Of a stretch of 64,000 nt of DNA, positions 1-64,000 are shown one piece after another; the first letter of the stretch is position 1; each line of letters starts with the position of its first letter. The position numbers and the translations under genes are program-made. The notes under the pieces were generated by a model. That model ran no database searches, had not been told where the DNA came from, and saw only the letters and a program-made list of their open reading frames with translations. Source of the DNA: an uncultured Candidatus Saccharibacteria bacterium (lineage in GTDB: Bacteria; Patescibacteriota; Minisyncoccia; Phycocordibacterales; PALSA-1337); contig CAYOER010000002.1 in the NCBI GenBank assembly GCA_964403205.1, forward strand, positions 4,259-68,258, given 5' to 3'.

Positions 1-572
1 GTATCACCCTGTTTCGGTGGCTTGGTCATATTCTCACTCTGCATTCTACCTCTTGCATCTACTTCTATTATCCTAGAACCATTCTGTCCTCCTAAGATTT
101 TATTAAAATATTTTTCAATTCCATCTATACCTTGGAAATCTTCTCTATAATAGAATCCCGCACTATCTTTCGAAGGATATTGTACATAACCTAGAATATG
201 AGAAAGTCCTGGTAAATCTATATATTTCCTAATAGGAAATTCTCCGGTACCCGGTTCATTCCAGATTAACTCTACACCATTCCTATCATATACTACTCCC
301 CTAGAGGCAAAGAGTGGTGTACTTCGTAATCTATTATTCTCACTTTTTATAGAATATACTTCACCATCTTTTATTTGTAGAATCCAAGTCTTCACTGTAT
401 ATGTTCCAACTATAAGTATAAAAAAAGAAAATAAAACAATCATACTCAATTTCGAAATCGGTTTATCTAGACGACCTTCGAATTGATTCGTATCATAATT
501 CGGCAAATTCCTAGAATCAATGAAAATTTCATCTGGATCTATTTCTTTATTAAATTTTATTTTATTACTCAT
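1..572 (-). CDS. mrdA: Penicillin-binding protein 2 (transpeptidase), N-terminal 190 aa only; the gene continues beyond the window edge
   Basis: Minus-strand translation from the ATG at 572 reads MSNKIKFNKEI...ASRGVVYDRNGVELIWNEP, the PBP2 N-terminal dimerisation-domain pattern. It sits immediately downstream of mreBCD with a 4-nt overlap (ATGAGTAA) with the mreD stop. Confidence 0.55.
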   Translation of the reverse strand, partial: MSNKIKFNKEIDPDEIFIDSRNLPNYDTNQFEGRLDKPISKLSMIVLFSFFILIVGTYTVKTWILQIKDGEVYSIKSENNRLRSTPLFASRGVVYDRNGVELIWNEPGTGEFPIRKYIDLPGLSHILGYVQYPSKDSAGFYYREDFQGIDGIEKYFNKILGGQNGSRIIEVDARGRMQSENMTKPPKQGD

Positions 573-840
573 AGACTATTAGATGTTTTCTAAAAAATAA
601 AGATGCAATCAAAAATAAAATACTAGCAATACTGAATATATATGGAATATGCCAAAACATATCTAATGGTATACCATATAGGGCATCATACATAATCCCC
701 CACAAGATAATCTCATAATATTTCGGTATAATAAAAACTAGAATAATAGATATAATCAATGGCAAATACCAGAATCCCCATAATATAGTAGAGAAAACTA
801 TTATTCCTAATAAAACTCTTATTTTCGTATTATTAACCAT
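565..840 (-). CDS. mreD: Small polytopic membrane protein at the MreD position of the operon
   Basis: 91 aa, multiple hydrophobic helices, located between mreC and pbp2 as in canonical mreBCD-mrdA operons. Confidence 0.4.
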   Translation of the reverse strand: MVNNTKIRVLLGIIVFSTILWGFWYLPLIISIILVFIIPKYYEIILWGIMYDALYGIPLDMFWHIPYIFSIASILFLIASLFFRKHLIVYE

Positions 841-1619
841 TTTAATTCATAAATATTTATCGGTTGTTTTATAAAAATCTTTTCAAATGGTTTAGACGGT
901 TCTTCTGATATTTCATATACTTTACCTGCAAAAGAATCCACCATATCAGGAACAGAGACAATATCTCCTATAGTAACTTCTGTATCTCTTGGTAATTCTG
1001 CAAAGAATATTCCCCCTCCCATACCATACGCTATTGTCTCTATATTATTATTACCGACAAATACATTGAACTTTTCTCCATAGGAAGAATAGAGCTTTAT
1101 CTTCGATGTATATATTCCAACTTCTACTATTTCACCTAGTATAATATCGCCTAGAGCATAGACTTTATCTCCATTCTCAATACCATGACTTCCACCTATG
1201 TCTATTATTATAGTGTCATAAGCAGAAAAAGGCGGTTTCTTTATTATTTTTGCTAAGATAGAATTATCACTCTGATTTCTTCCCATTATTTCTTTCAAAT
1301 GCTTATTCTCTTCTTGTATAAAATCTAGAAAATAATATTTAGACTCATTTTCTTCTATTTTCTTTTTTAATTCTTCATTTTCTTTTATTAAATTAGATAC
1401 CGATACGAATTCTTCACCATTTTTCACTATTCTCGGTATATTCCAGAATGGTCTAGCAACTATAGCAAAAACTGATGGCAGAAATCTCGGAAATAGAAAA
1501 TATACAATAGATAAAAGTATAGAAACTAATAAAATTATTTTTATTGGTTTTGATAATAATCCATAACGATGATCATTATTTATTTTGTCGTATTTCATCT
1601 TCGTTTTGTATGAGAACAT
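819..1619 (-). CDS. mreC: Rod shape-determining protein MreC
   Basis: N-terminal TM anchor, coiled-coil segment (ENEELKKKIEENESKYY) and a C-terminal beta-rich domain. It overlaps mreB upstream. Confidence 0.55.
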   Translation of the reverse strand: MFSYKTKMKYDKINNDHRYGLLSKPIKIILLVSILLSIVYFLFPRFLPSVFAIVARPFWNIPRIVKNGEEFVSVSNLIKENEELKKKIEENESKYYFLDFIQEENKHLKEIMGRNQSDNSILAKIIKKPPFSAYDTIIIDIGGSHGIENGDKVYALGDIILGEIVEVGIYTSKIKLYSSYGEKFNVFVGNNNIETIAYGMGGGIFFAELPRDTEVTIGDIVSVPDMVDSFAGKVYEISEEPSKPFEKIFIKQPINIYELKWLIIRK

Positions 1620-2676
1620 CCTGATACTTCTCTAGATCATCTAGTATTATACCTGTGCCACGCGCTATGGCTGTCATAGGATCTGGAGCTATATATACTG
1701 GTATTTGCAATGCTTTCTCAAGTAATACATCTAATCCCTTTATGAGTGCCCCACCGCCTACTAGATGTATTCCCCTTCTCATAACATCAGAGAGTATCTC
1801 TGGTGGTGTAGTTTCTAGAACTTCTTTTGAAGATTCTACTAATATATCTATAGAGCTTGCCATGGCCTCTCTCACATCTGAATCTGTGATGATTACTTCT
1901 CTAGGTAAACCAGTGATGAGATCCCTGCCTCGTATTGTGGTTTCCAATGATTCTCCTGGAACTACCGCACCAGCTGCTATCTTTATATATTCTGCTGTCT
2001 TTTCTCCGATAAGAATCTTGAATTCATTCCTGATATAGGACATTATATCATTATTGAGCTTGTCTCCAGCTATCTTTATATTTTTTGATTTTACTATTCC
2101 TGACATTGATATTATAGCGATATCTGTAGTGCCACCTCCGATATCTATTATCATATTACCTATTGGCTCTTCGATCGGTAATCGTATACCGATAGCTCCT
2201 GCCATCGGTTGTTCTACTATATATACTTCTCTCGCTCCGGCATTCCTCGTAGCATCTCTCACTGCTCGTATCTCTACATTTGTAACTCCAGATGGTACAC
2301 CGACTACTACCCTAGGACCCAATATCTTTTTAGAATATTGTTCTGCCTTTTTTATAAGATAGGCTATCATCTCTTCTGTAACTTCAAAATCAGAAATAAC
2401 TCCATCTACTAATGGTCGCACCGCTACTATATGTGCTGGTGTACGTCCTAGCATATTCTTGGCCTCGGTGCCGAGCGCCACTACTCTACCTGTTTTCTGA
2501 TTTACCGCTACTACAGAGGGTTCATTTACCACTATTCCCCTACCACGTAGATATACGAGGGTATTGGCAGTACCTAGATCTATACCTAGATCATTGGATA
2601 GAAACCCATATATCTTTTCTTTGAATTTCTTTATGGAATTATTGTTGGAATTAGAGTTTGGCATATTTATAGCCAT
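1576..2676 (-). CDS. mreB: Rod shape-determining actin homolog MreB
   Basis: GIDLGTANTLVY phosphate-1 motif, DIGGGTTDIA, VGGGALIKGLD. Full-length actin-like ATPase. Confidence 0.9.
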   Translation of the reverse strand: MAINMPNSNSNNNSIKKFKEKIYGFLSNDLGIDLGTANTLVYLRGRGIVVNEPSVVAVNQKTGRVVALGTEAKNMLGRTPAHIVAVRPLVDGVISDFEVTEEMIAYLIKKAEQYSKKILGPRVVVGVPSGVTNVEIRAVRDATRNAGAREVYIVEQPMAGAIGIRLPIEEPIGNMIIDIGGGTTDIAIISMSGIVKSKNIKIAGDKLNNDIMSYIRNEFKILIGEKTAEYIKIAAGAVVPGESLETTIRGRDLITGLPREVIITDSDVREAMASSIDILVESSKEVLETTPPEILSDVMRRGIHLVGGGALIKGLDVLLEKALQIPVYIAPDPMTAIARGTGIILDDLEKYQDVLIQNEDEIRQNK

Positions 2677-2840
2677 ACATTACCATATTTCTCTATAATA
2701 GTGCTATTTCCAAAAGTGATTTGGTGTTTTGTATTGTTTAAAAAATGTATTGACAATAGGGAGAGGTTTGGTAATATATTAGTATTCTCCGGCATAGACA
2801 AGCCAAGTAGGTTGCGACCTACATAGTTAGAAAGAGGCGA

Positions 2841-3242
2841 TCAGCTTAATATAAAAGCTACGGTCGCTTTTTTCAATTTATTATGTAGATAATCTGAAGT
2901 AATACCAATGTTTTTAACTAACCTTTTTTTATCAAAGACTTTTACCTGTAAAATTAATGCAGTATGAAACTCATAATCAAAATAGAATGATAAATGTGCA
3001 ATATCTTCTCTTAATTGAGTTGTTAATGGAATACCGATAAATGTCTTAGAGTTAATTTTCTTTAGAATATAAACCGGCCTAGTAAACATTTCCCCTTTAC
3101 CATCATTTTCAGCTCCTACATTAACACCCGTACTACACCACCAAATCTCCTTATCAGAAAAGGAAATCTTTAAACTGACATTCTCAAGTTTCTTCTTTAC
3201 ACTATTCCAATTATCGAAATCTTTCTTGTATGACATAACCAT
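2841..3242 (-). CDS. MazF/PemK-family endoribonuclease toxin-like protein with no adjacent antitoxin ORF
   Basis: GAENDGKGEMFTRPVYILK...IGIPLTTQ resembles the MazF GSEQxGxRPxLVLS...CVPxTTQ core motifs. Confidence 0.45.
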   Translation of the reverse strand: MVMSYKKDFDNWNSVKKKLENVSLKISFSDKEIWWCSTGVNVGAENDGKGEMFTRPVYILKKINSKTFIGIPLTTQLREDIAHLSFYFDYEFHTALILQVKVFDKKRLVKNIGITSDYLHNKLKKATVAFILS

Positions 3243-3256
3243 ACCTTATCAGATTA

Positions 3257-3338
3257 GTGATAAAGAAATAATAAAAAAATAATAAAATTTCGATAAAATT
3301 CCTAGTTGTACAATAGAAATTAGATTATTTCAAGAGAG
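3257..3338. repeat. Copy 1 of an 82-bp direct repeat (about 94% identical to 8590..8670), immediately upstream of the MazF-like gene
   Basis: gtgataaagaaataataaaaaaataataaaatttcgataaaattcctagttgtacaatagaaattagattatttcaagaga matches 8590..8670 with about 5 differences. Confidence 0.8.
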
Positions 3339-3395
3339 AAAGTGGGGGGGGTTAGTTACTATTGTTGTATATTGTGAAGTTGGGATTTTTATTGA

Positions 3396-4151
3396 TTACT
3401 GATTAAGAGTTTGGTCTTTATTCCTATTTCTTCTCCAAACTATTATTGCTGTAACTATTATTATTAATGCAATTGCGATAGCAAAGTATAACCAGAATTT
3501 AATACCATTATCTGTATCCCCAACTGCTGCTGTTAATTGATTATCTGTAGTATTTACTACTTCTGATTCTGTATCTGATATTTCATTTATTATTTCTTCT
3601 TTTGTAGTTGTAGCTATGACTGGTGTTTCAGCCGGTACAGTAGATGTAGGTGGAGGTACAATAACCTTTTTTACTAATGGATTGATCGTAAGAATTATAG
3701 TCTGTGATCCACTATTTTTATTTAGATTATCTTTATCTAGAATATTTGAAGTACTATTTAAGACGATACTTGCAGTTCCAGCTTTTTTTGCTTTTAGAGT
3801 GATTCTTCCAAATGCAGTAGTAGAATTGAAGCCCCCTGGATATCCACCTGTTTTTATCAATACTCCATTTATATTATCTATAGAATCATAACCAGCTTGT
3901 TTCAAAGGCATCCATGCATCATTCATAGTGAATGATTGTATTGATAATAGATCAGAAGGAATATTCATATTTAGAGAAACTGTATAGATAGTGACTCCAT
4001 TTGGATTCACAGATACTGGAATAGTTATAATATCTCCTACTGTATATGATAATTTTGTTGGAGATAATGTAAAATTAGCTGCAAAAATAGTATTCGGAAA
4101 TATTGTTATTATACCTAGGAAAATTGTTGTAATTATTATCTTTATTTTCAT
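3396..4151 (-). CDS. Secreted, C-terminally membrane-anchored protein with a cohesin-like beta-sandwich domain
   Basis: Signal peptide, cohesin-like spacing of conserved hydrophobic/Gly positions (FTLSP..VGD..IPV.V...GV....L...), Thr/Pro-rich linker and a C-terminal TM helix with a basic tail. Confidence 0.4.
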   Translation of the reverse strand: MKIKIIITTIFLGIITIFPNTIFAANFTLSPTKLSYTVGDIITIPVSVNPNGVTIYTVSLNMNIPSDLLSIQSFTMNDAWMPLKQAGYDSIDNINGVLIKTGGYPGGFNSTTAFGRITLKAKKAGTASIVLNSTSNILDKDNLNKNSGSQTIILTINPLVKKVIVPPPTSTVPAETPVIATTTKEEIINEISDTESEVVNTTDNQLTAAVGDTDNGIKFWLYFAIAIALIIIVTAIIVWRRNRNKDQTLNQ

Positions 4152-4161
4152 ATTATTTTAA

Positions 4162-4794
4162 TTATCTTGTCCAATTAATCATCAGCATATTGAAATCTAG
4201 AATATCAACTCTATCATTCTTATCTAAATCTCCTTTAATATTTGTTCCAGTTTTCCCCCAATCAATCATAACAATATTAAAATCAAATACATCTATTTTA
4301 TTGTCTCCAGTAATATCCGCAGAATTTGTGTTTGTATTAGTGTTGTTGGATGATGAACCACCGCTACTACTACCTCCTCCACTGCCACCTCCTCCACTAC
4401 CAGTATTGGGGGTGGGGGAAGGAACTGTGAATGTTCCAGGTACTATCAGATTAAGATTTGTAGATGAACCATTTACAAATATGGCTGTTTCTCCACTATC
4501 TATTCCGTTTACAAGAAAATTTATAGTCTTACCGTTATTATCTCCATTTTCATCCAAAACAAAGAGAAGTACTGGAAAATAACCATAATTTCCATTATTA
4601 ATAGCTGATTGAGCTTTTACAATACCATTTATTTTGGCCTCTACTATTATTCCATTAGCTGGTACGGAATTATCTTCTGCTTTTACTGTACCGTAGAATT
4701 TATGCGGAATACCAGGACTAGCACCTAATACTAATGATGGTGTAGAGAATAAAAGTATGCAAGAAATTAGAATAATTTTTATATATCTTTTCAT
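4162..4794 (-). CDS. Secreted protein with a C-terminal dockerin (two Ca-binding repeats) after a Gly/Ser linker
   Basis: Signal peptide. DITGDNKIDVFDFNIVMIDW and DLDKNDRVDILDFNMLMINW are a duplicated dockerin type-I-like EF-hand segment. GSGGGGSGGGSSSGGSSS linker. Confidence 0.55.
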   Translation of the reverse strand: MKRYIKIILISCILLFSTPSLVLGASPGIPHKFYGTVKAEDNSVPANGIIVEAKINGIVKAQSAINNGNYGYFPVLLFVLDENGDNNGKTINFLVNGIDSGETAIFVNGSSTNLNLIVPGTFTVPSPTPNTGSGGGGSGGGSSSGGSSSNNTNTNTNSADITGDNKIDVFDFNIVMIDWGKTGTNIKGDLDKNDRVDILDFNMLMINWTR

Positions 4795-4818
4795 TTCAGT
4801 TAATTAAGATAATTCAGG

Positions 4819-7656
4819 TTAATTATTGCTTGGCGTATATTCCTTTTCCTGTGGAAGAGAGATCCAGAATCCTTCACCAGGAAGAATAGTGTCATTTAGA
4901 CTTACATTCTTGAATGTTCCACCATCATTCTGGAATCCCCATAGTGCAGAATAACTTCCACCGAGACTTGCAAATGCATCATTTGGAGTACTAGAATTTT
5001 CTTCTTGAAGTTGATAATAACCTATTAGATTCCAACCTGACCCCAATGTTCTACTTGCTGGTAGATTAGGACCTACAGAAAGTAATGTTCCTAAACCTGA
5101 AATAGATGAATCATTATTTGCATTTATCCAATATCCATAACCGGATTTCATAGAGCTTAGATTATTTGTAGCTTCAGGATCATTTGGAGAATATGTTAAC
5201 CAGCCATTTATTGAATTTGGATTTGAAGGATCATATGTCCATACTGTATCTATACTATCCTTTGCATTACCTAGAACATCTACAATATCAGAATCAAGAG
5301 GAGTTACTGGTAATGATATTAGATTCCATGAATTATTTTCTGAATGATATAGTGGAATATTATAAGTAGTTATTGTGGTGAAATCTATTTCATTATGAGT
5401 AGAATTCATAGTATTCCCTGCTAGATCAGTTATTCCAGAAATAGATACGGAATATTCTGTATTACTTGATAGATTATTATTTGGAATTATAGTTATTACA
5501 TTTGTACCAGAATCTGCAACTGTGAAATCTGTAAATGATGGATTAAATGTAATATTGCTATTATTTACATTAACAGCCTCATCAAATGTAAGGGTTATAT
5601 AATTTTTCAAAGCAATATCTAGAGCTCCAACAGATGGAAGATATGATGATATTGTTGGTGAAGTTGTATCTACTACAATATTTCCACTAGCATTACCAAT
5701 ATTTCCTGCTATATCAGTACTTGAAACAGATATAGTATACGGATTATCAGAAAGAGTATCAGTTGTTTTTGACCATACTCCATTCTCTGGTTCAACTGTA
5801 TAATCATTTTCATTTATAGTAACTACAATATCTGAAGTATTATCATCTGTAGTACCTGTAATTGTTGGTGTATTGTCATTTGTTAGAGAAGTAGAGGTGA
5901 TGGAGAGGGAGGGAGCAGTAATATCAGTAATTACTACTACTTGTTCAGCTGTTGCAGAATTTCCAGAAGCATCTGTAGCTGTCCATATTACAGTAGTAGT
6001 ACCTAATGGAAATAGAGATGGGGCATCATTTGTTACTTCAGGTGATGAGTCTCCTATATCTGAAACAATTGGACTACCAAGGATAACAGACGTTGAAAGT
6101 GTATTATTCATATCTTGAACAATATTCTCTGGAGCAGTAATAGTAGGATCTGTAGTATCTATAACATTTACTATTCTAGTAGACGATACAGCTATATTAC
6201 CCGCTAAATCTGAAACATTATAAGTTACAGTATATACTCCGACAACTGATGTATTTACTGTACTATCTATTGTAATAGATAATGTAATATCTCCATCAAC
6301 AATATCTGAAGCTGTTGCACCCTGATCTGTATATGTATCACCAACTTCCATTGTAATTGTAGTAGTAGAAATTCCACCTATTACATTAATGATCGGAGCT
6401 GTGGTATCCTCTACTGTTACTGTAAATTCTAAAGTATTTTGATTTTCTAAGGAATCCGTAGCACTACATATAACTGGAGTTGTACCAATACTAAATAGTG
6501 AATCATTTGTTGGAGTACAATCAACATCTACATTTCCATCTACCAAATCTGTAGCTGTAGGATTTGTATAATTAACTGTGGCTCCAGATGCTGAGGTGGC
6601 CTCAACTGTTAGATTTTCATGAGAGGAGATGGTTGGTGGTGTACTGTCTATAATTTCTATTTGTGAAGTTACTGTGGAACTGTTTCTAGAAGCATCTGTA
6701 GCTGTCCAAGTAACTGTATGTGTCCCAACATTAAAGGTATGTGGTTCATAGGATATTGTCGGATTTGAATCTACAGTATCTACTGCTGTAGCTTGTACTA
6801 AGGTAGGTTCAGTTGAAGCACCTGTAGCTTGAAAAGATTGTGGTTCTATAGGAGCAGTAATAACTGGATCAGTGGTATCTACTACATTTACTGTTCTAAT
6901 AACTGGAATGGCATTATTATTTGCTAAATCTGAAACATTGTAAGTTACAGTATATACTCCGACAACTGATGTATTTACTGTACTATCTATTGTTATAGAT
7001 GATGTAATATCTCCATCAGCTAAATCCAAAGCCGTAGCTCCATCATCAATATAATTAGAACCAAATTCAACATTAACAGAATTTTGACCAATTAATGTTA
7101 TCTCTGGAGCTATTTTATCAATATTACTTATAGTTACAGTTTCGGTTGTAGAATTACCAGATTCATCTGTAGCAGTAAAATTAAAACTTCCATTTTCAAC
7201 AAAAGTATGGGAATCAAAATCTAATGTACCCTCATTAGTTATAACGGTTACAGTGATATCTTGATTTGTTGGAGTAGTTGAATCAAATGGATTTACAGTA
7301 ATAGTTGGAAAAATCTTGTCTACTGTAAAACTTATACTCGTTGTAGTGCTAGCTATCCCATCTACTGATGATTGAATTGCAAAAGTATGAACACCATCAG
7401 AAAGATTTGTTAAATTATGTGGAGATGAACAATCAGCATATGAATCAAGATTTAATTTACACTGTACAAAATTATCACTGACTGTAAAATCTACACTAAC
7501 AGTATTTGTATTTATAAAAGAATTATTCGCTGGGCTATTTATTATAGCAACTTCTGCCCTAGCAACATTAGCAAAAGAAACAGTTGCACTGAAGATAAGT
7601 GCCATTGCTATAAAAGTATATATAGCAATATTAGGAAACGATAGTTTATTTTTCAT
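4819..7656 (-). CDS. 945-aa secreted cell-surface protein with tandem Ig-like (DUF5011/HYR-like) domains
   Basis: Signal peptide. Duplicated module DGDIT.SITIDSTVNTSVVGVYTVTYNVSDLA.N...DTTDP.ITAP. Near-identical 120-bp intragenic DNA repeats (6181-6300 vs 6901-7020). Thr/Ser-rich throughout. Confidence 0.6.
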   Translation of the reverse strand: MKNKLSFPNIAIYTFIAMALIFSATVSFANVARAEVAIINSPANNSFINTNTVSVDFTVSDNFVQCKLNLDSYADCSSPHNLTNLSDGVHTFAIQSSVDGIASTTTSISFTVDKIFPTITVNPFDSTTPTNQDITVTVITNEGTLDFDSHTFVENGSFNFTATDESGNSTTETVTISNIDKIAPEITLIGQNSVNVEFGSNYIDDGATALDLADGDITSSITIDSTVNTSVVGVYTVTYNVSDLANNNAIPVIRTVNVVDTTDPVITAPIEPQSFQATGASTEPTLVQATAVDTVDSNPTISYEPHTFNVGTHTVTWTATDASRNSSTVTSQIEIIDSTPPTISSHENLTVEATSASGATVNYTNPTATDLVDGNVDVDCTPTNDSLFSIGTTPVICSATDSLENQNTLEFTVTVEDTTAPIINVIGGISTTTITMEVGDTYTDQGATASDIVDGDITLSITIDSTVNTSVVGVYTVTYNVSDLAGNIAVSSTRIVNVIDTTDPTITAPENIVQDMNNTLSTSVILGSPIVSDIGDSSPEVTNDAPSLFPLGTTTVIWTATDASGNSATAEQVVVITDITAPSLSITSTSLTNDNTPTITGTTDDNTSDIVVTINENDYTVEPENGVWSKTTDTLSDNPYTISVSSTDIAGNIGNASGNIVVDTTSPTISSYLPSVGALDIALKNYITLTFDEAVNVNNSNITFNPSFTDFTVADSGTNVITIIPNNNLSSNTEYSVSISGITDLAGNTMNSTHNEIDFTTITTYNIPLYHSENNSWNLISLPVTPLDSDIVDVLGNAKDSIDTVWTYDPSNPNSINGWLTYSPNDPEATNNLSSMKSGYGYWINANNDSSISGLGTLLSVGPNLPASRTLGSGWNLIGYYQLQEENSSTPNDAFASLGGSYSALWGFQNDGGTFKNVSLNDTILPGEGFWISLPQEKEYTPSNN

Positions 7657-7710
7657 TTATTTATTAAATAATTAATTATTAAATAGTAATAAGCTCTGTG
7701 AATAGATGCT

Positions 7711-7726
7711 AACTATAGTTAGCGAC
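7711..7726. promoter_or_regulatory. Perfect 16-bp palindrome gctaactatagttagc in the divergent intergenic region, with a partial second copy at 7797-7810. Putative operator for the XRE regulator
   Basis: Direct reading. It lies between the start of the 945-aa surface protein gene (7656, minus) and the XRE gene (7845, plus). Confidence 0.4.
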
Positions 7727-7844
7727 TATATACAGCAATATACTCTTCAATATCAATAATATCAAGTCAATCTGTGGATAAGAGGTGGAAAAGTGCTAAC
7801 TATAGTATGTAGAACTAATAGTATCAAAATACTACACTTTCCTT

Positions 7845-8063
7845 GTGAAAGATAAAACATATACACTTCTAAAGTTCGGAAGAAGGATACGCGAAGAAAG
7901 ATTGAAGAAAGGAATATCACAAGAAAGACTTGGTGAAATAGCTAGGGTACATAGAACCTATATCGGAATGATAGAAAGAGGTGAGAAGAATATTACCCTT
8001 TTAAATATGGAGAAGCTCGCCATGGCATTAGATCTAGAATTAAGTAAATTGATTGAAAATTGA
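7845..8063 (+). CDS. XRE-family helix-turn-helix transcriptional regulator
   Basis: SQERLGEIARVHRTYIGMIERGEKNITLLNMEKLAMAL is a canonical Cro/C1-type HTH. Confidence 0.75.
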   Translation: MKDKTYTLLKFGRRIREERLKKGISQERLGEIARVHRTYIGMIERGEKNITLLNMEKLAMALDLELSKLIEN

Positions 8064-8098
8064 GTTTTTTGGTTGGGGTTTTGTATTGTTGGGGAAGA

Positions 8099-8332
8099 TT
8101 AAACTTTAGTACGTATGTCTGATATTAAATTTACAGGAATTCCATTTCTTATATTTTTCTCTAATTCTTTGCTTTGTATAGATGATGCATCAAGTAACTC
8201 TATACCTAAAACATCCCCTTTTGAAGAAACATCAACAAATAATCTATCTTTAACTTTCAATGTTTTAGAAACCTTACCATCTTTGATAGTAAAGTATATT
8301 GCATCTGCTACTTTGTCATAGTCTATTTTCAT
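8099..8332 (-). CDS. DUF2283-family putative antitoxin
   Basis: MKIDYDKVADAIYFTIKDGKVSKT... matches the DUF2283 N-terminal signature (MKIxYDxEADALYI). It is paired with a DUF4258 gene upstream. Confidence 0.5.
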   Translation of the reverse strand: MKIDYDKVADAIYFTIKDGKVSKTLKVKDRLFVDVSSKGDVLGIELLDASSIQSKELEKNIRNGIPVNLISDIRTKV

Positions 8333-8338
8333 ATTTTA

Positions 8339-8569
8339 TTATATATAATAAGCAGTTATAATCAGATATTCTTCATATTTATCCCTGAATGCTTCCCTAC
8401 AATATATCACCTCTATTTCCTTTTGACCAATCTTCTTTCTTACTCTGATTCTAGCCTCGAAAGCTGTTTCCTTATAATCTGGATTATTAATTGCACTCTT
8501 TACATGCTCTATATCTATATTACGATACGATATCATATCTTGAGAATGTCTAGTTAATTTTAATTTCAT
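8339..8569 (-). CDS. DUF4258-family putative toxin
   Basis: 76 aa in the known DUF4258/DUF2283 two-gene arrangement. A copy of the 82-bp repeat lies immediately upstream. Confidence 0.45.
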   Translation of the reverse strand: MKLKLTRHSQDMISYRNIDIEHVKSAINNPDYKETAFEARIRVRKKIGQKEIEVIYCREAFRDKYEEYLIITAYYI

Positions 8570-8589
8570 TCACCTAAAATAGCATAGGG

Positions 8590-8670
8590 GTGATAAAGAA
8601 ATAATAAAAAAATAATAAAATTTTGATAAAATTTCTAGTTGGACAATAGAATTCAGATTATTTCAAGAGA
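8590..8670. repeat. Copy 2 of the 82-bp direct repeat
   Basis: See 3257..3338. Confidence 0.8.
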
Positions 8671-8834
8671 AAATAGAATCCTAAAGTCTCTTGAAATTCC
8701 CACCAGAAACAATAGATCTCTTTAATCTCTTCTCTAATTTCAGTTGACTACAGATTGTAGATAACTCAACCATAGACAATCTGTCGATAATTCATATATT
8801 ACAAAGGGGGGTGGCAATTTGCCCCCATCCTTTT

Positions 8835-9197
8835 ATCTCAACTGGTGACGTTTTGTCACCAGTTCACTTCATTAATCTTTTAATTGTTTTTTATTTGGCA
8901 AATAATTATTCCCAGTTATAACCGACTTGCCTGTTTTCTCTTCAAGAGCCTTTCTCGCGTCTTTGGCAAACGGACTGTAATTTCAGTTTGTCACATTTTG
9001 TGACAGACTCACTTCCCTCATTTTTAAGCCTGTTTTTTAGGGTCGTCCAATAACTTTAAGCTTTTTTGAAATCAACCTGCTCTGTCAGAGCTGCCACAAT
9101 ATCAATGACTGAAAAATACCAAGTTTCTGTTTTCTCATCAAAGTACCGACGAATTTTGTGAATTTCGAAAATAGCAAATGAAGTATTATTTTTCATA
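8835..9197 (-). pseudogene. Degraded remnant of a DinD/Bro-N-like (RhuM-type) gene: 46-codon N-terminal fragment, in-frame stop, then frame loss, plus a second shorter degenerate copy
   Basis: Minus-strand MKNNTSFAIFEIHKIRRYFDEKTETWYFSVIDIVAALTEQVDFKKA*SYWTTLKNRLKNEGSESVTKCDKLKLQS matches the N-terminal pattern of this family (IR..WD.E...WYFSV.D.V..LT......YW..LK.RLK.EG.E.VT.C..LK) but is interrupted. A second copy of the ...VTKxxxL segment at 8841-8870 carries the same inverted repeat (ctggtgacgttttgtcaccag vs tgtcacattttgtgaca). Confidence 0.4.
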
Positions 9198-9344
9198 TTA
9201 TTTTTTTCTTATGTCTTATAAATATTCAAGTATAAAGAATAACACGGTATATCTACAGTAACTTTTATAGAAAGAATTCACGACATGCTTATAAAAAGTG
9301 AACTCTGATGCAATAATCGTAGCTAAATAGAAATATTTTGTAAA

Positions 9345-10589
9345 CTAGACAGACAAGAAAGAGTGTATCGAGATATTCTCCACCTCCCCATTCCTCCTAT
9401 TTTTTACCTCCACACTTGCCTTTTCTAGAGTTTTCTCACTTATCACCACTCTCTTTGGAATACCGATAAGATCACTGTCTGCAAATTTCTCTCCCGCCCT
9501 CATATCCCTATCATCATAGAGAACTTCTATACCTTTTTTAATTAAATTTTCATAGAGTTTATCTGCTTCTTTTTTTACTTTACCTTCTTTATCTTCTATT
9601 GATATTAGATGTATTGAAAAAGGTGAGATAGAGTCCGGCCAGACTAGACCCTTATCATCAGATAGCACTTCTGCAACTGTACCCATCACTCTTCCAGGAC
9701 CGATACCATAGCTTCCCATTATTACTGGTTTTTCTGTACCATTTTCATCTTTATAATTGAGTTCAAATGATTCTGAAAATCTAGTACCGAGAGAAAATAT
9801 ATTACCAACTTCTACTGCTTTCTTTTCTATTAAGTCTTCTTTATTTATCCCTAGATCTTTCAATACTTCATCATTCATCACTTCTTTATTTATTGCAATT
9901 TTCTTCTTTTCATCTATGAAAATACTATCTTCACCAGCATCTGTAATAGTCTGGAATTCATGGGAATATCTAGAAAAAGAACCACCAGAAGCAAATGTTA
10001 CAAAAGTCCTATCACCTATCCCTATTTTATTAAAAATATTTATATATGCTTGTTTTGCCTTCTCATAGAAATCTTCATGAGCCTTTTCATCTATAGAAAA
10101 AGAATAAAGATCCTTCATAAGAAATTCCCTTCCACGCATTATGCCACTTTTTGCCCTAGTTTCATTTCGAAATTTTGTTTGGAATTGATACACATATACA
10201 GGTAGATCACGGAAAGATCTTATATGATCCTTCATCATACTAGTCAATGGCTCTTCATGGGTAAATGCAAGTCCTAGCTCAGTATCATTCTTCAATTTTG
10301 TTTTGAACCAGTTATCCACTGCCTCATCACTCCATCTACCAGTAGTCTCCCATATTTTCTTATCTTGTAGAGCGGTGAGATATAGTTCTTGTCCACCAAT
10401 CTTATTCATTTCTTCACGGATAATTCCAATTATTTTATTCATAACACGCAGTCCTAGAGGAAGATAGGAATACACTCCTGCTATTTCTTTATGTATATAT
10501 CCAGCACGAATAAGTAATTCTGCATTCTTTGATACTTCATCCTTTGGTGCATCTTTTCTAGTTTTAGTGAAAAGTAATGACTGCTTCAT
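9345..10589 (-). CDS. proS: Prolyl-tRNA synthetase (class II, compact form without an editing insertion)
   Basis: N-terminus TKTRKDAPKDEVSKNAELLIRAGYIHKEIAGVYSYLPLGLRVMNKI matches the ProRS motif-1 region. Class II core and a C-terminal anticodon-binding domain. Confidence 0.6.
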   Translation of the reverse strand: MKQSLLFTKTRKDAPKDEVSKNAELLIRAGYIHKEIAGVYSYLPLGLRVMNKIIGIIREEMNKIGGQELYLTALQDKKIWETTGRWSDEAVDNWFKTKLKNDTELGLAFTHEEPLTSMMKDHIRSFRDLPVYVYQFQTKFRNETRAKSGIMRGREFLMKDLYSFSIDEKAHEDFYEKAKQAYINIFNKIGIGDRTFVTFASGGSFSRYSHEFQTITDAGEDSIFIDEKKKIAINKEVMNDEVLKDLGINKEDLIEKKAVEVGNIFSLGTRFSESFELNYKDENGTEKPVIMGSYGIGPGRVMGTVAEVLSDDKGLVWPDSISPFSIHLISIEDKEGKVKKEADKLYENLIKKGIEVLYDDRDMRAGEKFADSDLIGIPKRVVISEKTLEKASVEVKNRRNGEVENISIHSFLSV

Positions 10590-10613
10590 GGTTTTATATT
10601 AGCTTAAAAATAA

Positions 10614-11687
10614 TTAATCTACAAATAATTTTGCAATGTCTTTATAAGTCACAACGATCATAAGTAATATGAGTAAACCGAATCCAATTGCATTAACAGT
10701 ATTTGCTATCACTGGTTTTATAGGTCTTCTTATTATTGATTCAATTATGACAAAGAAGATTCTTCCGCCATCAAGAGCTGGAAATGGTATGAAATTCAAT
10801 ACTCCTAGATTTATAGAAATAATAGCGGTAAACATAAGTAGATAAGTGAAGCCGAGCTTGGCCGCATCTCCTACAAGTCCTGCAATACCGATAGGTCCAG
10901 TAACAGCCGACATATTAGATGAGCCATCGAATATTCCATAGATCAAATCCCAAATACCAACAAAGGTTGCAGAGATAATATGAATAGTAAATCTAGCACT
11001 TTCATATATTGCTAGGTGAATTGGGAGTTTCAAAGTAGAAACATTATCCATCGCTATTCCTATTGCATATTTATCTTCTACTATTCCCTTTTCAGCTATT
11101 ATACTTTTCTCTATTTCTTCTCCATCTCTTCTGTACTTTATCTTTACTCCATTTTCTTTACTTGCATTTATATTATTCTGTATTTCCTCTACTGAGCTTG
11201 CTATGAGCTCATCTCCAGGCTTGAGCCCTGCCTTCTCTGCTGGAGAACTGGGATTGATAAATGTAATAGCAATATGACTATTTTCCATTCTATCTGTGTA
11301 TTGAGGATAACTATCCTTCGAAGCTAATACTCCTGATAGAAAAGCGATAGTGATGATAGCCCATGCAAAGATAAAGTTGAAAAGCACACCAGCACCGAGT
11401 ACAGCTATCTGTTCTAATTTACTTTTATTAACAAAGCTTCTAGCACTATCTGGACCGCTTATACTTTCTTCATCTGGATTTTCTCCGAATATTTTCACAT
11501 AACCACCAAAAGGTATAAGATTCAAAGAATATATTGTAGCTCCTACTTTTTTTGAAAATATTTTCGGCCCGAATCCCAGAGCAAATTCATCTACTCTTAT
11601 TCCACACCATCTAGCGAATAGGAAATGCCCAAGTTCATGGACGAAAATCAGTATTGCTAGAACTATGATAAAGATTATTACAGTCAC
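10614..11687 (-). CDS. rseP: RIP site-2 metalloprotease (M50 family) with an internal PDZ domain
   Basis: HELGHFLFARWCGIRV (HExxH) at the N-terminus, a PDZ-like segment (GLKPGDELIASS) and a C-terminal LDGG motif. Confidence 0.8.
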   Translation of the reverse strand: MTVIIFIIVLAILIFVHELGHFLFARWCGIRVDEFALGFGPKIFSKKVGATIYSLNLIPFGGYVKIFGENPDEESISGPDSARSFVNKSKLEQIAVLGAGVLFNFIFAWAIITIAFLSGVLASKDSYPQYTDRMENSHIAITFINPSSPAEKAGLKPGDELIASSVEEIQNNINASKENGVKIKYRRDGEEIEKSIIAEKGIVEDKYAIGIAMDNVSTLKLPIHLAIYESARFTIHIISATFVGIWDLIYGIFDGSSNMSAVTGPIGIAGLVGDAAKLGFTYLLMFTAIISINLGVLNFIPFPALDGGRIFFVIIESIIRRPIKPVIANTVNAIGFGLLILLMIVVTYKDIAKLFVD

Positions 11688-11702
11688 GATTTTATTCTCT
11701 AA

Positions 11703-12254
11703 TTATGCCATTATTTCCTTTTCTTTCTTTGAATAAAGCTCATCTAGCTTTTTATTGCTTTCATCTACCATCTTTTGTGTTTCATTTTTATATCGGAATA
11801 CATCGTCTTTACCGAGATCACCATTCTTTTCTTTTGATTGTAGATCTTTCATTATTTCATCTCTATGATTCCTTATTTGCTTTTTACCCTCTTCTAATTT
11901 CTCTTTTGCTATCTTTGTTATCTGTACTCTACGCTCAGCTGTAAGCTCGGGGAAATTCACCCTGAGACCCTTATCATCTGTAGAAACAGAAACACCGAGA
12001 TTTGCAAGTGTTATTGCCTTTTCAATCTCTTTAGTCTGTGATGCATCCCAAGGAACGATGCGTAATGTTCTAGGACCTTCGGAATTTACACTACCGATCT
12101 GTGAAAGTGGTGACAATGCACCATATGACTCTACCTTTACACTATCTAGAAGCGTAGGGCTAGCTTGACCAGTCCTAATATTACCGAATTCTTTTTTTAT
12201 CCATTCTTCAGCGCTTATTAATGATTTTTTGAATTTATTGAAATCGTATGACAT
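11703..12254 (-). CDS. frr: Ribosome recycling factor
   Basis: Full-length RRF signature (EEWIKKEFGNIRTGQASPTLLDSVKVESYG...LRVNFPELTAERRVQITK). Confidence 0.85.
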   Translation of the reverse strand: MSYDFNKFKKSLISAEEWIKKEFGNIRTGQASPTLLDSVKVESYGALSPLSQIGSVNSEGPRTLRIVPWDASQTKEIEKAITLANLGVSVSTDDKGLRVNFPELTAERRVQITKIAKEKLEEGKKQIRNHRDEIMKDLQSKEKNGDLGKDDVFRYKNETQKMVDESNKKLDELYSKKEKEIMA

Positions 12255-12312
12255 ATGGGTATTATAACATATTGATAGAGAATAGGGTAAATATTATATA
12301 AATTTGGAAATA

Positions 12313-12372
12313 AAAAAGCACCCAAGACTTGTCCGGCGTAGAACGAACGCGGAGGTCTATGGGTGCTAAAAG
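12313..12372 (-). terminator. Hairpin (agcacccaagac...gtctatgggtgct) followed on the minus strand by a T-run. Putative intrinsic terminator between the ncRNA candidate and frr
   Basis: An 11-12-bp stem with one mismatch, flanked by aataaaaaa on the plus strand (T-run on the minus strand). Confidence 0.4.
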
Positions 12373-12700
12373 AACTTTTTCTCCATAAGCCCATCAACTA
12401 GGTTTTCAGCATCATCCATTTTCAGGCGTGCCTATTACTTTTTGATGTGGAGAAAGGATAATTCCTTCTTAATTCTTTCTTTCAGGATTACCCTGTCCTG
12501 TGAGGGACTGGCTGGCTGTTACTAAACTAGCCAAGTTGTTGTGGGAAGGACCGCGACGGCGATCAGGCGGTTTGAATGGAGTTGATGGTGAGGGCATTCA
12601 TAGGCAAGTTGCCGATTGATTTGCGCCATTGATGTTTTCTCGTCATCTACTCCCTCGGTATCGGGGACTCGCTCGTTCAATGAACAAGATAGATGATCTA
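12373..12700 (-). ncRNA. rnpB: GC-rich (about 50%) ORF-free island; candidate structured RNA, possibly RNase P RNA (type A-like)
   Basis: No ORF of 60 aa or more on any frame. GC far above the flanks. The minus-strand RNA shows a small hairpin (GTTCATTGAAC) followed by GAGCGAGTCCCCGATACCGAGGGAG (compare the GAGGAAAGUCCGGGCUCCAUAGGGCA CR-I region), GGGTAATCCTGAAAG (compare GGUAAGGGUGAAAG), and GATGGGCTTATGGAG near the 3' end (compare CCCGGCUUAUCGG). It is terminated by the hairpin at 12313-12372. The assignment is tentative. Confidence 0.3.
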
Positions 12701-12720
12701 GTGGATATATTATTCCTACC

Positions 12721-13398
12721 CTAAGAAATAGTCAATACCACATATTCTAATAACTGCTTTATCGATGGCGACCTATCTCCCATATAATCTTTTGCTTTCA
12801 ATATTGCCTTCAAAGCTTTTGTATTTTTCAATCCTTCTTTTTTATATAGATAAACTTCAAGAGCTGTGAGGAAGCTCTGAGCATCTGCCTTTACTGCTTT
12901 TTCATCACTTATATTCTTTGCTATATCATCTACATAATCAATTCTATCTTTCTTATTCATCTTCATAAATCTTTCTATTTCTTTTTCTGGAAAATTATTA
13001 TTTTCTTCATTGTGTTTTATTATAGAAAGTCTAGAACGTAGAGTGGGTAAAAGTATTTCTATAGATGGCATAATAAGGAAGAAGTGACTGTCTTCATTTG
13101 GTTCCTCAAATATTTTCAAAAGTGAATTCTGTGCTTCATGTGTTATACCAGAACATTCTATTATAAATATCCTTTTATTTCCCTCTTTAAAACTCTTTGA
13201 TAAATGATTCTCTTTTATTTTCCTACTTTCATCTATTCCTAATACTTCAAATCTTTCATAATAAAAATCAGGGTTTTGTTTATGCGAAATACCAAATTTA
13301 CTTTTCAGAAAGTCCTTCAAATGCAAAAAAGTATCTTTGAAAGAATGGATGAAATAAGCGTGATGATCGAGGGATTTTAGGTTTTTGAGGGGTGACAT
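12721..13398 (-). CDS. holB: DNA polymerase III delta-prime (clamp-loader) subunit-like protein, short form
   Basis: EAQNSLLKIFEEP is the hallmark sensor motif of delta-prime/tau-family clamp loaders. No intact Walker A. Confidence 0.5.
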   Translation of the reverse strand: MSPLKNLKSLDHHAYFIHSFKDTFLHLKDFLKSKFGISHKQNPDFYYERFEVLGIDESRKIKENHLSKSFKEGNKRIFIIECSGITHEAQNSLLKIFEEPNEDSHFFLIMPSIEILLPTLRSRLSIIKHNEENNNFPEKEIERFMKMNKKDRIDYVDDIAKNISDEKAVKADAQSFLTALEVYLYKKEGLKNTKALKAILKAKDYMGDRSPSIKQLLEYVVLTIS

Positions 13399-13633
13399 TA
13401 TATTAAAATTTGACTTTTTAACCTAACGAATATATACTAAATCAATCGTTCGGAACCGTCGCGTTTCGCGGCGGTTTCTTTATTATATTCTAATAATATG
13501 CTTGAAAAATTATATAAGCAATATGGACTAGTTATTAACTATAGTATATATTTATAATATCTTGTCAAAGGGAATTTCCAACCGATGGTATTTCTGAACA
13601 AAAGGTCGCGAAAGCGGCTTTTTGTTTTATATA

Positions 13634-13678
13634 ATAAAAAAAACCTACTCGTAGAGACTAAATCTCTCAAGAGTAGGC
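13634..13678 (-). terminator. Intrinsic terminator downstream of the PEP-CTERM gene
   Basis: cctactc...gagtagg 7-bp stem, preceded on the plus strand by an A10 run (T-run on the minus strand). Confidence 0.5.
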
Positions 13679-13704
13679 TTCAGACAATTCTACTAGAATT
13701 GGAA

Positions 13705-14775
13705 TTATCTGCGATGCAACTTAATCAAAAAACCGCCAAACAAAACATAAACCAATGAACTTATTAACACAGAAGGTTCTGGTACTCCTCCCACAGGTGA
13801 ATTATCAGAAGCCATTATTATGGTAAACGGATTTATACTTCCCGTGGTTAACAAAAAAGCATGCTCTTCTCCTGCAGGATTGTTGCCCCATCCAACGATT
13901 TCTCCATTATTGTTAATAGCATTCGCCTCACGTAAAATCCAACCAGAATCTGAATCAATAAGCGTATTGAGATCGAGCATAGAGCCATCTTGATAAATCA
14001 TAGCTTTATGGTCACCATTAAAACCTACAATCTGGCCATAAGTATTAATTGCTCTAGCTGAACCTAAACCGAGATCAATCATGGAGTTATTCTGATAGAG
14101 AAAAGCATATCCATCTGACCAACCTACAATTTGGCCAGTATTATTGATTCCAAAAGCATAGCTTTTCCCACCAGATATCGTACCAAGATAACTTATATTC
14201 CCAGCAGAATATAGAAAGGCACGTTCATTCCGATCAAAACCAACAACTTGTCGAGAATCATTAATACCTAGACCAGTCCCACCAGTACCAAGATTTATTT
14301 GATTTCCATTTGACCATAGAAAAGAACTGGCACTGCTTACATAATAACCAGTTATATCTCCTGAAGAATTTATACCCCAAGCACCACTATGACGACTAGT
14401 AAGATCAGTCATGCTACCATTCTGATATATGAAAGCATAGTTTCCACCTTGACCACCAGAGCTCTGTGCATATCCAGCCACTTGACCGATCTGATTAATG
14501 GCATAAGCAGCAGAGAATAGTCGTGCAGAAGCAGATCCGAAAACTCCTAAATCTCGGAATGTATCATTCGAATAGAGAAATGAATGCTCTACTCCAGATG
14601 GTAATGTTGCGTAACCTACGATTTGCCTATTGTCATTAATACCATAAGCTGAACTCCTAGTACCACCAAAAGTTCCAAGATCATGGACATTGTAATGTCC
14701 AATAGTCATTTGTGCCTGTACATACACAGAGCATAGTAATAGGAAACTGACACTGACAATCGGTAGTCTTTTCAT
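13705..14775 (-). CDS. Secreted HAF-family extracellular repeat protein with a C-terminal PEP-CTERM sorting signal
   Basis: Signal peptide. At least 8 repeats of the form YA.GINd.GQIVGw...haFLY.ng.m.DLG. C-terminus VPEPSVLISSLVYVLFGGFLIKLHRR (VPEP + TM + basic tail). Local GC is visibly higher than the flanks. Confidence 0.6.
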   Translation of the reverse strand: MKRLPIVSVSFLLLCSVYVQAQMTIGHYNVHDLGTFGGTRSSAYGINDNRQIVGYATLPSGVEHSFLYSNDTFRDLGVFGSASARLFSAAYAINQIGQVAGYAQSSGGQGGNYAFIYQNGSMTDLTSRHSGAWGINSSGDITGYYVSSASSFLWSNGNQINLGTGGTGLGINDSRQVVGFDRNERAFLYSAGNISYLGTISGGKSYAFGINNTGQIVGWSDGYAFLYQNNSMIDLGLGSARAINTYGQIVGFNGDHKAMIYQDGSMLDLNTLIDSDSGWILREANAINNNGEIVGWGNNPAGEEHAFLLTTGSINPFTIIMASDNSPVGGVPEPSVLISSLVYVLFGGFLIKLHRR

Positions 14776-14883
14776 AACTTCTCAAGTCAATATTTTTGCT
14801 CGAATTACGTCGAGATTCGTAGATTTGAAAAGATCAAGTCTAAACAAAGACTACCACATGAATATATGTATGTCTACAGATTT

Positions 14884-15897
14884 CTATCTCTTCGCTATTA
14901 TGCTTTTCTTATAAGTATCTAGATGTTCTAGAGCGATACCTGTACCCTTCACCACACAGAAAAGTGCATCATCTGCGAGTCTTGCCTTCACACCTATTCT
15001 TCTGAATACTAATTCTGGGAAATTACGTAATATAGAGCTACCACCAGTCATAATAATTCCATAATCTATGATATCAGAAGCCAGTTCTGGCGGAGTTTCC
15101 TGCAATACATCTTTCATTGCTTTTATCATTGTATGAAGTTCTTTATTTATTGCTTTTACTACTTCATTTGTCTTCAATTCTGTCGATCTAGGAAGACCCG
15201 TGATAAAGTCCCTACCCTTTACCATCATAGATAACTCTTGTTCAAGTGGTATAGCTGAACCAATATTTATTTTTATATCTTCTGCGGTTTTATCTCCTAT
15301 AGCGAGATTGAAAGTTTTCTTTATATAATCAGCAATAGCATAGTCAACTTTATTCCCTGCACACTTTACAGATGTAGAAGCTACGATACCACCGAGGGAT
15401 ATCACTGCTACATCTGTAGTGCCTCCGCCTATATCTACTACCATATGCCCACGCGCCTCATGTATCGGTATTCCAGCACCGATAGCTGCGAGTATCGGCT
15501 CTTTCACTACATAGGCATTCCTGGCTCCAGCACGTATAGTCGCCTCTATGACAGCACGTCTCTCTGTAGATGTGATACCAGCAGGAACAGAAACCATGAC
15601 TTCAGGTTTGAAAATATTCCATTTTGGTAAAGCTTTATCTATGAAGTATCGTAGCATGGCCTCGGTCACCCTATAGTCTGCTATGACTCCATCCTTCATC
15701 GGTTTATAAGCGATGATACTATCAGGAGTTCGGCCGATCATTTCTTTTGCTTCATTACCAACTGCTAATATTCTTTTATCTTGTTCTCTCACTGCGACTA
15801 CAGATGGTTCATTCAATACTATGCCTTTCCTTGGTATGAAGACGAGAGTATTCGCCGTACCGAGATCTATTCCGATTTTCTGATTAAATAATGACAT
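14884..15897 (-). CDS. Second MreB/Mbl-family actin homolog (paralog of the gene at 1576..2676)
   Basis: IGIDLGTANTLVF, DIGGGTTDVAVIS, MTGGSSILRNFPE. Confidence 0.8.
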   Translation of the reverse strand: MSLFNQKIGIDLGTANTLVFIPRKGIVLNEPSVVAVREQDKRILAVGNEAKEMIGRTPDSIIAYKPMKDGVIADYRVTEAMLRYFIDKALPKWNIFKPEVMVSVPAGITSTERRAVIEATIRAGARNAYVVKEPILAAIGAGIPIHEARGHMVVDIGGGTTDVAVISLGGIVASTSVKCAGNKVDYAIADYIKKTFNLAIGDKTAEDIKINIGSAIPLEQELSMMVKGRDFITGLPRSTELKTNEVVKAINKELHTMIKAMKDVLQETPPELASDIIDYGIIMTGGSSILRNFPELVFRRIGVKARLADDALFCVVKGTGIALEHLDTYKKSIIAKR

Positions 15898-15974
15898 ATA
15901 GTTGAATAATATTCTTATTTTGACCTTTTTGCAATTTCCTATATTTTCTAGATTATATATGATATAAATAGATT

Positions 15975-17336
15975 ATGAAAAAGACTGTAAAAGTGCTAAA
16001 AAGTGCTAAAAAAGAGCTAAAATCACCGAATTTCCGTATAGAAGGAGGAAAAAGACTTTCTGGCGAAATAATAGTAAGAACTTCAAAGAATGGCGCCTTA
16101 GGTGTGATGTGTGCTTCTCTAATAAATAAAAATATAACGACTATAAAAAATGTACCGAAAATAGAAGAGGTTTTTCGCATTGCAGAAATATTAGAAAGTA
16201 TAGGAGTAAAAATAGAATGGAGTAGAAATGATATGATTATCACTCCACCAAAAAAAATATTAATAGAAAAAATAAATGAACAAGTAGCAGATCAAATGAA
16301 TAAAACTAGAGGAGGTATTATGTTTATCGGTCCTCTTATTCATAAATTTAATAATTTCAAAATACCACAACCAGCAGGATGTAAACTCGGCTCTAGAACT
16401 GTCAAACCATATTTTTATGCTTTAGATAAAATGGGTATAAAGATAGAAACCGAAAGTGATTGTTATAAAGTCAGTCATAAAGGATTGAATGCTTCTGAAA
16501 TAATACTCTATGAAGCTGGTGATACAGTAACAGAAACTGTACTTATGGTAGCAGCAGGGATAGATGGAAAAACTGTAATAAAATTTGCATCTGCCAATTA
16601 TCAAGTACAAGATGTATGCTACTATCTACAACTCCTAGGAATAAAGATAGAAGGTATAGGTACATCTACACTCACAGTTTATGGAAAAAAAGAAATAGAT
16701 ATTCCAGTAGAATACGCTCTTTCCGAAGATCCTATAGAAGCAATGTCACTTATCGCTACAGCAATAGTCACTAGATCTTCTATAACTATAAAGAGATGTT
16801 CTATTGATTTTCTAGAATTAGAATTATTGAAATTAGAGAAAATGGGATTCAGATATGAAATATTGAAAGAGTATAAAGCATTAAATGGTAAGACGAATCT
16901 AGTAGATATAAAGACTTACCCTAGCAATCTCATAGCTCTAGAAGAGAAGATACATGCTCTACCATATCCAGGAATAAATATGGACAATCTCCCCTTCTTT
17001 GCCATTATCGGAGCTGTAGCAGAAGGACAGACCTTCATACATGATTGGGTCTATGAAGAGAGAGCAATATATTATAAAGAATTGGATAAACTCGGTACAG
17101 ATACAATACTTGCAGATCCATATCGTTTCTATATAAAGGGTCCTACGAAATTCCGCGCAAATGAAATAGTATGCCCCCCTGCCCTACGACCGGCTATGAT
17201 TATTATGATCGCTATGCTCGCTTGTCCTGGTGTATCAATACTCAGAGGTGTATACAATATAAATAGAGGTTATGAGGATCTAGCAGAGAGACTGAATAAA
17301 CTCGGTGCAAAAATAGAGACTTTTAGCGATAAATAA
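15975..17336 (+). CDS. murA: UDP-N-acetylglucosamine 1-carboxyvinyltransferase; the first 18 codons are probably an N-terminal over-extension
   Basis: NFRIEGGKRLSGEI...KNGALGVMCASLI and the overall EPSP-synthase-fold pattern. A tandem aagtgctaaaa repeat sits at the 5' end. Confidence 0.75.
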   Translation: MKKTVKVLKSAKKELKSPNFRIEGGKRLSGEIIVRTSKNGALGVMCASLINKNITTIKNVPKIEEVFRIAEILESIGVKIEWSRNDMIITPPKKILIEKINEQVADQMNKTRGGIMFIGPLIHKFNNFKIPQPAGCKLGSRTVKPYFYALDKMGIKIETESDCYKVSHKGLNASEIILYEAGDTVTETVLMVAAGIDGKTVIKFASANYQVQDVCYYLQLLGIKIEGIGTSTLTVYGKKEIDIPVEYALSEDPIEAMSLIATAIVTRSSITIKRCSIDFLELELLKLEKMGFRYEILKEYKALNGKTNLVDIKTYPSNLIALEEKIHALPYPGINMDNLPFFAIIGAVAEGQTFIHDWVYEERAIYYKELDKLGTDTILADPYRFYIKGPTKFRANEIVCPPALRPAMIIMIAMLACPGVSILRGVYNINRGYEDLAERLNKLGAKIETFSDK

Positions 17337-17351
17337 TATTATATTAAAGAT

Positions 17352-19295
17352 ATGTTTATTATTGAAACAATTCCTATCGCAAAGACTATCGGAATAAAGA
17401 GTTTATCCTACTTTACTGATCAGGAAGTTTCTATCGGTGCAATAGTAGATATTCCACTCAGGAATAAAATAGTAAAAGGTATTGTTATATCTATAAAGCC
17501 TGCCATAGATATGAAAAGTGAAATAAAGAAAAGCTCTTTTGCTTTGAAAAAATTAGGAAAAATAAAAGCTATGAATTTCTTTTCCAATAGTTTCATGGAA
17601 ACTGTGGCATATATAGCAGATTATTATGCTAGCAATATCGGTAGTGTGATGAATACTATTGTTCCAGATTATATTCTAAAAAATATTGAAAAATTAAAAA
17701 TAAATAAAAAAGTTGAAAAGATAAATCCAAATCTAATAGAAGAAAAAGAAAAAAAAGAAAAATATGCTATACAAGGTGATGAAGAAGAAAGGTATGGTAA
17801 TTGGAAAAGTCTAATACGTCAGGAATTCGCAAGGAGAAAAAGTATTTTCTTCCTATTCCCTACTATAGAAGAGGCTGAATACGCCTTTAGCATATTGGAG
17901 AAAGGTATAGAAGGATACGCATTTCTTCTACATGGATCACTCGGAGACAAGAAAATAGTAGAGACGTGGAATGATATTATGCGGGACAAGCATCCTATCA
18001 TAGTCATCGCTACTGGAGCTTTCCTATCTATACCTAGAGAAGATATAGAAAGTATAGTTATAGAAAGAGAAAGTAATAGAGTATATAGGGGTATCGGTAG
18101 ACCATATATGGATATTAGACACTTTGCAGAAATCCTAGCAGAGAAAAGAGGCATAAAAGTATTTTTCTCTGATAATTTCCTAAGATTAGAAACTCTTAAT
18201 AGAAAAAATAAAGGAGAAATAATAGAAGGTACACTTTTCAAATGGAGATCGCTAAGTACTGGAAAAGACACTCTTGTGGATATGCGTCAATATATAGTAA
18301 AGAAATCAGAAGAAACAGGCCAAGAAATATCTAGTTTCAAAATAATTTCCCCAGAAGTAGAAGCTCTTATCAGACGAACAAAAGATAAAAGTGAAAGAAT
18401 GATAATATTCGGATTGAGGAAAGGTCTAGCACCATCTACAGTCTGTGCCGATTGTCAGAATATAGTATTATGCAATAAATGTAGCTTACCAGTAGTAATA
18501 CATAAAGTAAAAAATGAAAAAGGAGAAGAAAAAAATGTATTCATGTGTCATAGATGTGGTGAGAGAAGATCTACAGAAGAGTATTGCAAGATCTGTGGGA
18601 GCTGGAGACTAGCGACATTTGGTATCGGCATAGATCTAATAGAAGAAAAAATAAAAGATAAATTCAAAGATATAGAAATATTTCGTATAGATGGAGAGAA
18701 TACACCAAATGATAAAAGTATAAAATCAATAATACAGAAGTATCGCAATAAACCAGGCAGTATACTACTCGGTGGAGAGATGATGCTTCAATATATGCAT
18801 GATAAAGTAGAAAATACAGCAATTATTTCTCTTGATTCCCTTTTCTCTATTCCAGATTTCCGTATTCAAGAAAAGATATTGCAAATATTGATAAAGTTAC
18901 GCTCGCTCACTAGTAGAGATTTCATAATACAAACTAGAAAAAGTGATGAGAAAGTATTCGAGTATGGTCTGAAAGGTAATACAAATGATTTCTACAAAGA
19001 CACTATAATAGAAAGAGAGAAATTCCATTATCCACCTTTTACTACTCTTATAAAGCTAACATTAGAAGGTAATAAAGATAATATAGTAAAAGAAATGGAA
19101 ATAGCACAGAATATTCTAGATCCTTATGAAGTAGAAGTATTCCCTGCTTTTACACATACAGTAAAGGGTAAATATGTTCTACATGGACTCATAAGACTGC
19201 AGAATAATAAATGGATAGATAGAGCTCTATTAGAGAAGTTGAATTCCCTTTCGCCTATAGTATCTATAAGAGTAGATCCTGAACATTTGCTATAA
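17352..19295 (+). CDS. priA: Primosomal protein N' (PriA)-like protein with degenerate Walker A and Walker B motifs
   Basis: PriA-type N-terminal 3'-DNA-binding domain. Cys-rich zinc region CADCQNIVLCNKCSLPVVIH...CHRCGERRSTEEYCKICGS. LLHGSLGDKK in place of LLHGVTGSGKT, and IVIERESN in place of IVDEEHDS. Conserved priA-def-fmt gene order. Confidence 0.55.
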   Translation: MFIIETIPIAKTIGIKSLSYFTDQEVSIGAIVDIPLRNKIVKGIVISIKPAIDMKSEIKKSSFALKKLGKIKAMNFFSNSFMETVAYIADYYASNIGSVMNTIVPDYILKNIEKLKINKKVEKINPNLIEEKEKKEKYAIQGDEEERYGNWKSLIRQEFARRKSIFFLFPTIEEAEYAFSILEKGIEGYAFLLHGSLGDKKIVETWNDIMRDKHPIIVIATGAFLSIPREDIESIVIERESNRVYRGIGRPYMDIRHFAEILAEKRGIKVFFSDNFLRLETLNRKNKGEIIEGTLFKWRSLSTGKDTLVDMRQYIVKKSEETGQEISSFKIISPEVEALIRRTKDKSERMIIFGLRKGLAPSTVCADCQNIVLCNKCSLPVVIHKVKNEKGEEKNVFMCHRCGERRSTEEYCKICGSWRLATFGIGIDLIEEKIKDKFKDIEIFRIDGENTPNDKSIKSIIQKYRNKPGSILLGGEMMLQYMHDKVENTAIISLDSLFSIPDFRIQEKILQILIKLRSLTSRDFIIQTRKSDEKVFEYGLKGNTNDFYKDTIIEREKFHYPPFTTLIKLTLEGNKDNIVKEMEIAQNILDPYEVEVFPAFTHTVKGKYVLHGLIRLQNNKWIDRALLEKLNSLSPIVSIRVDPEHLL

Positions 19296-19322
19296 AATCA
19301 TCTAATAAGTTATAGTATATAT

Positions 19323-20672
19323 ATGGTAAAGATTGTCCAAAATGGAGATAAAGTACTGCGAAAAAAAGCAGATCTTGTTCCTATTGCTGATATTGGATCA
19401 GATAAAATAAAGCAGATCCTAGATGATATGCAAAGTGCTCTAAAAAGAGAAAAAGATGGTATAGCTATAGCAGCACCACAGATAGGACAAGCTCTGAGAA
19501 TCTTTATAGTCTCTGGAGAAGTATTGCGCACTGCAGATAAGAAATATAAAGGCGATAACTCCAATCTAATTTTCATAAATCCAGAAATAATAAAAATCTC
19601 AAAAGAAAGACAAGAAGTAGAAGAAGGTTGTCTATCTGTAAGATGGAAATATGGAATGATGAAAAGAGCAAGAAAAGTAAGTATAAATGCATATAATGAA
19701 AGAGGAGAGAAGATAGAGCGCGGAGCTAGTGGTATACTCGCTCAGGTTTTCCAACATGAAATAGATCATTTGAATGGTATTCTCTTTATAGATAATGCTT
19801 ATGATATTAAAGATTGCCCACCAGAAAATGAGAATGTTAAAAAAATAAAAATCGGATTCTTTGGTACTCCTGATTATGCAGTGATGACATTGGATAAGCT
19901 ATATGAAGCAAATTATGATATTGCTTTTATAGTAACTGCAACAGATAAGCCGAAGGGTAGGAATCTCATAGTCACTCCACCACCCGCTAAAGTCTGGGGA
20001 TTGGAACATAATGTTCCAGTATTACAACCAGATAAATTAAGAGATCCTAATTTCGAAAAAGAATTAAGAAAGTATAATTGTGATGTCTTTATCGTTATTG
20101 CCTATGGGAAAATAATCCCAGATAATATTATCAATATTCCAAAAGCAAAAACTCTCAATATCCACGCTTCCCTATTGCCGAAATACAGAGGATCATGCCC
20201 TATAGAAAGTGCAATCCTAGCAGATGATAGAGAGACTGGAGTAACAATAATGCGTATAGATAATGAAATGGATCATGGACCTACAATAATACAGAGAAAA
20301 GTGATATTGGAACCATGGCCACCGAAAAAAGATGAACTGGGTAAATCTCTAGTTGAAGTAGGAAATAAATTATTAATTTCTATATTACCTAACTGGATAA
20401 ATGGAAAAATAAAAGAAAAAGAACAGAATCATCTAGAGGCAAGCTATACAGAAAAAATAAAAAAGGAAAATGGACTTATAGATCTAGAAGATGATCCTTA
20501 TAAGAATTATTTGAAAATACAGGCATACGATGGCTGGCCAGGTACATTCTTCTTTAAAGATAAAATTAGAGTAAAGATTACAAAAGCAAATTTCAGAGAA
20601 GGTATGCTCTTCATAGAGAAAGTCATACCCGAAGGTAAAAAGGAAATGCTTTATAAGGATTTCCTGAGATAA
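19323..20672 (+). CDS. Single ORF fusing peptide deformylase (about aa 1-165) to methionyl-tRNA formyltransferase (about aa 175-449)
   Basis: Def motifs GIAIAAPQIG, EGCLSV and QHEIDHLNG, followed in-frame by Fmt motifs IGFFGTPDYA and HASLLPKYRGSCPIE. No stop codon between the domains. Confidence 0.75.
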   Translation: MVKIVQNGDKVLRKKADLVPIADIGSDKIKQILDDMQSALKREKDGIAIAAPQIGQALRIFIVSGEVLRTADKKYKGDNSNLIFINPEIIKISKERQEVEEGCLSVRWKYGMMKRARKVSINAYNERGEKIERGASGILAQVFQHEIDHLNGILFIDNAYDIKDCPPENENVKKIKIGFFGTPDYAVMTLDKLYEANYDIAFIVTATDKPKGRNLIVTPPPAKVWGLEHNVPVLQPDKLRDPNFEKELRKYNCDVFIVIAYGKIIPDNIINIPKAKTLNIHASLLPKYRGSCPIESAILADDRETGVTIMRIDNEMDHGPTIIQRKVILEPWPPKKDELGKSLVEVGNKLLISILPNWINGKIKEKEQNHLEASYTEKIKKENGLIDLEDDPYKNYLKIQAYDGWPGTFFFKDKIRVKITKANFREGMLFIEKVIPEGKKEMLYKDFLR

Positions 20673-20821
20673 TCTTCAGAAGTAACAACTATGTTTTCAC
20701 CGATTATCTGAGCTTTAGCTGTAAGATAATATAGAACTACCCAGAAAGCCATAAGTGATATGAGTGCAATACATAAATATTGATTAACTTTCTGTTTAAA
20801 AAATTCTGGAATATGATCCAT
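20651..20821 (-). CDS. Possible 56-aa single-TM membrane peptide immediately downstream of hpf (below the ORF-track size cutoff)
   Basis: Minus-strand ATG 3 nt after the hpf stop. Translation MDHIPEFFKQKVNQYLCIALISLMAFWVVLYYLTAKAQIIGENIVVTSEDYLRKSL. It overlaps the fmt 3' end by about 20 nt. Confidence 0.2.
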   Translation of the reverse strand: MDHIPEFFKQKVNQYLCIALISLMAFWVVLYYLTAKAQIIGENIVVTSEDYLRKSL

Positions 20822-20824
20822 AAT

Positions 20825-21211
20825 TTATTCTATATTATTTGTTTTATTACCAGGCCAGAGACCTTTTATAATATTTTTTATCCTTGCTCCACCTCTTCTA
20901 ACTAAAGATATTTTCTTTGCCTTCAATGATCTTACCTCACGGAGCATTTCATCTCTCACTACATCTATCGCTCTATATATATCTTTCTCTTCTGCACTAG
21001 CATAATGATTTTTATTCTTTGCTATTATATGTATTTCCGCACGGAAAATATCACCGGTTTTATGATGCTCTGTTGTCTTTGCAAGCTCTATATCACACTG
21101 TGCTGATGGATCATTCTTGAATAACTTTTCTATTGCATCTAATCTCTTTGCTACATAACCATATATAGCACCTGTCAAAACCATATTTGTATTCTTGATA
21201 TTTATATTCAT
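20825..21211 (-). CDS. hpf: Ribosome hibernation promoting factor / RaiA-family protein
   Basis: NINIKNTNMVLTGAIYGYVAKRLDAIEKLF...IELAKTTEHHKTGDIFRAEIHI...ASAEEKDIYRAIDVVRDEMLREVR matches the YfiA/HPF fold pattern. Confidence 0.75.
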   Translation of the reverse strand: MNINIKNTNMVLTGAIYGYVAKRLDAIEKLFKNDPSAQCDIELAKTTEHHKTGDIFRAEIHIIAKNKNHYASAEEKDIYRAIDVVRDEMLREVRSLKAKKISLVRRGGARIKNIIKGLWPGNKTNNIE

Positions 21212-21265
21212 ATTTTATTTCTTATTTTTATGATTTATATTATCTAATACTATAATTATACAGGA

Positions 21266-21490
21266 CTATTCTTCTTTTGTCTCAATACTCAATATTTTGC
21301 TAGGTGAATGATGTCCACTTATTATCTTTATTGATACATTTGGATACATTTTTCTGAATATTTCTAGTATTCTATCATTAGCCTTATTATTCTTGGCCTC
21401 TTCTCGAAGTGATATATCATAATGATCATCTTTTATCTTCTCTATCATTTCCCTTTTGGCTTTTGTCCTTACCTTCACTTTTATATACAT
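21266..21490 (-). CDS. DUF167 (YggU-family) protein. The listed 140-aa ORF is an artefactual read-through into the tRNA
   Basis: MYIKVKVRTKAKREMIEKI...DISLREEAKNNKANDRILEIFRKMY...IKIISGHHSPSKILSIE fits the DUF167 pattern (LKV.V.P.AKRN.I...L.V.L.APP.DGKAN..L..FLA......V.I..G..SR.K.V.I). Confidence 0.5.
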   Translation of the reverse strand: MYIKVKVRTKAKREMIEKIKDDHYDISLREEAKNNKANDRILEIFRKMYPNVSIKIISGHHSPSKILSIETKEE

Positions 21491-21520
21491 ATTTGGTATT
21501 ATAGCAAAGTTCGAGAATAT

Positions 21521-21593
21521 TCCGCGATAGCTCAGTCGGTAGAGCGCCTCGCTGTTAACGAGGATGTCCCAGGTTCGAGCCCTGGTCGCGGAG
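21521..21593 (+). tRNA. tRNA-Asn (anticodon GTT), CCA not encoded
   Basis: Cloverleaf: acceptor TCCGCGA/TCGCGGA, D-arm GCTC-AGTCGGTA-GAGC, anticodon arm CCTCG-CTGTTAA-CGAGG, T-arm CCAGG-TTCGAGC-CCTGG, discriminator G. Confidence 0.85.
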
Positions 21594-23288
21594 CAAGGTA
21601 GGACGCACATACTCAAAAACCTCGTTTCGACTTGATAAATCTTCAATTTTTTCAGGTTCGAACTGAGGTTTTTTGGTCTTTGCATCAATCAGTCCATTTA
21701 TAATTATTGAGTACAATTTTGTGTTGCTAACATTGAGTTTTTTCTCTTTTAAAGTTAGGTTCGAACCGATTTCCCACAAAGCTGATTTCTTCTCCTCAAC
21801 TGTTCCATTCTTGAATATTTCTGATATTCCTACGGCTAGATCGAACGCTCTGTGGCTCTCTTTAAGCCTCTGTGGGTCGATATTGTTCATACTTTGTAGT
21901 TCCTTTCGAATAGTCTCTATTTCACTCCCTATAACCGATTTAGAGCTTATAAATTCACTATCATTGAGTAATCCTCGAGTTTTCATAAACACTAATTCTT
22001 GATACTCTTTTTCTTTCTGAGTAAGTAATTTTTCGACTGATACTTTCTTGTCAGATTCATTATTTTTTTCTGATGTATCCAATTGATATAGGTTTTCTAT
22101 ACACCAATCACTTAGTGATTTTGATATTTTTAAATTATTTTGAAAATACGATGATAGATAACCATCTATATATGATTCTTGTACACAACCCTCTGGACAA
22201 TCTGGATGTGCTCTTTTTGTGCAGTGATAGTAGATATAGTGTAGATATAATGGGTCTTTCATATCACCTATTTTTATTTCACATTTTGGACAATTTGTTT
22301 TATTTGAATATGAGAATTTGTGCTTACAGTTTGAGCAGATGAGCTGATGCTTATGTTCTGCAGTTACCGAACCTCCACATGTTCCACATTTAGTCTTTCC
22401 AGTATAGGCAAAAGTCATTATGTTTTTATATGGTCTTGGTCTACCACGAACACCAAGTATTTTTTGATTATCCCAGTATAATTCCTCGGATATTATTCTT
22501 GGAACACTATCATTGAGTTTATGTCGTTCACCATCCTTTGTAATAAAAAAGCCAGCATATATAGGATTTTTTAAAATAGTATCGGTTACATATGATAATA
22601 CTAATTTCTTACCACCCTGTTTTTTATGTTGTGGCGTTCTAAGTCCCATCTTTTCATTTGCTTCTCTCATAAGTCCACGAATAGAGTATTTTCCTGTATG
22701 AAATAACTCATGCATTTGGCGAACTAAATTAAATCTTTCTTTATCGATTATCCATCCTCTACTTCCAGGTTCTGCTGACATATCATTAAGATACCCTATA
22801 GGAGCAACACCACTTGGATATCCTCTCTCAACCCTTTCTCGCATACCCCTTTTTGTATCTGTACTCAAATCTCTTATGTATTGATTTGCCATACCAAGTT
22901 CTACTGCCATAACTATCACATTATCTTCAGGATAATAACTTCTACCAAATGTATGAATATGTTTAATTAATCTTTGTTGTAACATCCAACTTACAGTTCC
23001 TCCATCTACAGGATTACGAGCAAGTCTGTTTAGTTTCCAAACAAGAAGTCCCTCGGCTTCACCTTTGTTTATTCTTTCAACCATCTCTGTAAATATCGGT
23101 CTGCCAGGTGCCTTTGCGGATTGTGATTCTTCAAAAATCTTAATAACCTCAAGTCCATTTTCTTTTGCGAAATCACCTAATTCTCTTTTTTGTGCATCAA
23201 TTGACTGTACTTGCCTATCCTCAGTATCGCTCGAGCGACGGCAATACATAAAATACTTTATTTTTTCTTGTTTTGATTCCTTATACAT
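21555..23288 (-). CDS. Large serine recombinase (integrase) of the integrated element; its 3' end overlaps tRNA-Asn by 39 nt
   Basis: N-terminal resolvase catalytic domain (YCRRSSDTEDRQVQSIDAQ, nucleophilic Ser), recombinase domain, zinc-ribbon (CGTCGGS...CSNCKHK...CPKCE) and a coiled-coil tail. Confidence 0.85.
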   Translation of the reverse strand: MYKESKQEKIKYFMYCRRSSDTEDRQVQSIDAQKRELGDFAKENGLEVIKIFEESQSAKAPGRPIFTEMVERINKGEAEGLLVWKLNRLARNPVDGGTVSWMLQQRLIKHIHTFGRSYYPEDNVIVMAVELGMANQYIRDLSTDTKRGMRERVERGYPSGVAPIGYLNDMSAEPGSRGWIIDKERFNLVRQMHELFHTGKYSIRGLMREANEKMGLRTPQHKKQGGKKLVLSYVTDTILKNPIYAGFFITKDGERHKLNDSVPRIISEELYWDNQKILGVRGRPRPYKNIMTFAYTGKTKCGTCGGSVTAEHKHQLICSNCKHKFSYSNKTNCPKCEIKIGDMKDPLYLHYIYYHCTKRAHPDCPEGCVQESYIDGYLSSYFQNNLKISKSLSDWCIENLYQLDTSEKNNESDKKVSVEKLLTQKEKEYQELVFMKTRGLLNDSEFISSKSVIGSEIETIRKELQSMNNIDPQRLKESHRAFDLAVGISEIFKNGTVEEKKSALWEIGSNLTLKEKKLNVSNTKLYSIIINGLIDAKTKKPQFEPEKIEDLSSRNEVFEYVRPTLLRDQGSNLGHPR

Positions 23289-23376
23289 ATAATAATATTA
23301 TTTGCTTATAATCCTTAAACAACACAGTACCGCTAGGTTCTAACAAGTCCACCCCTAGTTGTCCCCAGCTAGAAAA

Positions 23377-24927
23377 TCAAAAATCACCCTCTAAAGTTTT
23401 CTTTAAATCAGTAAGGTAACTTTCAACGATTCCACCCATTTGTGGTTCTATTTTTTCCACATCAACCATTAAATCATTTAGAAAAGTCTCTATAGAAAAT
23501 GTGATGTCATGCTCTTTATAAATTATTGGTTCTATTTTATCCACCATACGATAAAAGTCGTTATTTAATAATTTAATGATTTGCTTGAGAGCATTTGTCT
23601 TTTCACTTATTTTATAAGTTAAATCAATTTCATATGTCTTAGATAATCTTTTAAAGATTTCTTCATATCCTAGTAAGATGGCGTATTCTTTTAATAATCT
23701 ATGTTGATTAATGTATATAGACACATTACTTATTAACTTAAAATCATCAACTTGTTTTTTATAGTCCACGACAAATTTCTTATCATTTTCTAAATAATAT
23801 AAACTTTCACCTGTTATTATTTTTCTTGTTTCCTTAAATTTAAATATATCTCTTGTTTTATTCTCAACTTTTAGCTTTCCCAAATCAATCAATTCCTGAA
23901 TCATTATTATTGCTTCTGCTTTAGCATTAAGCCATTTTATAAAGATTTCATCATGTGGCAATTTTGTATCAGCACCATTACAAGTTTCTTTATTTTTACT
24001 ATTATATAAGGGTATATAATCCTCAGTAAAAAGACCATCATCAAGCCATGTAAGTATAGTATTTTTTAATAATTCACATATATCAATTACATTTTCCTCT
24101 GCATACTTCTTAATTTTTTCTATTAGAATTTCATTTGAATCATTTGTTTCATTTCCTATGTATATTTTATTATTGTCTGCCCACTTTTTAACTACTTCTA
24201 ATATTGGCAAATCAGCATAATATTGATAAAGATTCCACTCTTCACTTGCTAATCCATTCTCCTTGAATACAGTATGATATTTATTACGAAGTGACTCGAT
24301 TATTAAATTAGTAATCTTTTCCTTATCTTCTATATCTAACTTTTTCTTATTATTAAATATAGACGCAATAGATTCTTCTTGATCAAGATATTGTCTTTCA
24401 GTTTCTGCATCTGGATACAATGTTAAAATATCCTTTTTAATGTCGTCGCTTAAACTTTCAAACGCATATCTATAGATAACCTGCTCAAATTCAAGACCAC
24501 TATTTTGAAGGAGGATATTTAATGCATTATTATCATCTATTTTAAGACCAAGACCATGAAGACGTTTAAAATATTCACTATTTTTTTTGTAATTTGACCA
24601 TTCAATAAAATCTACAAGTCTACTTATTTGCGTATATGAGATAACGGCATGTAAATATATTGTCTGTGCATCAAGTATCGCAAATCCAGCTAATCTCCAT
24701 CCGTCATTAAAACGATTATATTCTCTTGCTTCACTATTTTCCTTTGGTCTCCAACCATCACTTATTGCATGTCTATCTGCCTTAGTTAAGATTCCCTTGC
24801 CAGTTTTATCCTCTTCTATATAACTATGTACTAATAGTAATACTCTATCCTTAGGGGTTAAGTTTCCATTTTGTAATGATGTTATAAGTTTTTTCATGCT
24901 ATCTTTTCTTTTTAAGAAACTGCTCAA
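23377..24927 (-). CDS. Hypothetical protein (516 aa), element cargo, no recognisable motifs
   Basis: Long uninterrupted ORF only. Confidence 0.3.
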   Translation of the reverse strand: MSSFLKRKDSMKKLITSLQNGNLTPKDRVLLLVHSYIEEDKTGKGILTKADRHAISDGWRPKENSEAREYNRFNDGWRLAGFAILDAQTIYLHAVISYTQISRLVDFIEWSNYKKNSEYFKRLHGLGLKIDDNNALNILLQNSGLEFEQVIYRYAFESLSDDIKKDILTLYPDAETERQYLDQEESIASIFNNKKKLDIEDKEKITNLIIESLRNKYHTVFKENGLASEEWNLYQYYADLPILEVVKKWADNNKIYIGNETNDSNEILIEKIKKYAEENVIDICELLKNTILTWLDDGLFTEDYIPLYNSKNKETCNGADTKLPHDEIFIKWLNAKAEAIIMIQELIDLGKLKVENKTRDIFKFKETRKIITGESLYYLENDKKFVVDYKKQVDDFKLISNVSIYINQHRLLKEYAILLGYEEIFKRLSKTYEIDLTYKISEKTNALKQIIKLLNNDFYRMVDKIEPIIYKEHDITFSIETFLNDLMVDVEKIEPQMGGIVESYLTDLKKTLEGDF

Positions 24928-25111
24928 TAAATTCGACCCTATTATTTAAATCTACAACCTCAATAACTTTTGCTAATGCTATCGCAATACGAGATACCGT
25001 CAGTGCATGTCGTAGAGTAATTTTCCTTTCTACTACATCTCTCATAGTTTGAGATAGAAGTTCAGCGGTTTCTTCTATACTTATATGTTTATTTTTTTCT
25101 TGATTTTCCAT
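24899..25111 (-). CDS. Small hypothetical protein (70 aa)
   Basis: ORF only, translationally coupled. Confidence 0.2.
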   Translation of the reverse strand: MENQEKNKHISIEETAELLSQTMRDVVERKITLRHALTVSRIAIALAKVIEVVDLNNRVEFIEQFLKKKR

Positions 25112-25119
25112 ATTTTTAA

Positions 25120-25509
25120 TTACATACCTTCAACAATCTCATACCAAGCTTTCACTTCTGATGCCTTGCCATCCTTTATTATTGTCTTATAAAGTGCCAT
25201 GAGTACATTTGGAGTAAGTTTGCGTGACCAAGTATTTAATCTATGTATTAATCCATCTTTTTCCAATTTCCTATTCCAATCTGTAAGAGTTGCTAAGTCC
25301 TTTATATCAAATCTTTTAGCAAACTCTGTCTGCGTTTTAATTCCAAGTAGACTTATGGCAAGTTCATCATCTATTCCAAACTTCTCTAGTACTTGTCTTG
25401 GTTGACCACGAAGAACTGAGGGGATAGCTTTCCACATAGCATAGGATTCAAAATCTTGTGTTTTATAGACCCCTTGATTTTTGGCATTTTTTGGCATTTC
25501 AACAATCAT
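25120..25509 (-). CDS. Hypothetical protein (129 aa)
   Basis: ORF in an operonic array with the methyltransferase genes. Confidence 0.25.
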   Translation of the reverse strand: MIVEMPKNAKNQGVYKTQDFESYAMWKAIPSVLRGQPRQVLEKFGIDDELAISLLGIKTQTEFAKRFDIKDLATLTDWNRKLEKDGLIHRLNTWSRKLTPNVLMALYKTIIKDGKASEVKAWYEIVEGM

Positions 25510-26261
25510 ATTTTTTCAGCTTTTTTACCTATGAGTTTTTCTAATCTAATGATTGAAGTTGAGATATATGATGGTTCAAGATCAATCCCTATACATCTTC
25601 GACCTAGATGCTCTGATGCAATACATGTACTACCAGAACCTATAAAAGGATCGTATATGTATTCTCCAATCTTGGTTGAGTTTGGTATTAGCTTTCTTAA
25701 TAATCCTATTGGCTTTTGGGTAGGATGCAGTTTGGATTTTACTGGTTTAGGATGAAATATTACACTCTTTGCTTTACTCCTTTCCATTTTATGTCTGCCA
25801 TACCATCCATACGCTATAAGCTCGAACATTGGTAAATAATCCTTTCTACCTAATACAACATGATTTTTCAGCCAGATAATCATTTGACTATAGTAATAAC
25901 CTGCATCTTTCATTCCTACTCGTAATGCTGGGTACATCATGTCTCCATTAAATATATAGCAAGCATTGTATGATTCTAGATGAGGTATCGCTACTTCTAA
26001 CCATGTCTTAGTAAATAGAGAATATTCATTATCACTTTGAAGCTGGTCTCCAATAATCACCTTATCCGTATCAATACCAAGCTTATTGAAATTTCTTTTA
26101 CCCTCAACATATGCAACCCCATAGGGAGGATCTGAGATAATTGCTCTAATTCTTTTATCACCTATAACTTTACTCACAAACTCTTGATTGAGTGAATCCC
26201 CACATGCGATCACGTGTTCACCCAATCTGTATATATCTCCTTGTTGAATATTCATTTTCAT
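25506..26261 (-). CDS. Beta-class N6-adenine/N4-cytosine DNA methyltransferase (orphan)
   Basis: Motif IV IISDPPYGV precedes motif I DPFIGSGSTCIA. Confidence 0.7.
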   Translation of the reverse strand: MKMNIQQGDIYRLGEHVIACGDSLNQEFVSKVIGDKRIRAIISDPPYGVAYVEGKRNFNKLGIDTDKVIIGDQLQSDNEYSLFTKTWLEVAIPHLESYNACYIFNGDMMYPALRVGMKDAGYYYSQMIIWLKNHVVLGRKDYLPMFELIAYGWYGRHKMERSKAKSVIFHPKPVKSKLHPTQKPIGLLRKLIPNSTKIGEYIYDPFIGSGSTCIASEHLGRRCIGIDLEPSYISTSIIRLEKLIGKKAEKI

Positions 26262-27562
26262 AATAGTTTTGCTTTTTTATTTGTAAATTTTTCCCAACGG
26301 TCCAAGCATACAGTTGCGAAAATTAAATCCTGTTCTACTCCTCTCCATTTTCTATTAAGTTGTTCACAGGCTATCAGGTCACTTCCACCTCCAGCAAACC
26401 CACTAAATACAATCTGTCCGGGGGCACTGCATCTCTTCAAGGGCTTTTCGTTTAAGGTAACTGGCTTTTGTGTCGGATGATTATAGTCTTGAGCATTATC
26501 TCTTTTTTCTAGCCATATATTTATTATGTCTATTATTTCCTCATGTACTTGATTGCCACTACCTATTTCCTTATTTAATAATTCATTTGAATTCGTAATA
26601 TTTTTATTCAATAATGGCTTACCAATAGTTCCATATACGCATGGTTCGTATGCTTTATTGAATGCCACCTGTGGAGTCATATTGAAATTATTCTTTATCC
26701 ATAAACATACTCTTTTACTATCGATTTCATTTTGACGGAACAGTGTCTGTATAAGCCAGATGTATCGTTCATCACACCAGTAGAATACATGTGCATTAGG
26801 TTTTGCGATTGATAATGTTGCTTTAATACTCAAATCTATAAATAGAGCATAAACACCATCCTTTTTTGAATCTTTCTTTCCAGTATATGAACCTTCATAT
26901 TTTCCAGATGTACTTATACCTTTTGAATAATCAAGACCAATATTATATGGAGGATCACAATAGATAAGATCTGCAAGATCAGACCCCATAAGTCTCTGTA
27001 CCTGTTCTGATACGGTAGAGTCTCCTACTAAAAGTTTATGGTCTCCCATTTGCCATATTTCCCCAGGCTTCACTCTAGCTACTTTAGTCTCCTTTACGGC
27101 CCTTTCAATATCAAAATCATCATCTATAACATCCACATCATCGAACAGAGCTTGTAAATCCTCGTCGCCAAAGCCGACCTCGAGAAGTAAGTCCATGTCT
27201 AATTCTTTCAACATTTCTTCATTCCAGCTTCCAGTATTTTTATTTAATCGTAAATTTAATGTTTTTTCTTCTTTTTCATTCAATTCTCGACTTGGTATCA
27301 TTACATTGATTTCCTCAATTCCTAAGTCTGCATATATTTTCACACGCTGATGTCCACCAATCAGAATATTCTCTCGTGTTCCTGTATTCAGAACAACAGG
27401 TACCACAGTGCCGAACTCCTTTATTGAATCCTCGAGGTCTCGTCTCTCATTTTCAGTCATTTTTCGAGGGTTATATTCTGCTCCAAGTAAGTCTCTAACC
27501 TTACGCTTGGCATTTGTCCATATTAGTGCTTCTTTTATTGTATTTGTATTGTTTTTTGTCAT
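26258..27562 (-). CDS. ParB-like nuclease domain fused to a beta-class DNA methyltransferase
   Basis: N-terminal ParB/Srx-like segment (VVPVVLNTGTRENILIGGHQRVKI). LIYCDPPYNIGLDY (motif IV) and FSGFAGGGSDLIACEQL (motif I). Confidence 0.7.
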   Translation of the reverse strand: MTKNNTNTIKEALIWTNAKRKVRDLLGAEYNPRKMTENERRDLEDSIKEFGTVVPVVLNTGTRENILIGGHQRVKIYADLGIEEINVMIPSRELNEKEEKTLNLRLNKNTGSWNEEMLKELDMDLLLEVGFGDEDLQALFDDVDVIDDDFDIERAVKETKVARVKPGEIWQMGDHKLLVGDSTVSEQVQRLMGSDLADLIYCDPPYNIGLDYSKGISTSGKYEGSYTGKKDSKKDGVYALFIDLSIKATLSIAKPNAHVFYWCDERYIWLIQTLFRQNEIDSKRVCLWIKNNFNMTPQVAFNKAYEPCVYGTIGKPLLNKNITNSNELLNKEIGSGNQVHEEIIDIINIWLEKRDNAQDYNHPTQKPVTLNEKPLKRCSAPGQIVFSGFAGGGSDLIACEQLNRKWRGVEQDLIFATVCLDRWEKFTNKKAKLL

Positions 27563-27650
27563 TTTTTGTATCTTCCTGCTTTCTATACTATATATAGGTT
27601 AGAAAACAGGAAGTTCATTAAGGCTTGTAAATAGTTAACCAATTTGACTA

Positions 27651-29678
27651 TCATCCAGACGAATCATTAATTGACTCTGAAATAGAATCGAACCATTCAT
27701 TTTGAGCTAGTGACATATGTCCTGTATCTTCCTGCTTCTCCATATCTATAGAGAGTTGGGAAACAGGATGCTCAGTATCATTTGCACTAGGTATTCGATA
27801 GTATGCTTTTCTTCTATTTTCCTTTGATATTTCTTCTTTAGGAACTCTCACAATAGCTCCAGACTCTTCGGCAATCTTTATTCCATCATCTATGGCTGTT
27901 TTACCAAATTCATCTTTTAGAATTTCATGTAGTTCAATTCTGTTCTTCATACCTTCTGAAAGAATTGTGGTAATAGCTTCTGATACCTCTTCTGCTTTCT
28001 TTTTCTTATCATCATAATCACCCACATATTCAATTCCTGATGGACATAGTTTGCCTTTATCATTAGTATTATTCTTTAAAATTTTAATTTCAAAAGGCTT
28101 AAGCTCCTCATCTTGGCGTAATTTACTTTGTTTAATAATAAGCTGGTCTGGTTCATCCTTCTTTTTCTCAATAGATATATGGCAATCTACCGCTGCCAAA
28201 ATATCAGAAGACCCTCTCATCATTTGTCCTAAATTACTAGGGGCAAATCCTTGTTGTTTCCTATGATGATGTGTAAATAGAATCGATGCCCCTGCACCAA
28301 GTATCTTCTGTAAACTACTAAATACCTTCGCCATACCTTTTGCATCATTTTCTTCTTGATTGTGAACCCTAACTAATGAATCAAGTATGAGAAGCTTAAT
28401 ATTTTTTTCTTTTACAATTCCGAGTATATAATCACGAACAGATTCAATATCAACCTTGATACCATTTTGAGATAGATAGTAAATATTATCTGTATCTTTT
28501 GCTCCAAACAATTCCAGTCGTCTTTTTAATAGTCTTATATGATCCTCCTCATCAATGATCAATACTGCTCCTTGTGTTACATTAAACTTTCCAAATACAG
28601 GAATATTTCTAGATACACATATAGCTGTGTGAATTGTTACCCAAGTCTTACCATCTCCCGGACTACCAGATATTACTGTCATACCTTCCTTAGGAATTAA
28701 GGATTCAACAACCCACTCAGCATTACCAAAATCATGTGCTAAAATTTCCCCAATGTTCCAAAGATGATGTTTAATTTCAGAAACTTTCTGTCTCCCAGCT
28801 ATTTCTCGTTTTAGTATTCCTTCTATAGTATCATCCAACTCTGTTTTTCTCTGTTGGAATGGTTCTGGTGATTTGACAACACATCTATCCCATCCATATA
28901 CTGCCAAGCGAGCTAATTCAACTTCCTCTGGTGTGGTGGCATTTTTTAGAGCTAAACCAGCTACTTGTGCTATAGCCATATGTCTCATTCCATCACCAAC
29001 TTTTACTCCATTTTTTAAGATATCCGATACAGGAATTTTTTCTTCATCAATCTCATTATCAGAATCTTTAGGAACTGCTATATCTAACTCATCAAGTGTA
29101 CATCTTGCTTCTGGTTTATATGATATTGTTTTTATCTCAAAAGGGTTTTGTGGGTCCTTTAAATGAAAAGTATATGGTAGTCTAAGCACACGAGAAGGAT
29201 CAATAGGGTTCTTATCACCCTTGAAAAACTTAACTACTCGTTTTTGAACATCTCTCCATCTTGCAACATTTTCTACTGTTGGTTCGAGTTTCTCTGGATA
29301 TAGCCAGATGAAATGAGCACCTTTTTGAGTGCGATTGATAATTGTTGGTGCTGGTACACCTGCGTCTATACCACTCATAAGAGTTTCTTGAATCTCTCTG
29401 CTTTTTTCTTCCTGTGATAATTCTATAGCTACATCAAAATCAGTATAGTTACCATTCAATGATAATAATTGAGCCTGTGTAGCTGAACCACAGGATGGAA
29501 ATCCATTAACTGTAAAGAAAACACCATATCCTCTTTCATTCCATGATAAATCAAGTTCATTAGTGCCTTGTATAACTGTTTTATTTACATCATGAATATA
29601 ACGGAACCTTGTATCTGGGAATAGAGAGATAAATTCTTTTTGGCTAAGAGAATCTTTTATATTTATTTTAGTTTCCAT
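27651..29678 (-). CDS. Replication protein: N-terminal primase-like domain plus C-terminal RepA/AAA_25-type P-loop ATPase
   Basis: Walker A VISGSPGDGKTWV. Walker B LIIDEEDH. Downstream ILFTHHHRKQ and RGSSDILAAVDCHISIEK are typical of AAA_25/RepA helicase-loader proteins. The N-terminal primase assignment is weaker. Confidence 0.5.
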   Translation of the reverse strand: METKINIKDSLSQKEFISLFPDTRFRYIHDVNKTVIQGTNELDLSWNERGYGVFFTVNGFPSCGSATQAQLLSLNGNYTDFDVAIELSQEEKSREIQETLMSGIDAGVPAPTIINRTQKGAHFIWLYPEKLEPTVENVARWRDVQKRVVKFFKGDKNPIDPSRVLRLPYTFHLKDPQNPFEIKTISYKPEARCTLDELDIAVPKDSDNEIDEEKIPVSDILKNGVKVGDGMRHMAIAQVAGLALKNATTPEEVELARLAVYGWDRCVVKSPEPFQQRKTELDDTIEGILKREIAGRQKVSEIKHHLWNIGEILAHDFGNAEWVVESLIPKEGMTVISGSPGDGKTWVTIHTAICVSRNIPVFGKFNVTQGAVLIIDEEDHIRLLKRRLELFGAKDTDNIYYLSQNGIKVDIESVRDYILGIVKEKNIKLLILDSLVRVHNQEENDAKGMAKVFSSLQKILGAGASILFTHHHRKQQGFAPSNLGQMMRGSSDILAAVDCHISIEKKKDEPDQLIIKQSKLRQDEELKPFEIKILKNNTNDKGKLCPSGIEYVGDYDDKKKKAEEVSEAITTILSEGMKNRIELHEILKDEFGKTAIDDGIKIAEESGAIVRVPKEEISKENRRKAYYRIPSANDTEHPVSQLSIDMEKQEDTGHMSLAQNEWFDSISESINDSSG

Positions 29679-29679
29679 A

Positions 29680-29853
29680 TTATTTAAAAGTTATATTCTG
29701 ACAATCTTGACAAAAACCAGATATAATAAATTCTCTCCTACTACGAGAATCTATAATATTCTCATGTTTTATAAGCTCACTACATGAAGGACAAGATGTC
29801 TTTAATAAAAGCTTTGATATGAATTCTATTTGTTGGTTTAAATTATTTTTCAT
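29680..29853 (-). CDS. Small zinc-ribbon protein (probable true start at MKNNLNQ)
   Basis: CPSC...CQDC pairs. An 8-bp perfect inverted repeat (gcagtcag...ctgactgc, 29862-29899) lies just upstream. Confidence 0.25.
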   Translation of the reverse strand: MKNNLNQQIEFISKLLLKTSCPSCSELIKHENIIDSRSRREFIISGFCQDCQNITFK

Positions 29854-30124
29854 ATTGCAGTCAGGTTTCCGATTAGAGTTCTGGTGCTGACTGCAAAGTC
29901 TTTTCACCAAAACCCTAATCGACAACCAAAGATTAATTAATAATTGACTTAGCTAATAAATGTTTATCTTCCACCACATCTAGAGCAGTTAATGCAGACT
30001 TAGAAAGTTTAAGTAGTGAAAAACCTAGTCGATTCGCATCTTCATCAGATAAATCAACCTTGTAATCATTTTTGATGATCATCTTTAATTCCTCTATGCT
30101 TCTTACTTTCAGTTGCATAGGATC

Positions 30125-30262
30125 ATCGTCCCATATAAAAAAATCACAAAAGATGTGACTAATTTGTGATGAATTCTAAAAAACTATACTAAATAAAGCT
30201 TTTTTAGAATAAAAAAATTCCTAAAGTTCTCTACTTTCTATTTTTTGTGCTGATTTTGTGAC
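30125..30262. promoter_or_regulatory. Iteron-like cluster of TTTGTGA(C/T) / TCACAAA repeats next to the replication gene block
   Basis: atcacaaaagatgtgactaatttgtgatgaa ... ttttgtgctgattttgtgactcaaactaaaattttgtgattta. At least 6 copies of the 7-8-mer in both orientations within 140 bp. Confidence 0.35.
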
Positions 30263-30757
30263 TCAAACTAAAATTTTGTGATTTAAATGATAACCACGCT
30301 CGCGTTTATTTTTAATGAAATCACCTATATTTGTTTTACCCTTCACTACCAATTCTCTGATGATCTTATTAATTAAACCTATCCTATTTTTGATGTATCT
30401 GGGGGTTTTTCTACCTATTTCTGTTTCCATCTCTAATACTAGTTGGGCAATTTTAAAACATTCATCTTTATTTTCTATATATTTATAGTACAAGAAAAAT
30501 ATAAGGAATTTATCTGTACTATTGATTTTCTTTTTTATACCTCGTCTTGATATAGAATAATCATGAATCTTAATACTCAAAGTCTTTATATCTATAACTT
30601 CCTTCACACCTTGATATTTTTTAGTATTACTCTCTTCATAATATATCGTAGGTGATGCTTTTAGTTTATTATTTGTTTGTCCTAACAGGTTTACCTTATA
30701 AGCATTGTATCGCTCTTCAAAATCTTCAGGAAATTGTATTTCTAGTTCTCCCATCAT
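30263..30757 (-). CDS. Hypothetical protein (164 aa)
   Basis: ORF only. Confidence 0.25.
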   Translation of the reverse strand: MMGELEIQFPEDFEERYNAYKVNLLGQTNNKLKASPTIYYEESNTKKYQGVKEVIDIKTLSIKIHDYSISRRGIKKKINSTDKFLIFFLYYKYIENKDECFKIAQLVLEMETEIGRKTPRYIKNRIGLINKIIRELVVKGKTNIGDFIKNKRERGYHLNHKILV

Positions 30758-30759
30758 AT

Positions 30760-31440
30760 TTACATTCCTATATTATAAAACTGATATCTGATTAAACTTT
30801 CTTCTTCAAATGTTCCTAGTATATTCCCAAGTTGATTATAATTTATATCGCACTTTCGTTGCCAAACGGTGTGAGTTTGTTCAGAAACAGATATTTTTTT
30901 ACCATTAATCTTTTTCGGAGCTAAATCCCATTCATCCTTCAGTCGTTCTAAGATATAAAGTTTCTTTACATCCGCTTTAGAAATCTGTTGTGGTAGAACC
31001 TCATTCTTTTTGTCTTTACCTTCTCTAATTTCACATTCTTTGTAATACTCATCAAACTTTGGCTGAAGGATAGTTATGCGAAATTTGATTTCAGACTCCT
31101 CATCTTTTCTTCTATCAAAGACTGGCATCTCAATAGGAAATACTATTCCAAGATTAGAATAATTAGTATCCATATCTTCTATATTAATAACTCTCAAACC
31201 ATCTAATTTGAATAAAATCTTTTTTTGAGTTTGATTACTGGGAACATGATCATTGATCTTGCCAGTATCAAACATCTCCTTTTTATTCAGTGAGAAAGTA
31301 GGACGTCCACTTAGTAATGATTCTTTTCTAAGTTGTTGCATCACCCACCATATTTCTAATTGAAGCATATCTTCAGGATTCATAAGATTAAATCTACTCC
31401 TTATTGATAAATTTTTCAATACCCAACAAAAAACTCCCAC
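30760..31440 (-). CDS. Hypothetical protein (true start probably MNPEDML near 31383)
   Basis: ORF only. The N-terminal 19 codons fall in a GC-rich non-coding-looking stretch. Confidence 0.25.
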   Translation of the reverse strand: MGVFCWVLKNLSIRSRFNLMNPEDMLQLEIWWVMQQLRKESLLSGRPTFSLNKKEMFDTGKINDHVPSNQTQKKILFKLDGLRVINIEDMDTNYSNLGIVFPIEMPVFDRRKDEESEIKFRITILQPKFDEYYKECEIREGKDKKNEVLPQQISKADVKKLYILERLKDEWDLAPKKINGKKISVSEQTHTVWQRKCDINYNQLGNILGTFEEESLIRYQFYNIGM

Positions 31441-31634
31441 GAATGGAAGTTCTTTGTTGGAATAGCACTCTTGGTAGACCCGTAAGCCAGTTATCGCTTT
31501 TCACCGCTACCTTCGCCCTTTCGGACAATCCACCGCACAAAGGCGGATGACGGACTTAATTCACGACCCCCGTTTCTAGTTAAAGCTAGAAAATACCAAC
31601 TCTCGCTATTCCGTAATTATTCTATCATATATCG

Positions 31635-31862
31635 CTACATCTCATCAGCCAACTCAATAGCATCTTCTTCGTCTAAGCCCTCATCAATCAATTCTTGAGC
31701 TTTCTCCGCAGTTTCTCTATCAATATCATGATCCTTCATCAATCGTCTGGCTTCTTCATCCTCAGAATTTTCATCAATATGCTTTACCAAGATATCTGCA
31801 AATTGTTCTACGGCGGAATCCATAACTTCTTTATTAGTTTTTCCTAGTGATTTTTTTATCAT
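31635..31862 (-). CDS. Small highly acidic protein (75 aa)
   Basis: DENSEDEEARRLMKDHDIDRETAEKAQELIDEGLDEEDAIELADEM. Confidence 0.25.
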   Translation of the reverse strand: MIKKSLGKTNKEVMDSAVEQFADILVKHIDENSEDEEARRLMKDHDIDRETAEKAQELIDEGLDEEDAIELADEM

Positions 31863-31875
31863 GATACTGTCCTCA

Positions 31876-32418
31876 TTACCTTAAATTCCTATAACTCTGT
31901 TTATTTAAACCTTCCCTATGCATAGCAAAAAGTGCCATATCCAATTCTCTAGGTGTAACACTATTTTCCTTTGACCATTCTCTCATGATTTTCAGATACT
32001 TTCCCCAAATGTTCAAGGAAGGATACTTGTTAATGTTACAATTCATTTTTCTGAGCATTTCTAAACATCTAATATCAATAACAGCATAACTTTCTGGATA
32101 TACTACAGTAAGTAGTGCTGATGCTGTCGGTATGCCAACCCCATCTAAATTTTTTGATAGAATTTTCATTTTTCGTCTTTCATCTTTCTCAGCAAAAGCT
32201 TTTTTAGATATTTCTTCAATAATGTCTCTATTTTGTATATATCTCTGCTTCTGTCTTGCTGACTTCCACATACAAATATCATAAAATTCACTGAATTTAA
32301 AATATCCCCTTTTCTTTACCCTAGGTCCAATAACATTGAACAAGTAACCTTCACCGTAAATCTCTATGTATTTTTTTATATTTGGTATTTTCATTATTAT
32401 CTTCTTGTTATATCCCAC
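31876..32418 (-). CDS. Hypothetical protein (180 aa)
   Basis: ORF only. Confidence 0.25.
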   Translation of the reverse strand: MGYNKKIIMKIPNIKKYIEIYGEGYLFNVIGPRVKKRGYFKFSEFYDICMWKSARQKQRYIQNRDIIEEISKKAFAEKDERRKMKILSKNLDGVGIPTASALLTVVYPESYAVIDIRCLEMLRKMNCNINKYPSLNIWGKYLKIMREWSKENSVTPRELDMALFAMHREGLNKQSYRNLR

Positions 32419-32467
32419 AGCCTTTATTTAAATCTTATCGCATCTTTCTTCTCATTACTAATATCAA

Positions 32468-33058
32468 CTACAGTTTTTTGAATTTGATAAAATCTATATA
32501 TATCAGTGCTAAATTTTCAAGATGTTTATAAACTCTATTCAAATCCTTTATCGGATAAATATTTTTCAATATATGTGGTATATTTCTTTCAATAGACCAC
32601 TCATAAATCCCAATACTTCCCAAGGTATCTAATCCACCTAGTTCATAAAATACAGTCTTTCTTTCCCGTCTTTTTTTACCATTAAAATCTTCAGTCTCTT
32701 CTAGTGGATGTTTTACGATATTATTTGCGATTTTTATTATTTCAATTATATCTGGTAACTCTTTATCTCTATAATCCTGTAATTGTCGTGAATTATTTTT
32801 TGGCTGAAAATACTCTGATAATCTTTGAGATGATTCTAGACATGTCCGTATAAGAGTGTAAAAGCCGAAGCAATAGGAATAGCAATATTCTGCATAACTA
32901 CCCATATCTCCAATCTTGAAACCATCCTCTAGATTCTTCTCAAGACTTCTCACTTGAATTTCAGCTAGATAAAAATATCTTCTAGTCGTTTCGGCAAGGT
33001 GATGAATACTCTCATCTGAAAGCCTATCAATAAAATTTGAGTAATTATTTAATTCCAT
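32468..33058 (-). CDS. Hypothetical protein (196 aa)
   Basis: ORF only. Confidence 0.25.
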   Translation of the reverse strand: MELNNYSNFIDRLSDESIHHLAETTRRYFYLAEIQVRSLEKNLEDGFKIGDMGSYAEYCYSYCFGFYTLIRTCLESSQRLSEYFQPKNNSRQLQDYRDKELPDIIEIIKIANNIVKHPLEETEDFNGKKRRERKTVFYELGGLDTLGSIGIYEWSIERNIPHILKNIYPIKDLNRVYKHLENLALIYIDFIKFKKL

Positions 33059-33144
33059 ATTTCTACTATATAATCATATATTATTCAATCACCTATGTAT
33101 TAAAAGAAATTTTAGAATTTGATTAGGATTTTTTTAATAACAAA

Positions 33145-34188
33145 CTATTCTTTACTCTTATCTCTATATACCTTTCTAGATTTTGCCCCATTCGCTGACC
33201 CTATTACCCTATTCTGCTCAAGTAAGTCTATTAATTGTGCTGATCTTGAATACCCTATGCCTAATTTCCTTTGGATATAAGAAGTAGATGCTTTACCACC
33301 CTCTAGAACAACTTTTTTTGCTTCTTCATATAGATTATCGTATTCAAGGATTTCATTATTTTCATTCAAATTAAAAAAATTATCAGGTGATTCATATTCT
33401 CCACTATTCTCTTTAATTATTTTCTTATACTTATTCTTTAAACTTTTTATCATTGCTTTAACCTCATCATGATTGATTTGATAGGTCTGAGCACGAATAG
33501 GATATTTCAATCCTTCACGATAGAGAATATCTCCAACTCCATGTAGATTATGAGCATCTGGCATTCCTATAATAAGCCTTGATTCTTTTATTGAGGAATT
33601 CTGCATTGCAATACGAGTACTTATAGAATCACGAATAGACTTGGTTATTATTTTATTATTTGATCTGGATGTAGAGAGTATTATATGAATTCCAACAATA
33701 TATCCAGTTTGAGCGATTCCAAAAATTACTGATTCGATTTCCTTTGGATAAATCCCCATGAAATCTGCAAGTTCATCAATGACTAAGACAATAACTGGCA
33801 TATCCTCTTTTCCATCATAGTCAATAATACTTCTATACTTATTTTCTTTTAGAATATCTAGACGCCTAATAATTTCTTTTGCTAACCACTTCATAGCAAG
33901 TATTACTTTCTTCGGATCGAAAATATTCGGAATGAGTAAATGTGGAATTCCATCATATATCTGTAATTCAACTCTACTTGAATCAATCATAATCAGTTTC
34001 AGATTCTCTGGAGAATTATTTGATATTAATGTGCTTATAATCTTATGTAATAAAGTTGATTTACCAAAGCCGAGATTTCCAGCAATAAGTAAATCTTTAA
34101 TTGTGATTAAATCAATTATTAAATCCTTATTATATTCATCTTTTGCAATATTGATTGCTAGATTTGCTTTCATAGTTTTATTATACAT
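33145..34188 (-). CDS. FtsK/SpoIIIE-family DNA translocase-like ATPase with a C-terminal gamma (winged-helix) domain
   Basis: Walker A GNLGFGKSTLL. Walker B VLVIDELAD. The C-terminus KASTSYIQRKLGIGYSRSAQLIDLLEQNRVIGSANGAKSRKV matches the FtsK gamma-domain pattern. Confidence 0.6.
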   Translation of the reverse strand: MYNKTMKANLAINIAKDEYNKDLIIDLITIKDLLIAGNLGFGKSTLLHKIISTLISNNSPENLKLIMIDSSRVELQIYDGIPHLLIPNIFDPKKVILAMKWLAKEIIRRLDILKENKYRSIIDYDGKEDMPVIVLVIDELADFMGIYPKEIESVIFGIAQTGYIVGIHIILSTSRSNNKIITKSIRDSISTRIAMQNSSIKESRLIIGMPDAHNLHGVGDILYREGLKYPIRAQTYQINHDEVKAMIKSLKNKYKKIIKENSGEYESPDNFFNLNENNEILEYDNLYEEAKKVVLEGGKASTSYIQRKLGIGYSRSAQLIDLLEQNRVIGSANGAKSRKVYRDKSKE

Positions 34189-34215
34189 CCATTAAAAATA
34201 AAATTCATTTCTTTA

Positions 34216-34569
34216 TTATATATCATTATTAGATTGTTTTTCTTCTATTCTCTTACCAAACATAAGAAATAGGCCAGTAGAAATCACAATCACAAAACTA
34301 AAAATACCGTAATTCTTGAAATTATTTAACAATTCTTTACCTACTGGAATGTAGTATGGGTCACCATATTCAACACATTCTGTATATTCATCAAACCTTC
34401 CAGAAGAAGCCTCTTCTAAACACACATCTTTTCTAACTACATATCCATTAGTTGAGATTTTTGGTAGCATTTTCAATGTAGAAACTAGAAATAGTATAGC
34501 CCAGATTATTAGCCAGTAAATGAATATTCTTAGTGGGTATTCTTTTGAGGTTTGTGGTAGAAATCTCAT
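34216..34569 (-). CDS. Small membrane protein (2 TM)
   Basis: Hydrophobic helices only. Confidence 0.3.
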   Translation of the reverse strand: MRFLPQTSKEYPLRIFIYWLIIWAILFLVSTLKMLPKISTNGYVVRKDVCLEEASSGRFDEYTECVEYGDPYYIPVGKELLNNFKNYGIFSFVIVISTGLFLMFGKRIEEKQSNNDI

Positions 34570-34573
34570 ATAC

Positions 34574-36874
34574 TTAGAAAATTAGTGGTGTCCACTCAGA
34601 CCAATCACTATTTTTGACTTTATCCCAGTTATATTCCTGTAAATTATTAATTAGAAGCTGATTACCTTTTTTCACTATTATTCCACCGAATATATCTTTT
34701 CTTTCTTGATCTCTAATATATTGCTGTAGTCTTTCTGCTTTTTCTCTAGTAATAGTCAAACCATCAGCATCACTTTGATCCTTGGTCTCAAAAATACCTA
34801 GCTTTCCATTATTAAACTGTACTATATAATCTGGATAGAAGGTGTAAATCTCATTATCTAATAAATATTTAATACCAAAATAATCATTTTTATTTTTTCC
34901 ATTTTTCCACCACCATTCAATCTTGTCTCCTTTTTCCTCAACAAAGTTTTCAAAAGCTTTTTCTGGCTCAGAACGATCTTTTTCTAAATAACAAGGTTTC
35001 ATTACATATTTAGGGACTCTTTCTACCTTTTCACTTACATTCTCATTATAATATTCGCTTTTGGGTATTTCAAAAGTATAGAACCGCTCTCCTTCAGCTG
35101 ATCTTTTCTTAACTTCTATGTCTTTAATCTTTTTATACTCATCGACAGAATCAGATATTATCTTTTTAAAATGATTTTGATTATCATCATTTATAATAAT
35201 ACTTTGTATGTATACATTTTGCCTTTTCAAATTAAAACCTAAATATTGCTCAAACCACTGATAAATAACGCTAGATATAATAGGTGTTGATCTCTTTATA
35301 TTACTAAATGAGCCTAGATTTTCTTTTAGAAAGGAATAATATTTATTTTCTATCTCATCAGAAGATGCTGATAGCTTTGCAAAATCATCAGCTTTAATTT
35401 CACCTTTGAGTAAATCAAAATCTTTAGTCTCAATGCCAGTATCTGCCATTATTTTTTGACTATATCTATCCATATCTAGAGATACGCCAACTTTCTCTAC
35501 TAACTTTTTATTATCATTTATTTTTTCTCCAGAAATTCCAAAATATTCATTAGCTTTTATCACGAATGTATCATAAAAATTTGCTTTTATATCACCATAG
35601 TCTGCTCTAGTTTTAAAATATGAAGGAAGTTTAATAGATTTATAAGTATCTATTCTTTTTGCAGGTAATCTATTTATAATATTTAACTTATATTCGTCTG
35701 GTTTTACAGTAATACTTTCAACATTAGAATATATATATCCTGTATTTAGCTTTTCATTATCATAATGCTTTCTTTCTGGCATTCTAAGTATTCTTCCAAC
35801 AATTTGTATTTCAAAAGTCTCACTTGATGACTCTCGAAGCTTTATTAAAATATGAGCTCTTGGACAATCCCAACCTGTATCAATAGCTTGTTTAAAGATA
35901 AGAAAATCTGTTTTATTATTTAAATCAATAATGCCATCAATATTTTCTGTCTTCTTGTCAGATAACCATATAGCCAACTTACCATTTGCTACTGTAATAT
36001 CATTTTTAGATAAAAATACCTGTATTGAGTCTAATTTTGCCTCACCTGCATCTGAATTGGGTATCTGTATCAATGCCAGAGGATTTATGTCAGACCCCAT
36101 TTTTTCAAATAGTTTCTTTAATTCGTTTCTCTTATTAAGAGCAGTCATCAATACTAAATCTTGAGAATCAGTTTCATCTTTTGAAATTTCATTTATTCCA
36201 TCATTAATAATTAACTCTTTTTTTATCATCCCTTGCTCAATTACATCATTTGCATTCACCTTAACATTTACTTCAACCCTAGCCCCGCTATCGGTTTTTT
36301 TAGGTGTCGCACTCATTTCAATAACAACTTCTGCACTAATTATTTCTCTGATTTCTTTTGTTCTATCTGCAGTATGACCAATATGACTTTCATCAATTAT
36401 CAATATTATTTTTCTTTTTTTATTAGTCTCAGCAATCAATTCTCTGAAATTAACTTTCTCTCCATCTTTCATTAAGATATTTTTCCACTCCTTTGTTTCT
36501 CCATCCTTACTTCTTAATTTCTCCCAGTTTGCCACAACAACCTCATTTCTATTTATTATCACTCTACTTCCACCAAACTCTTCTTCGACTAAAGAAACCC
36601 TAGGTGACCCACCAAAAATACTTTCTAAACTCTTTTTGCTTTGTATATGAAGTTCTCCCTTACCAATAGATAGCCAGATAAAGCACAGATCGTCCTTATT
36701 TCTTTCTTTTATCAATTCCTCAATAAATTTAGCAATTACTACAGTTTTTCCTGATCCCGTCGGGGATTGGAAGACTATGACTTCTCCCTTACCCTGTCTG
36801 TCTAAAAAGTGGCTTGTATTAAAAACAAGATCATTTAATGCTATTTCTTGGTATTTTTTTAAATTAATATTCAT
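34574..36874 (-). CDS. res: Type III restriction enzyme Res subunit (SF2 helicase-like ATPase plus C-terminal endonuclease region)
   Basis: QSPTGSGKTVV (motif I), LIIDESH (motif II). Overlaps the mod gene by 11 nt. Confidence 0.7.
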   Translation of the reverse strand: MNINLKKYQEIALNDLVFNTSHFLDRQGKGEVIVFQSPTGSGKTVVIAKFIEELIKERNKDDLCFIWLSIGKGELHIQSKKSLESIFGGSPRVSLVEEEFGGSRVIINRNEVVVANWEKLRSKDGETKEWKNILMKDGEKVNFRELIAETNKKRKIILIIDESHIGHTADRTKEIREIISAEVVIEMSATPKKTDSGARVEVNVKVNANDVIEQGMIKKELIINDGINEISKDETDSQDLVLMTALNKRNELKKLFEKMGSDINPLALIQIPNSDAGEAKLDSIQVFLSKNDITVANGKLAIWLSDKKTENIDGIIDLNNKTDFLIFKQAIDTGWDCPRAHILIKLRESSSETFEIQIVGRILRMPERKHYDNEKLNTGYIYSNVESITVKPDEYKLNIINRLPAKRIDTYKSIKLPSYFKTRADYGDIKANFYDTFVIKANEYFGISGEKINDNKKLVEKVGVSLDMDRYSQKIMADTGIETKDFDLLKGEIKADDFAKLSASSDEIENKYYSFLKENLGSFSNIKRSTPIISSVIYQWFEQYLGFNLKRQNVYIQSIIINDDNQNHFKKIISDSVDEYKKIKDIEVKKRSAEGERFYTFEIPKSEYYNENVSEKVERVPKYVMKPCYLEKDRSEPEKAFENFVEEKGDKIEWWWKNGKNKNDYFGIKYLLDNEIYTFYPDYIVQFNNGKLGIFETKDQSDADGLTITREKAERLQQYIRDQERKDIFGGIIVKKGNQLLINNLQEYNWDKVKNSDWSEWTPLIF

Positions 36875-38666
36875 GGATTTCTTTATATATATCTAATATT
36901 TTTTGTGGTATTGGCTCTAATCTAACCTCCTTCCAATCTTCAAAGTCAGACTCATTTAATCCCAGCGAATCTAGAGTAAAACAATATAGAATCTTTTCCC
37001 CCTCCATCTTATCTAGTTCCTTTTTTAGTGCAGGTAACTCTTTCTGACTAAGAAAGTAGTATACTGCCATAATTTTTTTACCTTGTTTGAATATCTTATA
37101 TGCAGATTTATTTCTTATTTCTTCATATATTCCTTCTCTTATACATAGCATTTCAGTACACTCTTCGGTAATTCTGATTTTCATTTCATCTCTGTTGTAA
37201 CTCTTTGGAATTAATATGGTTTTATAATACTTTAAATTTCCACCAATACCTTTTATCACCTTTCCTTTATTATTTTTATAACCCCTTATCACACGCTTAA
37301 TACGCTCATTTGTTACATCTTCACAAATATTATTTTCATTATTCGTACAAAGAATAAATTGACGATTTCCACCATCTAATTTGTTTAATTCCATAACAGC
37401 ATGACCTGTCGTGCCAGAACCAGCGAAAAAGTCTAGTATTATTGAGTCTCTTTTAGATGTTATTTTCAATATATCCTCTAAAAGGTATATTGATTTAGGA
37501 TAGTCGAAGATTTTATTACCGAGTATATCTCTGATTAGATTTGATCCATTAAATTCTGAAAAGTATTTTTTATTAGTCCAAACATTTTTGTATATTTGTT
37601 GTTCATAAAATTTTCTAAAAAGCTGATAACGACCATCAAGATGTTCTACAACAAATTCTTTATTTTCCTTATTTTTTTCTAAAAATGTATCTGGTAAATT
37701 TATCCACGAAAATTCTCTGCCATTATTAGATGTTGGTAATAATTTTATTGAGTCAGATGATGGTGATAGAGAAAACCTTTCATTCTTTTTGTTATAGTAA
37801 ATTGGATAATAGAAATCTGGTTTGTTTATTCTTAGTGTCTCTGTTCGGCAACGCATATATGGCTCTAATCTATATCTTTTTCCATCATTATCTTTCATAT
37901 CAAAGGATGCCATTACTTCTTCATCAATTGCCACACTATTAAATTCAGCAAGACTTGAATTTTTCGAGTAGACAAGCATATACTCACTGTTGGCGGAAAA
38001 AAACTTTGTAAAGTTTCTACCTTTAGGATTATGCAAAACTGTCACTAGACCCAATCTATTTTCCTCGCCAAAATATTCATCAAATAGTAAACCAAGAGTA
38101 AAAAGTTCGTTGTGATCTATTGCACAGATAAAATATCCATTATCTTTCAACAAACTTTTTGCAAGATTTAGCCTATTTTTTATAAAAGTAATAAACTTAC
38201 TATGTCTGTAACCATCATCCTTATCAATATAGTCATTGTTATATCTCCATGTAGTAGAACCCGTGTTATATGGCGGATCTATATATATCACATCAATTTT
38301 ACCAGCATGTGTATAGTTCAAAACAGAGAGCGAATGGTAATTATCTCCTTCAATTAAAATATTCACTAGTTTACTTTCATCAGTAATTATTTCTCTGCTT
38401 TTTATTTCTTTCAGAACAGGAATATTTGTCTTACACAATTCAACTACATCCTCTGGTTTATCTTCCCAGACGAGTCCGTATTTCTTGTGTTTACTGAGAC
38501 GATCAACCTCATCTATGAGTTGATCTTTTGTCCAATTATTATATTTTTCACTAACCTTTTTGGTAGATGATTCTTGTTTTGATGGTTTTTGAGACATAGA
38601 GGGATGGTTGCTATGTTGCTGGCAGGAAGCACAGAACCCCGTGCCAGCCGGACCTTTCGATCCCAT
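36864..38666 (-). CDS. mod: Type III restriction-modification Mod subunit (beta-class N6-adenine methyltransferase); the first ~24 codons are probably over-extension
   Basis: DVIYIDPPYNTGS (motif IV) precedes FFAGSGTTGHAV (motif I). Immediately upstream of res. Confidence 0.75.
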   Translation of the reverse strand: MGSKGPAGTGFCASCQQHSNHPSMSQKPSKQESSTKKVSEKYNNWTKDQLIDEVDRLSKHKKYGLVWEDKPEDVVELCKTNIPVLKEIKSREIITDESKLVNILIEGDNYHSLSVLNYTHAGKIDVIYIDPPYNTGSTTWRYNNDYIDKDDGYRHSKFITFIKNRLNLAKSLLKDNGYFICAIDHNELFTLGLLFDEYFGEENRLGLVTVLHNPKGRNFTKFFSANSEYMLVYSKNSSLAEFNSVAIDEEVMASFDMKDNDGKRYRLEPYMRCRTETLRINKPDFYYPIYYNKKNERFSLSPSSDSIKLLPTSNNGREFSWINLPDTFLEKNKENKEFVVEHLDGRYQLFRKFYEQQIYKNVWTNKKYFSEFNGSNLIRDILGNKIFDYPKSIYLLEDILKITSKRDSIILDFFAGSGTTGHAVMELNKLDGGNRQFILCTNNENNICEDVTNERIKRVIRGYKNNKGKVIKGIGGNLKYYKTILIPKSYNRDEMKIRITEECTEMLCIREGIYEEIRNKSAYKIFKQGKKIMAVYYFLSQKELPALKKELDKMEGEKILYCFTLDSLGLNESDFEDWKEVRLEPIPQKILDIYKEIHEY

Positions 38667-38893
38667 ACCAGTTTCCTGATATGACCATCCCTGATGAGCT
38701 GAACGCGGGGTTCAATATCAAGGATGGATTTCTATGCCATACCTCGCAGAAAAACTACGAGGGTTAGGCACGTATTTTATTTATAATGTTTTTACTTCAT
38801 AATAATTATGAATATCATCATAATATCGCCTTTTTGATATTTTTGCACGCAAGTGATTAATGGGTATAATATCGATATGAATTTAGTCATTAA

Positions 38894-39211
38894 TTGTCCA
38901 GTAACATGAGTGAACTACTCATAACAATCATTAGTGGTGTTATTGTTGCAATTATTGTTGCTTGGTTTGGAATAGGAGGTACAAAACATGTAACCATTCA
39001 TGGATCTCCAGTTCGTAAGACTGGTAAATGGATAATTTTCTTTTCTATAATAGCTATCTTTGGAGGACTTGCATGGGCTGGACATTATTCACTACCTCAA
39101 GGTGGTTTAGATTTTAGTAAGCATGGTACAGTTTATGGAATAGCCTTAGCTAGTTTTGGTCTTTTAGCTCTTATTGTCGGAAAGATTGTTGCGTGGTTTC
39201 AAAAGTCATAA
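38894..39211 (+). CDS. Small membrane protein (3 TM)
   Basis: Hydrophobic segments only. Confidence 0.3.
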   Translation: MSSNMSELLITIISGVIVAIIVAWFGIGGTKHVTIHGSPVRKTGKWIIFFSIIAIFGGLAWAGHYSLPQGGLDFSKHGTVYGIALASFGLLALIVGKIVAWFQKS

Positions 39212-39222
39212 TTCATAACCAT

Positions 39223-39849
39223 TTAATTAAAGTTAAGCATAATCTGACGATAATTCATTGCCAATACTCGTGGATCATTAATAAATCTATTAATTACTTC
39301 TAAATCAGCAGATAAAACCGCAATTTTATTTTTACTATCTGTGAGATCATCAACGGTAACATATATCGAAATATCACCCATTTGAATAACTGGATTTTTA
39401 TGATTAATATGTTTCAGAATCTTGATCTTATCTGCTTTTACTTCTCCCATACTATTTATCAATGGCATAATCTCCTTCAAGACATCTTGATAGTTTTCCC
39501 ATTTGTGATATCCCATATCTCGGAATAATTGAAATACCTCAGTTAAAATATGAGGCGTAACAAAAAATCTATTCCACTCATTTTTAATTTTGATTAATTC
39601 CAAAAAACGTAGAATCATTTCAAAATCTGGTATGTTTGCCGAATTCTTCTTACTTATTCTTGTCTCAATAAAACCATCAATAAGTGTTTTAATCACACAC
39701 GCGTCAATAATTATACCCTGTCTTATAAACGGGCTAATTTCCTTATCAAAATTAAAACCATCTGAACTTAAATCGAGAAGCACTTTTTTATTTATTATTT
39801 TCAGTTGAATCTTCTTGTTTTGAAACTGTATATTTTTGTGGAGGCACAC
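39223..39849 (-). CDS. Hypothetical protein (208 aa)
   Basis: ORF only. Confidence 0.25.
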   Translation of the reverse strand: MCLHKNIQFQNKKIQLKIINKKVLLDLSSDGFNFDKEISPFIRQGIIIDACVIKTLIDGFIETRISKKNSANIPDFEMILRFLELIKIKNEWNRFFVTPHILTEVFQLFRDMGYHKWENYQDVLKEIMPLINSMGEVKADKIKILKHINHKNPVIQMGDISIYVTVDDLTDSKNKIAVLSADLEVINRFINDPRVLAMNYRQIMLNFN

Positions 39850-40120
39850 CTTCTGCAGATAATTTTTTTATTGTTACAGTGTTTTCAATTAGATTTACTG
39901 AGGCAAGAAAGCGAGTAGGCGAACTACTACCAAGGGACTCAAAAAAACTACAAACAACATCCCATTTTTGAGATTCTGTAGTTGGACTTCCATTAGTAGG
40001 TTTTAATTCTTCTACAGAGAATTTGAGAATACCAAGATTACCGTGTATATGTTCAAACACGGAACGTGCTAATTCAATTGCCCTAATTGAAGCTGATACT
40101 GTGGAAGGTTTTGTAGTCAT
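39788..40120 (-). CDS. Hypothetical protein (110 aa)
   Basis: ORF only. Overlaps the previous gene by 62 nt in another frame. Confidence 0.2.
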   Translation of the reverse strand: MTTKPSTVSASIRAIELARSVFEHIHGNLGILKFSVEELKPTNGSPTTESQKWDVVCSFFESLGSSSPTRFLASVNLIENTVTIKKLSAEGVPPQKYTVSKQEDSTENNK

Positions 40121-40391
40121 AATTATAATTTAAAGATAATAATTATCTTGTAAAGATAACACTATCATACCATACTTCATTCAATCAAGTCGTCTTTATT
40201 ACATAATTATATGTAGTTTAAAGTAACATCTTTTGTTTACTGTGACTTTCTATAGTGTACATCCTACACAAATACTATAAAATCCATAAAAAGCATCTAA
40301 ACGCTCTTACTATACCCTACCTATACGTTCTAACCTCGTTCAACATTCGGAGCAATTGACAAACTTAATAAAATATGCTATCATTAAAAAA

Positions 40392-40410
40392 TAGCAGTTT
40401 TTTGACATAT
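40392..40410 (+). promoter_or_regulatory. Conserved promoter module tagcagttttttgacatat (copy 1 of 3)
   Basis: Near-identical 17-19-mers at 46092-46110 and 47482-47500, each upstream of a plus-strand gene, containing a TTGACA -35 hexamer. Two TGGTTGCA direct repeats follow at about 40423 and 40468. Confidence 0.4.
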
Positions 40411-40515
40411 TACCCACAAATTGGTTGCATCTTTTAGATTCTAATTGCACTGGAATTTTGAAGATGTAACCAATGTCTGGTTGCACACAAACAACAAATT
40501 AGGAGAACAAACAAA

Positions 40516-40995
40516 ATGTTCGTCGCTAAAAAATACTTAGAAACCGGTAATTACGTTGAAGTGGCAGGTCGTATCTTCCAGGAAAGCCATTGGCGTGAAG
40601 CCATTCTCTACTTCCTACACGGTATGTGGTCAGCCAATCCAGAAGTCACCAACAAATCATCAATCACCTTTGCTGGTGTAACAATGAGGTTGGATGTAGG
40701 CACAAAAAAATACTGGTGCTTCGTTCGACCAATGATGTCCACTTCCCTTGACTCAGAATCAAGTAACCCTCAGATTGAGCTTCATGATGGCGACACACTT
40801 GAGGTTCGTGATGACTATAACGACGTCGAGATGGGCATGATGCGTTTCGTTAAGAATGATGACATAGGCTGTTTAACAATCCGTTTCTATTACAATGGTT
40901 CGGAAAGCTCGTTGTCATTACACAAGACTTCGAAACGTGGTGAGTATCTTACAAGTGGTGAAAACTTGGGATACCTGCCACCTCGAAGATATTAG
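40516..40995 (+). CDS. Hypothetical protein (159 aa) in the GC-rich segment, divergent from the PurA-like operon
   Basis: AGGAGA RBS 8 nt upstream. GC about 45%. Confidence 0.3.
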   Translation: MFVAKKYLETGNYVEVAGRIFQESHWREAILYFLHGMWSANPEVTNKSSITFAGVTMRLDVGTKKYWCFVRPMMSTSLDSESSNPQIELHDGDTLEVRDDYNDVEMGMMRFVKNDDIGCLTIRFYYNGSESSLSLHKTSKRGEYLTSGENLGYLPPRRY

Positions 40996-41241
40996 GGTCG
41001 CCTCAAGATCCAAAAGGTATGCTGACTACCTTCTCATGTGAGAAATTGTCAGGCAAGTCACAGATATTCTGTGGCTTTTTTTATACCATTGAAACATATG
41101 CAAAGTCCTGATAAACTGTATTTCATTACTAATTACTGACCAGTTCACAGTTCGGAGCTCGTCCAACATGCGGAGCATAAAAAAGAAAAACTCCGTAGGG
41201 ACTGCCCTGCGAAGTTTTGTGAGTAGAACAAGAAGTCAGTA

Positions 41242-42579
41242 TTAACCGATGACTTTTTTGTCTCTAGCACATGCACCATGAGAGGTATATTTTACCTTTG
41301 ATCCAGTGCTTTCCTGAATGAGTCTATAGAGTTGGTCTTCAGTTGAGACCGATTTGATTTCAGGAATAGTTACATTCTCGAGCATTGTGGTTAGTTTCGA
41401 TTGATAGTCCAGATCACGTTTGTAATTTGGAATGAGACGACCAAAGGGTAGACCATCATGAAGATATTGATCAACATAGGGCAGAACTTTTCGATGTTGC
41501 AATATGTCAACATGTGTAACAGCTATTGAGTCAAGTCCTCCATGAGCACGCGTACATTCAGCAGCGTATTTTAGAAGGACTAGATCCAGTGCTCCTGAAC
41601 GAAAGCCGCCTTGCCAATCGTTCAATGTATTGTGTTCCTTAAGGCTCACTCCATACATCCCTACATCTTCAGTTGGAAATGGACCTGAACCATGCCTGGT
41701 CGTATAAGATCGTGTAATGCCTACTGTCTCAACTTCCCCATCAAAACAACATTCCCTGAGCAAGGAACGCGCATTTTCTGTCACGATCCTACTCCATGTC
41801 GTATATGGATGAAAACCCTGCCACTCATCCAGAAGAACTCCTTGTGCTCCCTCAAATACAGGTTTTGAAGATTGAACAAGATCTGCCACTTTCTTTTCGT
41901 TCAGAAATTGGTAATGCTTTGCCATAGATCTGTAGGCATCGACCAATTGATCAAGTTTTTCCGGACTGAAGATATTCAGTGACAATGCAATTGTTCTCGG
42001 GAGTTTTTCACCGAAATCTAATCCCAGCTCCGCAAGTTCATTGCGTTTCCTTTCAGAAATTACTTCGAGCATTGCTTTGAGTTTCCCTGCATTTGTAAGA
42101 TCAATTGCTTTGATGACTTCATCAGGATGATTGACAATATCAAACATTGTCTCACCAATTCCCTTTCCACATGAACCGTGTTTTTTTCCTCCTCGCATCC
42201 ACTCCCTTGCTTGATTTGTTGCAACATGGAATGGCGTAATAACTGGTGCACGTTCATCAATAAAATGACGATCCAGAGCGAAATGCTTGAGTTTAGGTGA
42301 CAAGCATGACGTCTCATGGGCCAGAGCTATCGGGTCCCAGAGCATGTATCTCGAAATAAGGGTTTTGACAAATGGAATGAATGTCCCGCTACCGAACTGT
42401 GAGAAGGTATGATGTAGCCCTTCATCAGTCACTACATTATGCGCTGCTTGAGATCCGCCATTATAACGTACTACAAGATCAGCATTACCGTGACGACAGA
42501 GGAAATCTGTCATAGTTCCCTTACCTTCATCACCAAAACCGAGTCCAACGATAATTCGAGCTTTTTTTGTGTTTTTCAT
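41242..42579 (-). CDS. Adenylosuccinate synthetase (PurA)-family protein, divergent in its substrate loops
   Basis: GLGFGDEGKGTMTDFL (P-loop GDEGKGK), GGSQAAHN (GGHNAGHT), SCGKGIGE (TTGRGIGP), FEGAQGVLLD (FEGAQGTLLD), HGSGPFPTE (VGAGPFPTE), THVDIL (TKLDVLD). The Asp-binding TTGRRRRTGW loop is replaced by QGGFRSG, and C-terminal STGP becomes SHGA. Confidence 0.7.
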   Translation of the reverse strand: MKNTKKARIIVGLGFGDEGKGTMTDFLCRHGNADLVVRYNGGSQAAHNVVTDEGLHHTFSQFGSGTFIPFVKTLISRYMLWDPIALAHETSCLSPKLKHFALDRHFIDERAPVITPFHVATNQAREWMRGGKKHGSCGKGIGETMFDIVNHPDEVIKAIDLTNAGKLKAMLEVISERKRNELAELGLDFGEKLPRTIALSLNIFSPEKLDQLVDAYRSMAKHYQFLNEKKVADLVQSSKPVFEGAQGVLLDEWQGFHPYTTWSRIVTENARSLLRECCFDGEVETVGITRSYTTRHGSGPFPTEDVGMYGVSLKEHNTLNDWQGGFRSGALDLVLLKYAAECTRAHGGLDSIAVTHVDILQHRKVLPYVDQYLHDGLPFGRLIPNYKRDLDYQSKLTTMLENVTIPEIKSVSTEDQLYRLIQESTGSKVKYTSHGACARDKKVIG

Positions 42580-42637
42580 AAAAAGAACCTAGCTACCTCT
42601 AGCTAGGTTCTACACTAAAACCTAATTTTTGTCAAGC

Positions 42638-43690
42638 TTAGTGTGTTGTGCGCTTTCTTCCTTTGCGACTGCCTGAGGATGTTGCGAGTGCGCCACCGGA
42701 AACTTTTCCGGCAACAATCGCTCCACGAGCAACAGGAACAAGTGCTTGTGTCGCAATCAGTGCAGCGGATACACCGCGGATTCCTTTGGACTTCAAAACA
42801 TCAGCCAAGTCATCCTCAGTTTCTCCTGCGAGCCGACCGATAGCAGCCGCCATGGTTGGAACAATGTCCGATGTTTCAGGAACCTCCAGAACGTACTCAG
42901 GATTTTCTCCTGCGTCCGACAGAAGTTTCTGCCACATTTTCTTGATGGACTTGTTCGTGCCATGATTGGTATGTCCAGGTCGAATAACGAAAACGTGATA
43001 CCGTTCGCACGTTTTCCGCACAGACTCGAGCATGGGAATTTCTGACTGAATTCTGTCCCCAAAGACTTCTTTGGCCAGTGCAGGGGTAGTCCCGTGTACT
43101 GCGGGATCTCCACTGTCGTAGAAAGGCTGTTCGTCCTCAATGAGGAAAAAGTAACCCTTTGCGCCGTCACGCTCGAATGATTCGATACGTGTATGATTGG
43201 CGGCAGCATAGAATGCAAGATGATATGCTTCGCCATTGTTTCCACCACCATTACCGGGGATGATCATTTCATTGAGTGCTGTGAGCAACTCTTTGGAGCC
43301 AATTTCAAACTGACTCATTTGGAATGCTGCATCCGGTGGGGTGGCGCGTTCATCGTCGAACATCATGAACATCACATTAGGGTGATCAGAGATCCCCTTT
43401 TCTGTGATCATGTCGATAAGTTTTGGTAACTGCTTTTGCATGTCGTGTGGAACATGCTCCATCGAACCAGTTCCGTCGAGGGCGACAATGATCGGTGTCG
43501 CATCGTTGAAACCGGGAGCGAAGCATGATTCCCTCATCCCGTTCTTGAGCTTGCGTGGGTCGAGGATATCGGCAATATTCCGAACGCCTGTCGACACAGC
43601 AGTCGCTGAACGACTGAAGGTTGAACCAGAACTTGCGAGCCCTCTTACGCCAGCATCGAAGTCCATTGAACTGAAGCCTGAATGTCCCAT
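42638..43690 (-). CDS. von Willebrand factor type A (vWA) domain protein with a C-terminal Ala/Gly-rich basic tail
   Basis: MIDAS motif IIVALDGTGSM. Rossmann-like alternation following it. The probable true start is MGHSGF at 43690. Confidence 0.6.
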   Translation of the reverse strand: MGHSGFSSMDFDAGVRGLASSGSTFSRSATAVSTGVRNIADILDPRKLKNGMRESCFAPGFNDATPIIVALDGTGSMEHVPHDMQKQLPKLIDMITEKGISDHPNVMFMMFDDERATPPDAAFQMSQFEIGSKELLTALNEMIIPGNGGGNNGEAYHLAFYAAANHTRIESFERDGAKGYFFLIEDEQPFYDSGDPAVHGTTPALAKEVFGDRIQSEIPMLESVRKTCERYHVFVIRPGHTNHGTNKSIKKMWQKLLSDAGENPEYVLEVPETSDIVPTMAAAIGRLAGETEDDLADVLKSKGIRGVSAALIATQALVPVARGAIVAGKVSGGALATSSGSRKGRKRTTH

Positions 43691-43720
43691 AGTGATTTTT
43701 TTCTCTTTGTGCCAAACCAC

Positions 43721-43876
43721 TTAGAGTTTGGCTGTTTTTGTTTCTTCCACCTGCTCAACAACAGGTTGAACAGATACGCCGGTTTCTGCGGTTTGTGTCT
43801 CTTTCTTGGTCTCATCCAATGTTTGTGCAACTTTGGAAGGACTTTCCGCCTCTGTCTCATCCACTGGTTTTCCCAT
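43721..43876 (-). CDS. Small acidic protein (51 aa) between the kinase-like and vWA genes
   Basis: Minus-strand MGKPVDETEAESPSKVAQTLDETKKETQTAETGVSVQPVVEQVEETKTAKL. Its stop abuts the vWA ORF. Confidence 0.25.
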   Translation of the reverse strand: MGKPVDETEAESPSKVAQTLDETKKETQTAETGVSVQPVVEQVEETKTAKL

Positions 43877-43907
43877 GATGTATCTTTCTTGTTTTGTTTG
43901 TTGTGGT

Positions 43908-45104
43908 TTAGGTCATTACAAGTTCGACAAATCTCTTTGGGCCGAAAACGGCTTTGGTTATCTGTCGAAATTCTGTGTAAACAGCATCAGCTGTCTGCGG
44001 TCTTCGAACACTTTTTGGTTGAAGACATCTATTGAGCAATTCCCTGATTGGCATTTCAACCGAGTCAGGAATGACTTTTTCTTCGGAACTTCCACCAAGT
44101 ATGTAAACCATGCACCACGCTGACATGTATATGTCAGACGCAGGAGATGGTAACATACTCGTGGATTTTAATTCCTCTGGAAAATAAGCTTGATACCTGT
44201 CATCAGTATAAGGAACTTTCTCACCACTACTTATCTTGCAAGAAGCAGTCCAATCTAGGATCTGTCCAAGATGGTCTTTTGCATGGATGAGAATATGATT
44301 TGGAGTAAGTGCACTGTGCACCACTCCCGAATAGTGAGCGAGGGTCAATCCCTCAAGAACTCTATTCCAAATAAATGTCATGTGTCGAGTAGACACACCA
44401 GAAGGATACGTCTTACGGATTTCCTCTAGTGTATACCACCCTTTATCAAAGCCTGGTTGTATGAGAAAAATATTTACTGTCTTTTTCCCAGAACCGTCAT
44501 CAATTCGAACTGACTCATGAAGTTCCGGCATGCGTAGTAAAAACTTACGTGCAGTTTCCTGACCAGCTGGATTGCTAGCCAAGGATTTTGCCTTCTTTCT
44601 GAAAAGGTCAAATGCTCGTGCCTCCCGCTCCATAAGGTCATTATCCTTGATTGAATGCGGTACCTTGAACAGTGCAGATGAAACAACAGATTTCTTGTCC
44701 TGAATAGTTCCCCTGAAAACACCGCATGTCCCACCGGAATAAATCCGATTGCCGACAGTATAGACATATTTGGGAGAACTAAACTGCACCAAGGCAGGAT
44801 CTTCAGTGGGCTTCGGTGACAATTCTGCTTTCTTGTCCCCGTATATTCCACCTTTGATTTTATCTTGGGCAGTATGCCAAAAAACGTTGAGAAGTCTCTG
44901 GGCCTCAGTTGTGTCCGCCACATCTTTGGGATTACCCATAAGACGGACCTTGTGTATGCACTTTGCCAGCCTACGGAACACTTTCTGGACTGCATGATAG
45001 ACCTTGTCAGAACTACCCTTTTCCAGTCCAAAAATATCTTCTGGATGATTCGCCTTCTTAAGGGCTTCGAGAAGTCTTTGTAATTCAGTCATAATTCCTT
45101 TCAA
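43908..45104 (-). CDS. Protein kinase-like (Ser/Thr kinase fold) protein with an atypical catalytic loop; possible pseudokinase
   Basis: Gly-rich loop SGGTCGVF. Beta3 Lys in SALFKVP. Catalytic-loop equivalent VVHSALTPNHILIH (HRD changed to HSA). ILDWTAS (DFG-like). YFPEE (APE-like). SDIYMSAWCMVYIL (subdomain IX). Confidence 0.5.
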   Translation of the reverse strand: MKGIMTELQRLLEALKKANHPEDIFGLEKGSSDKVYHAVQKVFRRLAKCIHKVRLMGNPKDVADTTEAQRLLNVFWHTAQDKIKGGIYGDKKAELSPKPTEDPALVQFSSPKYVYTVGNRIYSGGTCGVFRGTIQDKKSVVSSALFKVPHSIKDNDLMEREARAFDLFRKKAKSLASNPAGQETARKFLLRMPELHESVRIDDGSGKKTVNIFLIQPGFDKGWYTLEEIRKTYPSGVSTRHMTFIWNRVLEGLTLAHYSGVVHSALTPNHILIHAKDHLGQILDWTASCKISSGEKVPYTDDRYQAYFPEELKSTSMLPSPASDIYMSAWCMVYILGGSSEEKVIPDSVEMPIRELLNRCLQPKSVRRPQTADAVYTEFRQITKAVFGPKRFVELVMT

Positions 45105-45317
45105 AGATCATTGTGTTTAATTACTATAAATCACATTACATTAAAAAATACTTTTGTCAAGCAGTTCGTAATGCAAGGTAAAAATGAAACCAAACTAATC
45201 TAATTACAGTATATAATTAACTCGTATATAGTGTCAATAGTACAATATTACAAAAAACATAATAAATGGCATGTCAATATTTCCCAGACACACCAGTAGG
45301 AATAGTTCCTAAGAAAA

Positions 45318-45962
45318 TCACTTTATAAATGAATATAGAACTGCTGGTCGCATAATCCCCTGCTTCTTTGTTTTGTTTGTATTGATAAGTATACCTTCAG
45401 ACAAAATTTTCTTTCTAAAATTTCTTTTATCAAATTTTTGCTTTAATACTATTTCGTAGATAGTTTGAAGTTCAGTTAATGTAAATTCCTTTTGCAGTAG
45501 ATATTTTGCAATTGAAGTATAAATTATTTTTGATCGCAAGCGGTCAATTGCTGTTGTAAGTATTCTATTATGATCATATCCTAATATAGGTAATTCATCT
45601 ATTGTGCACCACCTTGTTTTAATTTGAGTATTTGTAATTTTACGAGGATCATCTGCAGCAAGAGCTAGATATGCAACTGATACTATTCTTCCCCGAGGAT
45701 CGCGATCTATTTCACTAAAAGTATATAATTGTTCTTTATAAATCTTACGAATTCCAGCCTTATCTTTCAATAGTCTTTCTGCAGCAATTTCTGCTGTCTC
45801 TGTTGGTAAAATAAGTCCACCAATAAGGGCCCACATACCTTTATATTGATTTGAAGAAATTACCTTACCAATGAGGACTGAGAGATTTCCATCAATAATT
45901 CTTAAACAGACAATATCTGTTGCAAGAACTGCATAGCGAATATTATTATCTGTTTTTGACAT
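45318..45962 (-). CDS. NrtR-like regulator: degenerate Nudix domain plus C-terminal winged-helix (start taken at MSKTDNN)
   Basis: GGLILPTETAEIAAERLLKDKAGI (degenerate Nudix box). The C-terminal FTLTELQTIYEIVLKQKFDKRNFRKKI resembles the NrtR DNA-binding domain. Confidence 0.45.
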   Translation of the reverse strand: MSKTDNNIRYAVLATDIVCLRIIDGNLSVLIGKVISSNQYKGMWALIGGLILPTETAEIAAERLLKDKAGIRKIYKEQLYTFSEIDRDPRGRIVSVAYLALAADDPRKITNTQIKTRWCTIDELPILGYDHNRILTTAIDRLRSKIIYTSIAKYLLQKEFTLTELQTIYEIVLKQKFDKRNFRKKILSEGILINTNKTKKQGIMRPAVLYSFIK

Positions 45963-46091
45963 TGTGTATAATATACACGATATATAACAAAAGTAAAGAT
46001 TTAATAGCACACGCCTACTTTGTTGCAATTAGAATGCTAATTCACTGCGAGCAAGTTGACAACTACTATTTTATATGATAGTTTTAAATTA

Positions 46092-46110
46092 GCATAGTTT
46101 TTTGATATTT
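46092..46110 (+). promoter_or_regulatory. Conserved promoter module (copy 2): gcatagttttttgatattt
   Basis: See 40392..40410. Confidence 0.35.
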
Positions 46111-46195
46111 CCTCTTGTTTGACCGTATCTTTTAGATCTTTTACGAGTTTTGAAAGATGCGGTTATAACGAACAACACTCAATTCAAAAGAGAAT

Positions 46196-46531
46196 ATGCC
46201 AACACAAATAACTGAAATCATCCCCGCAGGTAAGAAACGTTTAATTAACACCTTAACCGAAGCAGGTCTGACAACACTGGAAGCTTGTGCGCAAGCTGGA
46301 CCAGAAAAACTCCTAAAGTATAGGGGTTTGGGACACAAAACCTTGATTGCACTGAAAGAGCACTGCTTCAAACGCGGTATCAAATGGTCAGATAGCCATT
46401 CAAGGATTCACAAGCTGTCCATCCACTTCATGAGCCGTTACAAGCTAAGTCCCAAAGATGCAAAACTGGTAGCAACTGCATTTTACTGGGATAACGCATA
46501 TCCGACTTCCCTCCTTCATCCCATGTTTTAA
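46196..46531 (+). CDS. Small helix-hairpin-helix-like protein (111 aa)
   Basis: GKKRLINTLTEAGLTTLEACAQAGPEKLLKYRGLGHKTLIALKEH is an HhH-like pattern. Followed by the conserved terminator module. Confidence 0.3.
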   Translation: MPTQITEIIPAGKKRLINTLTEAGLTTLEACAQAGPEKLLKYRGLGHKTLIALKEHCFKRGIKWSDSHSRIHKLSIHFMSRYKLSPKDAKLVATAFYWDNAYPTSLLHPMF

Positions 46532-46546
46532 GAGACTGGAACAATC

Positions 46547-46598
46547 CCCGCCCGAACAGGAGAAACCCTCCGTTCGCTGGCGGGTTTTTCTTTTTTCT
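46547..46598 (+). terminator. Conserved terminator module, copy 1 of 6 (ccccgcccgaacaggagaaaccctccgttcgctggcgggtttttctttttt)
   Basis: Stem cccgcccgaac/gttcg(ct)ggcggg with a 2-nt bulge, followed by a T-run. The core tcgctggcgggttttt recurs at 47352-47408, 47954-48001, 52835-52884, 53465-53518 and 54229-54265. Confidence 0.6.
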
Positions 46599-46613
46599 TA
46601 ATCCTATAACCAA

Positions 46614-46629
46614 GCCCTGGTCGCGGAGC
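46614..46629 (+). repeat. Direct repeat of the tRNA-Asn 3' end (gccctggtcgcggagc); att-like junction 1
   Basis: 16/16 identical to 21580-21595. Embedded in the 35-bp unit ttcttaatcctataaccaagccctggtcgcggagc, which recurs at 47046-47079 and 47406-47442. Confidence 0.7.
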
Positions 46630-46710
46630 TTGATAAGAAAAAGTATTCTTTAGGGTGTCTTCTTTCTTATCACTATTTCTATATTTGACAATCTCTCTGA
46701 AGATAGTACG

Positions 46711-46971
46711 ATGATTCCAGATCACCACAAACCTGAAAGAATTCTTATGATAACTGAAGTAAGCAAAAGAACACTCAGAGGATACAGACAGACATGTCGT
46801 GTCAAAATCAAGATCAGCAACAAAATTGAGATCGCACGCTTGATATTCGCTCATCAACAATCTGGGGGACTGAATAATGTACCTATTGGGGATAGAGTGT
46901 ATCTCGAACCATTGGGATGGTTCAATACTGATGATGTCGAACTACTCGAAGTTCTGACTTGGGATGATTGA
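46711..46971 (+). CDS. Small hypothetical protein (86 aa)
   Basis: ORF only. TTGACA-containing promoter-like sequence upstream. Confidence 0.2.
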   Translation: MIPDHHKPERILMITEVSKRTLRGYRQTCRVKIKISNKIEIARLIFAHQQSGGLNNVPIGDRVYLEPLGWFNTDDVELLEVLTWDD

Positions 46972-47064
46972 GTCAAGACCATGAATTATCAGTAATCTCT
47001 ATTTAAGCACATAGCGCACGACCCTCGGGTACGGCGTTTTCTTTTTTCTAAATTCCGTGACCAT

Positions 47065-47079
47065 GCCCTGGTTGTAGAC
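47065..47079 (+). repeat. Degenerate copy of the tRNA-Asn 3'-end repeat (gccctggttgtagac); att-like junction 2
   Basis: Same 35-bp context (ttctaaattccgtgaccatgccctgg...) but the last 7 nt diverge. Confidence 0.45.
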
Positions 47080-47166
47080 TGAATTGACACTCCTTAATCA
47101 ATGTGTTAGTTTATTTATAGAACCAGATGAGAATCTGACAACTGTTCCAAACAAAAAAAATTAACC

Positions 47167-47337
47167 ATGAACGCAACTACGATTCCTGAAGATGTAACAA
47201 ACACGCCTGCAGGTCCAAATAATAACGGATTCATTGTGCTCGACATATTCGCTTCATCCATTGTTGGATCAGACGGCGAATGCTATACGCGTAAAAACGG
47301 AATAGTGACCATCGCCTCCGAAGAAGACGAACACTAA
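47167..47337 (+). CDS. Small hypothetical protein (56 aa)
   Basis: MNATTIPEDVTNTPAGPNNNGFIVLDIFASSIVGSDGECYTRKNGIVTIASEEDEH. Followed by terminator module copy 2. Confidence 0.2.
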   Translation: MNATTIPEDVTNTPAGPNNNGFIVLDIFASSIVGSDGECYTRKNGIVTIASEEDEH

Positions 47338-47351
47338 TGGATTCAATCACA

Positions 47352-47408
47352 CCCGCCCGAACACGAGAGCCCTAGGGCTTTCAGTTCGCTGGCGGGTTTT
47401 TCTTTTTC
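47352..47408 (+). terminator. Conserved terminator module, copy 2
   Basis: cccgcccgaacacgagagccctagggctttcagttcgctggcgggtttttctttttct. Confidence 0.55.
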
Positions 47409-47425
47409 TAAATTCTATAACCAAT

Positions 47426-47442
47426 CCCTGGTCGCGGAGCAA
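47426..47442 (+). repeat. Direct repeat of the tRNA-Asn 3' end (ccctggtcgcggagcaa); att-like junction 3
   Basis: 17/17 identical to 21582-21598. Confidence 0.7.
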
Positions 47443-47481
47443 TACTTGACACTAAACATATTCCGTGCTACCATGCTGGTA

Positions 47482-47500
47482 TAGTAGTTTTTTGACATGT
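47482..47500 (+). promoter_or_regulatory. Conserved promoter module (copy 3): tagtagttttttgacatgt
   Basis: See 40392..40410. Confidence 0.4.
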
Positions 47501-47585
47501 ATGTTGGTAGTTAGCTGTATCCCCTAGGACATTATTGTGTCTTGTGGGATACGGCCAACTAGAGGCCACGAAAAAACATCAAACT

Positions 47586-47948
47586 ATGAATAAACAATTC
47601 GTTCCACTTCACCACATTGACGCACTCTCTTATGGCCAATGGGATTTCACTCTCGAGCCATTTCGAGATTGGCTGCAGATTCAAAAACACATCGGGGTTA
47701 AAGTTCTAATTCTTCCGACCCCAAAAAGCAAGGAAGAGCAATTCAATCTAGGTATGGTAAGCCACGATATCCGCAAGGAAGCTGAGAAGTTCGCCTTGGT
47801 TGTGGTTTCCGAAGCAAGATTGCGTCATGCTGGTATTCTGAAAACAAAACCAGCCGTAGTTGTCGATGCTAAACCAATTCTGTTTCCAAGTCCATTTTTA
47901 GTTTTAGTTGTGGATGCGGATAAAAACGAACTCAGTATCACTAACTAA
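47586..47948 (+). CDS. Hypothetical protein (start taken at MNKQFVPL)
   Basis: ORF followed by terminator module copy 3. Confidence 0.3.
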   Translation: MNKQFVPLHHIDALSYGQWDFTLEPFRDWLQIQKHIGVKVLILPTPKSKEEQFNLGMVSHDIRKEAEKFALVVVSEARLRHAGILKTKPAVVVDAKPILFPSPFLVLVVDADKNELSITN

Positions 47949-47953
47949 CCACA

Positions 47954-48001
47954 CCCGTCCGAACAGGAGAAACCCTCCGTTCGCTGGCGGGTTTCTTTTT
48001 T
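47954..48001 (+). terminator. Conserved terminator module, copy 3
   Basis: cccgtccgaacaggagaaaccctccgttcgctggcgggtttctttttt. Confidence 0.55.
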
Positions 48002-48091
48002 AATACAAACCATTGACATATTCACATACTTACTTTAAACTCCATAAAAGTAAACCGTGCTGAGTAATAGTCAGCAAAACAACTAAATAAT

Positions 48092-48268
48092 ATGAACGAT
48101 AAACAAGTGGAGGAATTGAGAGCAAGCATCAATTTCCTTCATGAACACATCTGTCTTTTGGAAACTTGGGTTCAGCGAGGAGACACTCATCCTGGACTCC
48201 AAGATTGTGCGCAGAATATCAGACTTCAGTTTGAAGAAATCATGCGCAAGCTTCCACCTAAAAAGTGA
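48092..48268 (+). CDS. Small coiled-coil protein (58 aa, below the ORF-track cutoff)
   Basis: MNDKQVEELRASINFLHEHICLLETWVQRGDTHPGLQDCAQNIRLQFEEIMRKLPPKK. Confidence 0.2.
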   Translation: MNDKQVEELRASINFLHEHICLLETWVQRGDTHPGLQDCAQNIRLQFEEIMRKLPPKK

Positions 48269-48365
48269 TGGTTTTCCATACAACCACTTCATTACGAGAG
48301 TTCTGAGGTGGTTTTCTTATTTTCTAAATAATCAACAACCAATCAAATTATGATATACTAAAACC

Positions 48366-48572
48366 ATGCAAAAAATAGCCACTCGCGTATTTATATATTC
48401 ATCAATCGCCTTCGGTATCATCGGGCTACTTATTGTCTTTACTAGCTCTGGACCAGACCATATGGACACACCGTGGGATCAGACACTCGCCAAGCTTTTG
48501 TTTACTTGCGTCTTTATCATACTCCCATCTTTTGCACTCAGTATTGCTAGTAAATATTTGAGGGAAAAATAA
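48366..48572 (+). CDS. Small two-TM membrane protein (68 aa); a truncated duplicate ORF lies at 50069..50176
   Basis: MQKIATRVFIYSSIAFGIIGLLIVFTSSGPDHM... The second copy, MQRIATRVFIYSSIAFGIIGLLIVFTSSGPDHMSF*, ends prematurely. Confidence 0.35.
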   Translation: MQKIATRVFIYSSIAFGIIGLLIVFTSSGPDHMDTPWDQTLAKLLFTCVFIILPSFALSIASKYLREK

Positions 48573-48586
48573 TACAATATTATATT

Positions 48587-49189
48587 ATGAAAAAAACATT
48601 AACTATTATTTTTATTATTTTACTTATAGCGACTTTTGGTATTGTCTGGAAATTTTCAAAAAATGAAGTACAGAAACCTATTATAAGCAGTGATGAACTA
48701 GATAAAACAGATTTGATTCAATTAGACTCTCCCCGTCCTAATCAGATCATCACAAGTCCACTAATTATAAAGGGTAAGGCAAGAGGAACTTGGTTCTTCG
48801 AAGCTAGTTTCCCAATAGACCTAGTGGATTGGGATGGTAGGATAATAGCCCAAGGTATAGCTTCAGCGAAAAGTGATTGGATGACAGAAGACTTCGTCCC
48901 ATTTGAAGCAAGTCTGGATTTTACAATTGATAAAGATGTATACAGTTATAGAGGAGCACTCATTCTTCATAGAGATAATCCTTCTGGTCTACCAGAGAAT
49001 GATGACGCATTGGAGATTCCAATAGAATTTGCCAAGATCATTACATCCCCCACGATGTGCACAGCAGATGCGAAACTCTGTCCCGATGGATCCGCAGTAG
49101 GTCGTATCGGTCCCAACTGTGAGTTCGCACAGTGTCCAAACACCGACAATGGAGGAGGTGGATCAGGAATTGTACCCTTTAAATATTGA
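48587..49189 (+). CDS. Secreted/membrane-anchored protein with a Cys-rich C-terminus
   Basis: N-terminal TM/signal. CTADAKLCPDGSAVGRIGPNCEFAQCPN. Confidence 0.3.
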   Translation: MKKTLTIIFIILLIATFGIVWKFSKNEVQKPIISSDELDKTDLIQLDSPRPNQIITSPLIIKGKARGTWFFEASFPIDLVDWDGRIIAQGIASAKSDWMTEDFVPFEASLDFTIDKDVYSYRGALILHRDNPSGLPENDDALEIPIEFAKIITSPTMCTADAKLCPDGSAVGRIGPNCEFAQCPNTDNGGGGSGIVPFKY

Positions 49190-49274
49190 TTTGTCTTGTG
49201 ATACAGGGATTAGATAATTATATTTTAGATACACTTATTTATTAGAACTTTCATATGATAAATGATATTATATT

Positions 49275-50033
49275 ATGATGAAGAAAATAATTATTTTTGT
49301 TTCAGTTTTAATAATTTTAGTTGCGAGTTATTTATTTTTTAAACAAAATAAATCTATTGGTGGTAATTTTGGTTTAAGTGGTTGTGTAATTGAAGAGAAT
49401 CGTGGAGAAACAGTACCTGTTGACATTGCTCAAGCCGTTGCTCAAAGAAATGTTATTAACAATAACAAACCATATAATTGGGTGCCAGTTGGTTACTATC
49501 CCGTTTATAATAGCTCTGATTCAATTAATTATTATGCATTTGTTTTTAGAAAATCTGATTATTCAAAATTCACGACGTTGGATAGTTTAGAGCAAAATGC
49601 TAGTAATTATTCTGACGGCGATAATAAATACCAATTTAATGATATAGCTTCTGTCTGGACAGGAGCATCTAACGGACAGAAATTGCTAATGCGTCATTAT
49701 CGCGGTATTCCAGAAATTGTTGCTGAAAAGATGAAAATCAAGAATTTTATCAATGATAAGTACCAAGATAAAACTATTGGTAATATTATTGCTGATTCTG
49801 AAGCTGGTAAGATGTATTTTGATATTGTTAATAAATCAGGTGGTAAATCGACTGGTAATATTATAGGTCTTGATTATTCAATAGTTTCAAAGAAAGAGCT
49901 AATTAATAATCAGGAGAAAATAGAAGAAAAACGATATGCTGGTTTAAGTGGTGATAGATGCGACAAAATGAAACGAGCTATACTAGAAAGAGACACTGAT
50001 TTTATGAGACAGTGGAGTGAAGCTGGTAATTAA
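49275..50033 (+). CDS. Membrane-anchored hypothetical protein (252 aa)
   Basis: N-terminal TM helix. No motifs recognised. Confidence 0.3.
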   Translation: MMKKIIIFVSVLIILVASYLFFKQNKSIGGNFGLSGCVIEENRGETVPVDIAQAVAQRNVINNNKPYNWVPVGYYPVYNSSDSINYYAFVFRKSDYSKFTTLDSLEQNASNYSDGDNKYQFNDIASVWTGASNGQKLLMRHYRGIPEIVAEKMKIKNFINDKYQDKTIGNIIADSEAGKMYFDIVNKSGGKSTGNIIGLDYSIVSKKELINNQEKIEEKRYAGLSGDRCDKMKRAILERDTDFMRQWSEAGN

Positions 50034-50058
50034 AATAGATAATACTCCGTTTATGCTA

Positions 50059-50167
50059 TACTAAAACCATGCAAAGAATAGCTACACGCGTATTTATATA
50101 TTCATCAATCGCCTTTGGTATTATCGGACTGCTTATTGTTTTTACGAGTTCTGGACCGGACCATATG
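50059..50167 (+). repeat. About 109-bp direct duplication (about 90% identical) of 48356..48464
   Basis: tactaaaaccatgcaaagaatagctacacgcgtatttatatattcatcaatcgcctttggtattatcggactgcttattgtttttacgagttctggaccggaccatatg compared with the copy at 48356. Confidence 0.8.
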
Positions 50168-50305
50168 TCATTTTGAGATTCCAATAAAATTTGCCAGATC
50201 ACCACTGTAATAAATCACTAGCTAATACGGCAATATAATATGTCAAACTATAAATGACATTGAGTTGGTCTATTTTATTAACATTATAATCAAATAATAA
50301 AAATT

Positions 50306-50590
50306 ATGTCTTCATCATTATTCAAAGCTGATATTTTTTTCTTCATATCTTCTATAGCAACGATCGTATTTACAATCTTGACTTCTATTCTATTGATATA
50401 TCTCATCAAAGCTGGGAGAAATCTATACAAACTTTCAGAAACTCTGAAGAGTAGCTATAGCGATTCGGAAGAATTCATCGGAGAACTCAAGGAACGTCTA
50501 GAAAACAATATGGTATTCCGAATGTTCTTTCCTCCCCTCCGCAAAAGACGAATATCAAAATCAAATGATGATAGTACAAAAAATAATTAA
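50306..50590 (+). CDS. Small membrane protein (94 aa)
   Basis: One N-terminal TM helix. Confidence 0.3.
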   Translation: MSSSLFKADIFFFISSIATIVFTILTSILLIYLIKAGRNLYKLSETLKSSYSDSEEFIGELKERLENNMVFRMFFPPLRKRRISKSNDDSTKNN

Positions 50591-50616
50591 TTATTAGCAT
50601 TTAATAACAAAAGTAA

Positions 50617-50958
50617 ATGAAAAATAAAATAATAAAAAAGAGCTCTGGCACAGCAAAATATGTTGCAATCGGTGCTAGCATCGCTGGTATAGCGGCTGCA
50701 TATTTCTTCCTCGGCCCAAAAGGTAAAATAAATCAGAGAAAGACAAAGGCTTGGGCGATAAAAATGAAAGCAGATGTTGTAGAGAAACTCGAAGAAGTTC
50801 GTGATATGAGCGAACCTGTATATCATCAGATCATTGACACTATAGCAAAGGAATATGAGGAGAAGAAAAAAGTTGGCCGTGAAGAAATCCAATCATTGGC
50901 GATGGATTTGAAAAAACATTGGAAGACGATCAGTAAAGAGATTGGGATTGGGAAGTAA
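50617..50958 (+). CDS. YtxH-like (DUF948) membrane-anchored stress protein
   Basis: N-terminal TM helix followed by a charged helical region (KADVVEKLEEVRDMSEPVYHQIIDTIAKEYEEKKK). Confidence 0.35.
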   Translation: MKNKIIKKSSGTAKYVAIGASIAGIAAAYFFLGPKGKINQRKTKAWAIKMKADVVEKLEEVRDMSEPVYHQIIDTIAKEYEEKKKVGREEIQSLAMDLKKHWKTISKEIGIGK

Positions 50959-50979
50959 TATAGGATATAATTTATCCTT

Positions 50980-51924
50980 ATGAAATCATACAGAATAAAT
51001 TCGTTTAATAGCATATTAATCATATTATTAATACTCGGCTTTGGTTATTATTATGAAAAAGCAGAAATTGATTATGCTTTTTCATCATTATTAAATAAAA
51101 TACAACCTTGTAAAAGACCAATAACATATTCTATTGGAGAACTAGATACACGTTTCGGTCTAACAGAAACAGAAGTATTAAATGAAATAAAAAAGGCAGA
51201 AAAAATATGGGAATCTTCAATTGATAAACAATTATTCGAATATTCACCTACAGGAAAATTGAAGATAAACTTTATTTATGATTATAGACAGAGAGCGACA
51301 AATGCTATGGAAGATGTGGGTATAGTGATCGATGATAATAAATCTAATTATGATGTATTGAAAGCAAAACGTGATTCACTTATCATTTCATATAATAAAG
51401 AGAAAGCAAAAATTGAGTCTTTAATAAAAGATTATACTGCAAATAAAAGTATTTATGAGAAAAGCGTTAGTAATTGGAATAATCAAAAAAGAGGGAGTGA
51501 AGAACAATATAATATATTGGAAAAAGAAAGAATTGCTTTGAATAATAAGGCTAAAGCGATAACAGAAGCAGAGAGATCTATTAATCAATTAGCTGAAGCA
51601 ATAAATTCAACTGGAATAATTCTCAATAAATTAATTGTCACATTGAATCTTAATGTAGAAAAATACAATACAATAGGAGCGAGTACAGGTGAGAAATTCG
51701 ACGAAGGAGAATATATAAGCGACTCCAGTGGAGCAACAATTAATATTTTCCAATACGATAGTGCCAATAGACTCTTGAGAGTTCTGGCTCATGAATTTGG
51801 ACATGCACTCGGGCTAGGACATATAGATAATACAAAAGCTATAATGTATTATCTGAATGAGGGTATGAATGATGAATTGACAATAGATGATATAAATGCC
51901 CTAAAAGAGGTGTGTAAAATATAA
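50980..51924 (+). CDS. Membrane-anchored metzincin (matrixin/M10-like) zinc metalloprotease
   Basis: HEFGHALGLGHIDNTKAIMY: HExxHxxGxxH plus a Met-turn. A long coiled-coil linker precedes it. Confidence 0.6.
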   Translation: MKSYRINSFNSILIILLILGFGYYYEKAEIDYAFSSLLNKIQPCKRPITYSIGELDTRFGLTETEVLNEIKKAEKIWESSIDKQLFEYSPTGKLKINFIYDYRQRATNAMEDVGIVIDDNKSNYDVLKAKRDSLIISYNKEKAKIESLIKDYTANKSIYEKSVSNWNNQKRGSEEQYNILEKERIALNNKAKAITEAERSINQLAEAINSTGIILNKLIVTLNLNVEKYNTIGASTGEKFDEGEYISDSSGATINIFQYDSANRLLRVLAHEFGHALGLGHIDNTKAIMYYLNEGMNDELTIDDINALKEVCKI

Positions 51925-52064
51925 TAGATAAATATCTTTATAAATAAGTAATTACATGATCATTGACACAGGCAATAAACTGTGATATCTTCTAATAAAT
52001 AGCACAGAGTAGGAATCAGTAGACCTGCTCAGAAAACAAAAAACAATCAAAAAGAAGACTGATT

Positions 52065-52823
52065 ATGTATAATCAAAAGTTAGCTTTTGTAACCGGTGCA
52101 ACATCTGGTATCGGCAGAGCAATAGTCATCGAACTGATTCAGATGGACTATCATGTTGTAGCAATAGGTAGAGACGATAACCGGTTGAGAGAATTGAAGG
52201 AGATGTTTCGACCAGAAGTCATCGCTACCATCAAGGTTGATGTATGCGACTTTGAAACTCTCGATAAGATTATCAGGGCACAGAATATCTACTTTGATCT
52301 AGTTGTCCATTCGGCCGGTATTCTAAGAATCGGGTCACTGGATAATACTACAAGAGAAGATGCATGGATCTGCATGGAGACGAATTATCATGGTACTGTA
52401 AATGTTATAACAGCTCTGCGACATCATATCAAGACTGGAGGACATATTGCAGTTGTGAGTTCAATCGGATGTTTGACTGTTCTTCCTGGAGGCTTCGCCT
52501 CTTATGCATCCTCAAAAAGTGCAATCGCAACTTTCTGTGAGCATATCCGAGATGAACTCAGGATGAAAGGCATTCGTCTCACTGTAGTCTATCCATCGAT
52601 TATCGCTACACCAATGATCAAAAACATTGAAAGTACTTTGCCACCTGTCTACAGAGCCTTCGGATGGCACAGTGCTGAACATGAAGCAAGGCAGATCATT
52701 AGTGACACTTTGAGAGGAAGGAAGACCTCCTTTACAACCTTCTCTGATCGTCTACTGTCTATGATTGCCAATTTGGCACCGAGAACATTCAGAGGGATCC
52801 TGACTTGGTGGATTAACCGATAG
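52065..52823 (+). CDS. Short-chain dehydrogenase/reductase (SDR)
   Basis: VTGATSGIGRAIV (TGxxxGIG), YASSKSA (YxxxK). Confidence 0.8.
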   Translation: MYNQKLAFVTGATSGIGRAIVIELIQMDYHVVAIGRDDNRLRELKEMFRPEVIATIKVDVCDFETLDKIIRAQNIYFDLVVHSAGILRIGSLDNTTREDAWICMETNYHGTVNVITALRHHIKTGGHIAVVSSIGCLTVLPGGFASYASSKSAIATFCEHIRDELRMKGIRLTVVYPSIIATPMIKNIESTLPPVYRAFGWHSAEHEARQIISDTLRGRKTSFTTFSDRLLSMIANLAPRTFRGILTWWINR

Positions 52824-52834
52824 CGATTAGTAAC

Positions 52835-52884
52835 CTGCCCGAACATGAACCCCCCAGCCTCACATTCGCTGGCGGGTTTTTTTT
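52835..52884 (+). terminator. Conserved terminator module, copy 4 (subtype 2: aaccccccagcctcacattcgctggcgggtttt)
   Basis: 34 bp nearly identical to 54228-54261. Confidence 0.5.
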
Positions 52885-52969
52885 ATATTAAATTACTCAT
52901 ATTTATTTCCTTGTCTTTCTCCATATTTTGCAGTAATATTCAAATCAGAACAAGAGAAAGAACCTGACT

Positions 52970-53449
52970 ATGAAAAACCGAATGGTTAATGCAGTAGCGG
53001 TTTATTTGATTTTACGACGTCTTGACGGTGATATTCTGATTATGAGACGTTTCAATACAGGTTATATGGATGGTATGTATCATCCATGTTCTGGACATGT
53101 CGAAATGAGAGAACTTCCAACCGAAGCCATGATCCGTGAAGCCAAAGAAGAAATCGGAATTGTACTTAAAAGAGAAGATCTCGCGCTCATTCATATATCT
53201 GCTCGTCCTAAGCATGATGAGACAGGTAATCGTATCGATATGTTCTATCTAGCCACACGCTGGCGAGGAAGACCAAAAATCATGGAGTCAGATAAATGTG
53301 ACGATATGAGATGGTCGTCACCTGATAATTTACCAGAGAATTTTGTCCCTCATATGGCACATTGTATTGCATTGAGTAGAAATGGGATACTATGTTCAGA
53401 GTTTGATCTGACATGGATTAAATCTCATACTGTTTACGAGATCAAGTAA
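52970..53449 (+). CDS. NUDIX hydrolase
   Basis: Canonical Nudix box GHVEMRELPTEAMIREAKEEIGI. Confidence 0.75.
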   Translation: MKNRMVNAVAVYLILRRLDGDILIMRRFNTGYMDGMYHPCSGHVEMRELPTEAMIREAKEEIGIVLKREDLALIHISARPKHDETGNRIDMFYLATRWRGRPKIMESDKCDDMRWSSPDNLPENFVPHMAHCIALSRNGILCSEFDLTWIKSHTVYEIK

Positions 53450-53464
53450 ACACCAGCAGATACC

Positions 53465-53518
53465 CACCCCAAACTCGAAAGCCCACTAGCCCATAGTCCG
53501 CTGGCGGGTTTTTCTTTT
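53465..53518 (+). terminator. Conserved terminator module, copy 5 (variant)
   Basis: ...gtccgctggcgggtttttctttt. Confidence 0.45.
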
Positions 53519-53621
53519 ATTCAAATTAGACTTCTATAATTCCCTCGCTGTTCTTGATTTTTACCCATAAAGTATGTAATATCATAAAAGAACAGAAACA
53601 AAGTCAAGGAAAGGTAAAACC

Positions 53622-54200
53622 ATGACACCATTCGTTAGATTACAAACTGCAATCATTAGCATTCTCTTCAAGCTACATAGATATCATCCTGAAGAATTAA
53701 AAAGGCTTGCAAGTGTATACTGTGAGCAAAATCCAAAAGATCTCCATATAACAGATTGGGCATTGTTATATTATCATGGAATCTTGCCATATAGTGCAAA
53801 TGATTGGCCAGAAACTGGATCATTCTTAAAGATATGCGGAGAAATCCTGCATGATCAGATCGATAATACGAGTGAAAATGGAATCACCATCAGGAATCTA
53901 CTCGGTACAGCATTGTCTAACACTTCCCCGATAGACTACAAGACATTCATCTATGATCGTGGTAGTGGTAACAATCGATTGAGAACACACTACTTTTCTC
54001 AGCCACGAGTTCTCAAAAAAGGTGATGTGTTATCAACTGGTGACCGTCTATTATCACCACCTCGTGAAGGTGGAAATGGTTCAGTCCTTCTCCATCTGAC
54101 AGGTGGCATTGATGGACATTGGATATCAATACCGGCACGCTTACCTATCGCTCTTCTGGTCGAAGAACTTCATGCACCACCAAACTTAGTCGAGAAGTAA
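53622..54200 (+). CDS. Hypothetical protein (192 aa)
   Basis: ORF followed by terminator copy 6. Confidence 0.3.
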   Translation: MTPFVRLQTAIISILFKLHRYHPEELKRLASVYCEQNPKDLHITDWALLYYHGILPYSANDWPETGSFLKICGEILHDQIDNTSENGITIRNLLGTALSNTSPIDYKTFIYDRGSGNNRLRTHYFSQPRVLKKGDVLSTGDRLLSPPREGGNGSVLLHLTGGIDGHWISIPARLPIALLVEELHAPPNLVEK

Positions 54201-54228
54201 TACTTGATCAATTATCGACAAAAACCCC

Positions 54229-54265
54229 CAGCCTCACATTCGCTGGCGGGTTTTTCTTTTGTCTG
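54229..54265 (+). terminator. Conserved terminator module, copy 6 (subtype 2)
   Basis: acccccagcctcacattcgctggcgggtttttctttt. Confidence 0.5.
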
Positions 54266-54654
54266 ATTCCCCTATTTCAAATTCAATTTGATTTTTATCT
54301 ATTTGACACATTATATATAAGGTGTTACTATATACGGTAGAAAACATCCACATCGGATCCTTATAAATACCCTCTTACAAGCATATCCCAAGATCAGACT
54401 CTTCACCTGAACCGGAATGCAAAAGTATTAGGGGTTGGACGACAACGGTCCTATATAAGGTAAAAAGTCTTATTGGAGGTACGAGCTATATATTATATCA
54501 GCGCTCTACACCTTTATAAGGTTACAGTTGTACACGCCCCTCGAGGACAATACGGTCCTCGGGGGTTTTCTATTACCCTACATATACCAAAAACACCGTA
54601 CAATTTTCATTGTACTGTGTCTCAGATCCGAGATAGTAATTTAATTAAAAATTA

Positions 54655-55074
54655 TTACCAGCCCAGAAGCCTCAACCAGCCATGTGATGAGAAATCAGCA
54701 TGCATAGCTATCTTGGTTACTGGTCCGAAATATCCTACTGCAGGTGTTACATTCCTTGCAGATTGATAGCTCGCTACTGCATTCTTGGTAAGCTGACCAT
54801 AATAGCCAAATGGTATACCAATAGGCACATTGAGATATCCTAATTCGGACATAAGTCCCTGAAGAACTACAACTCCTTGGCCAGTAGAACCTACTGTAAG
54901 ATTACTATCTACTAGAATATTAGGATATTCAGCAGCATTAACCTTTGAAGTTGGAACTAATAACATAGTCGCAAAAACGAATATGAGACTAGCCCCGACA
55001 ATAACACTAGTTGAAACTTTCAAAACATTTTTTATATTATTCATATATATTATATTAATTTTAATAATTATCAT
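54655..55074 (-). CDS. Membrane-anchored protein with a putative peptidoglycan-binding (PG_binding_1-like) domain
   Basis: N-terminal TM helix. VVVLQGLMSELGYLNVPIGIPFGYYGQLTKNAVASYQ. Confidence 0.45.
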   Translation of the reverse strand: MIIIKINIIYMNNIKNVLKVSTSVIVGASLIFVFATMLLVPTSKVNAAEYPNILVDSNLTVGSTGQGVVVLQGLMSELGYLNVPIGIPFGYYGQLTKNAVASYQSARNVTPAVGYFGPVTKIAMHADFSSHGWLRLLGW

Positions 55075-55157
55075 TAATTGTTAATAGTACAAAGGCTCGA
55101 CCTAATATTTAACCCTCCATAATACTATGATGCCGTACAAGCAAGACAATTATTACA

Positions 55158-55739
55158 CTAAACTTTTTTCAAACTTTCAATATATAATTCAATCTTTCTT
55201 GTTCTCTCCTCTATTTCTGCTTCGAAAACTGTGACATGGCTACTCAGCTTCTCTGCAACTGCCATAACTTCTGTAACATCTTCCATAGCTAGAAGAATGA
55301 TCTCTGGAAAAGATTCTGATGAGGGATGACTTTTATTGAATCTAGAATATATTTGACGAGCATTCAATATAATAACTTTATGACCAATACCAGGAAAATC
55401 ATGATCAACTTCAAATCCTTTAAAGAAAGTATGTTTTGGTAAGATAGTTTCTAGAAGTTTACGTAAAGCAGGAATATCCCATTGACCATTTCCCAATTCA
55501 TATACAATCTTATCTTCTGTATCCCTGGCTTTAACCTGAAATGTTTGATAAAAAGGCTCATTTGCAGCCATAACACGGAAATCCTTATCTAGAATCAATA
55601 TAGGTTCCCGCATAACATCCACCACAGTCCTTATATATGTCCAGCTTTCCTCCCATAATTTCTTGAAGAAATCATTATCAACTGGATTGATTATATCCAG
55701 TATCTTCTTTTTGTTTTTATTTATTTTTTTCATAATCAT
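55158..55739 (-). CDS. PAS-domain protein
   Basis: PILILDKDFRVMAANEPFYQTFQVKARDTEDKIVYELGNGQWDIP is PAS fold-like. Confidence 0.4.
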   Translation of the reverse strand: MIMKKINKNKKKILDIINPVDNDFFKKLWEESWTYIRTVVDVMREPILILDKDFRVMAANEPFYQTFQVKARDTEDKIVYELGNGQWDIPALRKLLETILPKHTFFKGFEVDHDFPGIGHKVIILNARQIYSRFNKSHPSSESFPEIILLAMEDVTEVMAVAEKLSSHVTVFEAEIEERTRKIELYIESLKKV

Positions 55740-55825
55740 ATAGCCGTTATATAGCTTAATCTATTACAATAGACAAGTGACTATAAATTATGGTATAATC
55801 AGCATTAAGTTAAATATTCTCTACT

Positions 55826-56359
55826 ATGAATAAAAAACAAATTATAAAGCAGAAAGCTATATTGACATTGGCACACAATGACTATAATAAAGGTCTTAAT
55901 CTACATGCTTTTTTCAAAATAAATGATCATGATACCGGTGAAGATCTAGTTCAAGAAACCTTTATGAAAACATGGAGATATCTAGTACGAGGTGGAAAAA
56001 TACATATTATAAAAGCTTTTCTATATCATATACTCAATAATCTTATTATAGATGAATATAGAAAACATAAAACTACTTCTCTAGAGACTCTAGCCGAGAA
56101 AGGATTCGATCCACATACTGATGATTCCGAATCAAAGAAAATCTCTAATATTTTAGATGGTAAATCTGCATTCCTATTGATTCATAAACTTCCAAAGATG
56201 TATAGAGAGATTATGCTAATGAAATTTGTTAAGGATCTATCTCTAAAAGAGATTTCTCTTATAACTGGGCAGACAAAAAATGCTATAACAGTGAAAGTAC
56301 ATCGTGGTCTAGCAAAACTAAGGATATTATATAGAGCCCCAGCGATTACTAGTATTTGA
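55826..56359 (+). CDS. ECF-type sigma-70 family RNA polymerase sigma factor
   Basis: Region 2 (LVQETFMKTWRYL) and a region 4 HTH (LSLKEISLITGQTKNAITVKVHRGLAKLR). Confidence 0.7.
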   Translation: MNKKQIIKQKAILTLAHNDYNKGLNLHAFFKINDHDTGEDLVQETFMKTWRYLVRGGKIHIIKAFLYHILNNLIIDEYRKHKTTSLETLAEKGFDPHTDDSESKKISNILDGKSAFLLIHKLPKMYREIMLMKFVKDLSLKEISLITGQTKNAITVKVHRGLAKLRILYRAPAITSI

Positions 56360-56378
56360 TAAATTTCTAATATCTGAG

Positions 56379-56600
56379 ATGAGAGAAAAAATACAGAAAA
56401 TAATAGATAAAATAAGACCATATATACAGATGCATGGTGGTGATGTTTTCCTTATTGGTATAAGAGGCGGTACAGTTACCTTGAAAGTAACAGGGAGTTG
56501 TTCACATTGTTCTTTGAAAAATCTGACGTATAATAACATGTTGGGAAGTATACTCAGGCAGGAAATTCCTGAGATTAAAAAAATTATTATTAAGAGTTAA
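56379..56600 (+). CDS. NifU-like (Nfu) Fe-S cluster scaffold domain protein
   Basis: IRPYIQMHGGDVFLIGIRGGTVTLKVTGSCSHCS (CxxC). Confidence 0.55.
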   Translation: MREKIQKIIDKIRPYIQMHGGDVFLIGIRGGTVTLKVTGSCSHCSLKNLTYNNMLGSILRQEIPEIKKIIIKS

Positions 56601-56634
56601 TTGTGAATTATTTAATATAAAAAAATAAAATATT

Positions 56635-56895
56635 ATGGCAAATACAAAAGAATATGCGCGCAATAAAGAAGGTTCTAATATTGCAAAGATAGTGATAGAT
56701 AGAGATCTATGTATCAGTGCTGCTTCATGTATAGCGATAGCAGGTGCAACATATGCACTAGACAATGAAAATAAAGCAATAATAATAGATGCAAATGTAA
56801 TAGATGATCAGACACTTATGGCATCAGCAGAGTCTTGTCCAACAAAAGCAATATTTCTATTTGATAAAGAAGGAAAAAAACTATTTCCAAATTAA
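56635..56895 (+). CDS. Small ferredoxin
   Basis: DRDLCISAASCIAIAG...AESCPTKAIF, the Cys pattern of single-cluster ferredoxins. Confidence 0.5.
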   Translation: MANTKEYARNKEGSNIAKIVIDRDLCISAASCIAIAGATYALDNENKAIIIDANVIDDQTLMASAESCPTKAIFLFDKEGKKLFPN

Positions 56896-56904
56896 TATAA
56901 ATAT

Positions 56905-58146
56905 ATGAATGAATCATATAAATATTTGATTATAGGTGGTGGTGCATCTGGAACTACAGCAGGAGAAACAATAAGACAGAAAGATCCCGAAGGAAGCATA
57001 GCTATAGTGAGCGATGAAGCTCATGCATTGTATTCACGTGTAATGCTATCAAAGCCGAACTTTTTCCTAGAAAAGATACCATTTGAACAGATATTCATGA
57101 AGGGTGATGAATGGTATAAGAAAAATAAAATTGCATTTTTAAATAATGAAACATCTATTAAACTAGATAAAGACAGTAGAACAATAACTCTAAAAAGTGG
57201 TAAGGAAATATCATATGAAAAGTTATTATTAGCGACTGGTGTCCGAGCAAGACCATGGAAAGTCTCTGGCAGTGATAAGAGGGGTATATATTCCCTACGA
57301 ACATTGGAAGATGGTAAAGCCATAATAGATGCAATAAAGACCGCGAAAAGTGCTGTAGTCATCGGTGGTGGCTTCATAGGGTTCGAAATGGCAGATCTTA
57401 TGAAATTGGCAGGACTAGAAACGACCATGCTATTACGTGAATCATATTTCTGGGAACCCACACTAGATAGAGCATCAGGTGAAATGATAGAAAATGCTTT
57501 AACTAAGGCGGGTATAAAGATAATAAAAAATGCTGAAGTAGCTGAAGTTATAGGTAATGATCATGTAGAAGAAGTAATATTGAAAGACGGTACAAAAATA
57601 AAATGTGAAATAGTAATAGCCGGAGTAGGAGTAGTACCTCCAGCCATGGACTGGCTCAAGGAAGCAGGTATAGATATAAAAAGTGGTATCCTAGCAAATG
57701 AGTATCTAGAAACAAATGCCCCACATATCTATACTGCCGGAGATATTGCAGAATATAAAGATCTAATTCTAGAAGAAAATATACAATTAGGAAACTGGGT
57801 GAATGCCCGTGAACAAGGACGTATAGCAGGACTCAATATGGTAGGGATAAAAACTCCTTTCAAATTCGTATCATTCTATACAACACAAGGCATGAATATA
57901 AATATTGCTTTTATCGGTGATGCTAGAGCATTACCAGATCGTATAATGATACAGCGTGGTTCTCCAGAAATAAACTCCTATGCACGTATACTCATAGTAG
58001 GTAAGGAGCTCGTAGGAGTGACTATGATAAACAGAACTTCAGAACTGACTCCCCTAGCCAAGATTATAGAAAAAAATATAGATGTTTCAGATAAATATAA
58101 AGAATTAGCAGATCCTAATTTCGATTTAAAAAATCTAATAATATAA
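56905..58146 (+). CDS. FAD-dependent pyridine nucleotide-disulfide oxidoreductase (likely diaphorase partner of the hydrogenase)
   Basis: Two Rossmann dinucleotide motifs, IIGGGASGTTAGE and VVIGGGFIGFEMA. Directly upstream of the hydrogenase subunit genes. Confidence 0.65.
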   Translation: MNESYKYLIIGGGASGTTAGETIRQKDPEGSIAIVSDEAHALYSRVMLSKPNFFLEKIPFEQIFMKGDEWYKKNKIAFLNNETSIKLDKDSRTITLKSGKEISYEKLLLATGVRARPWKVSGSDKRGIYSLRTLEDGKAIIDAIKTAKSAVVIGGGFIGFEMADLMKLAGLETTMLLRESYFWEPTLDRASGEMIENALTKAGIKIIKNAEVAEVIGNDHVEEVILKDGTKIKCEIVIAGVGVVPPAMDWLKEAGIDIKSGILANEYLETNAPHIYTAGDIAEYKDLILEENIQLGNWVNAREQGRIAGLNMVGIKTPFKFVSFYTTQGMNINIAFIGDARALPDRIMIQRGSPEINSYARILIVGKELVGVTMINRTSELTPLAKIIEKNIDVSDKYKELADPNFDLKNLII

Positions 58147-58152
58147 TCAAAT

Positions 58153-58647
58153 ATGGAAAAAGTAGAAAAAATAAAATTAGGTTGGTTCTCCTATTCATGC
58201 TGTGAAGATAGTACAGTAGTTCTTACAGAGATTATGAACGATCATTGGCAAGAATGGAAAAAGATATTTGATTTCCGACATGTACGAGTATTGAAGTCAA
58301 AAAATATAATGGACGAATTTGACATAGCATGTATAGAAGGAGCTATAGCTTCTCCAGCACACGAAGAGGAAGTAAAGAAAATAAGAAGCATATCAAAAAG
58401 AGTAGTAGCTATAGGTGCTTGTGCTGTGATAGGGCTACCCGCAGGACAGAGGAATACCTTCACACCAGATCAGAAAGCTAGTATTGATTTCCTCATTACA
58501 CGTTTCGGCTCATTACCAATGGTGAAGAAATTATCAGAAGTTGTAAAAGTAGATGCAGAAGTACCAGGATGCCCTATGGATCCGAAAATGTTCCTAGAGA
58601 AAATCACAGCATTAGTAACAGAGTTTCAAAAAACTAAATTTAAATAA
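58153..58647 (+). CDS. [NiFe]-hydrogenase small subunit (group 3 delta-like, NuoB-type)
   Basis: SYSCCEDS (CxxC proximal cluster ligands). GACAVIGLPAG. EVPGCPMDP (GCPP-like). Confidence 0.6.
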   Translation: MEKVEKIKLGWFSYSCCEDSTVVLTEIMNDHWQEWKKIFDFRHVRVLKSKNIMDEFDIACIEGAIASPAHEEEVKKIRSISKRVVAIGACAVIGLPAGQRNTFTPDQKASIDFLITRFGSLPMVKKLSEVVKVDAEVPGCPMDPKMFLEKITALVTEFQKTKFK

Positions 58648-58656
58648 ATAAAATAT

Positions 58657-59967
58657 ATGCATACATTTGATCTATCTCTTGACCATATTACGAAAGTAGA
58701 AGGCAATGCTTCACTACATCTCTCTGTAGAAGATAATAAGGTTAAGAGTGTAAAGTTTGCTATAGTAGAGAGCAAGCGCTTCTTCACAGAGGCTATGAAA
58801 GGAAAAACTATAGGATCTATACCACAGCATCTATCTAGAATATGTGGTACATGCTCGAACGCTCATCTACTCTGTGCTATAGAAGCATGTGAGGATGCTC
58901 TAGATATAGAAGTTTCAGAGCAGACAAAAATAATGCGTGCACTCACTGTACATGGACTTATTATCCGTGATCATGCTCTACACCTATACATATTCTGTTT
59001 ACCAGATATATACGGAGTAGATGCCTTCCTAGATCTAGATGAGAATATTCCAGAGCAACATCAGATATTACATGATGCTTTCGATATAAAGTCCGCTGGG
59101 AATTATCTAGCAACCCTCATAGCCGGTAGGAGTGTACATGCTATATACCCTACACTCGGTGGTTATCTGCATTTCCCAGAGAAAGACGGTATAGATGAGG
59201 CAATAAAGAAATTGAAATCTATACGTGAGGCAGTATTACGTACAGTAGAAATATTCAAGAATTCCCCATTCCATTTTGATCGTAAAACGCATTATATGGC
59301 GCTTATACCTGATAAGACATTTGGCTATCTCTATGGATCTATAGAGACGAGTCTCGGAGAGAAATATGGTGAGGAAGAATTCCGCTCCCATCTAGAACAT
59401 GTAGTACTTCCATATTCCCAAGCATCTGCATATACATATGATAAAGAAGGTTATATGGTAGGTTCTCTAGCACGTATAAATCTAGCAAAGGATAGATTAC
59501 ATCCGAAAACAAAAGAGTCACTGAAAGATACATTGAAACTATTCCCTTCTACTGATATTTTCTATAATAATCTAGCTCAAGCTATTGAAATACTACATTC
59601 TGTAGATGAATCAATAGATCTATTAACACAGAATACATTCAGGGCTGAGCCAATAATAAAAAAAGAAATGAAGGAAAGCGTAGGTATAGGCGTAGTAGAG
59701 GCACCACGCGGTACGCTATATCACAAGGTAGTACTCGGAGCAGATGGTAAGATAAAAGAAGGTGAAGTCATAGTACCTACAGGACAGAATCAGATAAATA
59801 TTGAAAGGGATATAGCGACTCTAGTAGAGAGACTACTTCCAGATACGTCTAAAGAGCAGATAACTGTAGAAATAGAAAAACTAATAAGGGCATATGATCC
59901 ATGTATGAGCTGTGCATCACATTTTTTGAAAATAAAATGGAACGAAAAAAAGAAGAGGGTTAAATAG
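58657..59967 (+). CDS. [NiFe]-hydrogenase large (catalytic) subunit
   Basis: N-terminal RICGTCSNAH (RxCGxCxxxH). C-terminal DPCMSCASH (DPCxxCxxH). Confidence 0.8.
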   Translation: MHTFDLSLDHITKVEGNASLHLSVEDNKVKSVKFAIVESKRFFTEAMKGKTIGSIPQHLSRICGTCSNAHLLCAIEACEDALDIEVSEQTKIMRALTVHGLIIRDHALHLYIFCLPDIYGVDAFLDLDENIPEQHQILHDAFDIKSAGNYLATLIAGRSVHAIYPTLGGYLHFPEKDGIDEAIKKLKSIREAVLRTVEIFKNSPFHFDRKTHYMALIPDKTFGYLYGSIETSLGEKYGEEEFRSHLEHVVLPYSQASAYTYDKEGYMVGSLARINLAKDRLHPKTKESLKDTLKLFPSTDIFYNNLAQAIEILHSVDESIDLLTQNTFRAEPIIKKEMKESVGIGVVEAPRGTLYHKVVLGADGKIKEGEVIVPTGQNQINIERDIATLVERLLPDTSKEQITVEIEKLIRAYDPCMSCASHFLKIKWNEKKKRVK

Positions 59968-60691
59968 TTTGATTTGCAAATTCAATATTTTTCAATGTAT
60001 ATTTCTTTAGATTTTTCTGTTGCTTTTTATCTATTACTTCACAAGGTATACCCCAATGTATAGAGACTATTTGACCTATCTTTATCTGTTCAATATCATA
60101 TTCTGATTCCAATTGCCTAGTCAGAGTTCTAGTGATAGCTGTGCCGAAAGAGAACTTCCCTTTCATATAGATTATCGGCTCTGTAAGAACAGTAATATTT
60201 TTACCAGAAACAGCAGTTACTATACCAGAATTTATACAGCATTCATTCATACTATCTACCTTCTGTGCAATATTTGCATCCTTATTGTGTCGCCAGACAT
60301 TCAATACATGGAAAGAATGATGTGGTAATGCACCTTGACCTATTTTTTCTTCTAACCATAGAAACTCTCTTTTATCTATTTTATCTTTTATATGAAGATC
60401 ATCAATAAGAAATCTGTGTAAATTTCTCTTCTCTATAGTCTCTAGTAGACTATTACCCAGCCAATACGCCTCTACTACACGTCTATCAAAAGGATCTTTT
60501 ATATTATTTTCTCTAGCTATATATTTCAAATATGGATAAAGTGTCTGGAATTGCTTCAAAAGATGGTGTAAACCAAAATCGTTTTTCCCGCTTTCTATAA
60601 GATCGTGTAATTCTTTACTAGCATCTGGACCACAATAGTGAAGACGATTGGGACCAAAGGAATATCTACTACATAACATAATGCCTTCCAT
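59960..60691 (-). CDS. Hypothetical Cys-rich protein (start taken at MEGIML; the listed ORF is probably N-terminally over-extended)
   Basis: CSRYSFGPNRLHYCGP...ECCINSG. Sits between the hydrogenase structural genes and the maturation protease. Confidence 0.25.
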   Translation of the reverse strand: MEGIMLCSRYSFGPNRLHYCGPDASKELHDLIESGKNDFGLHHLLKQFQTLYPYLKYIARENNIKDPFDRRVVEAYWLGNSLLETIEKRNLHRFLIDDLHIKDKIDKREFLWLEEKIGQGALPHHSFHVLNVWRHNKDANIAQKVDSMNECCINSGIVTAVSGKNITVLTEPIIYMKGKFSFGTAITRTLTRQLESEYDIEQIKIGQIVSIHWGIPCEVIDKKQQKNLKKYTLKNIEFANQTI

Positions 60692-60757
60692 ATTGCCATT
60701 GTAGCAAATAATCATTATTTTTGATAAAGTTACCCTAGATAAGAGAAAGTAAAAACA

Positions 60758-61177
60758 ATGAGTACACCAATGACAGGTGAGAGACTCTTCCTGCGCTATG
60801 TATGGCCATGTGCAAGAGTGAGACTCGATGCAAAGAAAATAAGCCAACAACAATATAATGAACTCGAGGAAACAGTAAGAAATGATAGCGAACCTAGAAA
60901 GCAATTATTAGCTGTGTGTTTCCCTGGAGCATATAAAGATATAACAAACTGGAGTTATGAGTTTGTAGTCCATTATTGGCGATATATCCATCGTCATGAT
61001 GATGAACCGGTTCAAAAAGATGTATGGCAAGCCATAGTTATAGAGACACCTGATTCGCAGTTTGTAAGTCTACAAATCAGTGATAGACATATCATCGCTA
61101 TCAATGAATACCGTATTCCATTACGGGCTGGCGATATAGTCTATGGACATAAACATATGATAGTTGAGAAAATCTGA
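60758..61177 (+). CDS. Hypothetical protein (139 aa)
   Basis: ORF only. Confidence 0.25.
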   Translation: MSTPMTGERLFLRYVWPCARVRLDAKKISQQQYNELEETVRNDSEPRKQLLAVCFPGAYKDITNWSYEFVVHYWRYIHRHDDEPVQKDVWQAIVIETPDSQFVSLQISDRHIIAINEYRIPLRAGDIVYGHKHMIVEKI

Positions 61178-61255
61178 ATGAGGGAATTCAGATAAACGTT
61201 GCTCCTAGTGGGCACGTTTTTTTATTTAGAAAATTAATTATTTATTTTTTTAGAT

Positions 61256-61648
61256 TTACTTATATAGAGAGTTAATTATCATCACAATCTCAGAAATTGC
61301 TTTCTTTTTACTAATATTAACTGGAATACCAATTATTTTTATCTTATCTATTTTGCCTAGTTTCATTAGAAGACGAATATTAGCAAAAGCATCAAAGTCA
61401 TGCATGGAAACTCTAGGTGCGTTATCAAATTTCAATATATCATTATAAACAGTTATTTTCTTTATACCTACAACAGTATCAATTATAATCAAATTATTTG
61501 GTATATCCCATTCTTCATTTGGATCTTTCAATTCAAAAGTGATATTTGGAAATTCTTTATTTAATTCTGGTAAAATTTCTAAAGGAAGTGAATCTCCTTT
61601 CAAATCTGCATTACCAAATACAAAAATAGTCATATTATTTATAGCCAT
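61256..61648 (-). CDS. Hydrogenase maturation endopeptidase (HycI/HybD family)
   Basis: IFVFGNADLKGDSLP (GNxxxxDDGxG-like) and SMHDFDAFANIRLL (His ligand motif). Confidence 0.65.
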   Translation of the reverse strand: MAINNMTIFVFGNADLKGDSLPLEILPELNKEFPNITFELKDPNEEWDIPNNLIIIDTVVGIKKITVYNDILKFDNAPRVSMHDFDAFANIRLLMKLGKIDKIKIIGIPVNISKKKAISEIVMIINSLYK

Positions 61649-61746
61649 ATTATATTCATAATATCATATTATCCACAATTCAATCTTATCAATATAATCA
61701 TAAATGATACAATTATAGACATTATTATAATAACTAAATTAGTTAT

Positions 61747-62124
61747 ATGGATATCACAATTTTAGTAACAAAGATATTAGCAATATATCTTGTAGTTAGT
61801 GGTGTATTTCTTATTATGAAAGGTAGAACAGTGCCTCATATGCTTAGGGATTTCTTTGACCACCCAGCTATGACATATCTGACTGGTATTATACTAGTCT
61901 TCCTATCATCTATGTATCTTATACAATACAATATCTGGAATGGTACATGGAAAACTGTAATAACAGTTTTTGTATGGATAGTACTAATAAAGGGTCTAGC
62001 ATATATCTTTACACCTGGCATGTTGAGCAAAATGGTAATAAATAAATCCAGAGGCCTATTCAGCGCTTATGGTCTAATATCTATTGCTATAGGTCTATAT
62101 CTCTTCTTCTTACTTACAAAATAG
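61747..62124 (+). CDS. Polytopic membrane protein (4 TM)
   Basis: Hydrophobic helices only. Confidence 0.3.
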   Translation: MDITILVTKILAIYLVVSGVFLIMKGRTVPHMLRDFFDHPAMTYLTGIILVFLSSMYLIQYNIWNGTWKTVITVFVWIVLIKGLAYIFTPGMLSKMVINKSRGLFSAYGLISIAIGLYLFFLLTK

Positions 62125-62180
62125 CACTATATTCAGTTATCTTGACAAAATATCTATGATGTAATATAGTAAAGGACTAT

Positions 62181-63323
62181 ATGTACAGAAGACAGATAAG
62201 AAGATCCCGTCCGGGACAGAAGCAGTTTCGTGATATTTCAAAATTCATAAATAAAGCTTCTCCTATATTAGACAATAAGCCATATGTATCAATAAACTCT
62301 TTCTCAAGTTTTGCTATTAGTGAAACTCTAAAGAAAAATGTTATAAATGCAGGCTATATTCACCCTACCCCGATACAAGATCAGGCTATTCCATATATAT
62401 TGAATAATAGAGATATTGTTGGTATTGCCAATACAGGAACAGGTAAAACTGCAGCTTTTATTATTCCACTTTTAAATAAAGTAGTTAACGATAGAAATCA
62501 GAATGTATTGATCATGACACCGACAAGAGAGCTTGCAATACAGATCAATCAAGAATTAATAAAATTTGCAAAAGATCTAAATATCTTCTCTGTTTCAACT
62601 GTTGGTGGAATGTCTATATCAAAGCAGATAAGTGATCTACAACATAGACATAATTTTATCATTGGAACTCCGGGCAGAATAAAAGATCTAGTGAAGAGAA
62701 ACTGTATAGATCTGAAGAGATGCCAGAATGTGGTACTAGATGAAAGTGATAGAATGCTTGATATGGGATTTATAAATGATATGCGTTTTCTATTGTCTAT
62801 AATGCCGAAGAATCGTCATACATTATTCTTTTCAGCTACATTGTCTAGTGATATAAAAAATTTAATAAAAGAATTCCTGAATAATCCAGTGAGTATTTCT
62901 GTAAAGACTGGTGATACTGCTCGTGGTGTAGACCAAGATGTAGTGTATGTAAAAGATAAAATAAAATTCGATCTATTGCATTCCCTATTAACTAAAGATG
63001 AATTCAAAAAAGTATTGGTATTCGGAAGAACAAAGATGGGTGTGGAGAAGCTATCGAAACAACTTTCTAATAAAGGCCATAGAGTAGAATCTATACATGG
63101 TAATAAGAATCATAGTCAGAGACAGAGAGCATTATCCCAATTCAAAGAAAATAAAAGCCAAATATTAGTAGCAACAGATGTAGCAGCTCGTGGACTAGAT
63201 ATACCAGATATAAGCCATGTTATAAACTATGAGCTCCCTTCTACATACGAAGACTATATACATCGTATTGGGCGTACTGGACGTGGTGGAAAAACAGGAA
63301 AAGCACTTACTTTTATAGATTAA
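62181..63323 (+). CDS. DEAD-box ATP-dependent RNA helicase (DESD variant of motif II)
   Basis: Q-motif region, GTGKTAAF, PTRELAIQ, LDESDRML, SAT, HRIGRTGRGG. Confidence 0.85.
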   Translation: MYRRQIRRSRPGQKQFRDISKFINKASPILDNKPYVSINSFSSFAISETLKKNVINAGYIHPTPIQDQAIPYILNNRDIVGIANTGTGKTAAFIIPLLNKVVNDRNQNVLIMTPTRELAIQINQELIKFAKDLNIFSVSTVGGMSISKQISDLQHRHNFIIGTPGRIKDLVKRNCIDLKRCQNVVLDESDRMLDMGFINDMRFLLSIMPKNRHTLFFSATLSSDIKNLIKEFLNNPVSISVKTGDTARGVDQDVVYVKDKIKFDLLHSLLTKDEFKKVLVFGRTKMGVEKLSKQLSNKGHRVESIHGNKNHSQRQRALSQFKENKSQILVATDVAARGLDIPDISHVINYELPSTYEDYIHRIGRTGRGGKTGKALTFID

Positions 63324-63364
63324 TAGGTAGAAAATATAGTATAATTCGGTATAGAAAGCACCTC

Positions 63365-63841
63365 GTGAACAATATGAGAATTCTAATTTTTCTGATTCTA
63401 TTCCCAATCTTTGTATTTACCTATCGCCTTTATAAGCGTATAGGTAGACGCTGTGATTGTGGAGCAGTATTCGAGCTCAAGCGCTATCACTATATCCATC
63501 TTGCAAATGATGAATCCATATCAATATGGACATCAGGGAAGACTGGTAAGAGACGTTGGCGCTGGTGGATACGGAGAGTTTATAGTATTACGTTCTCTGT
63601 TTGTAATCGTTGTAATGCTATGGTGATATGGAAAACTAGCAAATGTCCTATTTCACTTTGGCATGCATGGTGGGTCAAGCTATTCAAACCAAATCAATAC
63701 AGACAACATCCAAGGCTTGGTAGTTTCGAAACTACCATGTATCTCGAAGCATTGAGTATGAAAGGACTCAATCATCTAAAAGCGGGACATAAAGACTCGC
63801 CAAAAGATACACCACCAATAGAGCTTAATCTAGATCTCTAA
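63365..63841 (+). CDS. Hypothetical Cys-rich basic protein
   Basis: CDCG...CNRCN...CP spacing suggests zinc binding. N-terminal TM helix. Confidence 0.3.
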   Translation: MNNMRILIFLILFPIFVFTYRLYKRIGRRCDCGAVFELKRYHYIHLANDESISIWTSGKTGKRRWRWWIRRVYSITFSVCNRCNAMVIWKTSKCPISLWHAWWVKLFKPNQYRQHPRLGSFETTMYLEALSMKGLNHLKAGHKDSPKDTPPIELNLDL

Positions 63842-63850
63842 ACCACTATA

Positions 63851-63885
63851 CACCGCTCTGCCTTCAGCATAGCGGTTGTTTTTTA
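63851..63885 (+). terminator. Intrinsic terminator after the 63365..63841 gene
   Basis: caccgct...agcggttg hairpin followed by ttgtttttt. Confidence 0.45.
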
Positions 63886-64000
63886 AACAAAAAAGAACTC
63901 CGAAGAGTCCTCTTTTGTATGTACATAAAAAGATAAACTGCTATTACATAGGTTGAGATGCATCAGAACCCTTGCAAGCACTACAATTCTTCTTATGAGT

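What the first reader, a model, noticed from the sequence alone, without database searches (positions are those of the whole stretch)
21521..47442. Integrative element of about 25-26 kb at tRNA-Asn with a large serine recombinase; tRNA 3' end repeated three more times (tandem att-like junctions)
The recombinase gene ends inside the tRNA (21555-21593). The 16-17-nt tRNA 3' terminus gccctggtcgcggagc(aa) recurs at 46614, 47426 and, degenerate, at 47065. Each copy sits in a shared 35-bp context absent from the tRNA itself. This fits an integrated element, or successive insertions leaving nested attR-like sites, carrying replication (primase/AAA_25, iterons), FtsK-like, methyltransferase and R-M functions. 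Serine-recombinase elements targeting a tRNA 3' end are less common than tyrosine-integrase ones.
Basis: seen in the sequence. Interest (0 to 1): 0.7.

Follow-up and report, generated by a model that had tools for sequence, protein, structure and literature searches.

The report
Serine-integrase island at tRNA-Asn
A groundwater CPR bacterium carries a mobile element inserted in the 3' end of its tRNA-Asn gene by a large serine recombinase, an enzyme type long said not to use tRNA genes, and dozens of relatives of this enzyme sit against tRNA genes in the same way.

Summary
tRNA-Asn(GTT) lies at 21521-21594. A 577-aa large serine recombinase (LSR) gene on the opposite strand ends inside it. The tRNA 3' end recurs at 46614 (16/16), 47425 (15/16) and 47065 (11/16).

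At least 56 of 80 genomic loci encoding relatives of this LSR have a tRNA gene, 3' end to 3' end, against the recombinase gene. The closest relatives use Asn; more distant ones use ten other tRNAs. Three relatives show 19-22-nt tRNA repeats flanking 9-10 kb elements. The last conserved LSR codons (LLR, reverse strand of 21588-21596) encode the replacement tRNA 3' end.

Corrections:
- A fourth, degenerate junction at 40328-40408 splits the "25 kb" into an 18.8-kb LSR backbone and a 6.3-kb GC-rich module.
- The hairpin in the "shared context" is a generic terminator, also present four times further right.
- Foreign-looking composition runs to about 54.3 kb.
- No iterons and no phage genes were found.

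No excised form or clean empty site was seen. The crossover point and the attR in current use are unknown. The literature I could search reports almost no LSR use of tRNA genes.

The parts
21521..21594 (+). tRNA-Asn(GTT), the integration target. It is intact, and by inference its last roughly 9 nt are now supplied by the element.
   Evidence: ARAGORN; Rfam tRNA, 69.7 bits.
21578..21596 (+). attL core, AGCCCTGGTCGCGGAGCAA: the direct-repeat copy that lies inside and just after the tRNA.
   Evidence: (family D4).
21555..23288 (-). Large serine recombinase, 577 aa. The predicted nucleophile is Ser19. Codons TTG CTC CGC (LLR) are the reverse strand of GCGGAGCAA at 21588-21596. The last 10 codons read into host tRNA sequence.
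   Evidence: Pfam; more than 2000 homologues; invariant Y15/R17/S19 and 8 Cys; AF2 model and Foldseek hits to full-length serine integrases; junction comparison.
23377..25509 (-). Conserved backbone genes of unknown function: a 516-aa protein, a 70-aa protein and a 129-aa MarR-like wHTH protein. The small ones are candidate regulators or directionality factors (inference).
   Evidence: 52-88% amino-acid identity to the same-order genes in L003; weak MarR hit; no PHROG hit.
25506..27562 (-). Two N6/N4 DNA methyltransferases, the second fused to a ParB N-terminal domain.
   Evidence: Pfam; 85-86% identity to L003.
27651..29678 (-). Replication protein of 675 aa: AAA_25 helicase-type ATPase. The homologue in L003 also carries a Prim-Pol domain.
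   Evidence: Pfam; PHROG primase/helicase families; L003 precomputed domains.
31467..31612 (.). Conserved non-coding element of about 145 nt. It is shared at 82-86% nucleotide identity with elements whose recombinases are only 36-72% identical. It may be a structured RNA or a cis site (origin or transfer site).
   Evidence: blastn; RNAalifold with a few compensatory pairs; fold z = -2.2 on the + strand. No Rfam hit.
33145..34188 (-). FtsK/SpoIIIE-like DNA translocase with a gamma domain, 347 aa.
   Evidence: Pfam.
34574..38666 (-). Type III restriction-modification pair: res (766 aa) and mod (600 aa).
   Evidence: Pfam; PADLOC MTase_III 285 bits and REase_III 57 bits; the pair recurs in other LSR loci.
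38650..38770 (-). LOOT RNA (Rfam RF03000), immediately 5' of the mod gene.
   Evidence: Rfam 84.4 bits, E 4e-14; also found in 7 of 13 other LSR elements scanned.
40328..40408 (+). J0, a degenerate fourth junction: TTCTAACC, then 12 unrelated nt, then CGGAGCAA (40348-40355), then a TTGACA promoter and a flank homologous to the flank of J3. It coincides with the GC and strand switch, and it may be the backbone's own attR.
   Evidence: (D13). CGGAGCAA occurs only 3 times in the window on both strands. AGTTTTTTGACAT occurs only twice, each 48-51 nt downstream of a CGGAGCAA.
40356..46613 (.). Module 2, 6.3 kb, GC 42% overall (up to 48% in 1-kb windows). It holds a 159-aa ORF, a divergent PurA-like protein, a 360-aa unknown, a kinase-like protein, a Nudix-NrtR regulator and a 111-aa orphan HhH protein.
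   Evidence: Composition; Pfam; PDB search; orphan status.
46547..46629 (+). J1: terminator hairpin, then a putative P arm (CTTAATCCTATAACCAA), then a perfect 17-nt tRNA 3' end copy (46613-46629).
46630..47033 (+). Cassette 1, about 450 bp between the J1 and J2 cores, with its own promoter-like site and an 86-aa ORF (46711-46971).
47034..47080 (+). J2, a degenerate junction. The left half of the core is intact (GCCCTGGT). The right half is changed, mostly by GC-to-AT transitions.
   Evidence: (D3).
47081..47393 (+). Cassette 2, about 360 bp between the J2 and J3 cores, with a 56-aa ORF (47167-47337) and a terminator hairpin.
   Evidence: (gene called in L210).
47394..47442 (+). J3: putative P arm (CTAAATTCTATAACCAA) and a 17-nt repeat CCCTGGTCGCGGAGCAA (47426-47442). 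It is the outermost recognisable attR. A strong promoter-like site follows at 47446.
47954..54260 (+). Right-hand region with the same terminator family (47954-47994, 52836-52886, 53468-53518, 54210-54260) and partly atypical composition. It is possibly older accreted DNA without a recognisable att scar.

Best explanation
This is a composite genomic island built at the 3' end of tRNA-Asn by large-serine-recombinase (LSR) integrative elements.

**The current element.** It starts at 21595-21597. It carries the LSR at its very edge, convergent with the tRNA, followed by a replication, methylation and type III restriction-modification backbone.

**Proposed integration mechanism.**
- In the excised circle, attP overlaps the 3' end of the LSR gene (inferred).
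- The LSR pairs attP with the T-stem/acceptor-stem part of the tRNA gene and exchanges strands inside the shared 17-nt core (inferred; the crossover dinucleotide was not determined).
- The tRNA is rebuilt with an element-borne 3' end, GCGGAGCAA, which on the other strand is the conserved LLR codons of the LSR (shown).
- The displaced original 3' end is left at the far side as attR (shown as repeats).

**How the array arose.** Repeated integration at the occupied site, followed by loss of the recombinase end of older elements, left an array of att scars (inferred):
- J0 at 40348.
- Then a 6.3-kb GC-rich module.
- J1 at 46614.
- Then a 450-bp cassette.
- J2 at 47065.
- Then a 360-bp cassette.
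- J3 at 47425.

**The unit that moves today.** If anything still moves, it would be 18.8 kb (attL x J0), 25.0 kb (x J1) or 25.8 kb (x J3).

**After excision.** The primase-helicase would replicate the circle. The FtsK-like translocase would serve transfer or segregation. Both are inferred from domain content only.
For: **The enzyme is an LSR.**
- Pfam Resolvase and Recombinase domains.
- Invariant Y15/R17/S19 and eight invariant Cys.
- An AF2 model (pLDDT 80) with a zinc-ribbon region and a long coiled coil. It matches full-length serine-integrase-att complexes, Bxb1, PhiC31 and LI integrase.

**Relatives abut tRNA genes.**
- Homologues at 70-72% identity (L002-L008) all end in or next to tRNA-Asn.
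- Of 80 genomic loci, 52 have a tRNA on the opposite strand within -32 to +141 nt of the end of the LSR match. The types are 21 Asn, 10 His, 4 Trp, 4 Gln, 3 Gly, 2 each of Ile, Ser, Tyr and Asp, and 1 each of Leu and Lys.
- Four more have a tRNA-Asn split by a group I intron.
- About six more have contigs that end or are masked inside a tRNA-like sequence.
- 24 of 119 metagenomic tRNA-Asn loci carry an LSR homologue beside the tRNA.

**tRNA repeats flank elements in relatives.**
- L060 (tRNA-Tyr): 22 nt, about 8.9 kb.
- L088 (tRNA-His): 19 nt, about 10.3 kb.
- L133 (tRNA-Asn): 19 nt with one mismatch, 8.76 kb.

**The junction is conserved.** The sequence ...GTCC(A/T)ACC|TTGCTCCG... and the C-terminal motif NEVF..V.PTLLR recur across relatives.

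**The backbone is shared and the element is not fixed.**
- The backbone is shared with L003 at 52-88% amino-acid identity.
- L199, a related species with the same left flank, lacks the LSR.

**Tandem arrays occur elsewhere.** In L133 the distal repeat is followed by what aligns to the extreme C-terminus of a second LSR (weak score).

**J0 is supported by three motif coincidences** in the same order and spacing as at J3. It also coincides with the compositional break.

**No rival integrase or phage genes.** No tyrosine integrase, capsid or terminase genes were found among the ORFs scanned.
Against: **No evidence of current mobility.**
- No excised circle (attP) and no clean empty attB were found.
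- All strain-level contigs from other samples are colinear and nearly identical across J0-J3.

**The att geometry is unresolved.**
- Reconstructed attP sites show no significant dyad symmetry: 10-12 of 22 against a null of 10.3 +/- 1.1. The crossover position is therefore not established.
- Each module begins with a promoter-like TTGACA or TTGATA 0-5 nt after the core. None begins with a recombinase remnant. Simple "integration then decay" does not predict that.

**Other ambiguities.**
- The terminator next to the P arm also occurs outside the array.
- Other, non-LSR left contexts precede copies of the same 15-nt core in many metagenomic contigs. The scars J1-J3 need not all come from LSR elements.
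- The evidence for a second LSR in L133 is weak (6.8 bits).
Confidence: 0.75

Rival explanations
1. The LSR element proper is only the 18.8-kb low-GC backbone (21597-40355). Its attR is J0, which shares just 8 nt (CGGAGCAA) with attL, a short overlap as in many serine integrases. Module 2 and the J1-J3 cassettes are older, unrelated residents of the site.
For: - J0 has the same layout and spacing as J3 (TTCTA..ACC, 12 nt, CGGAGCAA, promoter).
- It sits exactly at the GC and strand break.
- The backbone's trinucleotide signature resembles the host (r 0.82-0.87). Module 2 does not (r 0.30-0.34).
- Identity stops abruptly at the left edge of CGGAGCAA and the mismatches are mostly transversions. 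That looks like a recombination junction, not decay.
- Only the right half of the core has to be element-borne to rebuild the tRNA.
Against: - Relatives with mapped ends have 19-22-nt repeats, not 8 nt.
- J0 is not preceded by the terminator hairpin.
- Backbone and module 2 are linked in every strain contig seen.
- The flank to the right of J0 is homologous to the flank of J3, which a simple attR does not explain.
Confidence: 0.35
2. J1-J3 are scars of other element families, for example tyrosine-integrase islands that cross over between the T and acceptor stems and used the same tRNA-Asn site. The LSR element merely landed next to them.
For: - 16-17-nt repeats at this position in a tRNA are typical of one class of tyrosine integrases (general knowledge; sublocation discussed in PMC7192596).
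- Many metagenomic tRNA-Asn loci have a second copy of the same 15-nt core 120-400 nt downstream, with several different left contexts and no LSR.
- About 19 loci show a distinct 45-nt att type.
- The dyad test gives no support for an LSR-type attP.
Against: - No tyrosine integrase was found among the ORFs scanned from 13.7 to 63.8 kb.
- LSR elements in relatives are themselves flanked by repeats of the same length class (L060, L088, L133).
- The P arms of J0, J1 and J3 share TTCTA/TCCTA..ACC at a fixed distance from the core end. J0 sits at the far end of the LSR backbone, where its attR would be expected.
Confidence: 0.15
3. The repeats are a generic terminator or REP-like element with no link to integration.
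For: The hairpin CCCGCCCGAACA..GTTCGCTGGCGGGTTTTT recurs at 47954, 52836, 53468 and 54210, downstream of + strand genes.
Against: - Those four copies lack the P arm and the tRNA 3' end.
- The tRNA-derived 16-mer occurs only at attL and J1-J3, against 0.01 expected.
- The LSR-tRNA association is family-wide.
Confidence: 0.03

Closest known systems
Serine-integrase prophages and elements (Bxb1, PhiC31, A118/LI integrase, SPbeta SprA, TnpX)
   Same: - Same enzyme architecture: catalytic domain, recombinase domain, zinc ribbon and coiled coil.
- The element is bounded by att sites.
- The integrase gene sits at the element edge.
   Different: - Those integrate within or between protein-coding genes, often disrupting them, and many have overlaps of only a few bp.
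- Here the target is the 3' end of a tRNA gene, which is restored.
- The shared core is 17-22 nt.
- The att site overlaps the last codons of the integrase gene.
Tyrosine-integrase tRNA islands (Islander/TIGER-type genomic islands; AICEs such as pSAM2, SLP1, pMEA300)
   Same: - An intact tRNA plus a displaced 3' fragment as direct repeat.
- The integrase lies next to the tRNA.
- Tandem arrays form at tRNA hot-spots.
- As in AICEs, there is a replication gene and an FtsK-like translocase, and no type IV secretion system was seen.
   Different: - The recombinase is a serine, not a tyrosine, enzyme.
[quoted passage not shown]
- PMC7192596 found only 14 of 297 candidate cases and asked for proof.
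- No Xis, relaxase, Spd or Pif equivalents were identified.
SCCmec / Ccr and composite SCC arrays
   Same: - An LSR integrates at the 3' end of a conserved RNA-related gene without inactivating it (from my own knowledge of SCCmec).
- Direct repeats are about 15-18 bp.
- Tandem composite islands contain several att copies and recombinase-less pseudo-elements.
   Different: - The target is rlmH (orfX), a protein-coding gene.
- The Ccr genes lie inside the element, not across the att site.
- The host range is staphylococci, and there is no replication module.
CIMEs and ICE-CIME accretion (ICESt1/ICESt3 of Streptococcus thermophilus)
   Same: Short, non-autonomous segments flanked by att sites lie in tandem with an autonomous element at the same target (concept from my own knowledge; tandem location noted in PMC5704250).
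   Different: - That system uses a tyrosine integrase at the fda locus.
- Here mobilisation in cis is untested.
- The modules start with promoter-like sequences, not element left ends.
phiRSM small serine recombinase
   Same: A serine-family recombinase that acts as a site-specific integrase (cited in PMC7192596). From my own knowledge, its site is in a tRNA-Ser gene.
   Different: It is a small resolvase-type enzyme without the recombinase, zinc-ribbon and coiled-coil domains, carried by a filamentous phage.

Membership tests
Large serine recombinase (serine integrase) | N-terminal resolvase-type catalytic domain with a serine nucleophile. | tested here: met
   Pfam PF00239, E 1.1e-18. The motif YCRRS, with Y15/R17/S19 invariant in 35 homologues. 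It aligns to the YCRVS motif of 3g13.
Large serine recombinase (serine integrase) | Recombinase domain, zinc-ribbon domain and embedded coiled coil C-terminal to helix E. | tested here: met
   PF07508 at 24.5 bits, above its 21.1 cut-off. Eight invariant Cys. The AF2 model has beta strands at 299-356 and helices 390-467. Foldseek aligns about 570 columns to the 9dxd/9y66 serine integrase complexes, Bxb1 9iu2, PhiC31 9rah and LI 4kis.
Large serine recombinase (serine integrase) | Catalyses attP x attB recombination with a 2-bp staggered crossover; excision needs a directionality factor. | not testable with these tools
   No attP or attB junction sequences were found. The dyad test was not significant. 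No directionality factor was identified.
tRNA-gene integrative island (Islander signature) | An intact tRNA gene plus a displaced 3' fragment in direct orientation, bracketing foreign DNA with an integrase gene. | tested here: met
   The integrase is a serine enzyme, not the tyrosine type that Islander requires.
tRNA-gene integrative island (Islander signature) | Sporadic occurrence, with an empty site in relatives. | tested here: inconclusive
   L199, a related species, has no LSR at its tRNA-Asn, but its downstream DNA (an IS3-like element) is not comparable with the window's right flank. Same-strain contigs all carry the island.
Prophage | Capsid, portal, terminase or tail genes. | tested here: not met
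   No structural PHROG hits in 10 unknown ORFs. Pfam gives none. IMG/VR holds only two distant LSR relatives.
ICE / AICE (conjugative element) | Transfer machinery: a type IV secretion system with relaxase, or a TraB-type FtsK translocase with a clt site. | tested here: inconclusive
   An FtsK/SpoIIIE-plus-gamma protein of 347 aa is present. No relaxase or type IV secretion domains were found among the ORFs scanned. Several ORFs have no hits. No repeats of the clt type were found.
CIME-like att-flanked remnants / tandem accretion | Non-autonomous segments bounded by att copies, in tandem with an autonomous element. | tested here: met
   J0-J3 bound module 2 and two small cassettes. A probable tandem LSR pair occurs in L133. 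Mobilisation was not tested.
REP / generic terminator repeat | The same unit occurs at many loci unrelated to the putative target. | tested here: not met
   Only the hairpin recurs elsewhere. The P arm plus tRNA core is confined to J1-J3.

The most novel reading that the evidence does not exclude
A large, mostly CPR/Patescibacteria clade of large serine recombinases has specialised on tRNA gene 3' ends. It has switched among at least eleven tRNA identities.

Its attP overlaps the integrase's own last codons. The C-terminal residues (LLR for tRNA-Asn) are therefore dictated by the acceptor stem of the target tRNA, and the integrase tail changes between the integrated and excised states.

If confirmed, this overturns the working rule that tRNA genes are targets of tyrosine integrases only. 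It would also supply a family of serine integrases whose natural attB sites are conserved tRNA sequences.
Probability: 0.5. Interest if true: 0.7.

Novelty: new variant of a known kind. Interest (0 to 1): 0.6.

Why it matters
**A working rule is challenged.** Serine integrases are the main tools for inserting large DNA. Their natural targets were thought to exclude tRNA genes (PMC4383910). Fourteen unproven exceptions were reported in PMC7192596.

**Scale of the evidence here.** I found at least 56 independent LSR-tRNA junctions covering eleven tRNA types. That makes the question testable.
- It offers matched sets of integrase, attP and tRNA-attB for specificity studies.
- It offers candidate integration tools for CPR bacteria, which have no genetic system.

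**Annotation.** Island finders that require a tyrosine integrase at tRNA genes will miss these elements.

**Biology of the host.** The array at this locus shows how a reduced genome acquires restriction-modification and metabolic cargo.

Tried and rejected
**Searches for an excised form or an empty site**
- Looking up the LSR as an exact protein failed. It is nevertheless in the database as P0001.
- A single-protein scan of IMG/VR found nothing. The alignment scan found only two distant relatives.
- A metagenome pattern scan designed to catch attB, attL, attR and attP at once returned mostly intact tRNA-Asn genes.
- Two attP/attL patterns found nothing in viral contigs.
- Contigs from other samples are the same strain and colinear, with no polymorphism at the junctions.

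**Searches for more distal ends and for cargo homologues**
- Distal repeats within the +/-10 kb flanks of relatives turned up in only two of 54 loci.
- The last gene before J1 (111 aa) has no homologues, so it could not lead to other right ends.

**Rejected or unsupported ideas**
- My by-eye dyad (TCCTAtaACC against GGTAGGA, 20-nt spacer) did not pass an ungapped symmetry test against shuffles. I do not claim a crossover position.
- Iterons: only weak 2-3-copy AT-rich repeats, and nothing in the intergenic regions.
- PurZ-like reading of the PurA homologue: the best solved relatives are ordinary PurA at about 100 bits, and no chain named PurZ appears in the list.
- A relic of an LSR 3' end to the right of J1 (TTGATAAG): no similarity beyond 8 nt, so rejected.
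- A decayed att near 54.3 kb: 9 of 20 matches, not significant.

Full report
**1. The observation**

The window has one tRNA gene, tRNA-Asn(GTT), at 21521-21594 on the + strand (Rfam 69.7 bits). Its 3' terminal 16 nt, GCCCTGGTCGCGGAGC, recur exactly at 46614 and with one mismatch at 47425. That is 3 matches against 0.01 expected, and no shuffle of 100 reaches 3. A degenerate copy matching 11/16 lies at 47065.

With flanking bases, the repeats shared with attL are 17 nt long. They are AGCCCTGGTCGCGGAGC at 46613 and CCCTGGTCGCGGAGCAA at 47426. The three distal copies share a 47-nt unit that the tRNA lacks (family D3).

ORF 21555-23288 on the minus strand ends 40 nt inside the tRNA. The same tandem structure appears in independent assemblies (L114/L213, L210, L211, L214).

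**2. The host and the flanks**

The sequence comes from a groundwater metagenome (ERZ909574/SRR2177952). Relatives of the recombinase are annotated as Paceibacterota, Minisyncoccia and other Patescibacteria.

- The left flank is core: MreB, an EPSP-synthase-family enzyme, PriA, a deformylase-formyltransferase fusion and a hibernation factor.
- From about 55.8 kb the right flank again looks chromosomal: a sigma factor, hydrogenase subunits and a DEAD-box helicase.
- The two outer flanks have the same trinucleotide signature (r = 0.93).

**3. The recombinase**

The 577-aa protein scores on Pfam Resolvase and Recombinase. In an alignment of 35 homologues, Y15, R17, S19 and eight cysteines are invariant.

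An AlphaFold model (pLDDT 80) shows these parts in order:
- the catalytic domain;
- a long helix E;
- a helical recombinase domain;
- a beta-rich zinc-ribbon region;
- a long coiled coil at 390-467.

Foldseek aligns about 570 columns to full-length serine integrase-att complexes, Bxb1, PhiC31 and the Listeria LI integrase. It is a large serine recombinase (LSR).

**4. The family sits on tRNA genes**

- Three homologues at 70-72% identity were located on their contigs. Two end in tRNA-Asn on the opposite strand. For the third, the contigs break inside the tRNA.
- A scan of one genome per species returned 80 loci.
- In 52 of them ARAGORN finds a tRNA on the opposite strand, within -32 to +141 nt of the end of the LSR match. 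The types are 21 Asn, 10 His, 4 Trp, 4 Gln, 3 Gly, 2 each of Ile, Ser, Tyr and Asp, and 1 each of Leu and Lys.
- Asn dominates among the closest relatives (37% identity or more). The other tRNAs appear at 33-37% identity.
- Four further loci have the tRNA-Asn 3' half followed by a group I intron (Rfam RF00028). This fits a report that such introns hide tRNA-Asn genes in Patescibacteria (PMC13011429).
- About six more loci have contigs that end or are masked inside a tRNA-like sequence.
- In the metagenome scan, 24 of 119 tRNA-Asn loci carry an LSR homologue beside the tRNA.
- About ten Bacteroidota loci show no tRNA.

This association cannot be chance.

**5. The junction**

In all close relatives the sequence reads ...GTCC(A/T)ACC|TTGCTCCG.... 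The protein ends with the conserved motif NEVF..V.PTLLR.

The codons TTG CTC CGC (LLR) are the reverse complement of GCGGAGCAA, the last bases of the tRNA plus two more. The integrase gene itself therefore carries the replacement 3' end of the tRNA.

- In this window the ORF then reads ten more codons into host tRNA sequence.
- In L002 and L006 a stop codon falls within the acceptor stem.
- Downstream of the tRNA many relatives have a hairpin followed by a T-run, lying inside the LSR coding region on the other strand. It could terminate the tRNA transcript (inference).

**6. Far ends in relatives**

The stored flanks are only 10 kb, so most far ends are out of reach. Three were found:
- L060: tRNA-Tyr, 22-nt repeat, element about 8.9 kb.
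- L088: tRNA-His, 19-nt repeat, element about 10.3 kb.
- L133: tRNA-Asn, 19-nt repeat with one mismatch, element 8.76 kb.

In L133 the sequence after the distal repeat translates, on the LSR strand, to a peptide that the family profile aligns to its last 54 positions, ending exactly at the repeat. The score is low (6.8 bits). I therefore read it only as a probable second LSR element in tandem.

**7. Anatomy of the island in the window**

*The backbone.* From 21.6 to 40.1 kb nearly all long ORFs are on the minus strand:
- the LSR;
- a 516-aa protein, a 70-aa protein and a 129-aa wHTH protein;
- two N6/N4 methylases, one fused to ParB-N;
- a 675-aa AAA_25 primase-helicase;
- an Ogg-HhH protein;
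- an FtsK-like translocase;
- a type III res-mod pair.

The same gene order, at 52-88% amino-acid identity, is seen in L003. No phage structural genes, relaxase or tyrosine integrase were found.

*A fourth junction, J0.* Its parts are:
- TTCTAACC at 40328-40335;
- twelve unrelated bases;
- CGGAGCAA at 40348-40355;
- a strong promoter-like TTGACA at 40356;
- AGTTTTTTGACAT at 40396.

J3 has the same parts in the same order and spacing. CGGAGCAA occurs only three times in the window on both strands: at attL, J0 and J3. AGTTTTTTGACAT occurs only at J0 and J3.

J0 coincides with a jump in GC from 32% to 42%, up to 48% in 1-kb windows, and with a strand switch.

*Beyond J0, in order:*
- A 6.3-kb module holding a 159-aa ORF, a divergent PurA-like protein, a 360-aa unknown, a kinase-like protein, a Nudix-NrtR regulator and an orphan HhH protein.
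- J1.
- A 450-bp cassette with an 86-aa ORF.
- J2. Its right half differs from the tRNA mostly by GC-to-AT transitions.
- A 360-bp cassette with a 56-aa ORF.
- J3.

**8. What the "shared context" is**

It has two parts.
- The hairpin CCCGCCCGAACA..GTTCGCTGGCGGGTTTTT is a terminator family. It also follows + strand genes at 47954, 52836, 53468 and 54210, with no tRNA piece.
- The 17-nt stretch CT(A/T)AAT(T/C)CTATAACCAA plus the tRNA core is confined to J1-J3. I take that stretch as the P arm (inference).

The module, the cassettes and the 52-54.3 kb region resemble each other in composition and differ from the host. Foreign-looking DNA therefore extends beyond J3.

**9. Mechanism**

Best reading (confidence 0.75): LSR elements integrate into the T-stem/acceptor part of tRNA-Asn by attP x attB recombination within the shared core.
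- attL rebuilds the tRNA with the element-borne 3' end.
- attR keeps the displaced fragment.
- Repeated integration at the occupied site, followed by decay of older elements, produced the array.

The steps that are shown:
- the enzyme class;
- its family-wide position against tRNA 3' ends;
- the repeats here and in three relatives;
- the coding/att overlap;
- absence of the LSR from a related species (L199).

The steps that are inferred:
- the strand-exchange position;
- which attR is used;
- the order of insertions;
- replication by the primase-helicase;
- any role of the FtsK-like protein in transfer.

**10. What does not fit**

- Reconstructed attP sites have no significant dyad symmetry.
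- Each module starts with a promoter-like TTGACA or TTGATA 0-5 nt after the core, not with a recombinase remnant. Natural tRNA-Asn downstream regions in other contigs look the same (L171, L207).
- The flank to the right of J0 is homologous to the flank to the right of J3.

Together these points suggest that modules begin with DNA that once lay directly downstream of a tRNA-Asn gene, perhaps captured by imprecise excision in another host. That is speculation.

No excised circle or clean empty site was found. All strain-level contigs are colinear.

**11. Comparison with what is known**

- The TIGER paper found 14 of 297 serine-integrase elements at t(m)RNA genes. It wrote that such use "has not been reported previously" and needs experimental proof (PMC7192596).
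- A review of integrative mobilisable elements describes serine-recombinase elements as having very short repeats and disrupting their targets (PMC5704250).
- Within the searchable library I found no description of a tRNA-targeting LSR clade, in CPR or elsewhere. Subscription papers are not covered.

The closest analogues by function are:
- tyrosine-integrase tRNA islands and AICEs;
- SCCmec, where an LSR acts at the 3' end of a conserved gene, with 15-18-bp repeats and composite arrays;
- ICE-CIME accretion.

**12. Verdict**

It is a new variant of a known kind: a serine-integrase element that behaves like a classical tRNA island, and one member of a large clade that does the same on many tRNAs.

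Interest is 0.6. A specialist would find the scale of the tRNA association surprising. It makes an open point, whether serine integrases can target tRNA genes, directly testable. The element class itself is familiar, and mobility here is unproven.

Noticed in passing
window 38650-38770 (-); also L002 6532-6656, L012 6357-6481, L014 7741-7856, L016 7370-7488, L019 3834-3953, L036 8015-8141, L041 6689-6809: LOOT RNA (Rfam RF03000, 58-86 bits) lies inside 8 of 14 LSR/tRNA-Asn elements scanned. In the five cases checked it is co-oriented with the gene just downstream, overlapping or lying up to about 70 nt upstream of its start. Those genes are the type III mod gene here and small membrane proteins in L002, L014, L019 and L041. 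That looks like a cis-acting 5' leader carried by this element family. I know of no assigned function.
   Followed up: partly
window 31467-31612; L003 1697-1841, L152 10654-10801, L117 1-109: A non-coding stretch of about 145 nt is conserved at 82-86% nucleotide identity between elements whose recombinases are only 36-72% identical. RNAalifold finds hairpins with a few compensatory changes. There is no Rfam family. It may be a structured RNA or a cis site such as a replication origin.
   Followed up: partly
L014 11099-11340, L019 11780-12056, L020 3034-3345, L029 11602-11807: Group I introns (RF00028) interrupt the tRNA-Asn gene right next to the LSR. ARAGORN misses these tRNAs as a result. 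The integration target and the intron share one gene.
   Followed up: partly
metagenome loci L100, L105, L107, L108, L128, L137, L141, L145, L177, L180, L191, L202, L208: Many tRNA-Asn genes are followed 120-400 nt downstream by a second exact copy of the 15-nt 3' end, with several distinct left contexts (for example gggaaaaccgtgggtttcccagaagttctg). The units between are about 170-185 nt. About 19 loci carry a separate 45-nt partial tRNA-Asn preceded by taagaaattttgggataagtg, which is probably the att site of another element family. tRNA-Asn appears to be a busy integration hot-spot in these bacteria.
   Followed up: partly
window 46547-46587, 47355-47406, 47954-47994, 52836-52886, 53468-53518, 54210-54260 (+): This is a family of GC-rich terminator hairpins with a conserved stem (CCCGCCCGAACA...GTTCGCTGGCGGG, then a T-run) and variable loops. 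They sit only after + strand genes in the GC-richer segments between 46 and 54.3 kb. Two copies are 97.6% identical over 41 nt.
   Followed up: partly
window 41242-46028 (-): A GC-rich gene cluster holds a divergent adenylosuccinate-synthetase homologue (Pfam 209 bits; best solved PurA about 100 bits), a 360-aa protein with no hits, a protein-kinase-like 398-aa protein (PADLOC MkoA and PD-T4-6 similarity) and a Nudix-NrtR regulator. Its function is unknown. It could be nucleotide metabolism or defence.
   Followed up: partly
window 21640-21660 (LSR codons for FEPE) and the equivalent position in relatives: The conserved C-terminal FEP motif of the LSR family is encoded by TTCGAACC, the complement of the tRNA T-loop consensus GGTTCGAA. 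It lies about 55 nt beyond the tRNA 3' end. It is present even in Bacteroidota members that have no adjacent tRNA. It could be coincidence or a fossil of an older tRNA junction.
   Followed up: no
window 48348-48464 and 50051-50167; strain differences at 48-49 kb and 51-52 kb: A 117-nt direct repeat (90% identical) lies upstream of two gene sets. All 61 differences between the window and a second-sample strain (L211) fall in two patches at 48-49 kb and 51-52 kb. bins the differences only by kilobase; the second bin contains most of the M10 peptidase gene (50980-51924). The rest of the 13 kb is identical.
   Followed up: no
window 19323-20672 (+): Peptide deformylase and methionyl-tRNA formyltransferase are fused in one 449-aa ORF. 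In the relative L002 they are separate genes.
   Followed up: no
L003, L004, L005 (three assemblies): Contigs carrying the 72%-identical LSR all stop at the same base, 13 nt past the stop codon and inside the tRNA. That suggests an assembly-graph branch at the integration site, possibly from mixed occupied and empty sites in the population.
   Followed up: no

Follow-up and report, generated by a model that had tools for sequence, protein, structure and literature searches.

In E. coli adenylosuccinate synthetase (PurA), L-aspartate is contacted by T300, T301, R303, R305 and V273, and a vWA protein whose MIDAS site is intact typically has an adjacent NTPase as its partner. A 2026 survey recognises the phage enzyme PurZ by a Ser (or Gly) that replaces the catalytic Asp13 (PMC12884076). 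Among the 481 phage PF00709 proteins that it covered, the PurZ group accounted for only 147 and about five non-prokaryotic sequences fell into the E. coli PurA group, while the remainder were classed as 'other PurA homologs' (PMC12884076). Here we describe a locus in which a PurA-like protein is encoded beside a vWA protein, within a 64,000-nucleotide stretch (hereafter, the window) from an uncultured Candidatus Saccharibacteria bacterium.

The locus and its distribution

Four co-directional open reading frames had been predicted in a GC-rich segment, and all four are present at the predicted coordinates on the minus strand. In order of transcription they encode a kinase-like protein with a J domain and a Hanks fold (43908..45092; 394 amino acids from the ATG at 45092, which is also the database gene call, in an ORF that extends to 45104), an acidic product of 51 amino acids (43721..43876), a vWA/MIDAS protein (42638..43690; 350 amino acids from the ATG at 43690, a start set by homologues, in an ORF that extends to 43720) and the PurA-like protein (41242..42579; 445 amino acids). 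The expected compositional contrast is also there: the three large genes have a GC content of 0.43-0.50 as compared to 0.31 in the 30-40 kb stretch and 0.34 in the whole window, and the GC3 of the cassette genes is 0.32-0.48 as compared to 0.18-0.24 in neighbouring genes. Codon differences from the nearest relative are mostly synonymous in the three large genes (synonymous to non-synonymous 86:41, 94:38 and 128:76), which are real genes under purifying selection.

The small acidic ORF fares differently. It is present as predicted, but its standing as a functional core gene is doubtful: codon differences are 5 synonymous versus 15 non-synonymous, no family match was found among Pfam, PADLOC, NCBIfam and PHROG models, and its recurrence is limited to L091 and L092, the nearest relatives, while two other loci (L002 and L008) have no room for it. 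It is lineage-specific, lies outside the conserved core and may perhaps be no functional gene.

The vWA and PurA-like genes, by contrast, travel together. Searching IMG/VR revealed 228 contigs with the vWA gene, and among the best 80 of these the PurA-like gene lies directly downstream on the same strand in 77, in keeping with the co-occurrence that had been anticipated; the exceptions are L020 and L087, in which a contig end cuts the locus, and L033. In the cellular loci reached through the PurA-like match (L002, L006, L008 and L093), the other two genes lie upstream in 4/4. The pair is also found in Rhizobium phages, Vibrio phages, Patescibacteria and myxobacteria, and among isolated phages the PurA-like protein has matches in 242 records and the vWA protein in 219, from the same Mycobacterium, Rhizobium and Vibrio phages. 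Carriers are large (Rhizobium phages of 150-207 kb, vibriophages of 190 kb and IMG/VR contigs of up to 390 kb), and the vWA family comprises 2202 cluster-50 representatives. The vWA and PurA-like pair is the core of the module, found mostly in large phages, and the locus in the window is a chromosomal copy of this widespread, uncharacterised, phage-centred module in a Patescibacteria-like host of low GC.

The original prediction held that no such combination had been described. For function this stands, as we found no paper that links a PurA-like enzyme with a vWA protein or describes the combination. It does not stand for gene order, which is shared by more than 200 Cluster C mycobacteriophages, among them Cali, whose gp251-254 bear no annotation beyond kinase, hypothetical protein and PurA-like. 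The module is thus without precedent for function only, its gene order being already present in sequenced phages.

The PurA-like enzyme and its aspartate site

The PurA-like protein matches Pfam Adenylsucc_synt (PF00709) over its full length (1.6e-61) as well as phrog_1211 (3.8e-73). Its scores against the NCBIfam purA equivalogs (NF002223, 168.6 with a cut-off of 402; TIGR00184, 151.7 with a cut-off of 395.55) and against the PurZ model NF038379 (51.3 with a cut-off of 300) are low. The GTP/IMP-site motifs reported as kept are all found (GDEGKGT, FEGAQGVLLD and THVDIL), and the Arg-rich aspartate loop reported as lost is indeed replaced, with WQGGFRSG in place of TTGRRRRTGW and the loop rebuilt family-wide. 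The case that the original prediction had named as its refutation, a sole purA standing alone with its aspartate-binding residues conserved, is therefore not the one found here. Numbering residues by alignment to E. coli PurA revealed three features: firstly, the window protein keeps D13, K16, H41, Q224, T239, D333 and S414, and of these D13, K16, H41 and Q224 are kept in 87/87 loci and also across 122 family members, T239 being as invariant in the 87 loci as Q224 and D13; secondly, its aspartate site carries T300W, T301Q, R305F, V273H and a deletion of R303, replacements that were first seen across the 122 members and then in the 87 loci (V273H in 87/87, T301Q in 85/87, an aromatic residue for T300 in 78/87, with R303 deleted and R305 hydrophobic in the family); thirdly, contacts to the IMP 5'-phosphate are altered (N38Q, T129C, R143 lost). 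Judged from these residues, the PurA-like enzyme forms a branch of its own in the adenylosuccinate synthetase superfamily, the third, and its aspartate site is rebuilt. Because the catalytic, purine-site and guanine-recognition residues are kept, with which PurA binds GTP and phosphorylates the O6 of its 6-oxopurine nucleotide, the enzyme has likely retained this GTP-dependent activation.

Two known identities were considered and set aside. Canonical PurA is argued against by the replaced aspartate elements together with the scores below the equivalog cut-offs, and PurZ or PurZ0 by the retention of D13, the sub-threshold NF038379 score and the lack of Z-cluster neighbours, Pfam scans having found none of datZ, mazZ and dpoZ among the neighbours in the window. 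A PurZ0 control from phage Goodman reads GSEAKG, with a Ser at position 13 that is absent from the PurA-like family, and homologues of the vWA protein are absent from PurZ0 phages.

Depositors annotate the gene as adenylosuccinate synthase, and the cassette could in principle be an auxiliary metabolic one, in which a divergent but genuine synthetase boosts AMP during phage infection or in purine-salvaging Patescibacteria while the vWA and kinase-like proteins act as regulators. The full-length PF00709 match and the conservation of catalytic and GTP-base residues would suit such an enzyme, as would the position of the pair in Vibrio phage Va1, beside nrdD/nrdG and an exonuclease of nucleotide metabolism. 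We nevertheless find this reading improbable, given that all L-aspartate contacts are replaced by residues that are conserved and not decayed, that the scores fall far below the purA cut-offs, and that the phage hosts and myxobacteria are expected on general grounds to own a purA (M. smegmatis, Rhizobium, Vibrio and myxobacteria alike); we also know of no counterpart in PurA biology to the near-obligate pairing with a vWA gene.

The best explanation, to which we assign a probability of roughly 0.55, is that the PurA-like enzyme works as a GTP-dependent ligase for an amine other than aspartate, with the vWA protein as its partner, in a phage-centred module. The enzyme would still form a GTP-activated 6-phosphoryl purine intermediate and would join it to some amine that is not L-aspartate; the vWA protein would either supply that amine from the glycine at its N-terminus or be an obligate subunit with a docking or regulatory role. 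Substrate, product and vWA role are all deduced here from residue conservation and gene linkage. The module may serve host takeover, counter-defence, nucleotide modification or some other end.

The vWA protein and the kinase-like protein

The vWA (Rossmann-like alpha/beta) fold of the partner protein is confirmed, with fold matches to NorD and BchD, and its MIDAS site is intact (D-x-T-x-S with an invariant D and D-E in 87/87 loci). No match was found to curated vWA models in Pfam or NCBIfam, nor to any PDB sequence; the sole profile match is phrog_2971, of unknown function. The N-terminus, which reads MGHSGFSS in the window, follows the motif M-G-x-x-x-aromatic-S/D, with Gly2 in 87/87 loci and an aromatic residue at position 6 in 84/87. 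This N-terminal block is modelled with less confidence (pLDDT 70 for residues 11-20), and a flexible, exposed peptide fits the structure model; the C-terminal tail is predicted to be disordered and basic. Comparing position 6 with the pocket residues of the PurA-like enzyme gave no clear pattern of covariation.

These fold matches, the usual partnership of MIDAS-intact vWA proteins with an adjacent NTPase, and the place of PurA in the P-loop SIMIBI/BioD-like group would all be in keeping with a remodelling machine analogous to MoxR-vWA, BchI/BchD or CobS/CobT. The PurA-like protein would then serve as a GTP switch that ligates no nucleotide and, once the J domain has brought in DnaK, would act on a client protein or metal by remodelling or loading it; the J domain itself implies chaperone involvement. 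A pure GTPase switch, however, has no need of Q224, T239 and the catalytic base D13, which are invariant in all 87 loci, and neither an AAA+ partner nor a conserved client gene was found near the loci, so that we regard this machine as unlikely.

The fourth protein had been read as a possible active kinase. A protein kinase (Hanks) fold is present, but because no homologue retains the Asp of the HRD motif (23/23 and 33/33 aligned sequences have H-x-A/G/N-x-T-P-N-H at this loop), the protein is best described as a J domain joined to a pseudokinase of the Hanks fold. In this family the Asp of DW(T/S) does not vary, and beta3 is occupied by K in the window and by R in many homologues. The homologues match Pfam DnaJ and most carry an HPD motif; the corresponding site reads I-H-K-V in the window and HED or HSD in close relatives. 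Descent of the window J domain from the DnaJ family appears clear, whereas co-chaperone function of this copy is doubtful. The gene is found in 42/86 loci, about half, and the pseudokinase counts as an accessory partner. Under the ligase reading it would be an optional adaptor, unable to phosphorylate; phage copies with an intact HPD would recruit host DnaK, a recruitment that is probably weakened in the window copy.

Genomic setting, control and known systems

The cassette had been placed inside a mobile element, surrounded by R-M and recombinase cargo. The relative L091 argues otherwise: it carries the same NrtR-kinase-small ORF-vWA-PurA block without the element, 1.2 kb from tRNA-Asn and among housekeeping genes (msrA/B, def, fmt, priA), defence genes being absent there. 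The window has a 19.6-kb element (~21.6-41.2 kb) with a serine recombinase, methyltransferases, FtsK and Type III R-M between tRNA-Asn and cassette. Because this element is inserted between the two, the cassette lies beside it and not within it; the cargo flanks the cassette on a single side and is part of a separate insertion. Nucleotide identity to L091 is 83.7% in the cassette as compared to 66-70% in the flanks.

This setting bears on the proposal that the cassette serves anti-phage defence or abortive infection, with a vWA protein as sensor, a kinase and an effector that modifies nucleotides, all in a defence island. The cassette stands at a tRNA-Asn hotspot beside an R-M-bearing element, yet those R-M genes are a separate insertion and the closest relative, L091, has no defence genes around its copy. 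It looks horizontally exchanged, from the higher identity to L091 and the raised GC3, and PIF1, GIY-YIG and methylase genes are close by in L093; phages too may carry defence genes, but the majority of carriers are phages with large genomes, in which T4-like capsid and replication genes lie in the vicinity, and those in culture are myoviruses of a kind generally regarded as lytic. PADLOC-DB v2 gave no match for the PurA-like, vWA or small proteins, and the weak matches of the kinase domain (MkoA, 7.7e-14; PD-T4-6; mad6) concern a protein that lacks the catalytic Asp. With no PADLOC match for the core and a family that resides mainly in large phage genomes, we do not retain the defence module of the original prediction other than as an outside chance.

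An NrtR-family regulator is encoded upstream on the same strand (45318..46028; likely start near 45962), with a Nudix domain and a winged helix (Pfam NrtR_WHD, PF21906, 4.6e-22; NUDIX, PF00293, 4.9e-9) and an NCBIfam NtrR score of 128 bits, below the equivalog cut-off of 400. Its Nudix box reads RLLKDK where REUxEE is expected, and the domain is predicted to be non-catalytic. An NrtR-type gene adjoins the cassette in the window, L002, L091 and L097, and in L093, where it is divergently transcribed. This adjacency spans two deeply diverged cassette lineages, whose vWA proteins are only 29% identical, and is seen in none of the phage loci and in only about half of the cellular ones. The regulator probably controls the cassette. 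A minus-strand palindrome (45200..45240; an inverted repeat with 16-nt arms, 81% complementary) overlaps a TTGACA-18-TATACT promoter-like site (45237-45208; 11/12 positions), the best upstream of the pseudokinase gene, in a region conserved in L091. The palindrome is a candidate operator for the adjacent regulator, although the window copy is imperfect and L002 and L093 gave none. The promoter of the cassette in cellular hosts would be under this NrtR-type sensor of a nucleotide sugar of the ADP-ribose class. Within the cassette, a terminator-like scan revealed a minus-strand hairpin (42584..42611) with a 12-bp stem followed by a T-run that ends at the PurA-like ATG; together with an upstream TTGACAAAAGT box, and conserved with it in L091, the hairpin may be an internal regulatory element.

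Several described systems resemble parts of this module. As in NrtR regulons, an NrtR-type Nudix/winged-helix regulator adjoins the cassette in several cellular genomes, and as in phage NAD+ salvage (NARP2-type NAMPT with NMNAT/Nudix), the pair of Rhizobium phage Y65 lies 3 kb from genes for a phosphoribosyltransferase-like protein and an NMNAT/Nudix protein. The cassette, however, has no NAD-biosynthesis enzyme, and the NAD link is circumstantial and missing from most phage loci. Ser/Thr kinase and vWA conflict modules likewise encode a Hanks-type kinase fold beside a vWA protein, and Mokosh MkoA, PD-T4-6 and MADS mad6 are weakly matched by the kinase domain; in the module, by contrast, the kinase-like protein has a J domain and, throughout its family, no catalytic Asp, the other components of the PADLOC systems are absent and the core has no PADLOC counterpart. 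MoxR-vWA and chelatase pairs (BchI/BchD, CobS/CobT, NorQ/NorD) share an NTPase gene that adjoins a MIDAS vWA gene with a long flexible tail, but here the NTPase is of the PurA family with an intact purine-nucleotide site and not an AAA+ ATPase, no AAA+ gene is found in the cassette, and no metal-cofactor client is evident.

The closest likenesses are to PurA itself and to its phage paralogues. With E. coli PurA (PDB 1ade/1cg0 series) the PurA-like enzyme shares fold, length, the P-loop GDxGKG with D13/K16, H41, Q224, T239 and the guanine-recognition residues D333 and S414; it differs in the H/W/Q/F at V273 and the aspartate loop with R303 deleted, in its 5'-phosphate ligands (N38Q, T129C, R143 lost), in scoring less than half of the equivalog cut-offs, and in a gene that is always next to the vWA gene. 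PurZ and PurZ0 are likewise phage-borne PurA paralogues with altered substrate use, and many records give them and the PurA-like family the identical annotation ('PurA-like', '2-aminooxy adenylosuccinate synthetase'); PurZ, however, has Ser for D13 and still uses aspartate, whereas the PurA-like family keeps D13 without the aspartate site. In our reading the module is distinct from canonical PurA, from PurZ, from the known defence systems and from the cargo of the neighbouring R-M element.

Cassette organisation and genomic setting

Four minus-strand ORFs span 41242–45104 of the window, exactly where the original prediction had placed them: a kinase-like gene, a 51-aa acidic ORF, a vWA gene and a PurA-like gene, with an NrtR-type regulator gene upstream. 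Homologues reset the start of the kinase-like gene to the ATG at 45092, giving a protein of 394 aa, and that of the vWA gene to the ATG at 43690, giving the N-terminus MGHSGFSS. Compared with the closest homologous cassette, locus L091, the ratios of synonymous to non-synonymous codon differences are 86:41, 94:38 and 128:76 for the large genes and 62:31 for the upstream regulator, and by this measure purifying selection is acting on all of them. The 51-aa ORF gave a ratio of 5:15 in the same comparison and is present in the nearest relatives only; it is thus a doubtful gene, and it had no matches in PADLOC, Pfam, NCBIfam or PDB sequence searches. A hairpin with a 12-bp stem and a T-run (42584–42611, minus strand) ends exactly at the PurA-like start codon and is kept in L091 at ~12470–12510; it is preceded by a CTTGACAAAAGT box, a second copy of which lies upstream of the kinase-like gene. 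Box and hairpin could constitute an internal promoter plus attenuator, or provide translational control, of the enzyme gene.

Locus L091 carries the block in the order NrtR, pseudokinase, 49-aa ORF, vWA and PurA-like gene, in the neighbourhood of msrA/B, def, fmt, priA and a ribosome hibernation factor gene, with a tRNA-Asn gene 1.2 kb past the PurA-like gene. By blastn, L091 9116–13911 corresponds to window 46001–41182 (83.7%) and L091 15052–19088 to window 21595–17465 (66%), so that the window has an insertion of about 19.6 kb (21.6–41.2 kb) between tRNA-Asn (21521–21594) and the cassette. This integrative element, not present in the syntenic relative, starts with a large serine recombinase (21555–23288) and encodes a DNA methyltransferase (25506–26261), a ParB-methyltransferase fusion (26258–27562), an AAA_25 protein (27651–29678), an FtsK-like protein (33145–34188), Type III Res (34574–36874) and Mod (36864–38666) subunits, a MarR-like protein, an Ogg-like HhH protein and a 516-aa protein without assigned function. 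No direct repeats of 12 bp or more flank the element; a lack of long flanking repeats is expected for a serine integrase. The cassette had been proposed to lie inside a mobile element and to be a candidate defence module. It instead adjoins the element, which its counterpart in L091 does without, and because the restriction-modification genes sit in the inserted 19.6 kb, the 'defence island' context belongs to that separate insertion; we found no evidence supporting a defence role.

The cassette itself does look horizontally exchanged, being far closer to L091 (83–90% amino acid identity for its proteins) than are the flanking housekeeping genes (56–63%), and richer in GC than its flanks. The compositional contrast reported in the original prediction was reproduced, with a GC content of 0.43–0.50 in the three large genes versus 0.31 in the 30–40 kb stretch and 0.34 in the whole window, and a GC3 of 0.32–0.48 versus 0.18–0.24 for neighbouring genes. 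We rejected this contrast as proof of recent arrival, since the cassette lies 5–12 GC points above its flanks in every Patescibacteria-like locus examined.

Two other regions of the window are worth recording. A single 449-aa ORF at 19323–20672 (plus strand) contains peptide deformylase together with the N- and C-terminal domains of methionyl-tRNA formyltransferase, and is thus a def-fmt fusion; in L091, def and fmt are two separate genes. Upstream of the NrtR-type gene, 46030–54700 differs from L091 and is variable and partly GC-richer (0.40–0.43), with unannotated ORFs at 46196–46531 and 47535–47948, genes for a Gmad2 Ig-like protein, a matrixin-like peptidase, an SDR and a Nudix hydrolase (52970–53449), and a PG_binding_1 gene, at which synteny with L091 resumes.

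Features of the three large proteins

The PurA-like protein is a full-length PF00709 member (1.6e-61) that falls far under every purA equivalog cut-off (168.6 versus 402) and scores 51.3 against the PurZ model, whose cut-off is 300. We mapped its residues by alignment to E. coli PurA (MG1655) and assessed their conservation in 122 database relatives and 87 loci. The catalytic base D13 as well as K16, H41, Q224 and T239 are invariant across both sets, as are the guanine-recognition residues D333 and S414; by alignment, the residues for GTP binding and for activation of a 6-oxopurine nucleotide are kept. The IMP 5'-phosphate ligands are altered (N38Q, T129C, R143 lost). The predicted loss of the aspartate-binding loop was borne out and extends family-wide, every aspartate contact being replaced: T300 by tryptophan or another aromatic residue, T301 by glutamine (85/87 loci), R305 by phenylalanine or another hydrophobic residue and V273 by histidine (87/87 loci), with R303 deleted. 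With the histidine and glutamine replacements essentially invariant, this is a rebuilt site and not a lost one, the aspartate pocket of canonical PurA being converted, as judged from the alignment, into an invariant His/Gln/aromatic pocket.

PurZ was considered as an alternative identity. Serine in place of Asp13 is the defining PurZ change (PMC12884076), and it is present in our control, PurZ0 of Microbacterium phage Goodman; the PurA-like family is without this change. With D13 kept and the HMM score below the cut-off, we rejected PurZ identity.

The vWA protein had no matches in PADLOC, Pfam, NCBIfam or PDB sequence searches, and its AF2 model is confident (pLDDT 83.8, pTM 0.84). A full HMM search placed it in a family of 2202 representatives clustered at 50% identity. 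Its MIDAS site is intact. The N-terminus reads M-G-[GSY]-[GST]-x-[WYF]-[SDN] in 87/87 paired homologues and in 135/148 independent cluster representatives, several of the exceptions being visibly fragments or mis-called starts; at most loci, MG is the earliest possible start of the ORF. Position 6 of the vWA protein showed no clear covariation with the pocket residues of the enzyme among the 87 pairs. The C-terminus is a long disordered tail with a basic tip, which reads G-R-x-R-R in the clade of the window's protein (tail at window 42638–42730) and R-[LIV] in many other members. These endings, with R-[LIV]-COOH following a low-complexity tail in many members (family representatives P0250–P0272, for example), make up a second terminal motif that is conserved. 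In one further representative, P0321 (581 aa), an intein-like insertion (C...HN...C, ~250 aa) interrupts the vWA domain just before the conserved MIDAS D-E strand.

The third protein had been described as an atypical kinase-like protein. The catalytic loop, H-x-A-x-T-P-N-H in all homologues, is missing the HRD aspartate; DFG is changed to DW(T/S), and the beta3 lysine is often arginine. On these motifs the protein is a pseudokinase, for which catalysis through the canonical base is not available. A J domain occupies its first ~90 residues; matches to Pfam DnaJ and an HPD motif are common among the homologues, and the motif is H-K-V in the window's copy and HED or HSD in close relatives.

Distribution in phages and cells

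All three proteins have PHROG families (phrog_1211, phrog_2971 and phrog_3043). Among cultured phages, tblastn matches to the PurA-like gene fall in 242 records and those to the vWA gene in 219; about 201–202 mycobacteriophages of Cluster C, 10 phages of Rhizobium and 6 of Vibrio have both genes. In Cali, one of the mycobacteriophages, the genes run kinase (gp251), vWA (gp252), small ORF (gp253) and PurA-like (gp254), and Vibrio phage Va1 and Rhizobium phage RHph_Y65 have the vWA/PurA-like pair and no kinase. Scanning IMG/VR with the vWA alignment yielded 228 contigs, many of 100–390 kb. The PurA-like gene lies directly downstream of the vWA gene on the same strand in 77 of the best 80 IMG/VR loci; in two of the exceptions (L020 and L087) the contig ends close to the vWA gene, and the third is L033. 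The PurA-like enzyme is almost never found without the vWA protein, and the conserved module of the original prediction is real.

The kinase-like gene is less constant, being present in 42/86 loci by clustering of neighbouring ORFs. A 120-aa coiled-coil protein replaces it in 23 loci, and two groups of Met/Gly-rich proteins, from 6 and 4 loci (about 10 in all), occupy the position upstream of vWA in other kinase-less loci; neither kind of upstream protein matched Pfam or PHROG. The Met/Gly-rich C-terminal half, with runs such as MMQMMMQMQMMKM, is seen in L018, L020, L027, L036, L038, L040 (~0.9 kb upstream of vWA), L053, L059, L060 and L062. Among 149 phage ORFs in the neighbourhood, Pfam revealed no further conserved partner, only ordinary phage genes including those for Gp23 capsid, Pol III alpha, DnaB and RecA.

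Phages with PurZ0 have no vWA homologues, which makes the pairing a specific trait of this branch of PurA. The paired branch accounts for about 219/276 PurA-homologue-bearing phage records and is larger than the PurZ branch among the sequenced isolates searched. Four unannotated or 'UNVERIFIED_ORG' phage records (OR845472.1, OR846603.1, OR844989.1 and OR849538.1) carry canonical PurA, 47–99% identical to that of E. coli; these genes are probably host DNA in the assemblies, not phage genes.

Relatives also occur in Patescibacteria-type assemblies, at about 50% identity for the PurA-like and 50–68% for the vWA protein, and more distantly in Cystobacter fuscus and Pyxidicoccus. Every cellular locus found through a PurA-like match (L002–L005, L006, L008 and L093) has the three-gene set. 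A profile scan of cellular genome contigs gave at least five loci among the matches listed, a figure that under-samples the cellular host range. The NrtR-type gene, encoding a Nudix domain with a degenerate catalytic box and an NrtR winged helix, adjoins the cassette in the window, L002, L091 and L097. In L093, where the vWA protein shares only 29% identity with that of the window, it is again adjacent and is transcribed divergently; beside the cassettes of L006, L008, L095, L096 and L098 it is absent. Upstream of the window's pseudokinase gene, the best promoter-like site matches 11/12 positions and is overlapped by a palindrome with 16-nt arms (45200–45240), a candidate NrtR operator. The same region aligns in L091 and has only a short overlapping palindrome there; a palindrome search at L002 and L093 detected none.

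In RHph_Y65 (L090), a phosphoribosyltransferase-like gene and a bifunctional NMNAT/Nudix gene at 465–2140, ~3 kb upstream of the vWA/PurA-like pair, resemble a phage gene set for NAD+ salvage. Taken with the adjacency of NrtR in cells, this hints at a link between the module and ADP-ribose or NAD metabolism that is suggestive but circumstantial.

Possible chemistry and relation to known systems

From these features, we propose that the enzyme would still make 6-phosphoryl-IMP or an analogue in a GTP-dependent step, and would then couple an amine other than aspartate to the activated purine nucleotide. The amine might be ammonia, glycine or a small amine of another kind; it might also be the alpha-amine at the N-terminal glycine of the vWA protein. 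The J-domain pseudokinase may act as a DnaK adaptor where HPD is intact, and NrtR may gate expression in cellular hosts.

The vWA glycine is the most economical of these candidates, given Gly2 in 87/87 paired loci, the obligate gene pairing and the aromatic-lined pocket. In that case the PurA-like enzyme would be a protein-modifying ligase: the Gly2 alpha-amine would attack 6-phosphorylated IMP or a related 6-oxopurine nucleotide, giving a protein-N6-adenylate ('purinylated') N-terminus. We consider this unlikely overall. Presenting or remodelling the substrate would fall to the pseudokinase together with DnaK; the modified vWA protein would serve phages in host takeover or counter-defence; and the copy in Patescibacteria would be a domesticated module, controlled by an ADP-ribose-type sensor. 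Should this minority possibility prove true, N-terminal modification of a protein by a purine nucleotide would be a categorically new post-translational modification, not described before.

Whichever amine is used, solving the chemistry would give a function to genes that hundreds of cultured phages carry, among them the Cluster C mycobacteriophages, which are easy to work with. A new nucleotide product or protein modification could come to light, and the retention of a phage-type module by episymbiotic Patescibacteria, beside an NrtR-type sensor, might find its explanation.

To our knowledge, phage PurA-family enzymes are known so far only from the PurZ/Z-genome pathway. A 2026 survey counted 481 phage PF00709 proteins, of which 147 were PurZ, about five were non-prokaryotic members of the E. 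coli PurA group and the rest were "other PurA homologs" (PMC12884076). Our literature search found no functional description of the PurA-like/vWA module, and a dZ metagenome preprint does not mention vWA. Annotated in hundreds of phage genomes, the module is known yet uncharacterised: the original statement that no PurA/vWA/kinase system had been described holds for function, but the gene order has precedents in phages such as Cali. On sequence grounds, we class the module as a third functional branch of the PurA family, one in which the enzyme has a vWA protein as its obligate partner. By their defining tests, the locus belongs to neither canonical PurA, PurZ, active Hanks kinases, MoxR-vWA pairs nor any PADLOC system; its closest parallels are PurA and PurZ for the predicted first half-reaction, and pairs of an NTPase and a vWA protein for the gene architecture.

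What the first reader, a model, noticed from the sequence alone, without database searches (positions are those of the whole stretch)
41242..42579. PurA-family protein with a rewired aspartate-binding loop and C-terminal guanine-binding motif
Alignment by eye to E. coli PurA shows conservation of the P-loop (GDEGKGK), the His41 region, TTGRGIGP (here SCGKGIGE), FEGAQG.LLD and VGAGPFPTE. Replaced are the R303-R305 loop that binds L-aspartate and the STGP motif (here SHGA). The genome has no other purine-biosynthesis context here, so this is unlikely to be the housekeeping purA.
Basis: partly seen in the sequence, partly recalled or inferred. Interest (0 to 1): 0.6.

Follow-up and report, generated by a model that had tools for sequence, protein, structure and literature searches.

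The report
PurA-like enzyme paired with vWA partner
This gene is not the housekeeping AMP-synthesis enzyme PurA but an uncharacterised relative that has lost its aspartate pocket and almost always sits beside a vWA-fold partner protein, on mobile elements and in hundreds of large phages, often next to NAD+/ADP-ribose genes, so it probably makes something other than adenylosuccinate.

Summary
ORF 41242-42579 (-) is an intact 445-aa PurA-fold protein (Pfam PF00709, E 1.6e-61), far below every curated PurA and PurZ cut-off.

Three independent alignments agree. The GTP/Mg2+ and catalytic residues (D13, K16, H41, Q224, D333) are kept. The aspartate loop is rebuilt: R303 deleted, R305->F, T300->W, T301->Q. 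The IMP-phosphate clamp is altered: N38->Q, T129->C, R143 lost. These changes are hallmarks of a whole subfamily found in at least 592 bacterial species.

The new result is context. The gene ends a conserved cassette:
- an NrtR-type Nudix-wHTH regulator;
- a J-domain pseudokinase, whose catalytic Asp is Ala family-wide;
- a vWA/MIDAS protein with a conserved N-terminal Met-Gly tail;
- the PurA-like enzyme.

The vWA/PurA-like pair recurs in 76/80 bacterial and 77/80 viral loci, including Bxz1-type mycobacteriophages, and on plasmids. The only recurring neighbours are NAD+/ADP-ribose genes. Here the cassette is cargo of a ~25-kb element integrated at tRNA-Asn.

I infer GTP-driven activation of a 6-oxopurine nucleotide, coupled to a non-aspartate amine. 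No description was found in the searchable literature.

The parts
41242..42579 (-). PurA-fold enzyme (445 aa). It is the catalytic subunit and the last gene of the cassette.
   Evidence: Pfam PF00709, E 1.6e-61. Below the PurA and PurZ curated cut-offs. Active-site table from alignments with E. coli PurA.
42638..43690 (-). vWA/MIDAS-fold partner protein (350 aa counted from the ATG at 43690; the mechanical ORF call starts at a GTG at 43720). It has a conserved N-terminal Met-Gly tail (MGHSGFS...) and a D-G-T-G-S MIDAS-like motif.
   Evidence: No Pfam, NCBIfam or PADLOC hit. PHROG 2971. AF2 model pLDDT 83.8. Foldseek top hits are integrin beta I-like and SpaC vWFA domains. Found next to a PurA-like gene in 76/80 bacterial and 77/80 viral loci. 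MG start in 83/88 and 135/148 homologues.
43908..45092 (-). J-domain plus protein-kinase-fold protein (394 aa), predicted to be a pseudokinase. Its catalytic loop reads H-S-A-L-T-P-N-H. The J-domain HPD motif is degenerate (HKV) in this copy.
   Evidence: Weak Pfam Pkinase hit. DnaJ Pfam domain in relatives. AF2 pLDDT 92 with protein-kinase fold hits. In 91 relatives the HRD Asp position is Ala in 83 and never Asp, Asn->His in 84, and the DFG Asp is lost in 27.
45318..45961 (-). NrtR-type regulator: a Nudix domain with a degenerate Nudix box (RLLKDKAGI) plus a C-terminal winged helix. The ATG at 45961 is the probable start; the mechanical ORF call extends to a TTG at 46028.
   Evidence: Pfam NrtR_WHD 78.4 bits, AraR_C and NUDIX. 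Sequence read. A homologous gene lies upstream or divergent in about 33-37 of 80 bacterial loci.
45964..45978 (.). 15-nt inverted repeat with 7-nt complementary arms around a central T (GTGTATA T TATACAC), 3 nt upstream of the NrtR-like start codon. It is a candidate operator.
   Evidence: Only exact occurrence in the window. Sequence. Function is inferred.
45208..45237 (-). Sigma-70-like promoter (TTGACA-18-TATACT) ahead of the pseudokinase gene.
   Evidence: 11 of 12 consensus matches. This is a consensus match only.
42584..42611 (-). 12-bp perfect hairpin with a GAGG loop, followed by TTTT and the ATG of the PurA-like gene. It is a possible attenuator or translational control element between the vWA and PurA-like genes.
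   Evidence: Function is not tested.
41194..41211 (-). Terminator-like hairpin followed by a T-rich tract, about 30 nt after the PurA-like stop codon. It marks the end of the operon.
21521..46629 (.). Roughly 25-kb integrated element that carries the cassette as distal cargo. It runs from tRNA-Asn (21521-21594) to a repeat of the tRNA's 3' 17 nt at 46613-46629 (a second, degenerate copy lies at 47424-47440). It holds a serine recombinase, DNA methyltransferases, an AAA_25 ATPase, an FtsK-like translocase and type III R-M genes.
   Evidence: GC is 0.39-0.47 around the cassette against about 0.32 elsewhere.

Best explanation
The ORF encodes the catalytic subunit of a conserved, horizontally mobile module. 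In transcription order the module is: (NrtR-type Nudix-wHTH repressor) -> J-domain pseudokinase -> vWA/MIDAS protein with a conserved N-terminal Met-Gly tail -> PurA-fold enzyme.

Shown:
- The enzyme keeps every residue PurA uses to bind GTP-Mg2+ and to phosphorylate O6 of a 6-oxopurine nucleotide.
- It has lost the residues that hold L-aspartate.
- It has lost Arg143, which in PurA reaches in from the second subunit of the dimer.
- It is almost never found without the vWA partner.

Inferred:
- It still forms a 6-phosphoryl-purine-nucleotide intermediate from GTP and an IMP-like nucleotide.
- It passes C6 to an amine that is not free aspartate. The product is therefore not adenylosuccinate, and no PurB-type lyase is needed.
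- The vWA partner completes, feeds or gates the active site. Its conserved, flexible N-terminal Gly tail is the leading candidate for this.
- The J-domain pseudokinase is a non-catalytic, Hsp70-recruiting scaffold or sensor. It is dispensable in many phage versions.
- Where the NrtR-type regulator is present, expression is switched on by ADP-ribose or a related nucleotide.

Biologically I commit to a role in the phage-host contest over NAD+/ADP-ribose and purine-nucleotide pools. I read the module as a pool-restoring or pool-remodelling device carried by large lytic phages and mobile elements, rather than a suicide toxin.
For: Enzyme:
- D13, K16, H41, Q224, D333 and S414 are invariant, and T239 is invariant in 119 bacterial relatives and present in 70 of 73 viral relatives.
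- Family-wide hallmarks are H at 273, an aromatic residue at 300, Q at 301, deletion of R303, a hydrophobic residue at 305, N38->Q, and R143 not conserved.

Pairing:
- The vWA gene lies directly upstream in 76/80 species loci. The PurA-like gene lies directly downstream of the vWA gene in 77/80 viral loci.
- The pair occurs in Bixzunavirus, Rhizobium and Vibrio phages and on plasmids.

Partner:
- vWA fold.
- N-terminal motif MG[GSY][GST]x[WYF][SDN]xxxY in 135/148 representatives at 50% identity, and in the phage copies.

Pseudokinase: no Asp at the HRD position in any of 91 relatives.

NAD/ADPr link:
- NrtR-like regulator in about 40% of bacterial loci.
- ADP-ribosylglycohydrolase beside that regulator in L018, L026, L045 and L067. 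It is also the most frequent flanking Pfam family.
- NADAR, Nampt-like, NadE, PncA-like and NDT-like genes lie within 6 kb in 9 of 61 viral lineages.
- PRTase plus cytidylyltransferase in Rhizobium phage TM30.

Mobility: tRNA-Asn island, local GC shift, adjacent type III R-M, an integrase next to the module in L006.

Presence in at least 559 viral contigs, mostly large genomes, argues for a function useful to a replicating phage.
Against: - No substrate, product or interaction has been measured. The chemistry is inferred from conserved residues alone.
- The NAD/ADPr association is partial: about 40% of bacterial loci and 15% of viral lineages. In phages it could simply reflect clustering of auxiliary metabolic genes.
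- A covariation test between the vWA N-terminus and the rebuilt loop found nothing, though it was underpowered.
- This copy's J-domain lacks the HPD motif (HKV), so Hsp70 recruitment may not operate here.
- Location next to an R-M system on a mobile element would also fit an anti-phage defence role.
Confidence: 0.45

Rival explanations
1. It is an anti-phage abortive-infection or defence effector. On infection the vWA/pseudokinase sensor releases the PurA-like enzyme. The enzyme then drains GTP and IMP or makes a toxic N6-modified nucleotide that stops phage replication.
For: The cassette lies beside a type III R-M system on an integrated element. It has a patchy cross-phylum distribution, is plasmid-borne, and sits next to an integrase in one locus. 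The kinase-like partner weakly resembles defence kinases such as MkoA, PD-T4-6 and Mad6. Nudix-HTH regulators and vWA chaperones are described in predicted conflict systems (PMC9503650).
Against: There is no PADLOC hit for the enzyme or the vWA protein. The module occurs in hundreds of large lytic phage genomes among NAD+ salvage genes, which is unusual for a suicide effector. The kinase-like protein lacks its catalytic Asp.
Confidence: 0.2
2. It is a one-step purine aminase. It converts IMP (or ITP/dIMP) directly to the adenine nucleotide using ammonia or another small amine. This would give phages and reduced-genome bacteria an aspartate- and PurB-independent route to AMP. It could, for example, supply ATP for NAD+ resynthesis or reverse defensive adenine deamination.
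For: The catalytic machinery is retained while the Asp-carboxylate binders are lost. No lyase gene is nearby. The closest relatives are in Saccharibacteria and Paceibacterota. NAD+ salvage genes and an IMPDH/GMP-reductase-like gene are neighbours in some phages.
Against: It does not explain the obligate vWA partner with its conserved N-terminal tail, or the pseudokinase. The module is also common in Actinomycetota and Myxococcota, which by general knowledge have complete purine pathways. An aromatic W/F pocket is not what one expects for ammonia.
Confidence: 0.15
3. It is a protein-modifying enzyme. The free alpha-amine of the vWA partner's N-terminal glycine replaces aspartate as the nucleophile, so the partner becomes covalently joined to C6 of a purine nucleotide.
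For: PurA's natural nucleophile is an alpha-amine. The carboxylate-binding arginines are replaced by W/Q/F. The vWA partner is obligate and carries a conserved Met-Gly start on a lower-confidence, non-helical N-terminal segment. R143, contributed by the dimer partner in PurA, is lost, which suggests a different quaternary partner.
Against: The argument is purely inferential. No covariation signal was found. The tail could equally be a pseudo-substrate plug, a MIDAS ligand or a degron. No precedent is known to me.
Confidence: 0.12
4. It is an ordinary adenylosuccinate synthetase (housekeeping or a spare PurA), as RefSeq annotates its plasmid and phage relatives.
For: Full-length PF00709 match. 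RefSeq product names and GO terms.
Against: It scores 168.6 against a cut-off of 402 and 151.7 against 395.55 for the PurA equivalogs. R303 and R305 are missing in all three alignments, and T301 is Q. It lies on a mobile element without purine genes.
Confidence: 0.03
5. It is a PurZ-type enzyme for 2-aminoadenine (Z-base) DNA, as the label '2-aminooxy adenylosuccinate synthetase' on phage homologues suggests.
For: PHROG 1211 carries that label, as do the RefSeq phage records.
Against: The NCBIfam PurZ model scores 51.3 against a cut-off of 300. PurZ still uses aspartate (my own knowledge), whereas the aspartate site is lost here. The module is common in bacterial chromosomes. No DatZ, MazZ or DpoZ-like genes were seen beside it in the loci examined.
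Confidence: 0.02
6. It is a catalytically dead GTP-binding regulatory protein (a pseudoenzyme).
For: Substrate pockets are altered. It is partnered with another pseudoenzyme, the pseudokinase.
Against: The catalytic base, acid and phosphate-handling residues (D13, H41, K16, Q224) are invariant across 119 bacterial relatives and in at least 72 of 73 viral relatives (D13 and K16 are gapped in one viral sequence). That is not expected for a dead enzyme.
Confidence: 0.03

Closest known systems
Adenylosuccinate synthetase PurA (EC 6.3.4.4; Pfam PF00709, TIGR00184)
   Same: Same fold over the full length. It keeps the P-loop G-D-x-G-K-G, the catalytic Asp13 and His41, Lys16, Gln224, Thr239, and the guanine determinants Asp333, Ser414 and Gly416.
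   Different: About 30% identity, and far below the equivalog cut-offs. The aspartate loop is rebuilt (R303 deleted, R305->F, T300->W, T301->Q). Further changes are V273->H, N38->Q and T129->C, and the inter-subunit Arg143 is lost. It is always paired with a vWA protein, has no purine-pathway context, and is mobile.
PurZ / PurZ0 of Z-genome phages (NCBIfam NF038379)
   Same: A phage-borne PurA paralogue with altered substrate use. Phage homologues of this ORF carry the PurZ-derived label.
   Different: It scores 51.3 against a cut-off of 300. PurZ keeps aspartate as the amine donor and works with DatZ, MazZ and PurB (my own knowledge). Here the aspartate site is gone and the partners are a vWA protein and a pseudokinase.
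TerY-P triad (vWA TerY + Ser/Thr kinase + PP2C phosphatase)
   Same: A vWA/MIDAS protein encoded next to a kinase-fold protein in a mobile, conflict-type three-gene unit.
   Different: There is no PP2C; a PurA-like enzyme takes the third place. The kinase-fold protein lacks the catalytic Asp and carries a J domain. No PADLOC model matched the vWA protein.
ARG-centred ADP-ribose systems with Nudix-HTH or WYL regulators and vWA chaperones (predicted in PMC9503650, section 3.8)
   Same: An NrtR-type Nudix-HTH regulator plus a vWA protein. In L018, L026, L045 and L067 an ADP-ribosylglycohydrolase sits beside the regulator of this very cassette.
   Different: That paper does not mention a PurA-like enzyme or a J-domain pseudokinase. 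ARG is absent from this window and from most loci.
Phage NAD+ reconstitution pathways (NARP1/2/3)
   Same: Carried by phages. In some viral lineages the pair lies among Nampt-like, NadE, PncA-like and PRTase-like genes. In bacteria it lies under an NrtR-type regulator, as NAD+ salvage genes do (general knowledge).
   Different: No NARP enzyme has a PurA fold (abstract; my own knowledge). The link here is by gene neighbourhood only.

Membership tests
Adenylosuccinate synthetase superfamily (Pfam PF00709) | Full-length match above the Pfam gathering score | tested here: met
   208.8 bits against a cut-off of 27; residues 9-436 of the protein against positions 1-410 of the 416-position profile.
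PurA, EC 6.3.4.4 (NCBIfam equivalogs TIGR00184, NF002223) | Score at or above the curated equivalog cut-off | tested here: not met
   151.7 against 395.55, and 168.6 against 402.
PurA, EC 6.3.4.4 | GTP/Mg2+ site and catalytic residues (G12-D13-x-G-K16-G, H41, Q224, D333) | tested here: met
   All are present in the query and invariant in 119 relatives.
PurA, EC 6.3.4.4 | L-aspartate site (T300/T301, R303, R305) | tested here: not met
   W322, Q323, a deletion and F326 occupy these positions. The result is identical in the HMMER, BLASTP and MAFFT alignments.
PurA, EC 6.3.4.4 | IMP 5'-phosphate clamp (N38, T129, T239, and R143 from the partner subunit) | tested here: not met
   Only T239 is kept. 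N38->Q, T129->C, and the R143 position is variable.
PurA, EC 6.3.4.4 | Formation of adenylosuccinate from IMP, GTP and Asp | not testable with these tools
   Needs an enzyme assay.
PurZ (NCBIfam NF038379) | Score at or above the curated cut-off | tested here: not met
   51.3 against 300.
PurZ | Companion genes for Z-DNA (DatZ, MazZ, DpoZ) | tested here: not met
   None found among the window ORFs scanned with Pfam or NCBIfam. The neighbours are a vWA protein, a pseudokinase and a Nudix regulator.
TerY-P triad | vWA-fold protein with a MIDAS motif | tested here: met
   AF2 model plus Foldseek hits to vWA/integrin I-like domains; conserved D-x-T-G-S motif.
TerY-P triad | Catalytically competent Ser/Thr kinase | tested here: not met
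   The HRD Asp is replaced by Ala in 83/91 relatives and is never Asp. The catalytic-loop Asn is His in 84/91.
TerY-P triad | PP2C phosphatase gene in the unit | tested here: not met
   No recurring neighbour beyond the four cassette genes in 80 loci.
NrtR family regulators | N-terminal Nudix domain plus C-terminal NrtR-type winged helix | tested here: met
   PF21906 at 78.4 bits and PF00293 at 36.7 bits.
NrtR family regulators | ADP-ribose-responsive DNA binding | not testable with these tools
   Only a candidate 15-bp palindromic operator and a degenerate Nudix box (sequence) are available.
J-domain co-chaperones | HPD tripeptide | tested here: not met
   The window copy reads HKV. In 91 relatives H occurs in 66, P in 55 and D in 82. 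The family as a whole qualifies, but this copy does not.
ARG-centred ADPr systems (PMC9503650) | ADP-ribosylglycohydrolase as the core gene | tested here: not met
   Absent from the window. Present beside the cassette in only 4 confirmed loci (L018, L026, L045, L067) of 80.
Known anti-phage systems (PADLOC-DB 2.0) | Match of the enzyme or the vWA protein to a system model | tested here: not met
   No hit for either protein. Only generic kinase-domain hits for the pseudokinase.

The most novel reading that the evidence does not exclude
The PurA-like enzyme uses the free alpha-amine of its vWA partner's N-terminal glycine in place of aspartate. It thereby welds a purine nucleotide through C6 onto the protein's N-terminus, giving an N6-peptidyl-AMP. 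This would be a previously unknown post-translational modification. The tagged vWA protein would then act in the phage-host contest over NAD+/ADP-ribose.
Probability: 0.12. Interest if true: 0.95.

Novelty: new variant of a known kind. Interest (0 to 1): 0.72.

Why it matters
PurA chemistry is the activation of a purine C6 carbonyl by GTP, followed by attack of an amine. So far it is known with aspartate only: PurA itself, PurZ, and (from my own memory, not checked) ToyG-type enzymes.

This subfamily keeps the activating half and has swapped the amine pocket. It is abundant:
- at least 592 bacterial species;
- at least 559 viral contigs;
- about 1,600 clusters at 50% identity for its partner protein;
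- about 200 sequenced mycobacteriophages that are easy to handle in the laboratory.

Databases nonetheless label it as plain adenylosuccinate synthetase or as PurZ.

Working out its product would add a new reaction to nucleotide metabolism. It would explain a module that large phages keep next to their NAD+ salvage genes. It would also give a function to an unannotated vWA family and to a J-domain pseudokinase family. If the partner's N-terminal glycine is the nucleophile, the result is a new kind of protein modification.

Tried and rejected
- Ten full-text literature searches, plus reading two comparative-genomics papers from one group and one kinase survey. None describes a PurA-like/vWA/pseudokinase module. 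Subscription-only papers are not covered.
- PADLOC: no match for the enzyme or the vWA protein.
- Canonical PurA and PurZ: rejected on curated cut-offs and active-site residues.
- Active Ser/Thr kinase signalling, as in TerY-P: rejected because the catalytic Asp is absent family-wide.
- I tested whether the proteins upstream of the vWA gene in Rhizobium phage TM30 and Vibrio phage TDDLMA are kinase-like. They are not (hhalign probability below 1%). One of them is a HIRAN-domain protein and another is a NADAR protein.
- Mutual-information (APC-corrected) covariation between the vWA N-terminal motif and the PurA-like sequence in 145 pairs. There was no signal linking the tail to the rebuilt loop. 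The test is underpowered and confounded by phylogeny.
- Search for a second copy of the 15-bp palindrome at the pseudokinase promoter: none within 3 mismatches.
- The organism's name could not be recovered. The exact genome is not among the GTDB representatives returned.
- Whether the genome has a canonical purA or purB elsewhere could not be checked.
Full report
**1. The observation**

The ORF listing gives one intact ORF at 41242..42579 on the minus strand, 445 aa. It matches Pfam Adenylsucc_synt over its whole length (208.8 bits, E 1.6e-61). It is 30% identical to E. coli PurA.

There is one slip: the P-loop is GDEGKGT, not GDEGKGK.

HMMER against PDB chains, BLASTP against E. coli PurA fetched from MG1655 and a MAFFT alignment with 119 relatives all align the aspartate loop the same way:
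- T300->W
- T301->Q
- R303 deleted
- R304->G
- R305->F
- R306 kept

**2. What kind of PurA relative**

Curated models reject membership. The PurA equivalogs score 168.6 against a cut-off of 402, and 151.7 against 395.55. PurZ scores 51.3 against 300.

A database search found a distinct subfamily at 40-52% identity. A scan of one genome per GTDB species found at least 592 species carrying it. They include Saccharibacteria and Paceibacterota, Actinomycetota, Myxococcota, Chloroflexota and Planctomycetota.

Conservation across 119 members, in E. coli numbering:

| Role | Positions | State in the subfamily |
|---|---|---|
| Phosphoryl transfer, acid/base catalysis | G12, D13, K16, G17, H41, Q224, T239 | invariant |
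| Guanine recognition | D333, S414, G416 | invariant or nearly so |
| IMP 5'-phosphate clamp | N38->Q, T129->C, R143 | fixed substitutions; R143 not conserved |
| Aspartate loop | T300->W, T301->Q, R303 deleted, R305->F | fixed substitutions |
| Other pocket positions | V273->H, S240->W, D231->W | fixed substitutions |

The same hallmarks hold in 73 more divergent viral copies: H at 273 in 73/73, an aromatic residue at 300 in 68/73, Q at 301 in 69/73, the R303 deletion in 73/73, and a hydrophobic residue at 305 in 69/73.

My reading is as follows. The half-reaction that uses GTP to activate a 6-oxopurine nucleotide is under selection. The aspartate half has been replaced by a different and equally conserved pocket.

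**3. The surroundings**

The gene is the last of four co-directional genes.

(a) 45318..45961 encodes an NrtR-type regulator. It hits NrtR_WHD at 78.4 bits plus NUDIX. Its Nudix box is degenerate (RLLKDKAGI; sequence). A 15-nt inverted repeat with 7-nt arms lies 3 nt before its start codon.

(b) 43908..45092 encodes a 394-aa protein with an N-terminal J domain and a protein-kinase fold.
- The AF2 model has pLDDT 92, and Foldseek hits are protein kinases.
- In 91 relatives the HRD Asp position is Ala in 83 and never Asp. The catalytic-loop Asn is His in 84. The DFG Asp is lost in 27. I therefore predict a pseudokinase.
- The J-domain HPD motif is present in most relatives but reads HKV in this copy.

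(c) 42638..43690 encodes a 350-aa protein with no Pfam, NCBIfam or PADLOC hit.
- The AF2 model (pLDDT 83.8) matches integrin beta I-like and SpaC vWFA domains.
- It carries a conserved D-x-T-G-S MIDAS-like motif.

(d) The PurA-like gene follows. A terminator-like hairpin lies about 30 nt after its stop codon.

**4. Conservation of the cassette**

In 80 species loci, the vWA gene lies directly upstream of the PurA-like gene in 76. The pseudokinase is present in about 67, and an NrtR-like gene in 33-37. No other neighbour recurs.

The same order occurs elsewhere:
- in about 200 Bixzunavirus mycobacteriophages (Cali gp251, gp252 and gp254);
- in Rhizobium and Vibrio phages;
- on plasmids of Allorhizobium, Rhodococcus and Tsukamurella, with NUDIX genes beside it.

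Seeding a search of IMG/VR with the vWA protein found 559 viral contigs, many from 100-500-kb genomes. In the 80 loci kept, 77 have the PurA-like gene directly downstream and 36 have the pseudokinase. In 17 viral lineages a helical protein of about 119 aa takes the pseudokinase's place.

An exhaustive profile search found about 1,600 clusters at 50% identity for the vWA partner at E <= 1e-10.

The obligate unit is therefore vWA plus PurA-like. The pseudokinase and the regulator are accessories.

**5. A conserved N-terminal glycine**

The vWA partner begins with Met-Gly:
- in 83 of 88 close homologues;
- in 135 of 148 distant cluster representatives;
- in 77 of 80 viral loci;
- in the phage copies. 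In Cali the ATG preceding GSGAW follows a strong AAGGAG Shine-Dalgarno sequence.

The motif is MG[GSY][GST]x[WYF][SDN]xxxY. It lies on a non-helical, lower-confidence segment of the model.

With Gly in second position, the initiator Met is normally removed (general knowledge). That would leave a free glycine alpha-amine.

PurA's natural nucleophile is the alpha-amine of aspartate, and here the arginines that hold aspartate's carboxylates are gone. In addition, Arg143 is not conserved in this subfamily. In PurA that residue is donated by the second subunit of the homodimer.

These facts make the partner's tail a candidate either to enter the active site as the substrate or to complete or plug it. 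This is inference. A covariation test gave no support, but it was underpowered.

**6. The only recurring functional theme is NAD+/ADP-ribose**

- NrtR-type regulators sense ADP-ribose and usually control NAD+ genes (literature cited in PMC9503650).
- Among 120 genes flanking the bacterial cassettes, neighbours are highly diverse (137 Pfam families). The most frequent is ADP-ribosylglycohydrolase.
- That enzyme is confirmed beside the regulator in L018, L026, L045 and L067. L018 also has a Nudix hydrolase.
- NADase_transloc and NAPRTase also appear among the flanking genes.
- In viral loci the pair lies within 6 kb of Nampt-like, NadE, PncA-like, NADAR, nucleoside-deoxyribosyltransferase-like or NrtR-like genes in 9 of 61 dereplicated lineages.
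- In one lineage it sits between NadE and a PRTase-like gene.
- Vibrio phage TDDLMA has a NADAR gene two genes upstream of the vWA gene. Rhizobium phage TM30 has a PRTase-like gene and a cytidylyltransferase upstream.

The association is partial but consistent across bacteria, plasmids and phages.

**7. Local setting**

The window is a low-GC (about 0.32) bacterial chromosome with diverged housekeeping genes: a short ProRS, a fused def-fmt gene, PriA, MurA, MreBC and a group-3-type NiFe hydrogenase. No purine gene is present.

By its closest relatives, the organism is probably a Patescibacteria (CPR) member. This is an inference.

tRNA-Asn lies at 21521-21594. It is followed by a large serine recombinase, methyltransferases, an AAA_25 ATPase, an FtsK-like protein and a type III R-M system. 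The 3' 17 nt of the tRNA recur at 46613 and, in degenerate form, at 47424.

The cassette is therefore distal cargo of a roughly 25-kb integrated element. Its GC content (0.39-0.47) stands out from the rest of the window.

**8. Mechanism**

Shown:
- catalytic and GTP-binding residues are retained;
- the aspartate site and the inter-subunit Arg are lost;
- the vWA partner is obligate and has a conserved N-terminal Gly;
- the kinase-fold protein lacks its catalytic Asp;
- the module is mobile;
- it has NAD/ADPr neighbours.

Inferred:
- The enzyme makes a 6-phosphoryl-purine nucleotide from GTP and an IMP-like substrate, then transfers C6 to a non-aspartate amine.
- The vWA partner delivers or gates that step.
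- The NrtR-like protein turns the operon on when ADP-ribose rises.
- The module serves the contest over NAD+ and purine-nucleotide pools.

Hundreds of large lytic phages carry the module, some among their NAD+ salvage genes. I therefore favour a pool-restoring or pool-remodelling role over a suicide effector. The adjacent R-M system keeps a defence role alive as the main rival.

**9. Comparison and novelty**

The module works like PurA in its first half-reaction but fails the PurA and PurZ membership tests. It resembles the TerY-P triad and the predicted ARG-centred ADPr systems in using a vWA protein with a regulator. However, it lacks their defining enzymes.

Public annotation calls it 'adenylosuccinate synthetase' or '2-aminooxy adenylosuccinate synthetase'. 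The evidence here contradicts both labels.

Ten full-text searches and three targeted readings found no description of the module. I rate it a new variant of a known kind of enzyme, embedded in an undescribed module. Interest is 0.72.

Noticed in passing
window 21521-21603, 46583-46638, 47394-47449: The 3' end of tRNA-Asn (AGCCCTGGTCGCGGAGC) is repeated at 46613 and, with one mismatch, at 47424. These repeats lie within three copies of a 47-nt repeat. This looks like att sites of one or two integrative elements inserted in tandem at tRNA-Asn, next to a large serine recombinase gene (21555-23288).
   Followed up: partly
window 38650-38770 (-): A full-length LOOT RNA match (Rfam RF03000, 84.4 bits against a gathering score of 46.4) lies immediately upstream of the type III methyltransferase gene (36864-38666). 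It overlaps the first 17 nt of the ORF as called.
   Followed up: no
window 42584-42611 (-): A perfect 12-bp hairpin whose 4-nt loop is GAGG. It is followed by TTTT and then the ATG of the PurA-like gene. No other Shine-Dalgarno-like sequence precedes the start. It could be an attenuator, or a structure that presents the ribosome-binding site.
   Followed up: no
window 43721-43876 (-): A 51-codon acidic ORF (MGKPVDETEAESPSK...) fills the 217-nt gap between the pseudokinase and vWA genes. The gap is only about 30 nt in relatives such as L003, so the ORF is not conserved. Mycobacteriophage Cali has an unrelated 88-aa gene (gp253) between its vWA and PurA-like genes.
   Followed up: partly
window 45964-45978: A 15-nt inverted repeat with 7-nt complementary arms around a central T (GTGTATATTATACAC) lies 3 nt upstream of the NrtR-like start codon. 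It is a candidate auto-regulatory operator. No second copy is present at the pseudokinase promoter.
   Followed up: partly
window 46540-46594 / 47947-48001, and 48348-48464 / 50051-50167: Two further pairs of direct repeats (55 nt at 89% identity; 117 nt at 90%) lie at and beyond the element's end. Each 55-nt copy contains a terminator-like hairpin and begins at the 3' end of a small ORF (46196-46531; 47535-47948), overlapping its stop codon, with no Pfam match.
   Followed up: no
window 19323-20672 (+): A single 449-aa ORF fuses peptide deformylase (residues 2-162) with methionyl-tRNA formyltransferase (residues 176-423).
   Followed up: no
window 9345-10589 (-): The prolyl-tRNA synthetase is only 414 aa, and the bacterial-type models match it in two separate stretches. 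This fits a reduced-genome lineage.
   Followed up: no
viral loci, e.g. L110:5640-5999, L127:5639-5992, L141:5552-5932: In 17 viral lineages that lack the J-domain pseudokinase, a conserved, apparently helical protein of about 119 aa with no Pfam match lies immediately upstream of the vWA gene. It may be a functional replacement.
   Followed up: partly
L008 (Mycobacterium phage Cali), L090, L091; plasmid loci L172, L173: Public records label the subfamily '2-aminooxy adenylosuccinate synthetase' (phage RefSeq and PHROG 1211) or 'adenylosuccinate synthetase' with a purine-biosynthesis GO term (plasmids). The active-site analysis supports neither label.
   Followed up: yes
L018:570-3514: In a Saccharibacteria genome, a Nudix hydrolase, an ADP-ribosylglycohydrolase and the NrtR-like regulator form a divergent arm opposite the pseudokinase-vWA-PurA-like operon. 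This is the fullest ADP-ribose-linked version of the cassette that I saw.
   Followed up: partly
window 39223-40995: Three ORFs without any family match (39223-39849 -, 39788-40120 -, 40516-40995 +) lie between the type III R-M genes and the cassette. They travel with the PurA-like gene on the other two contigs that carry it (L001, L002).
   Followed up: no
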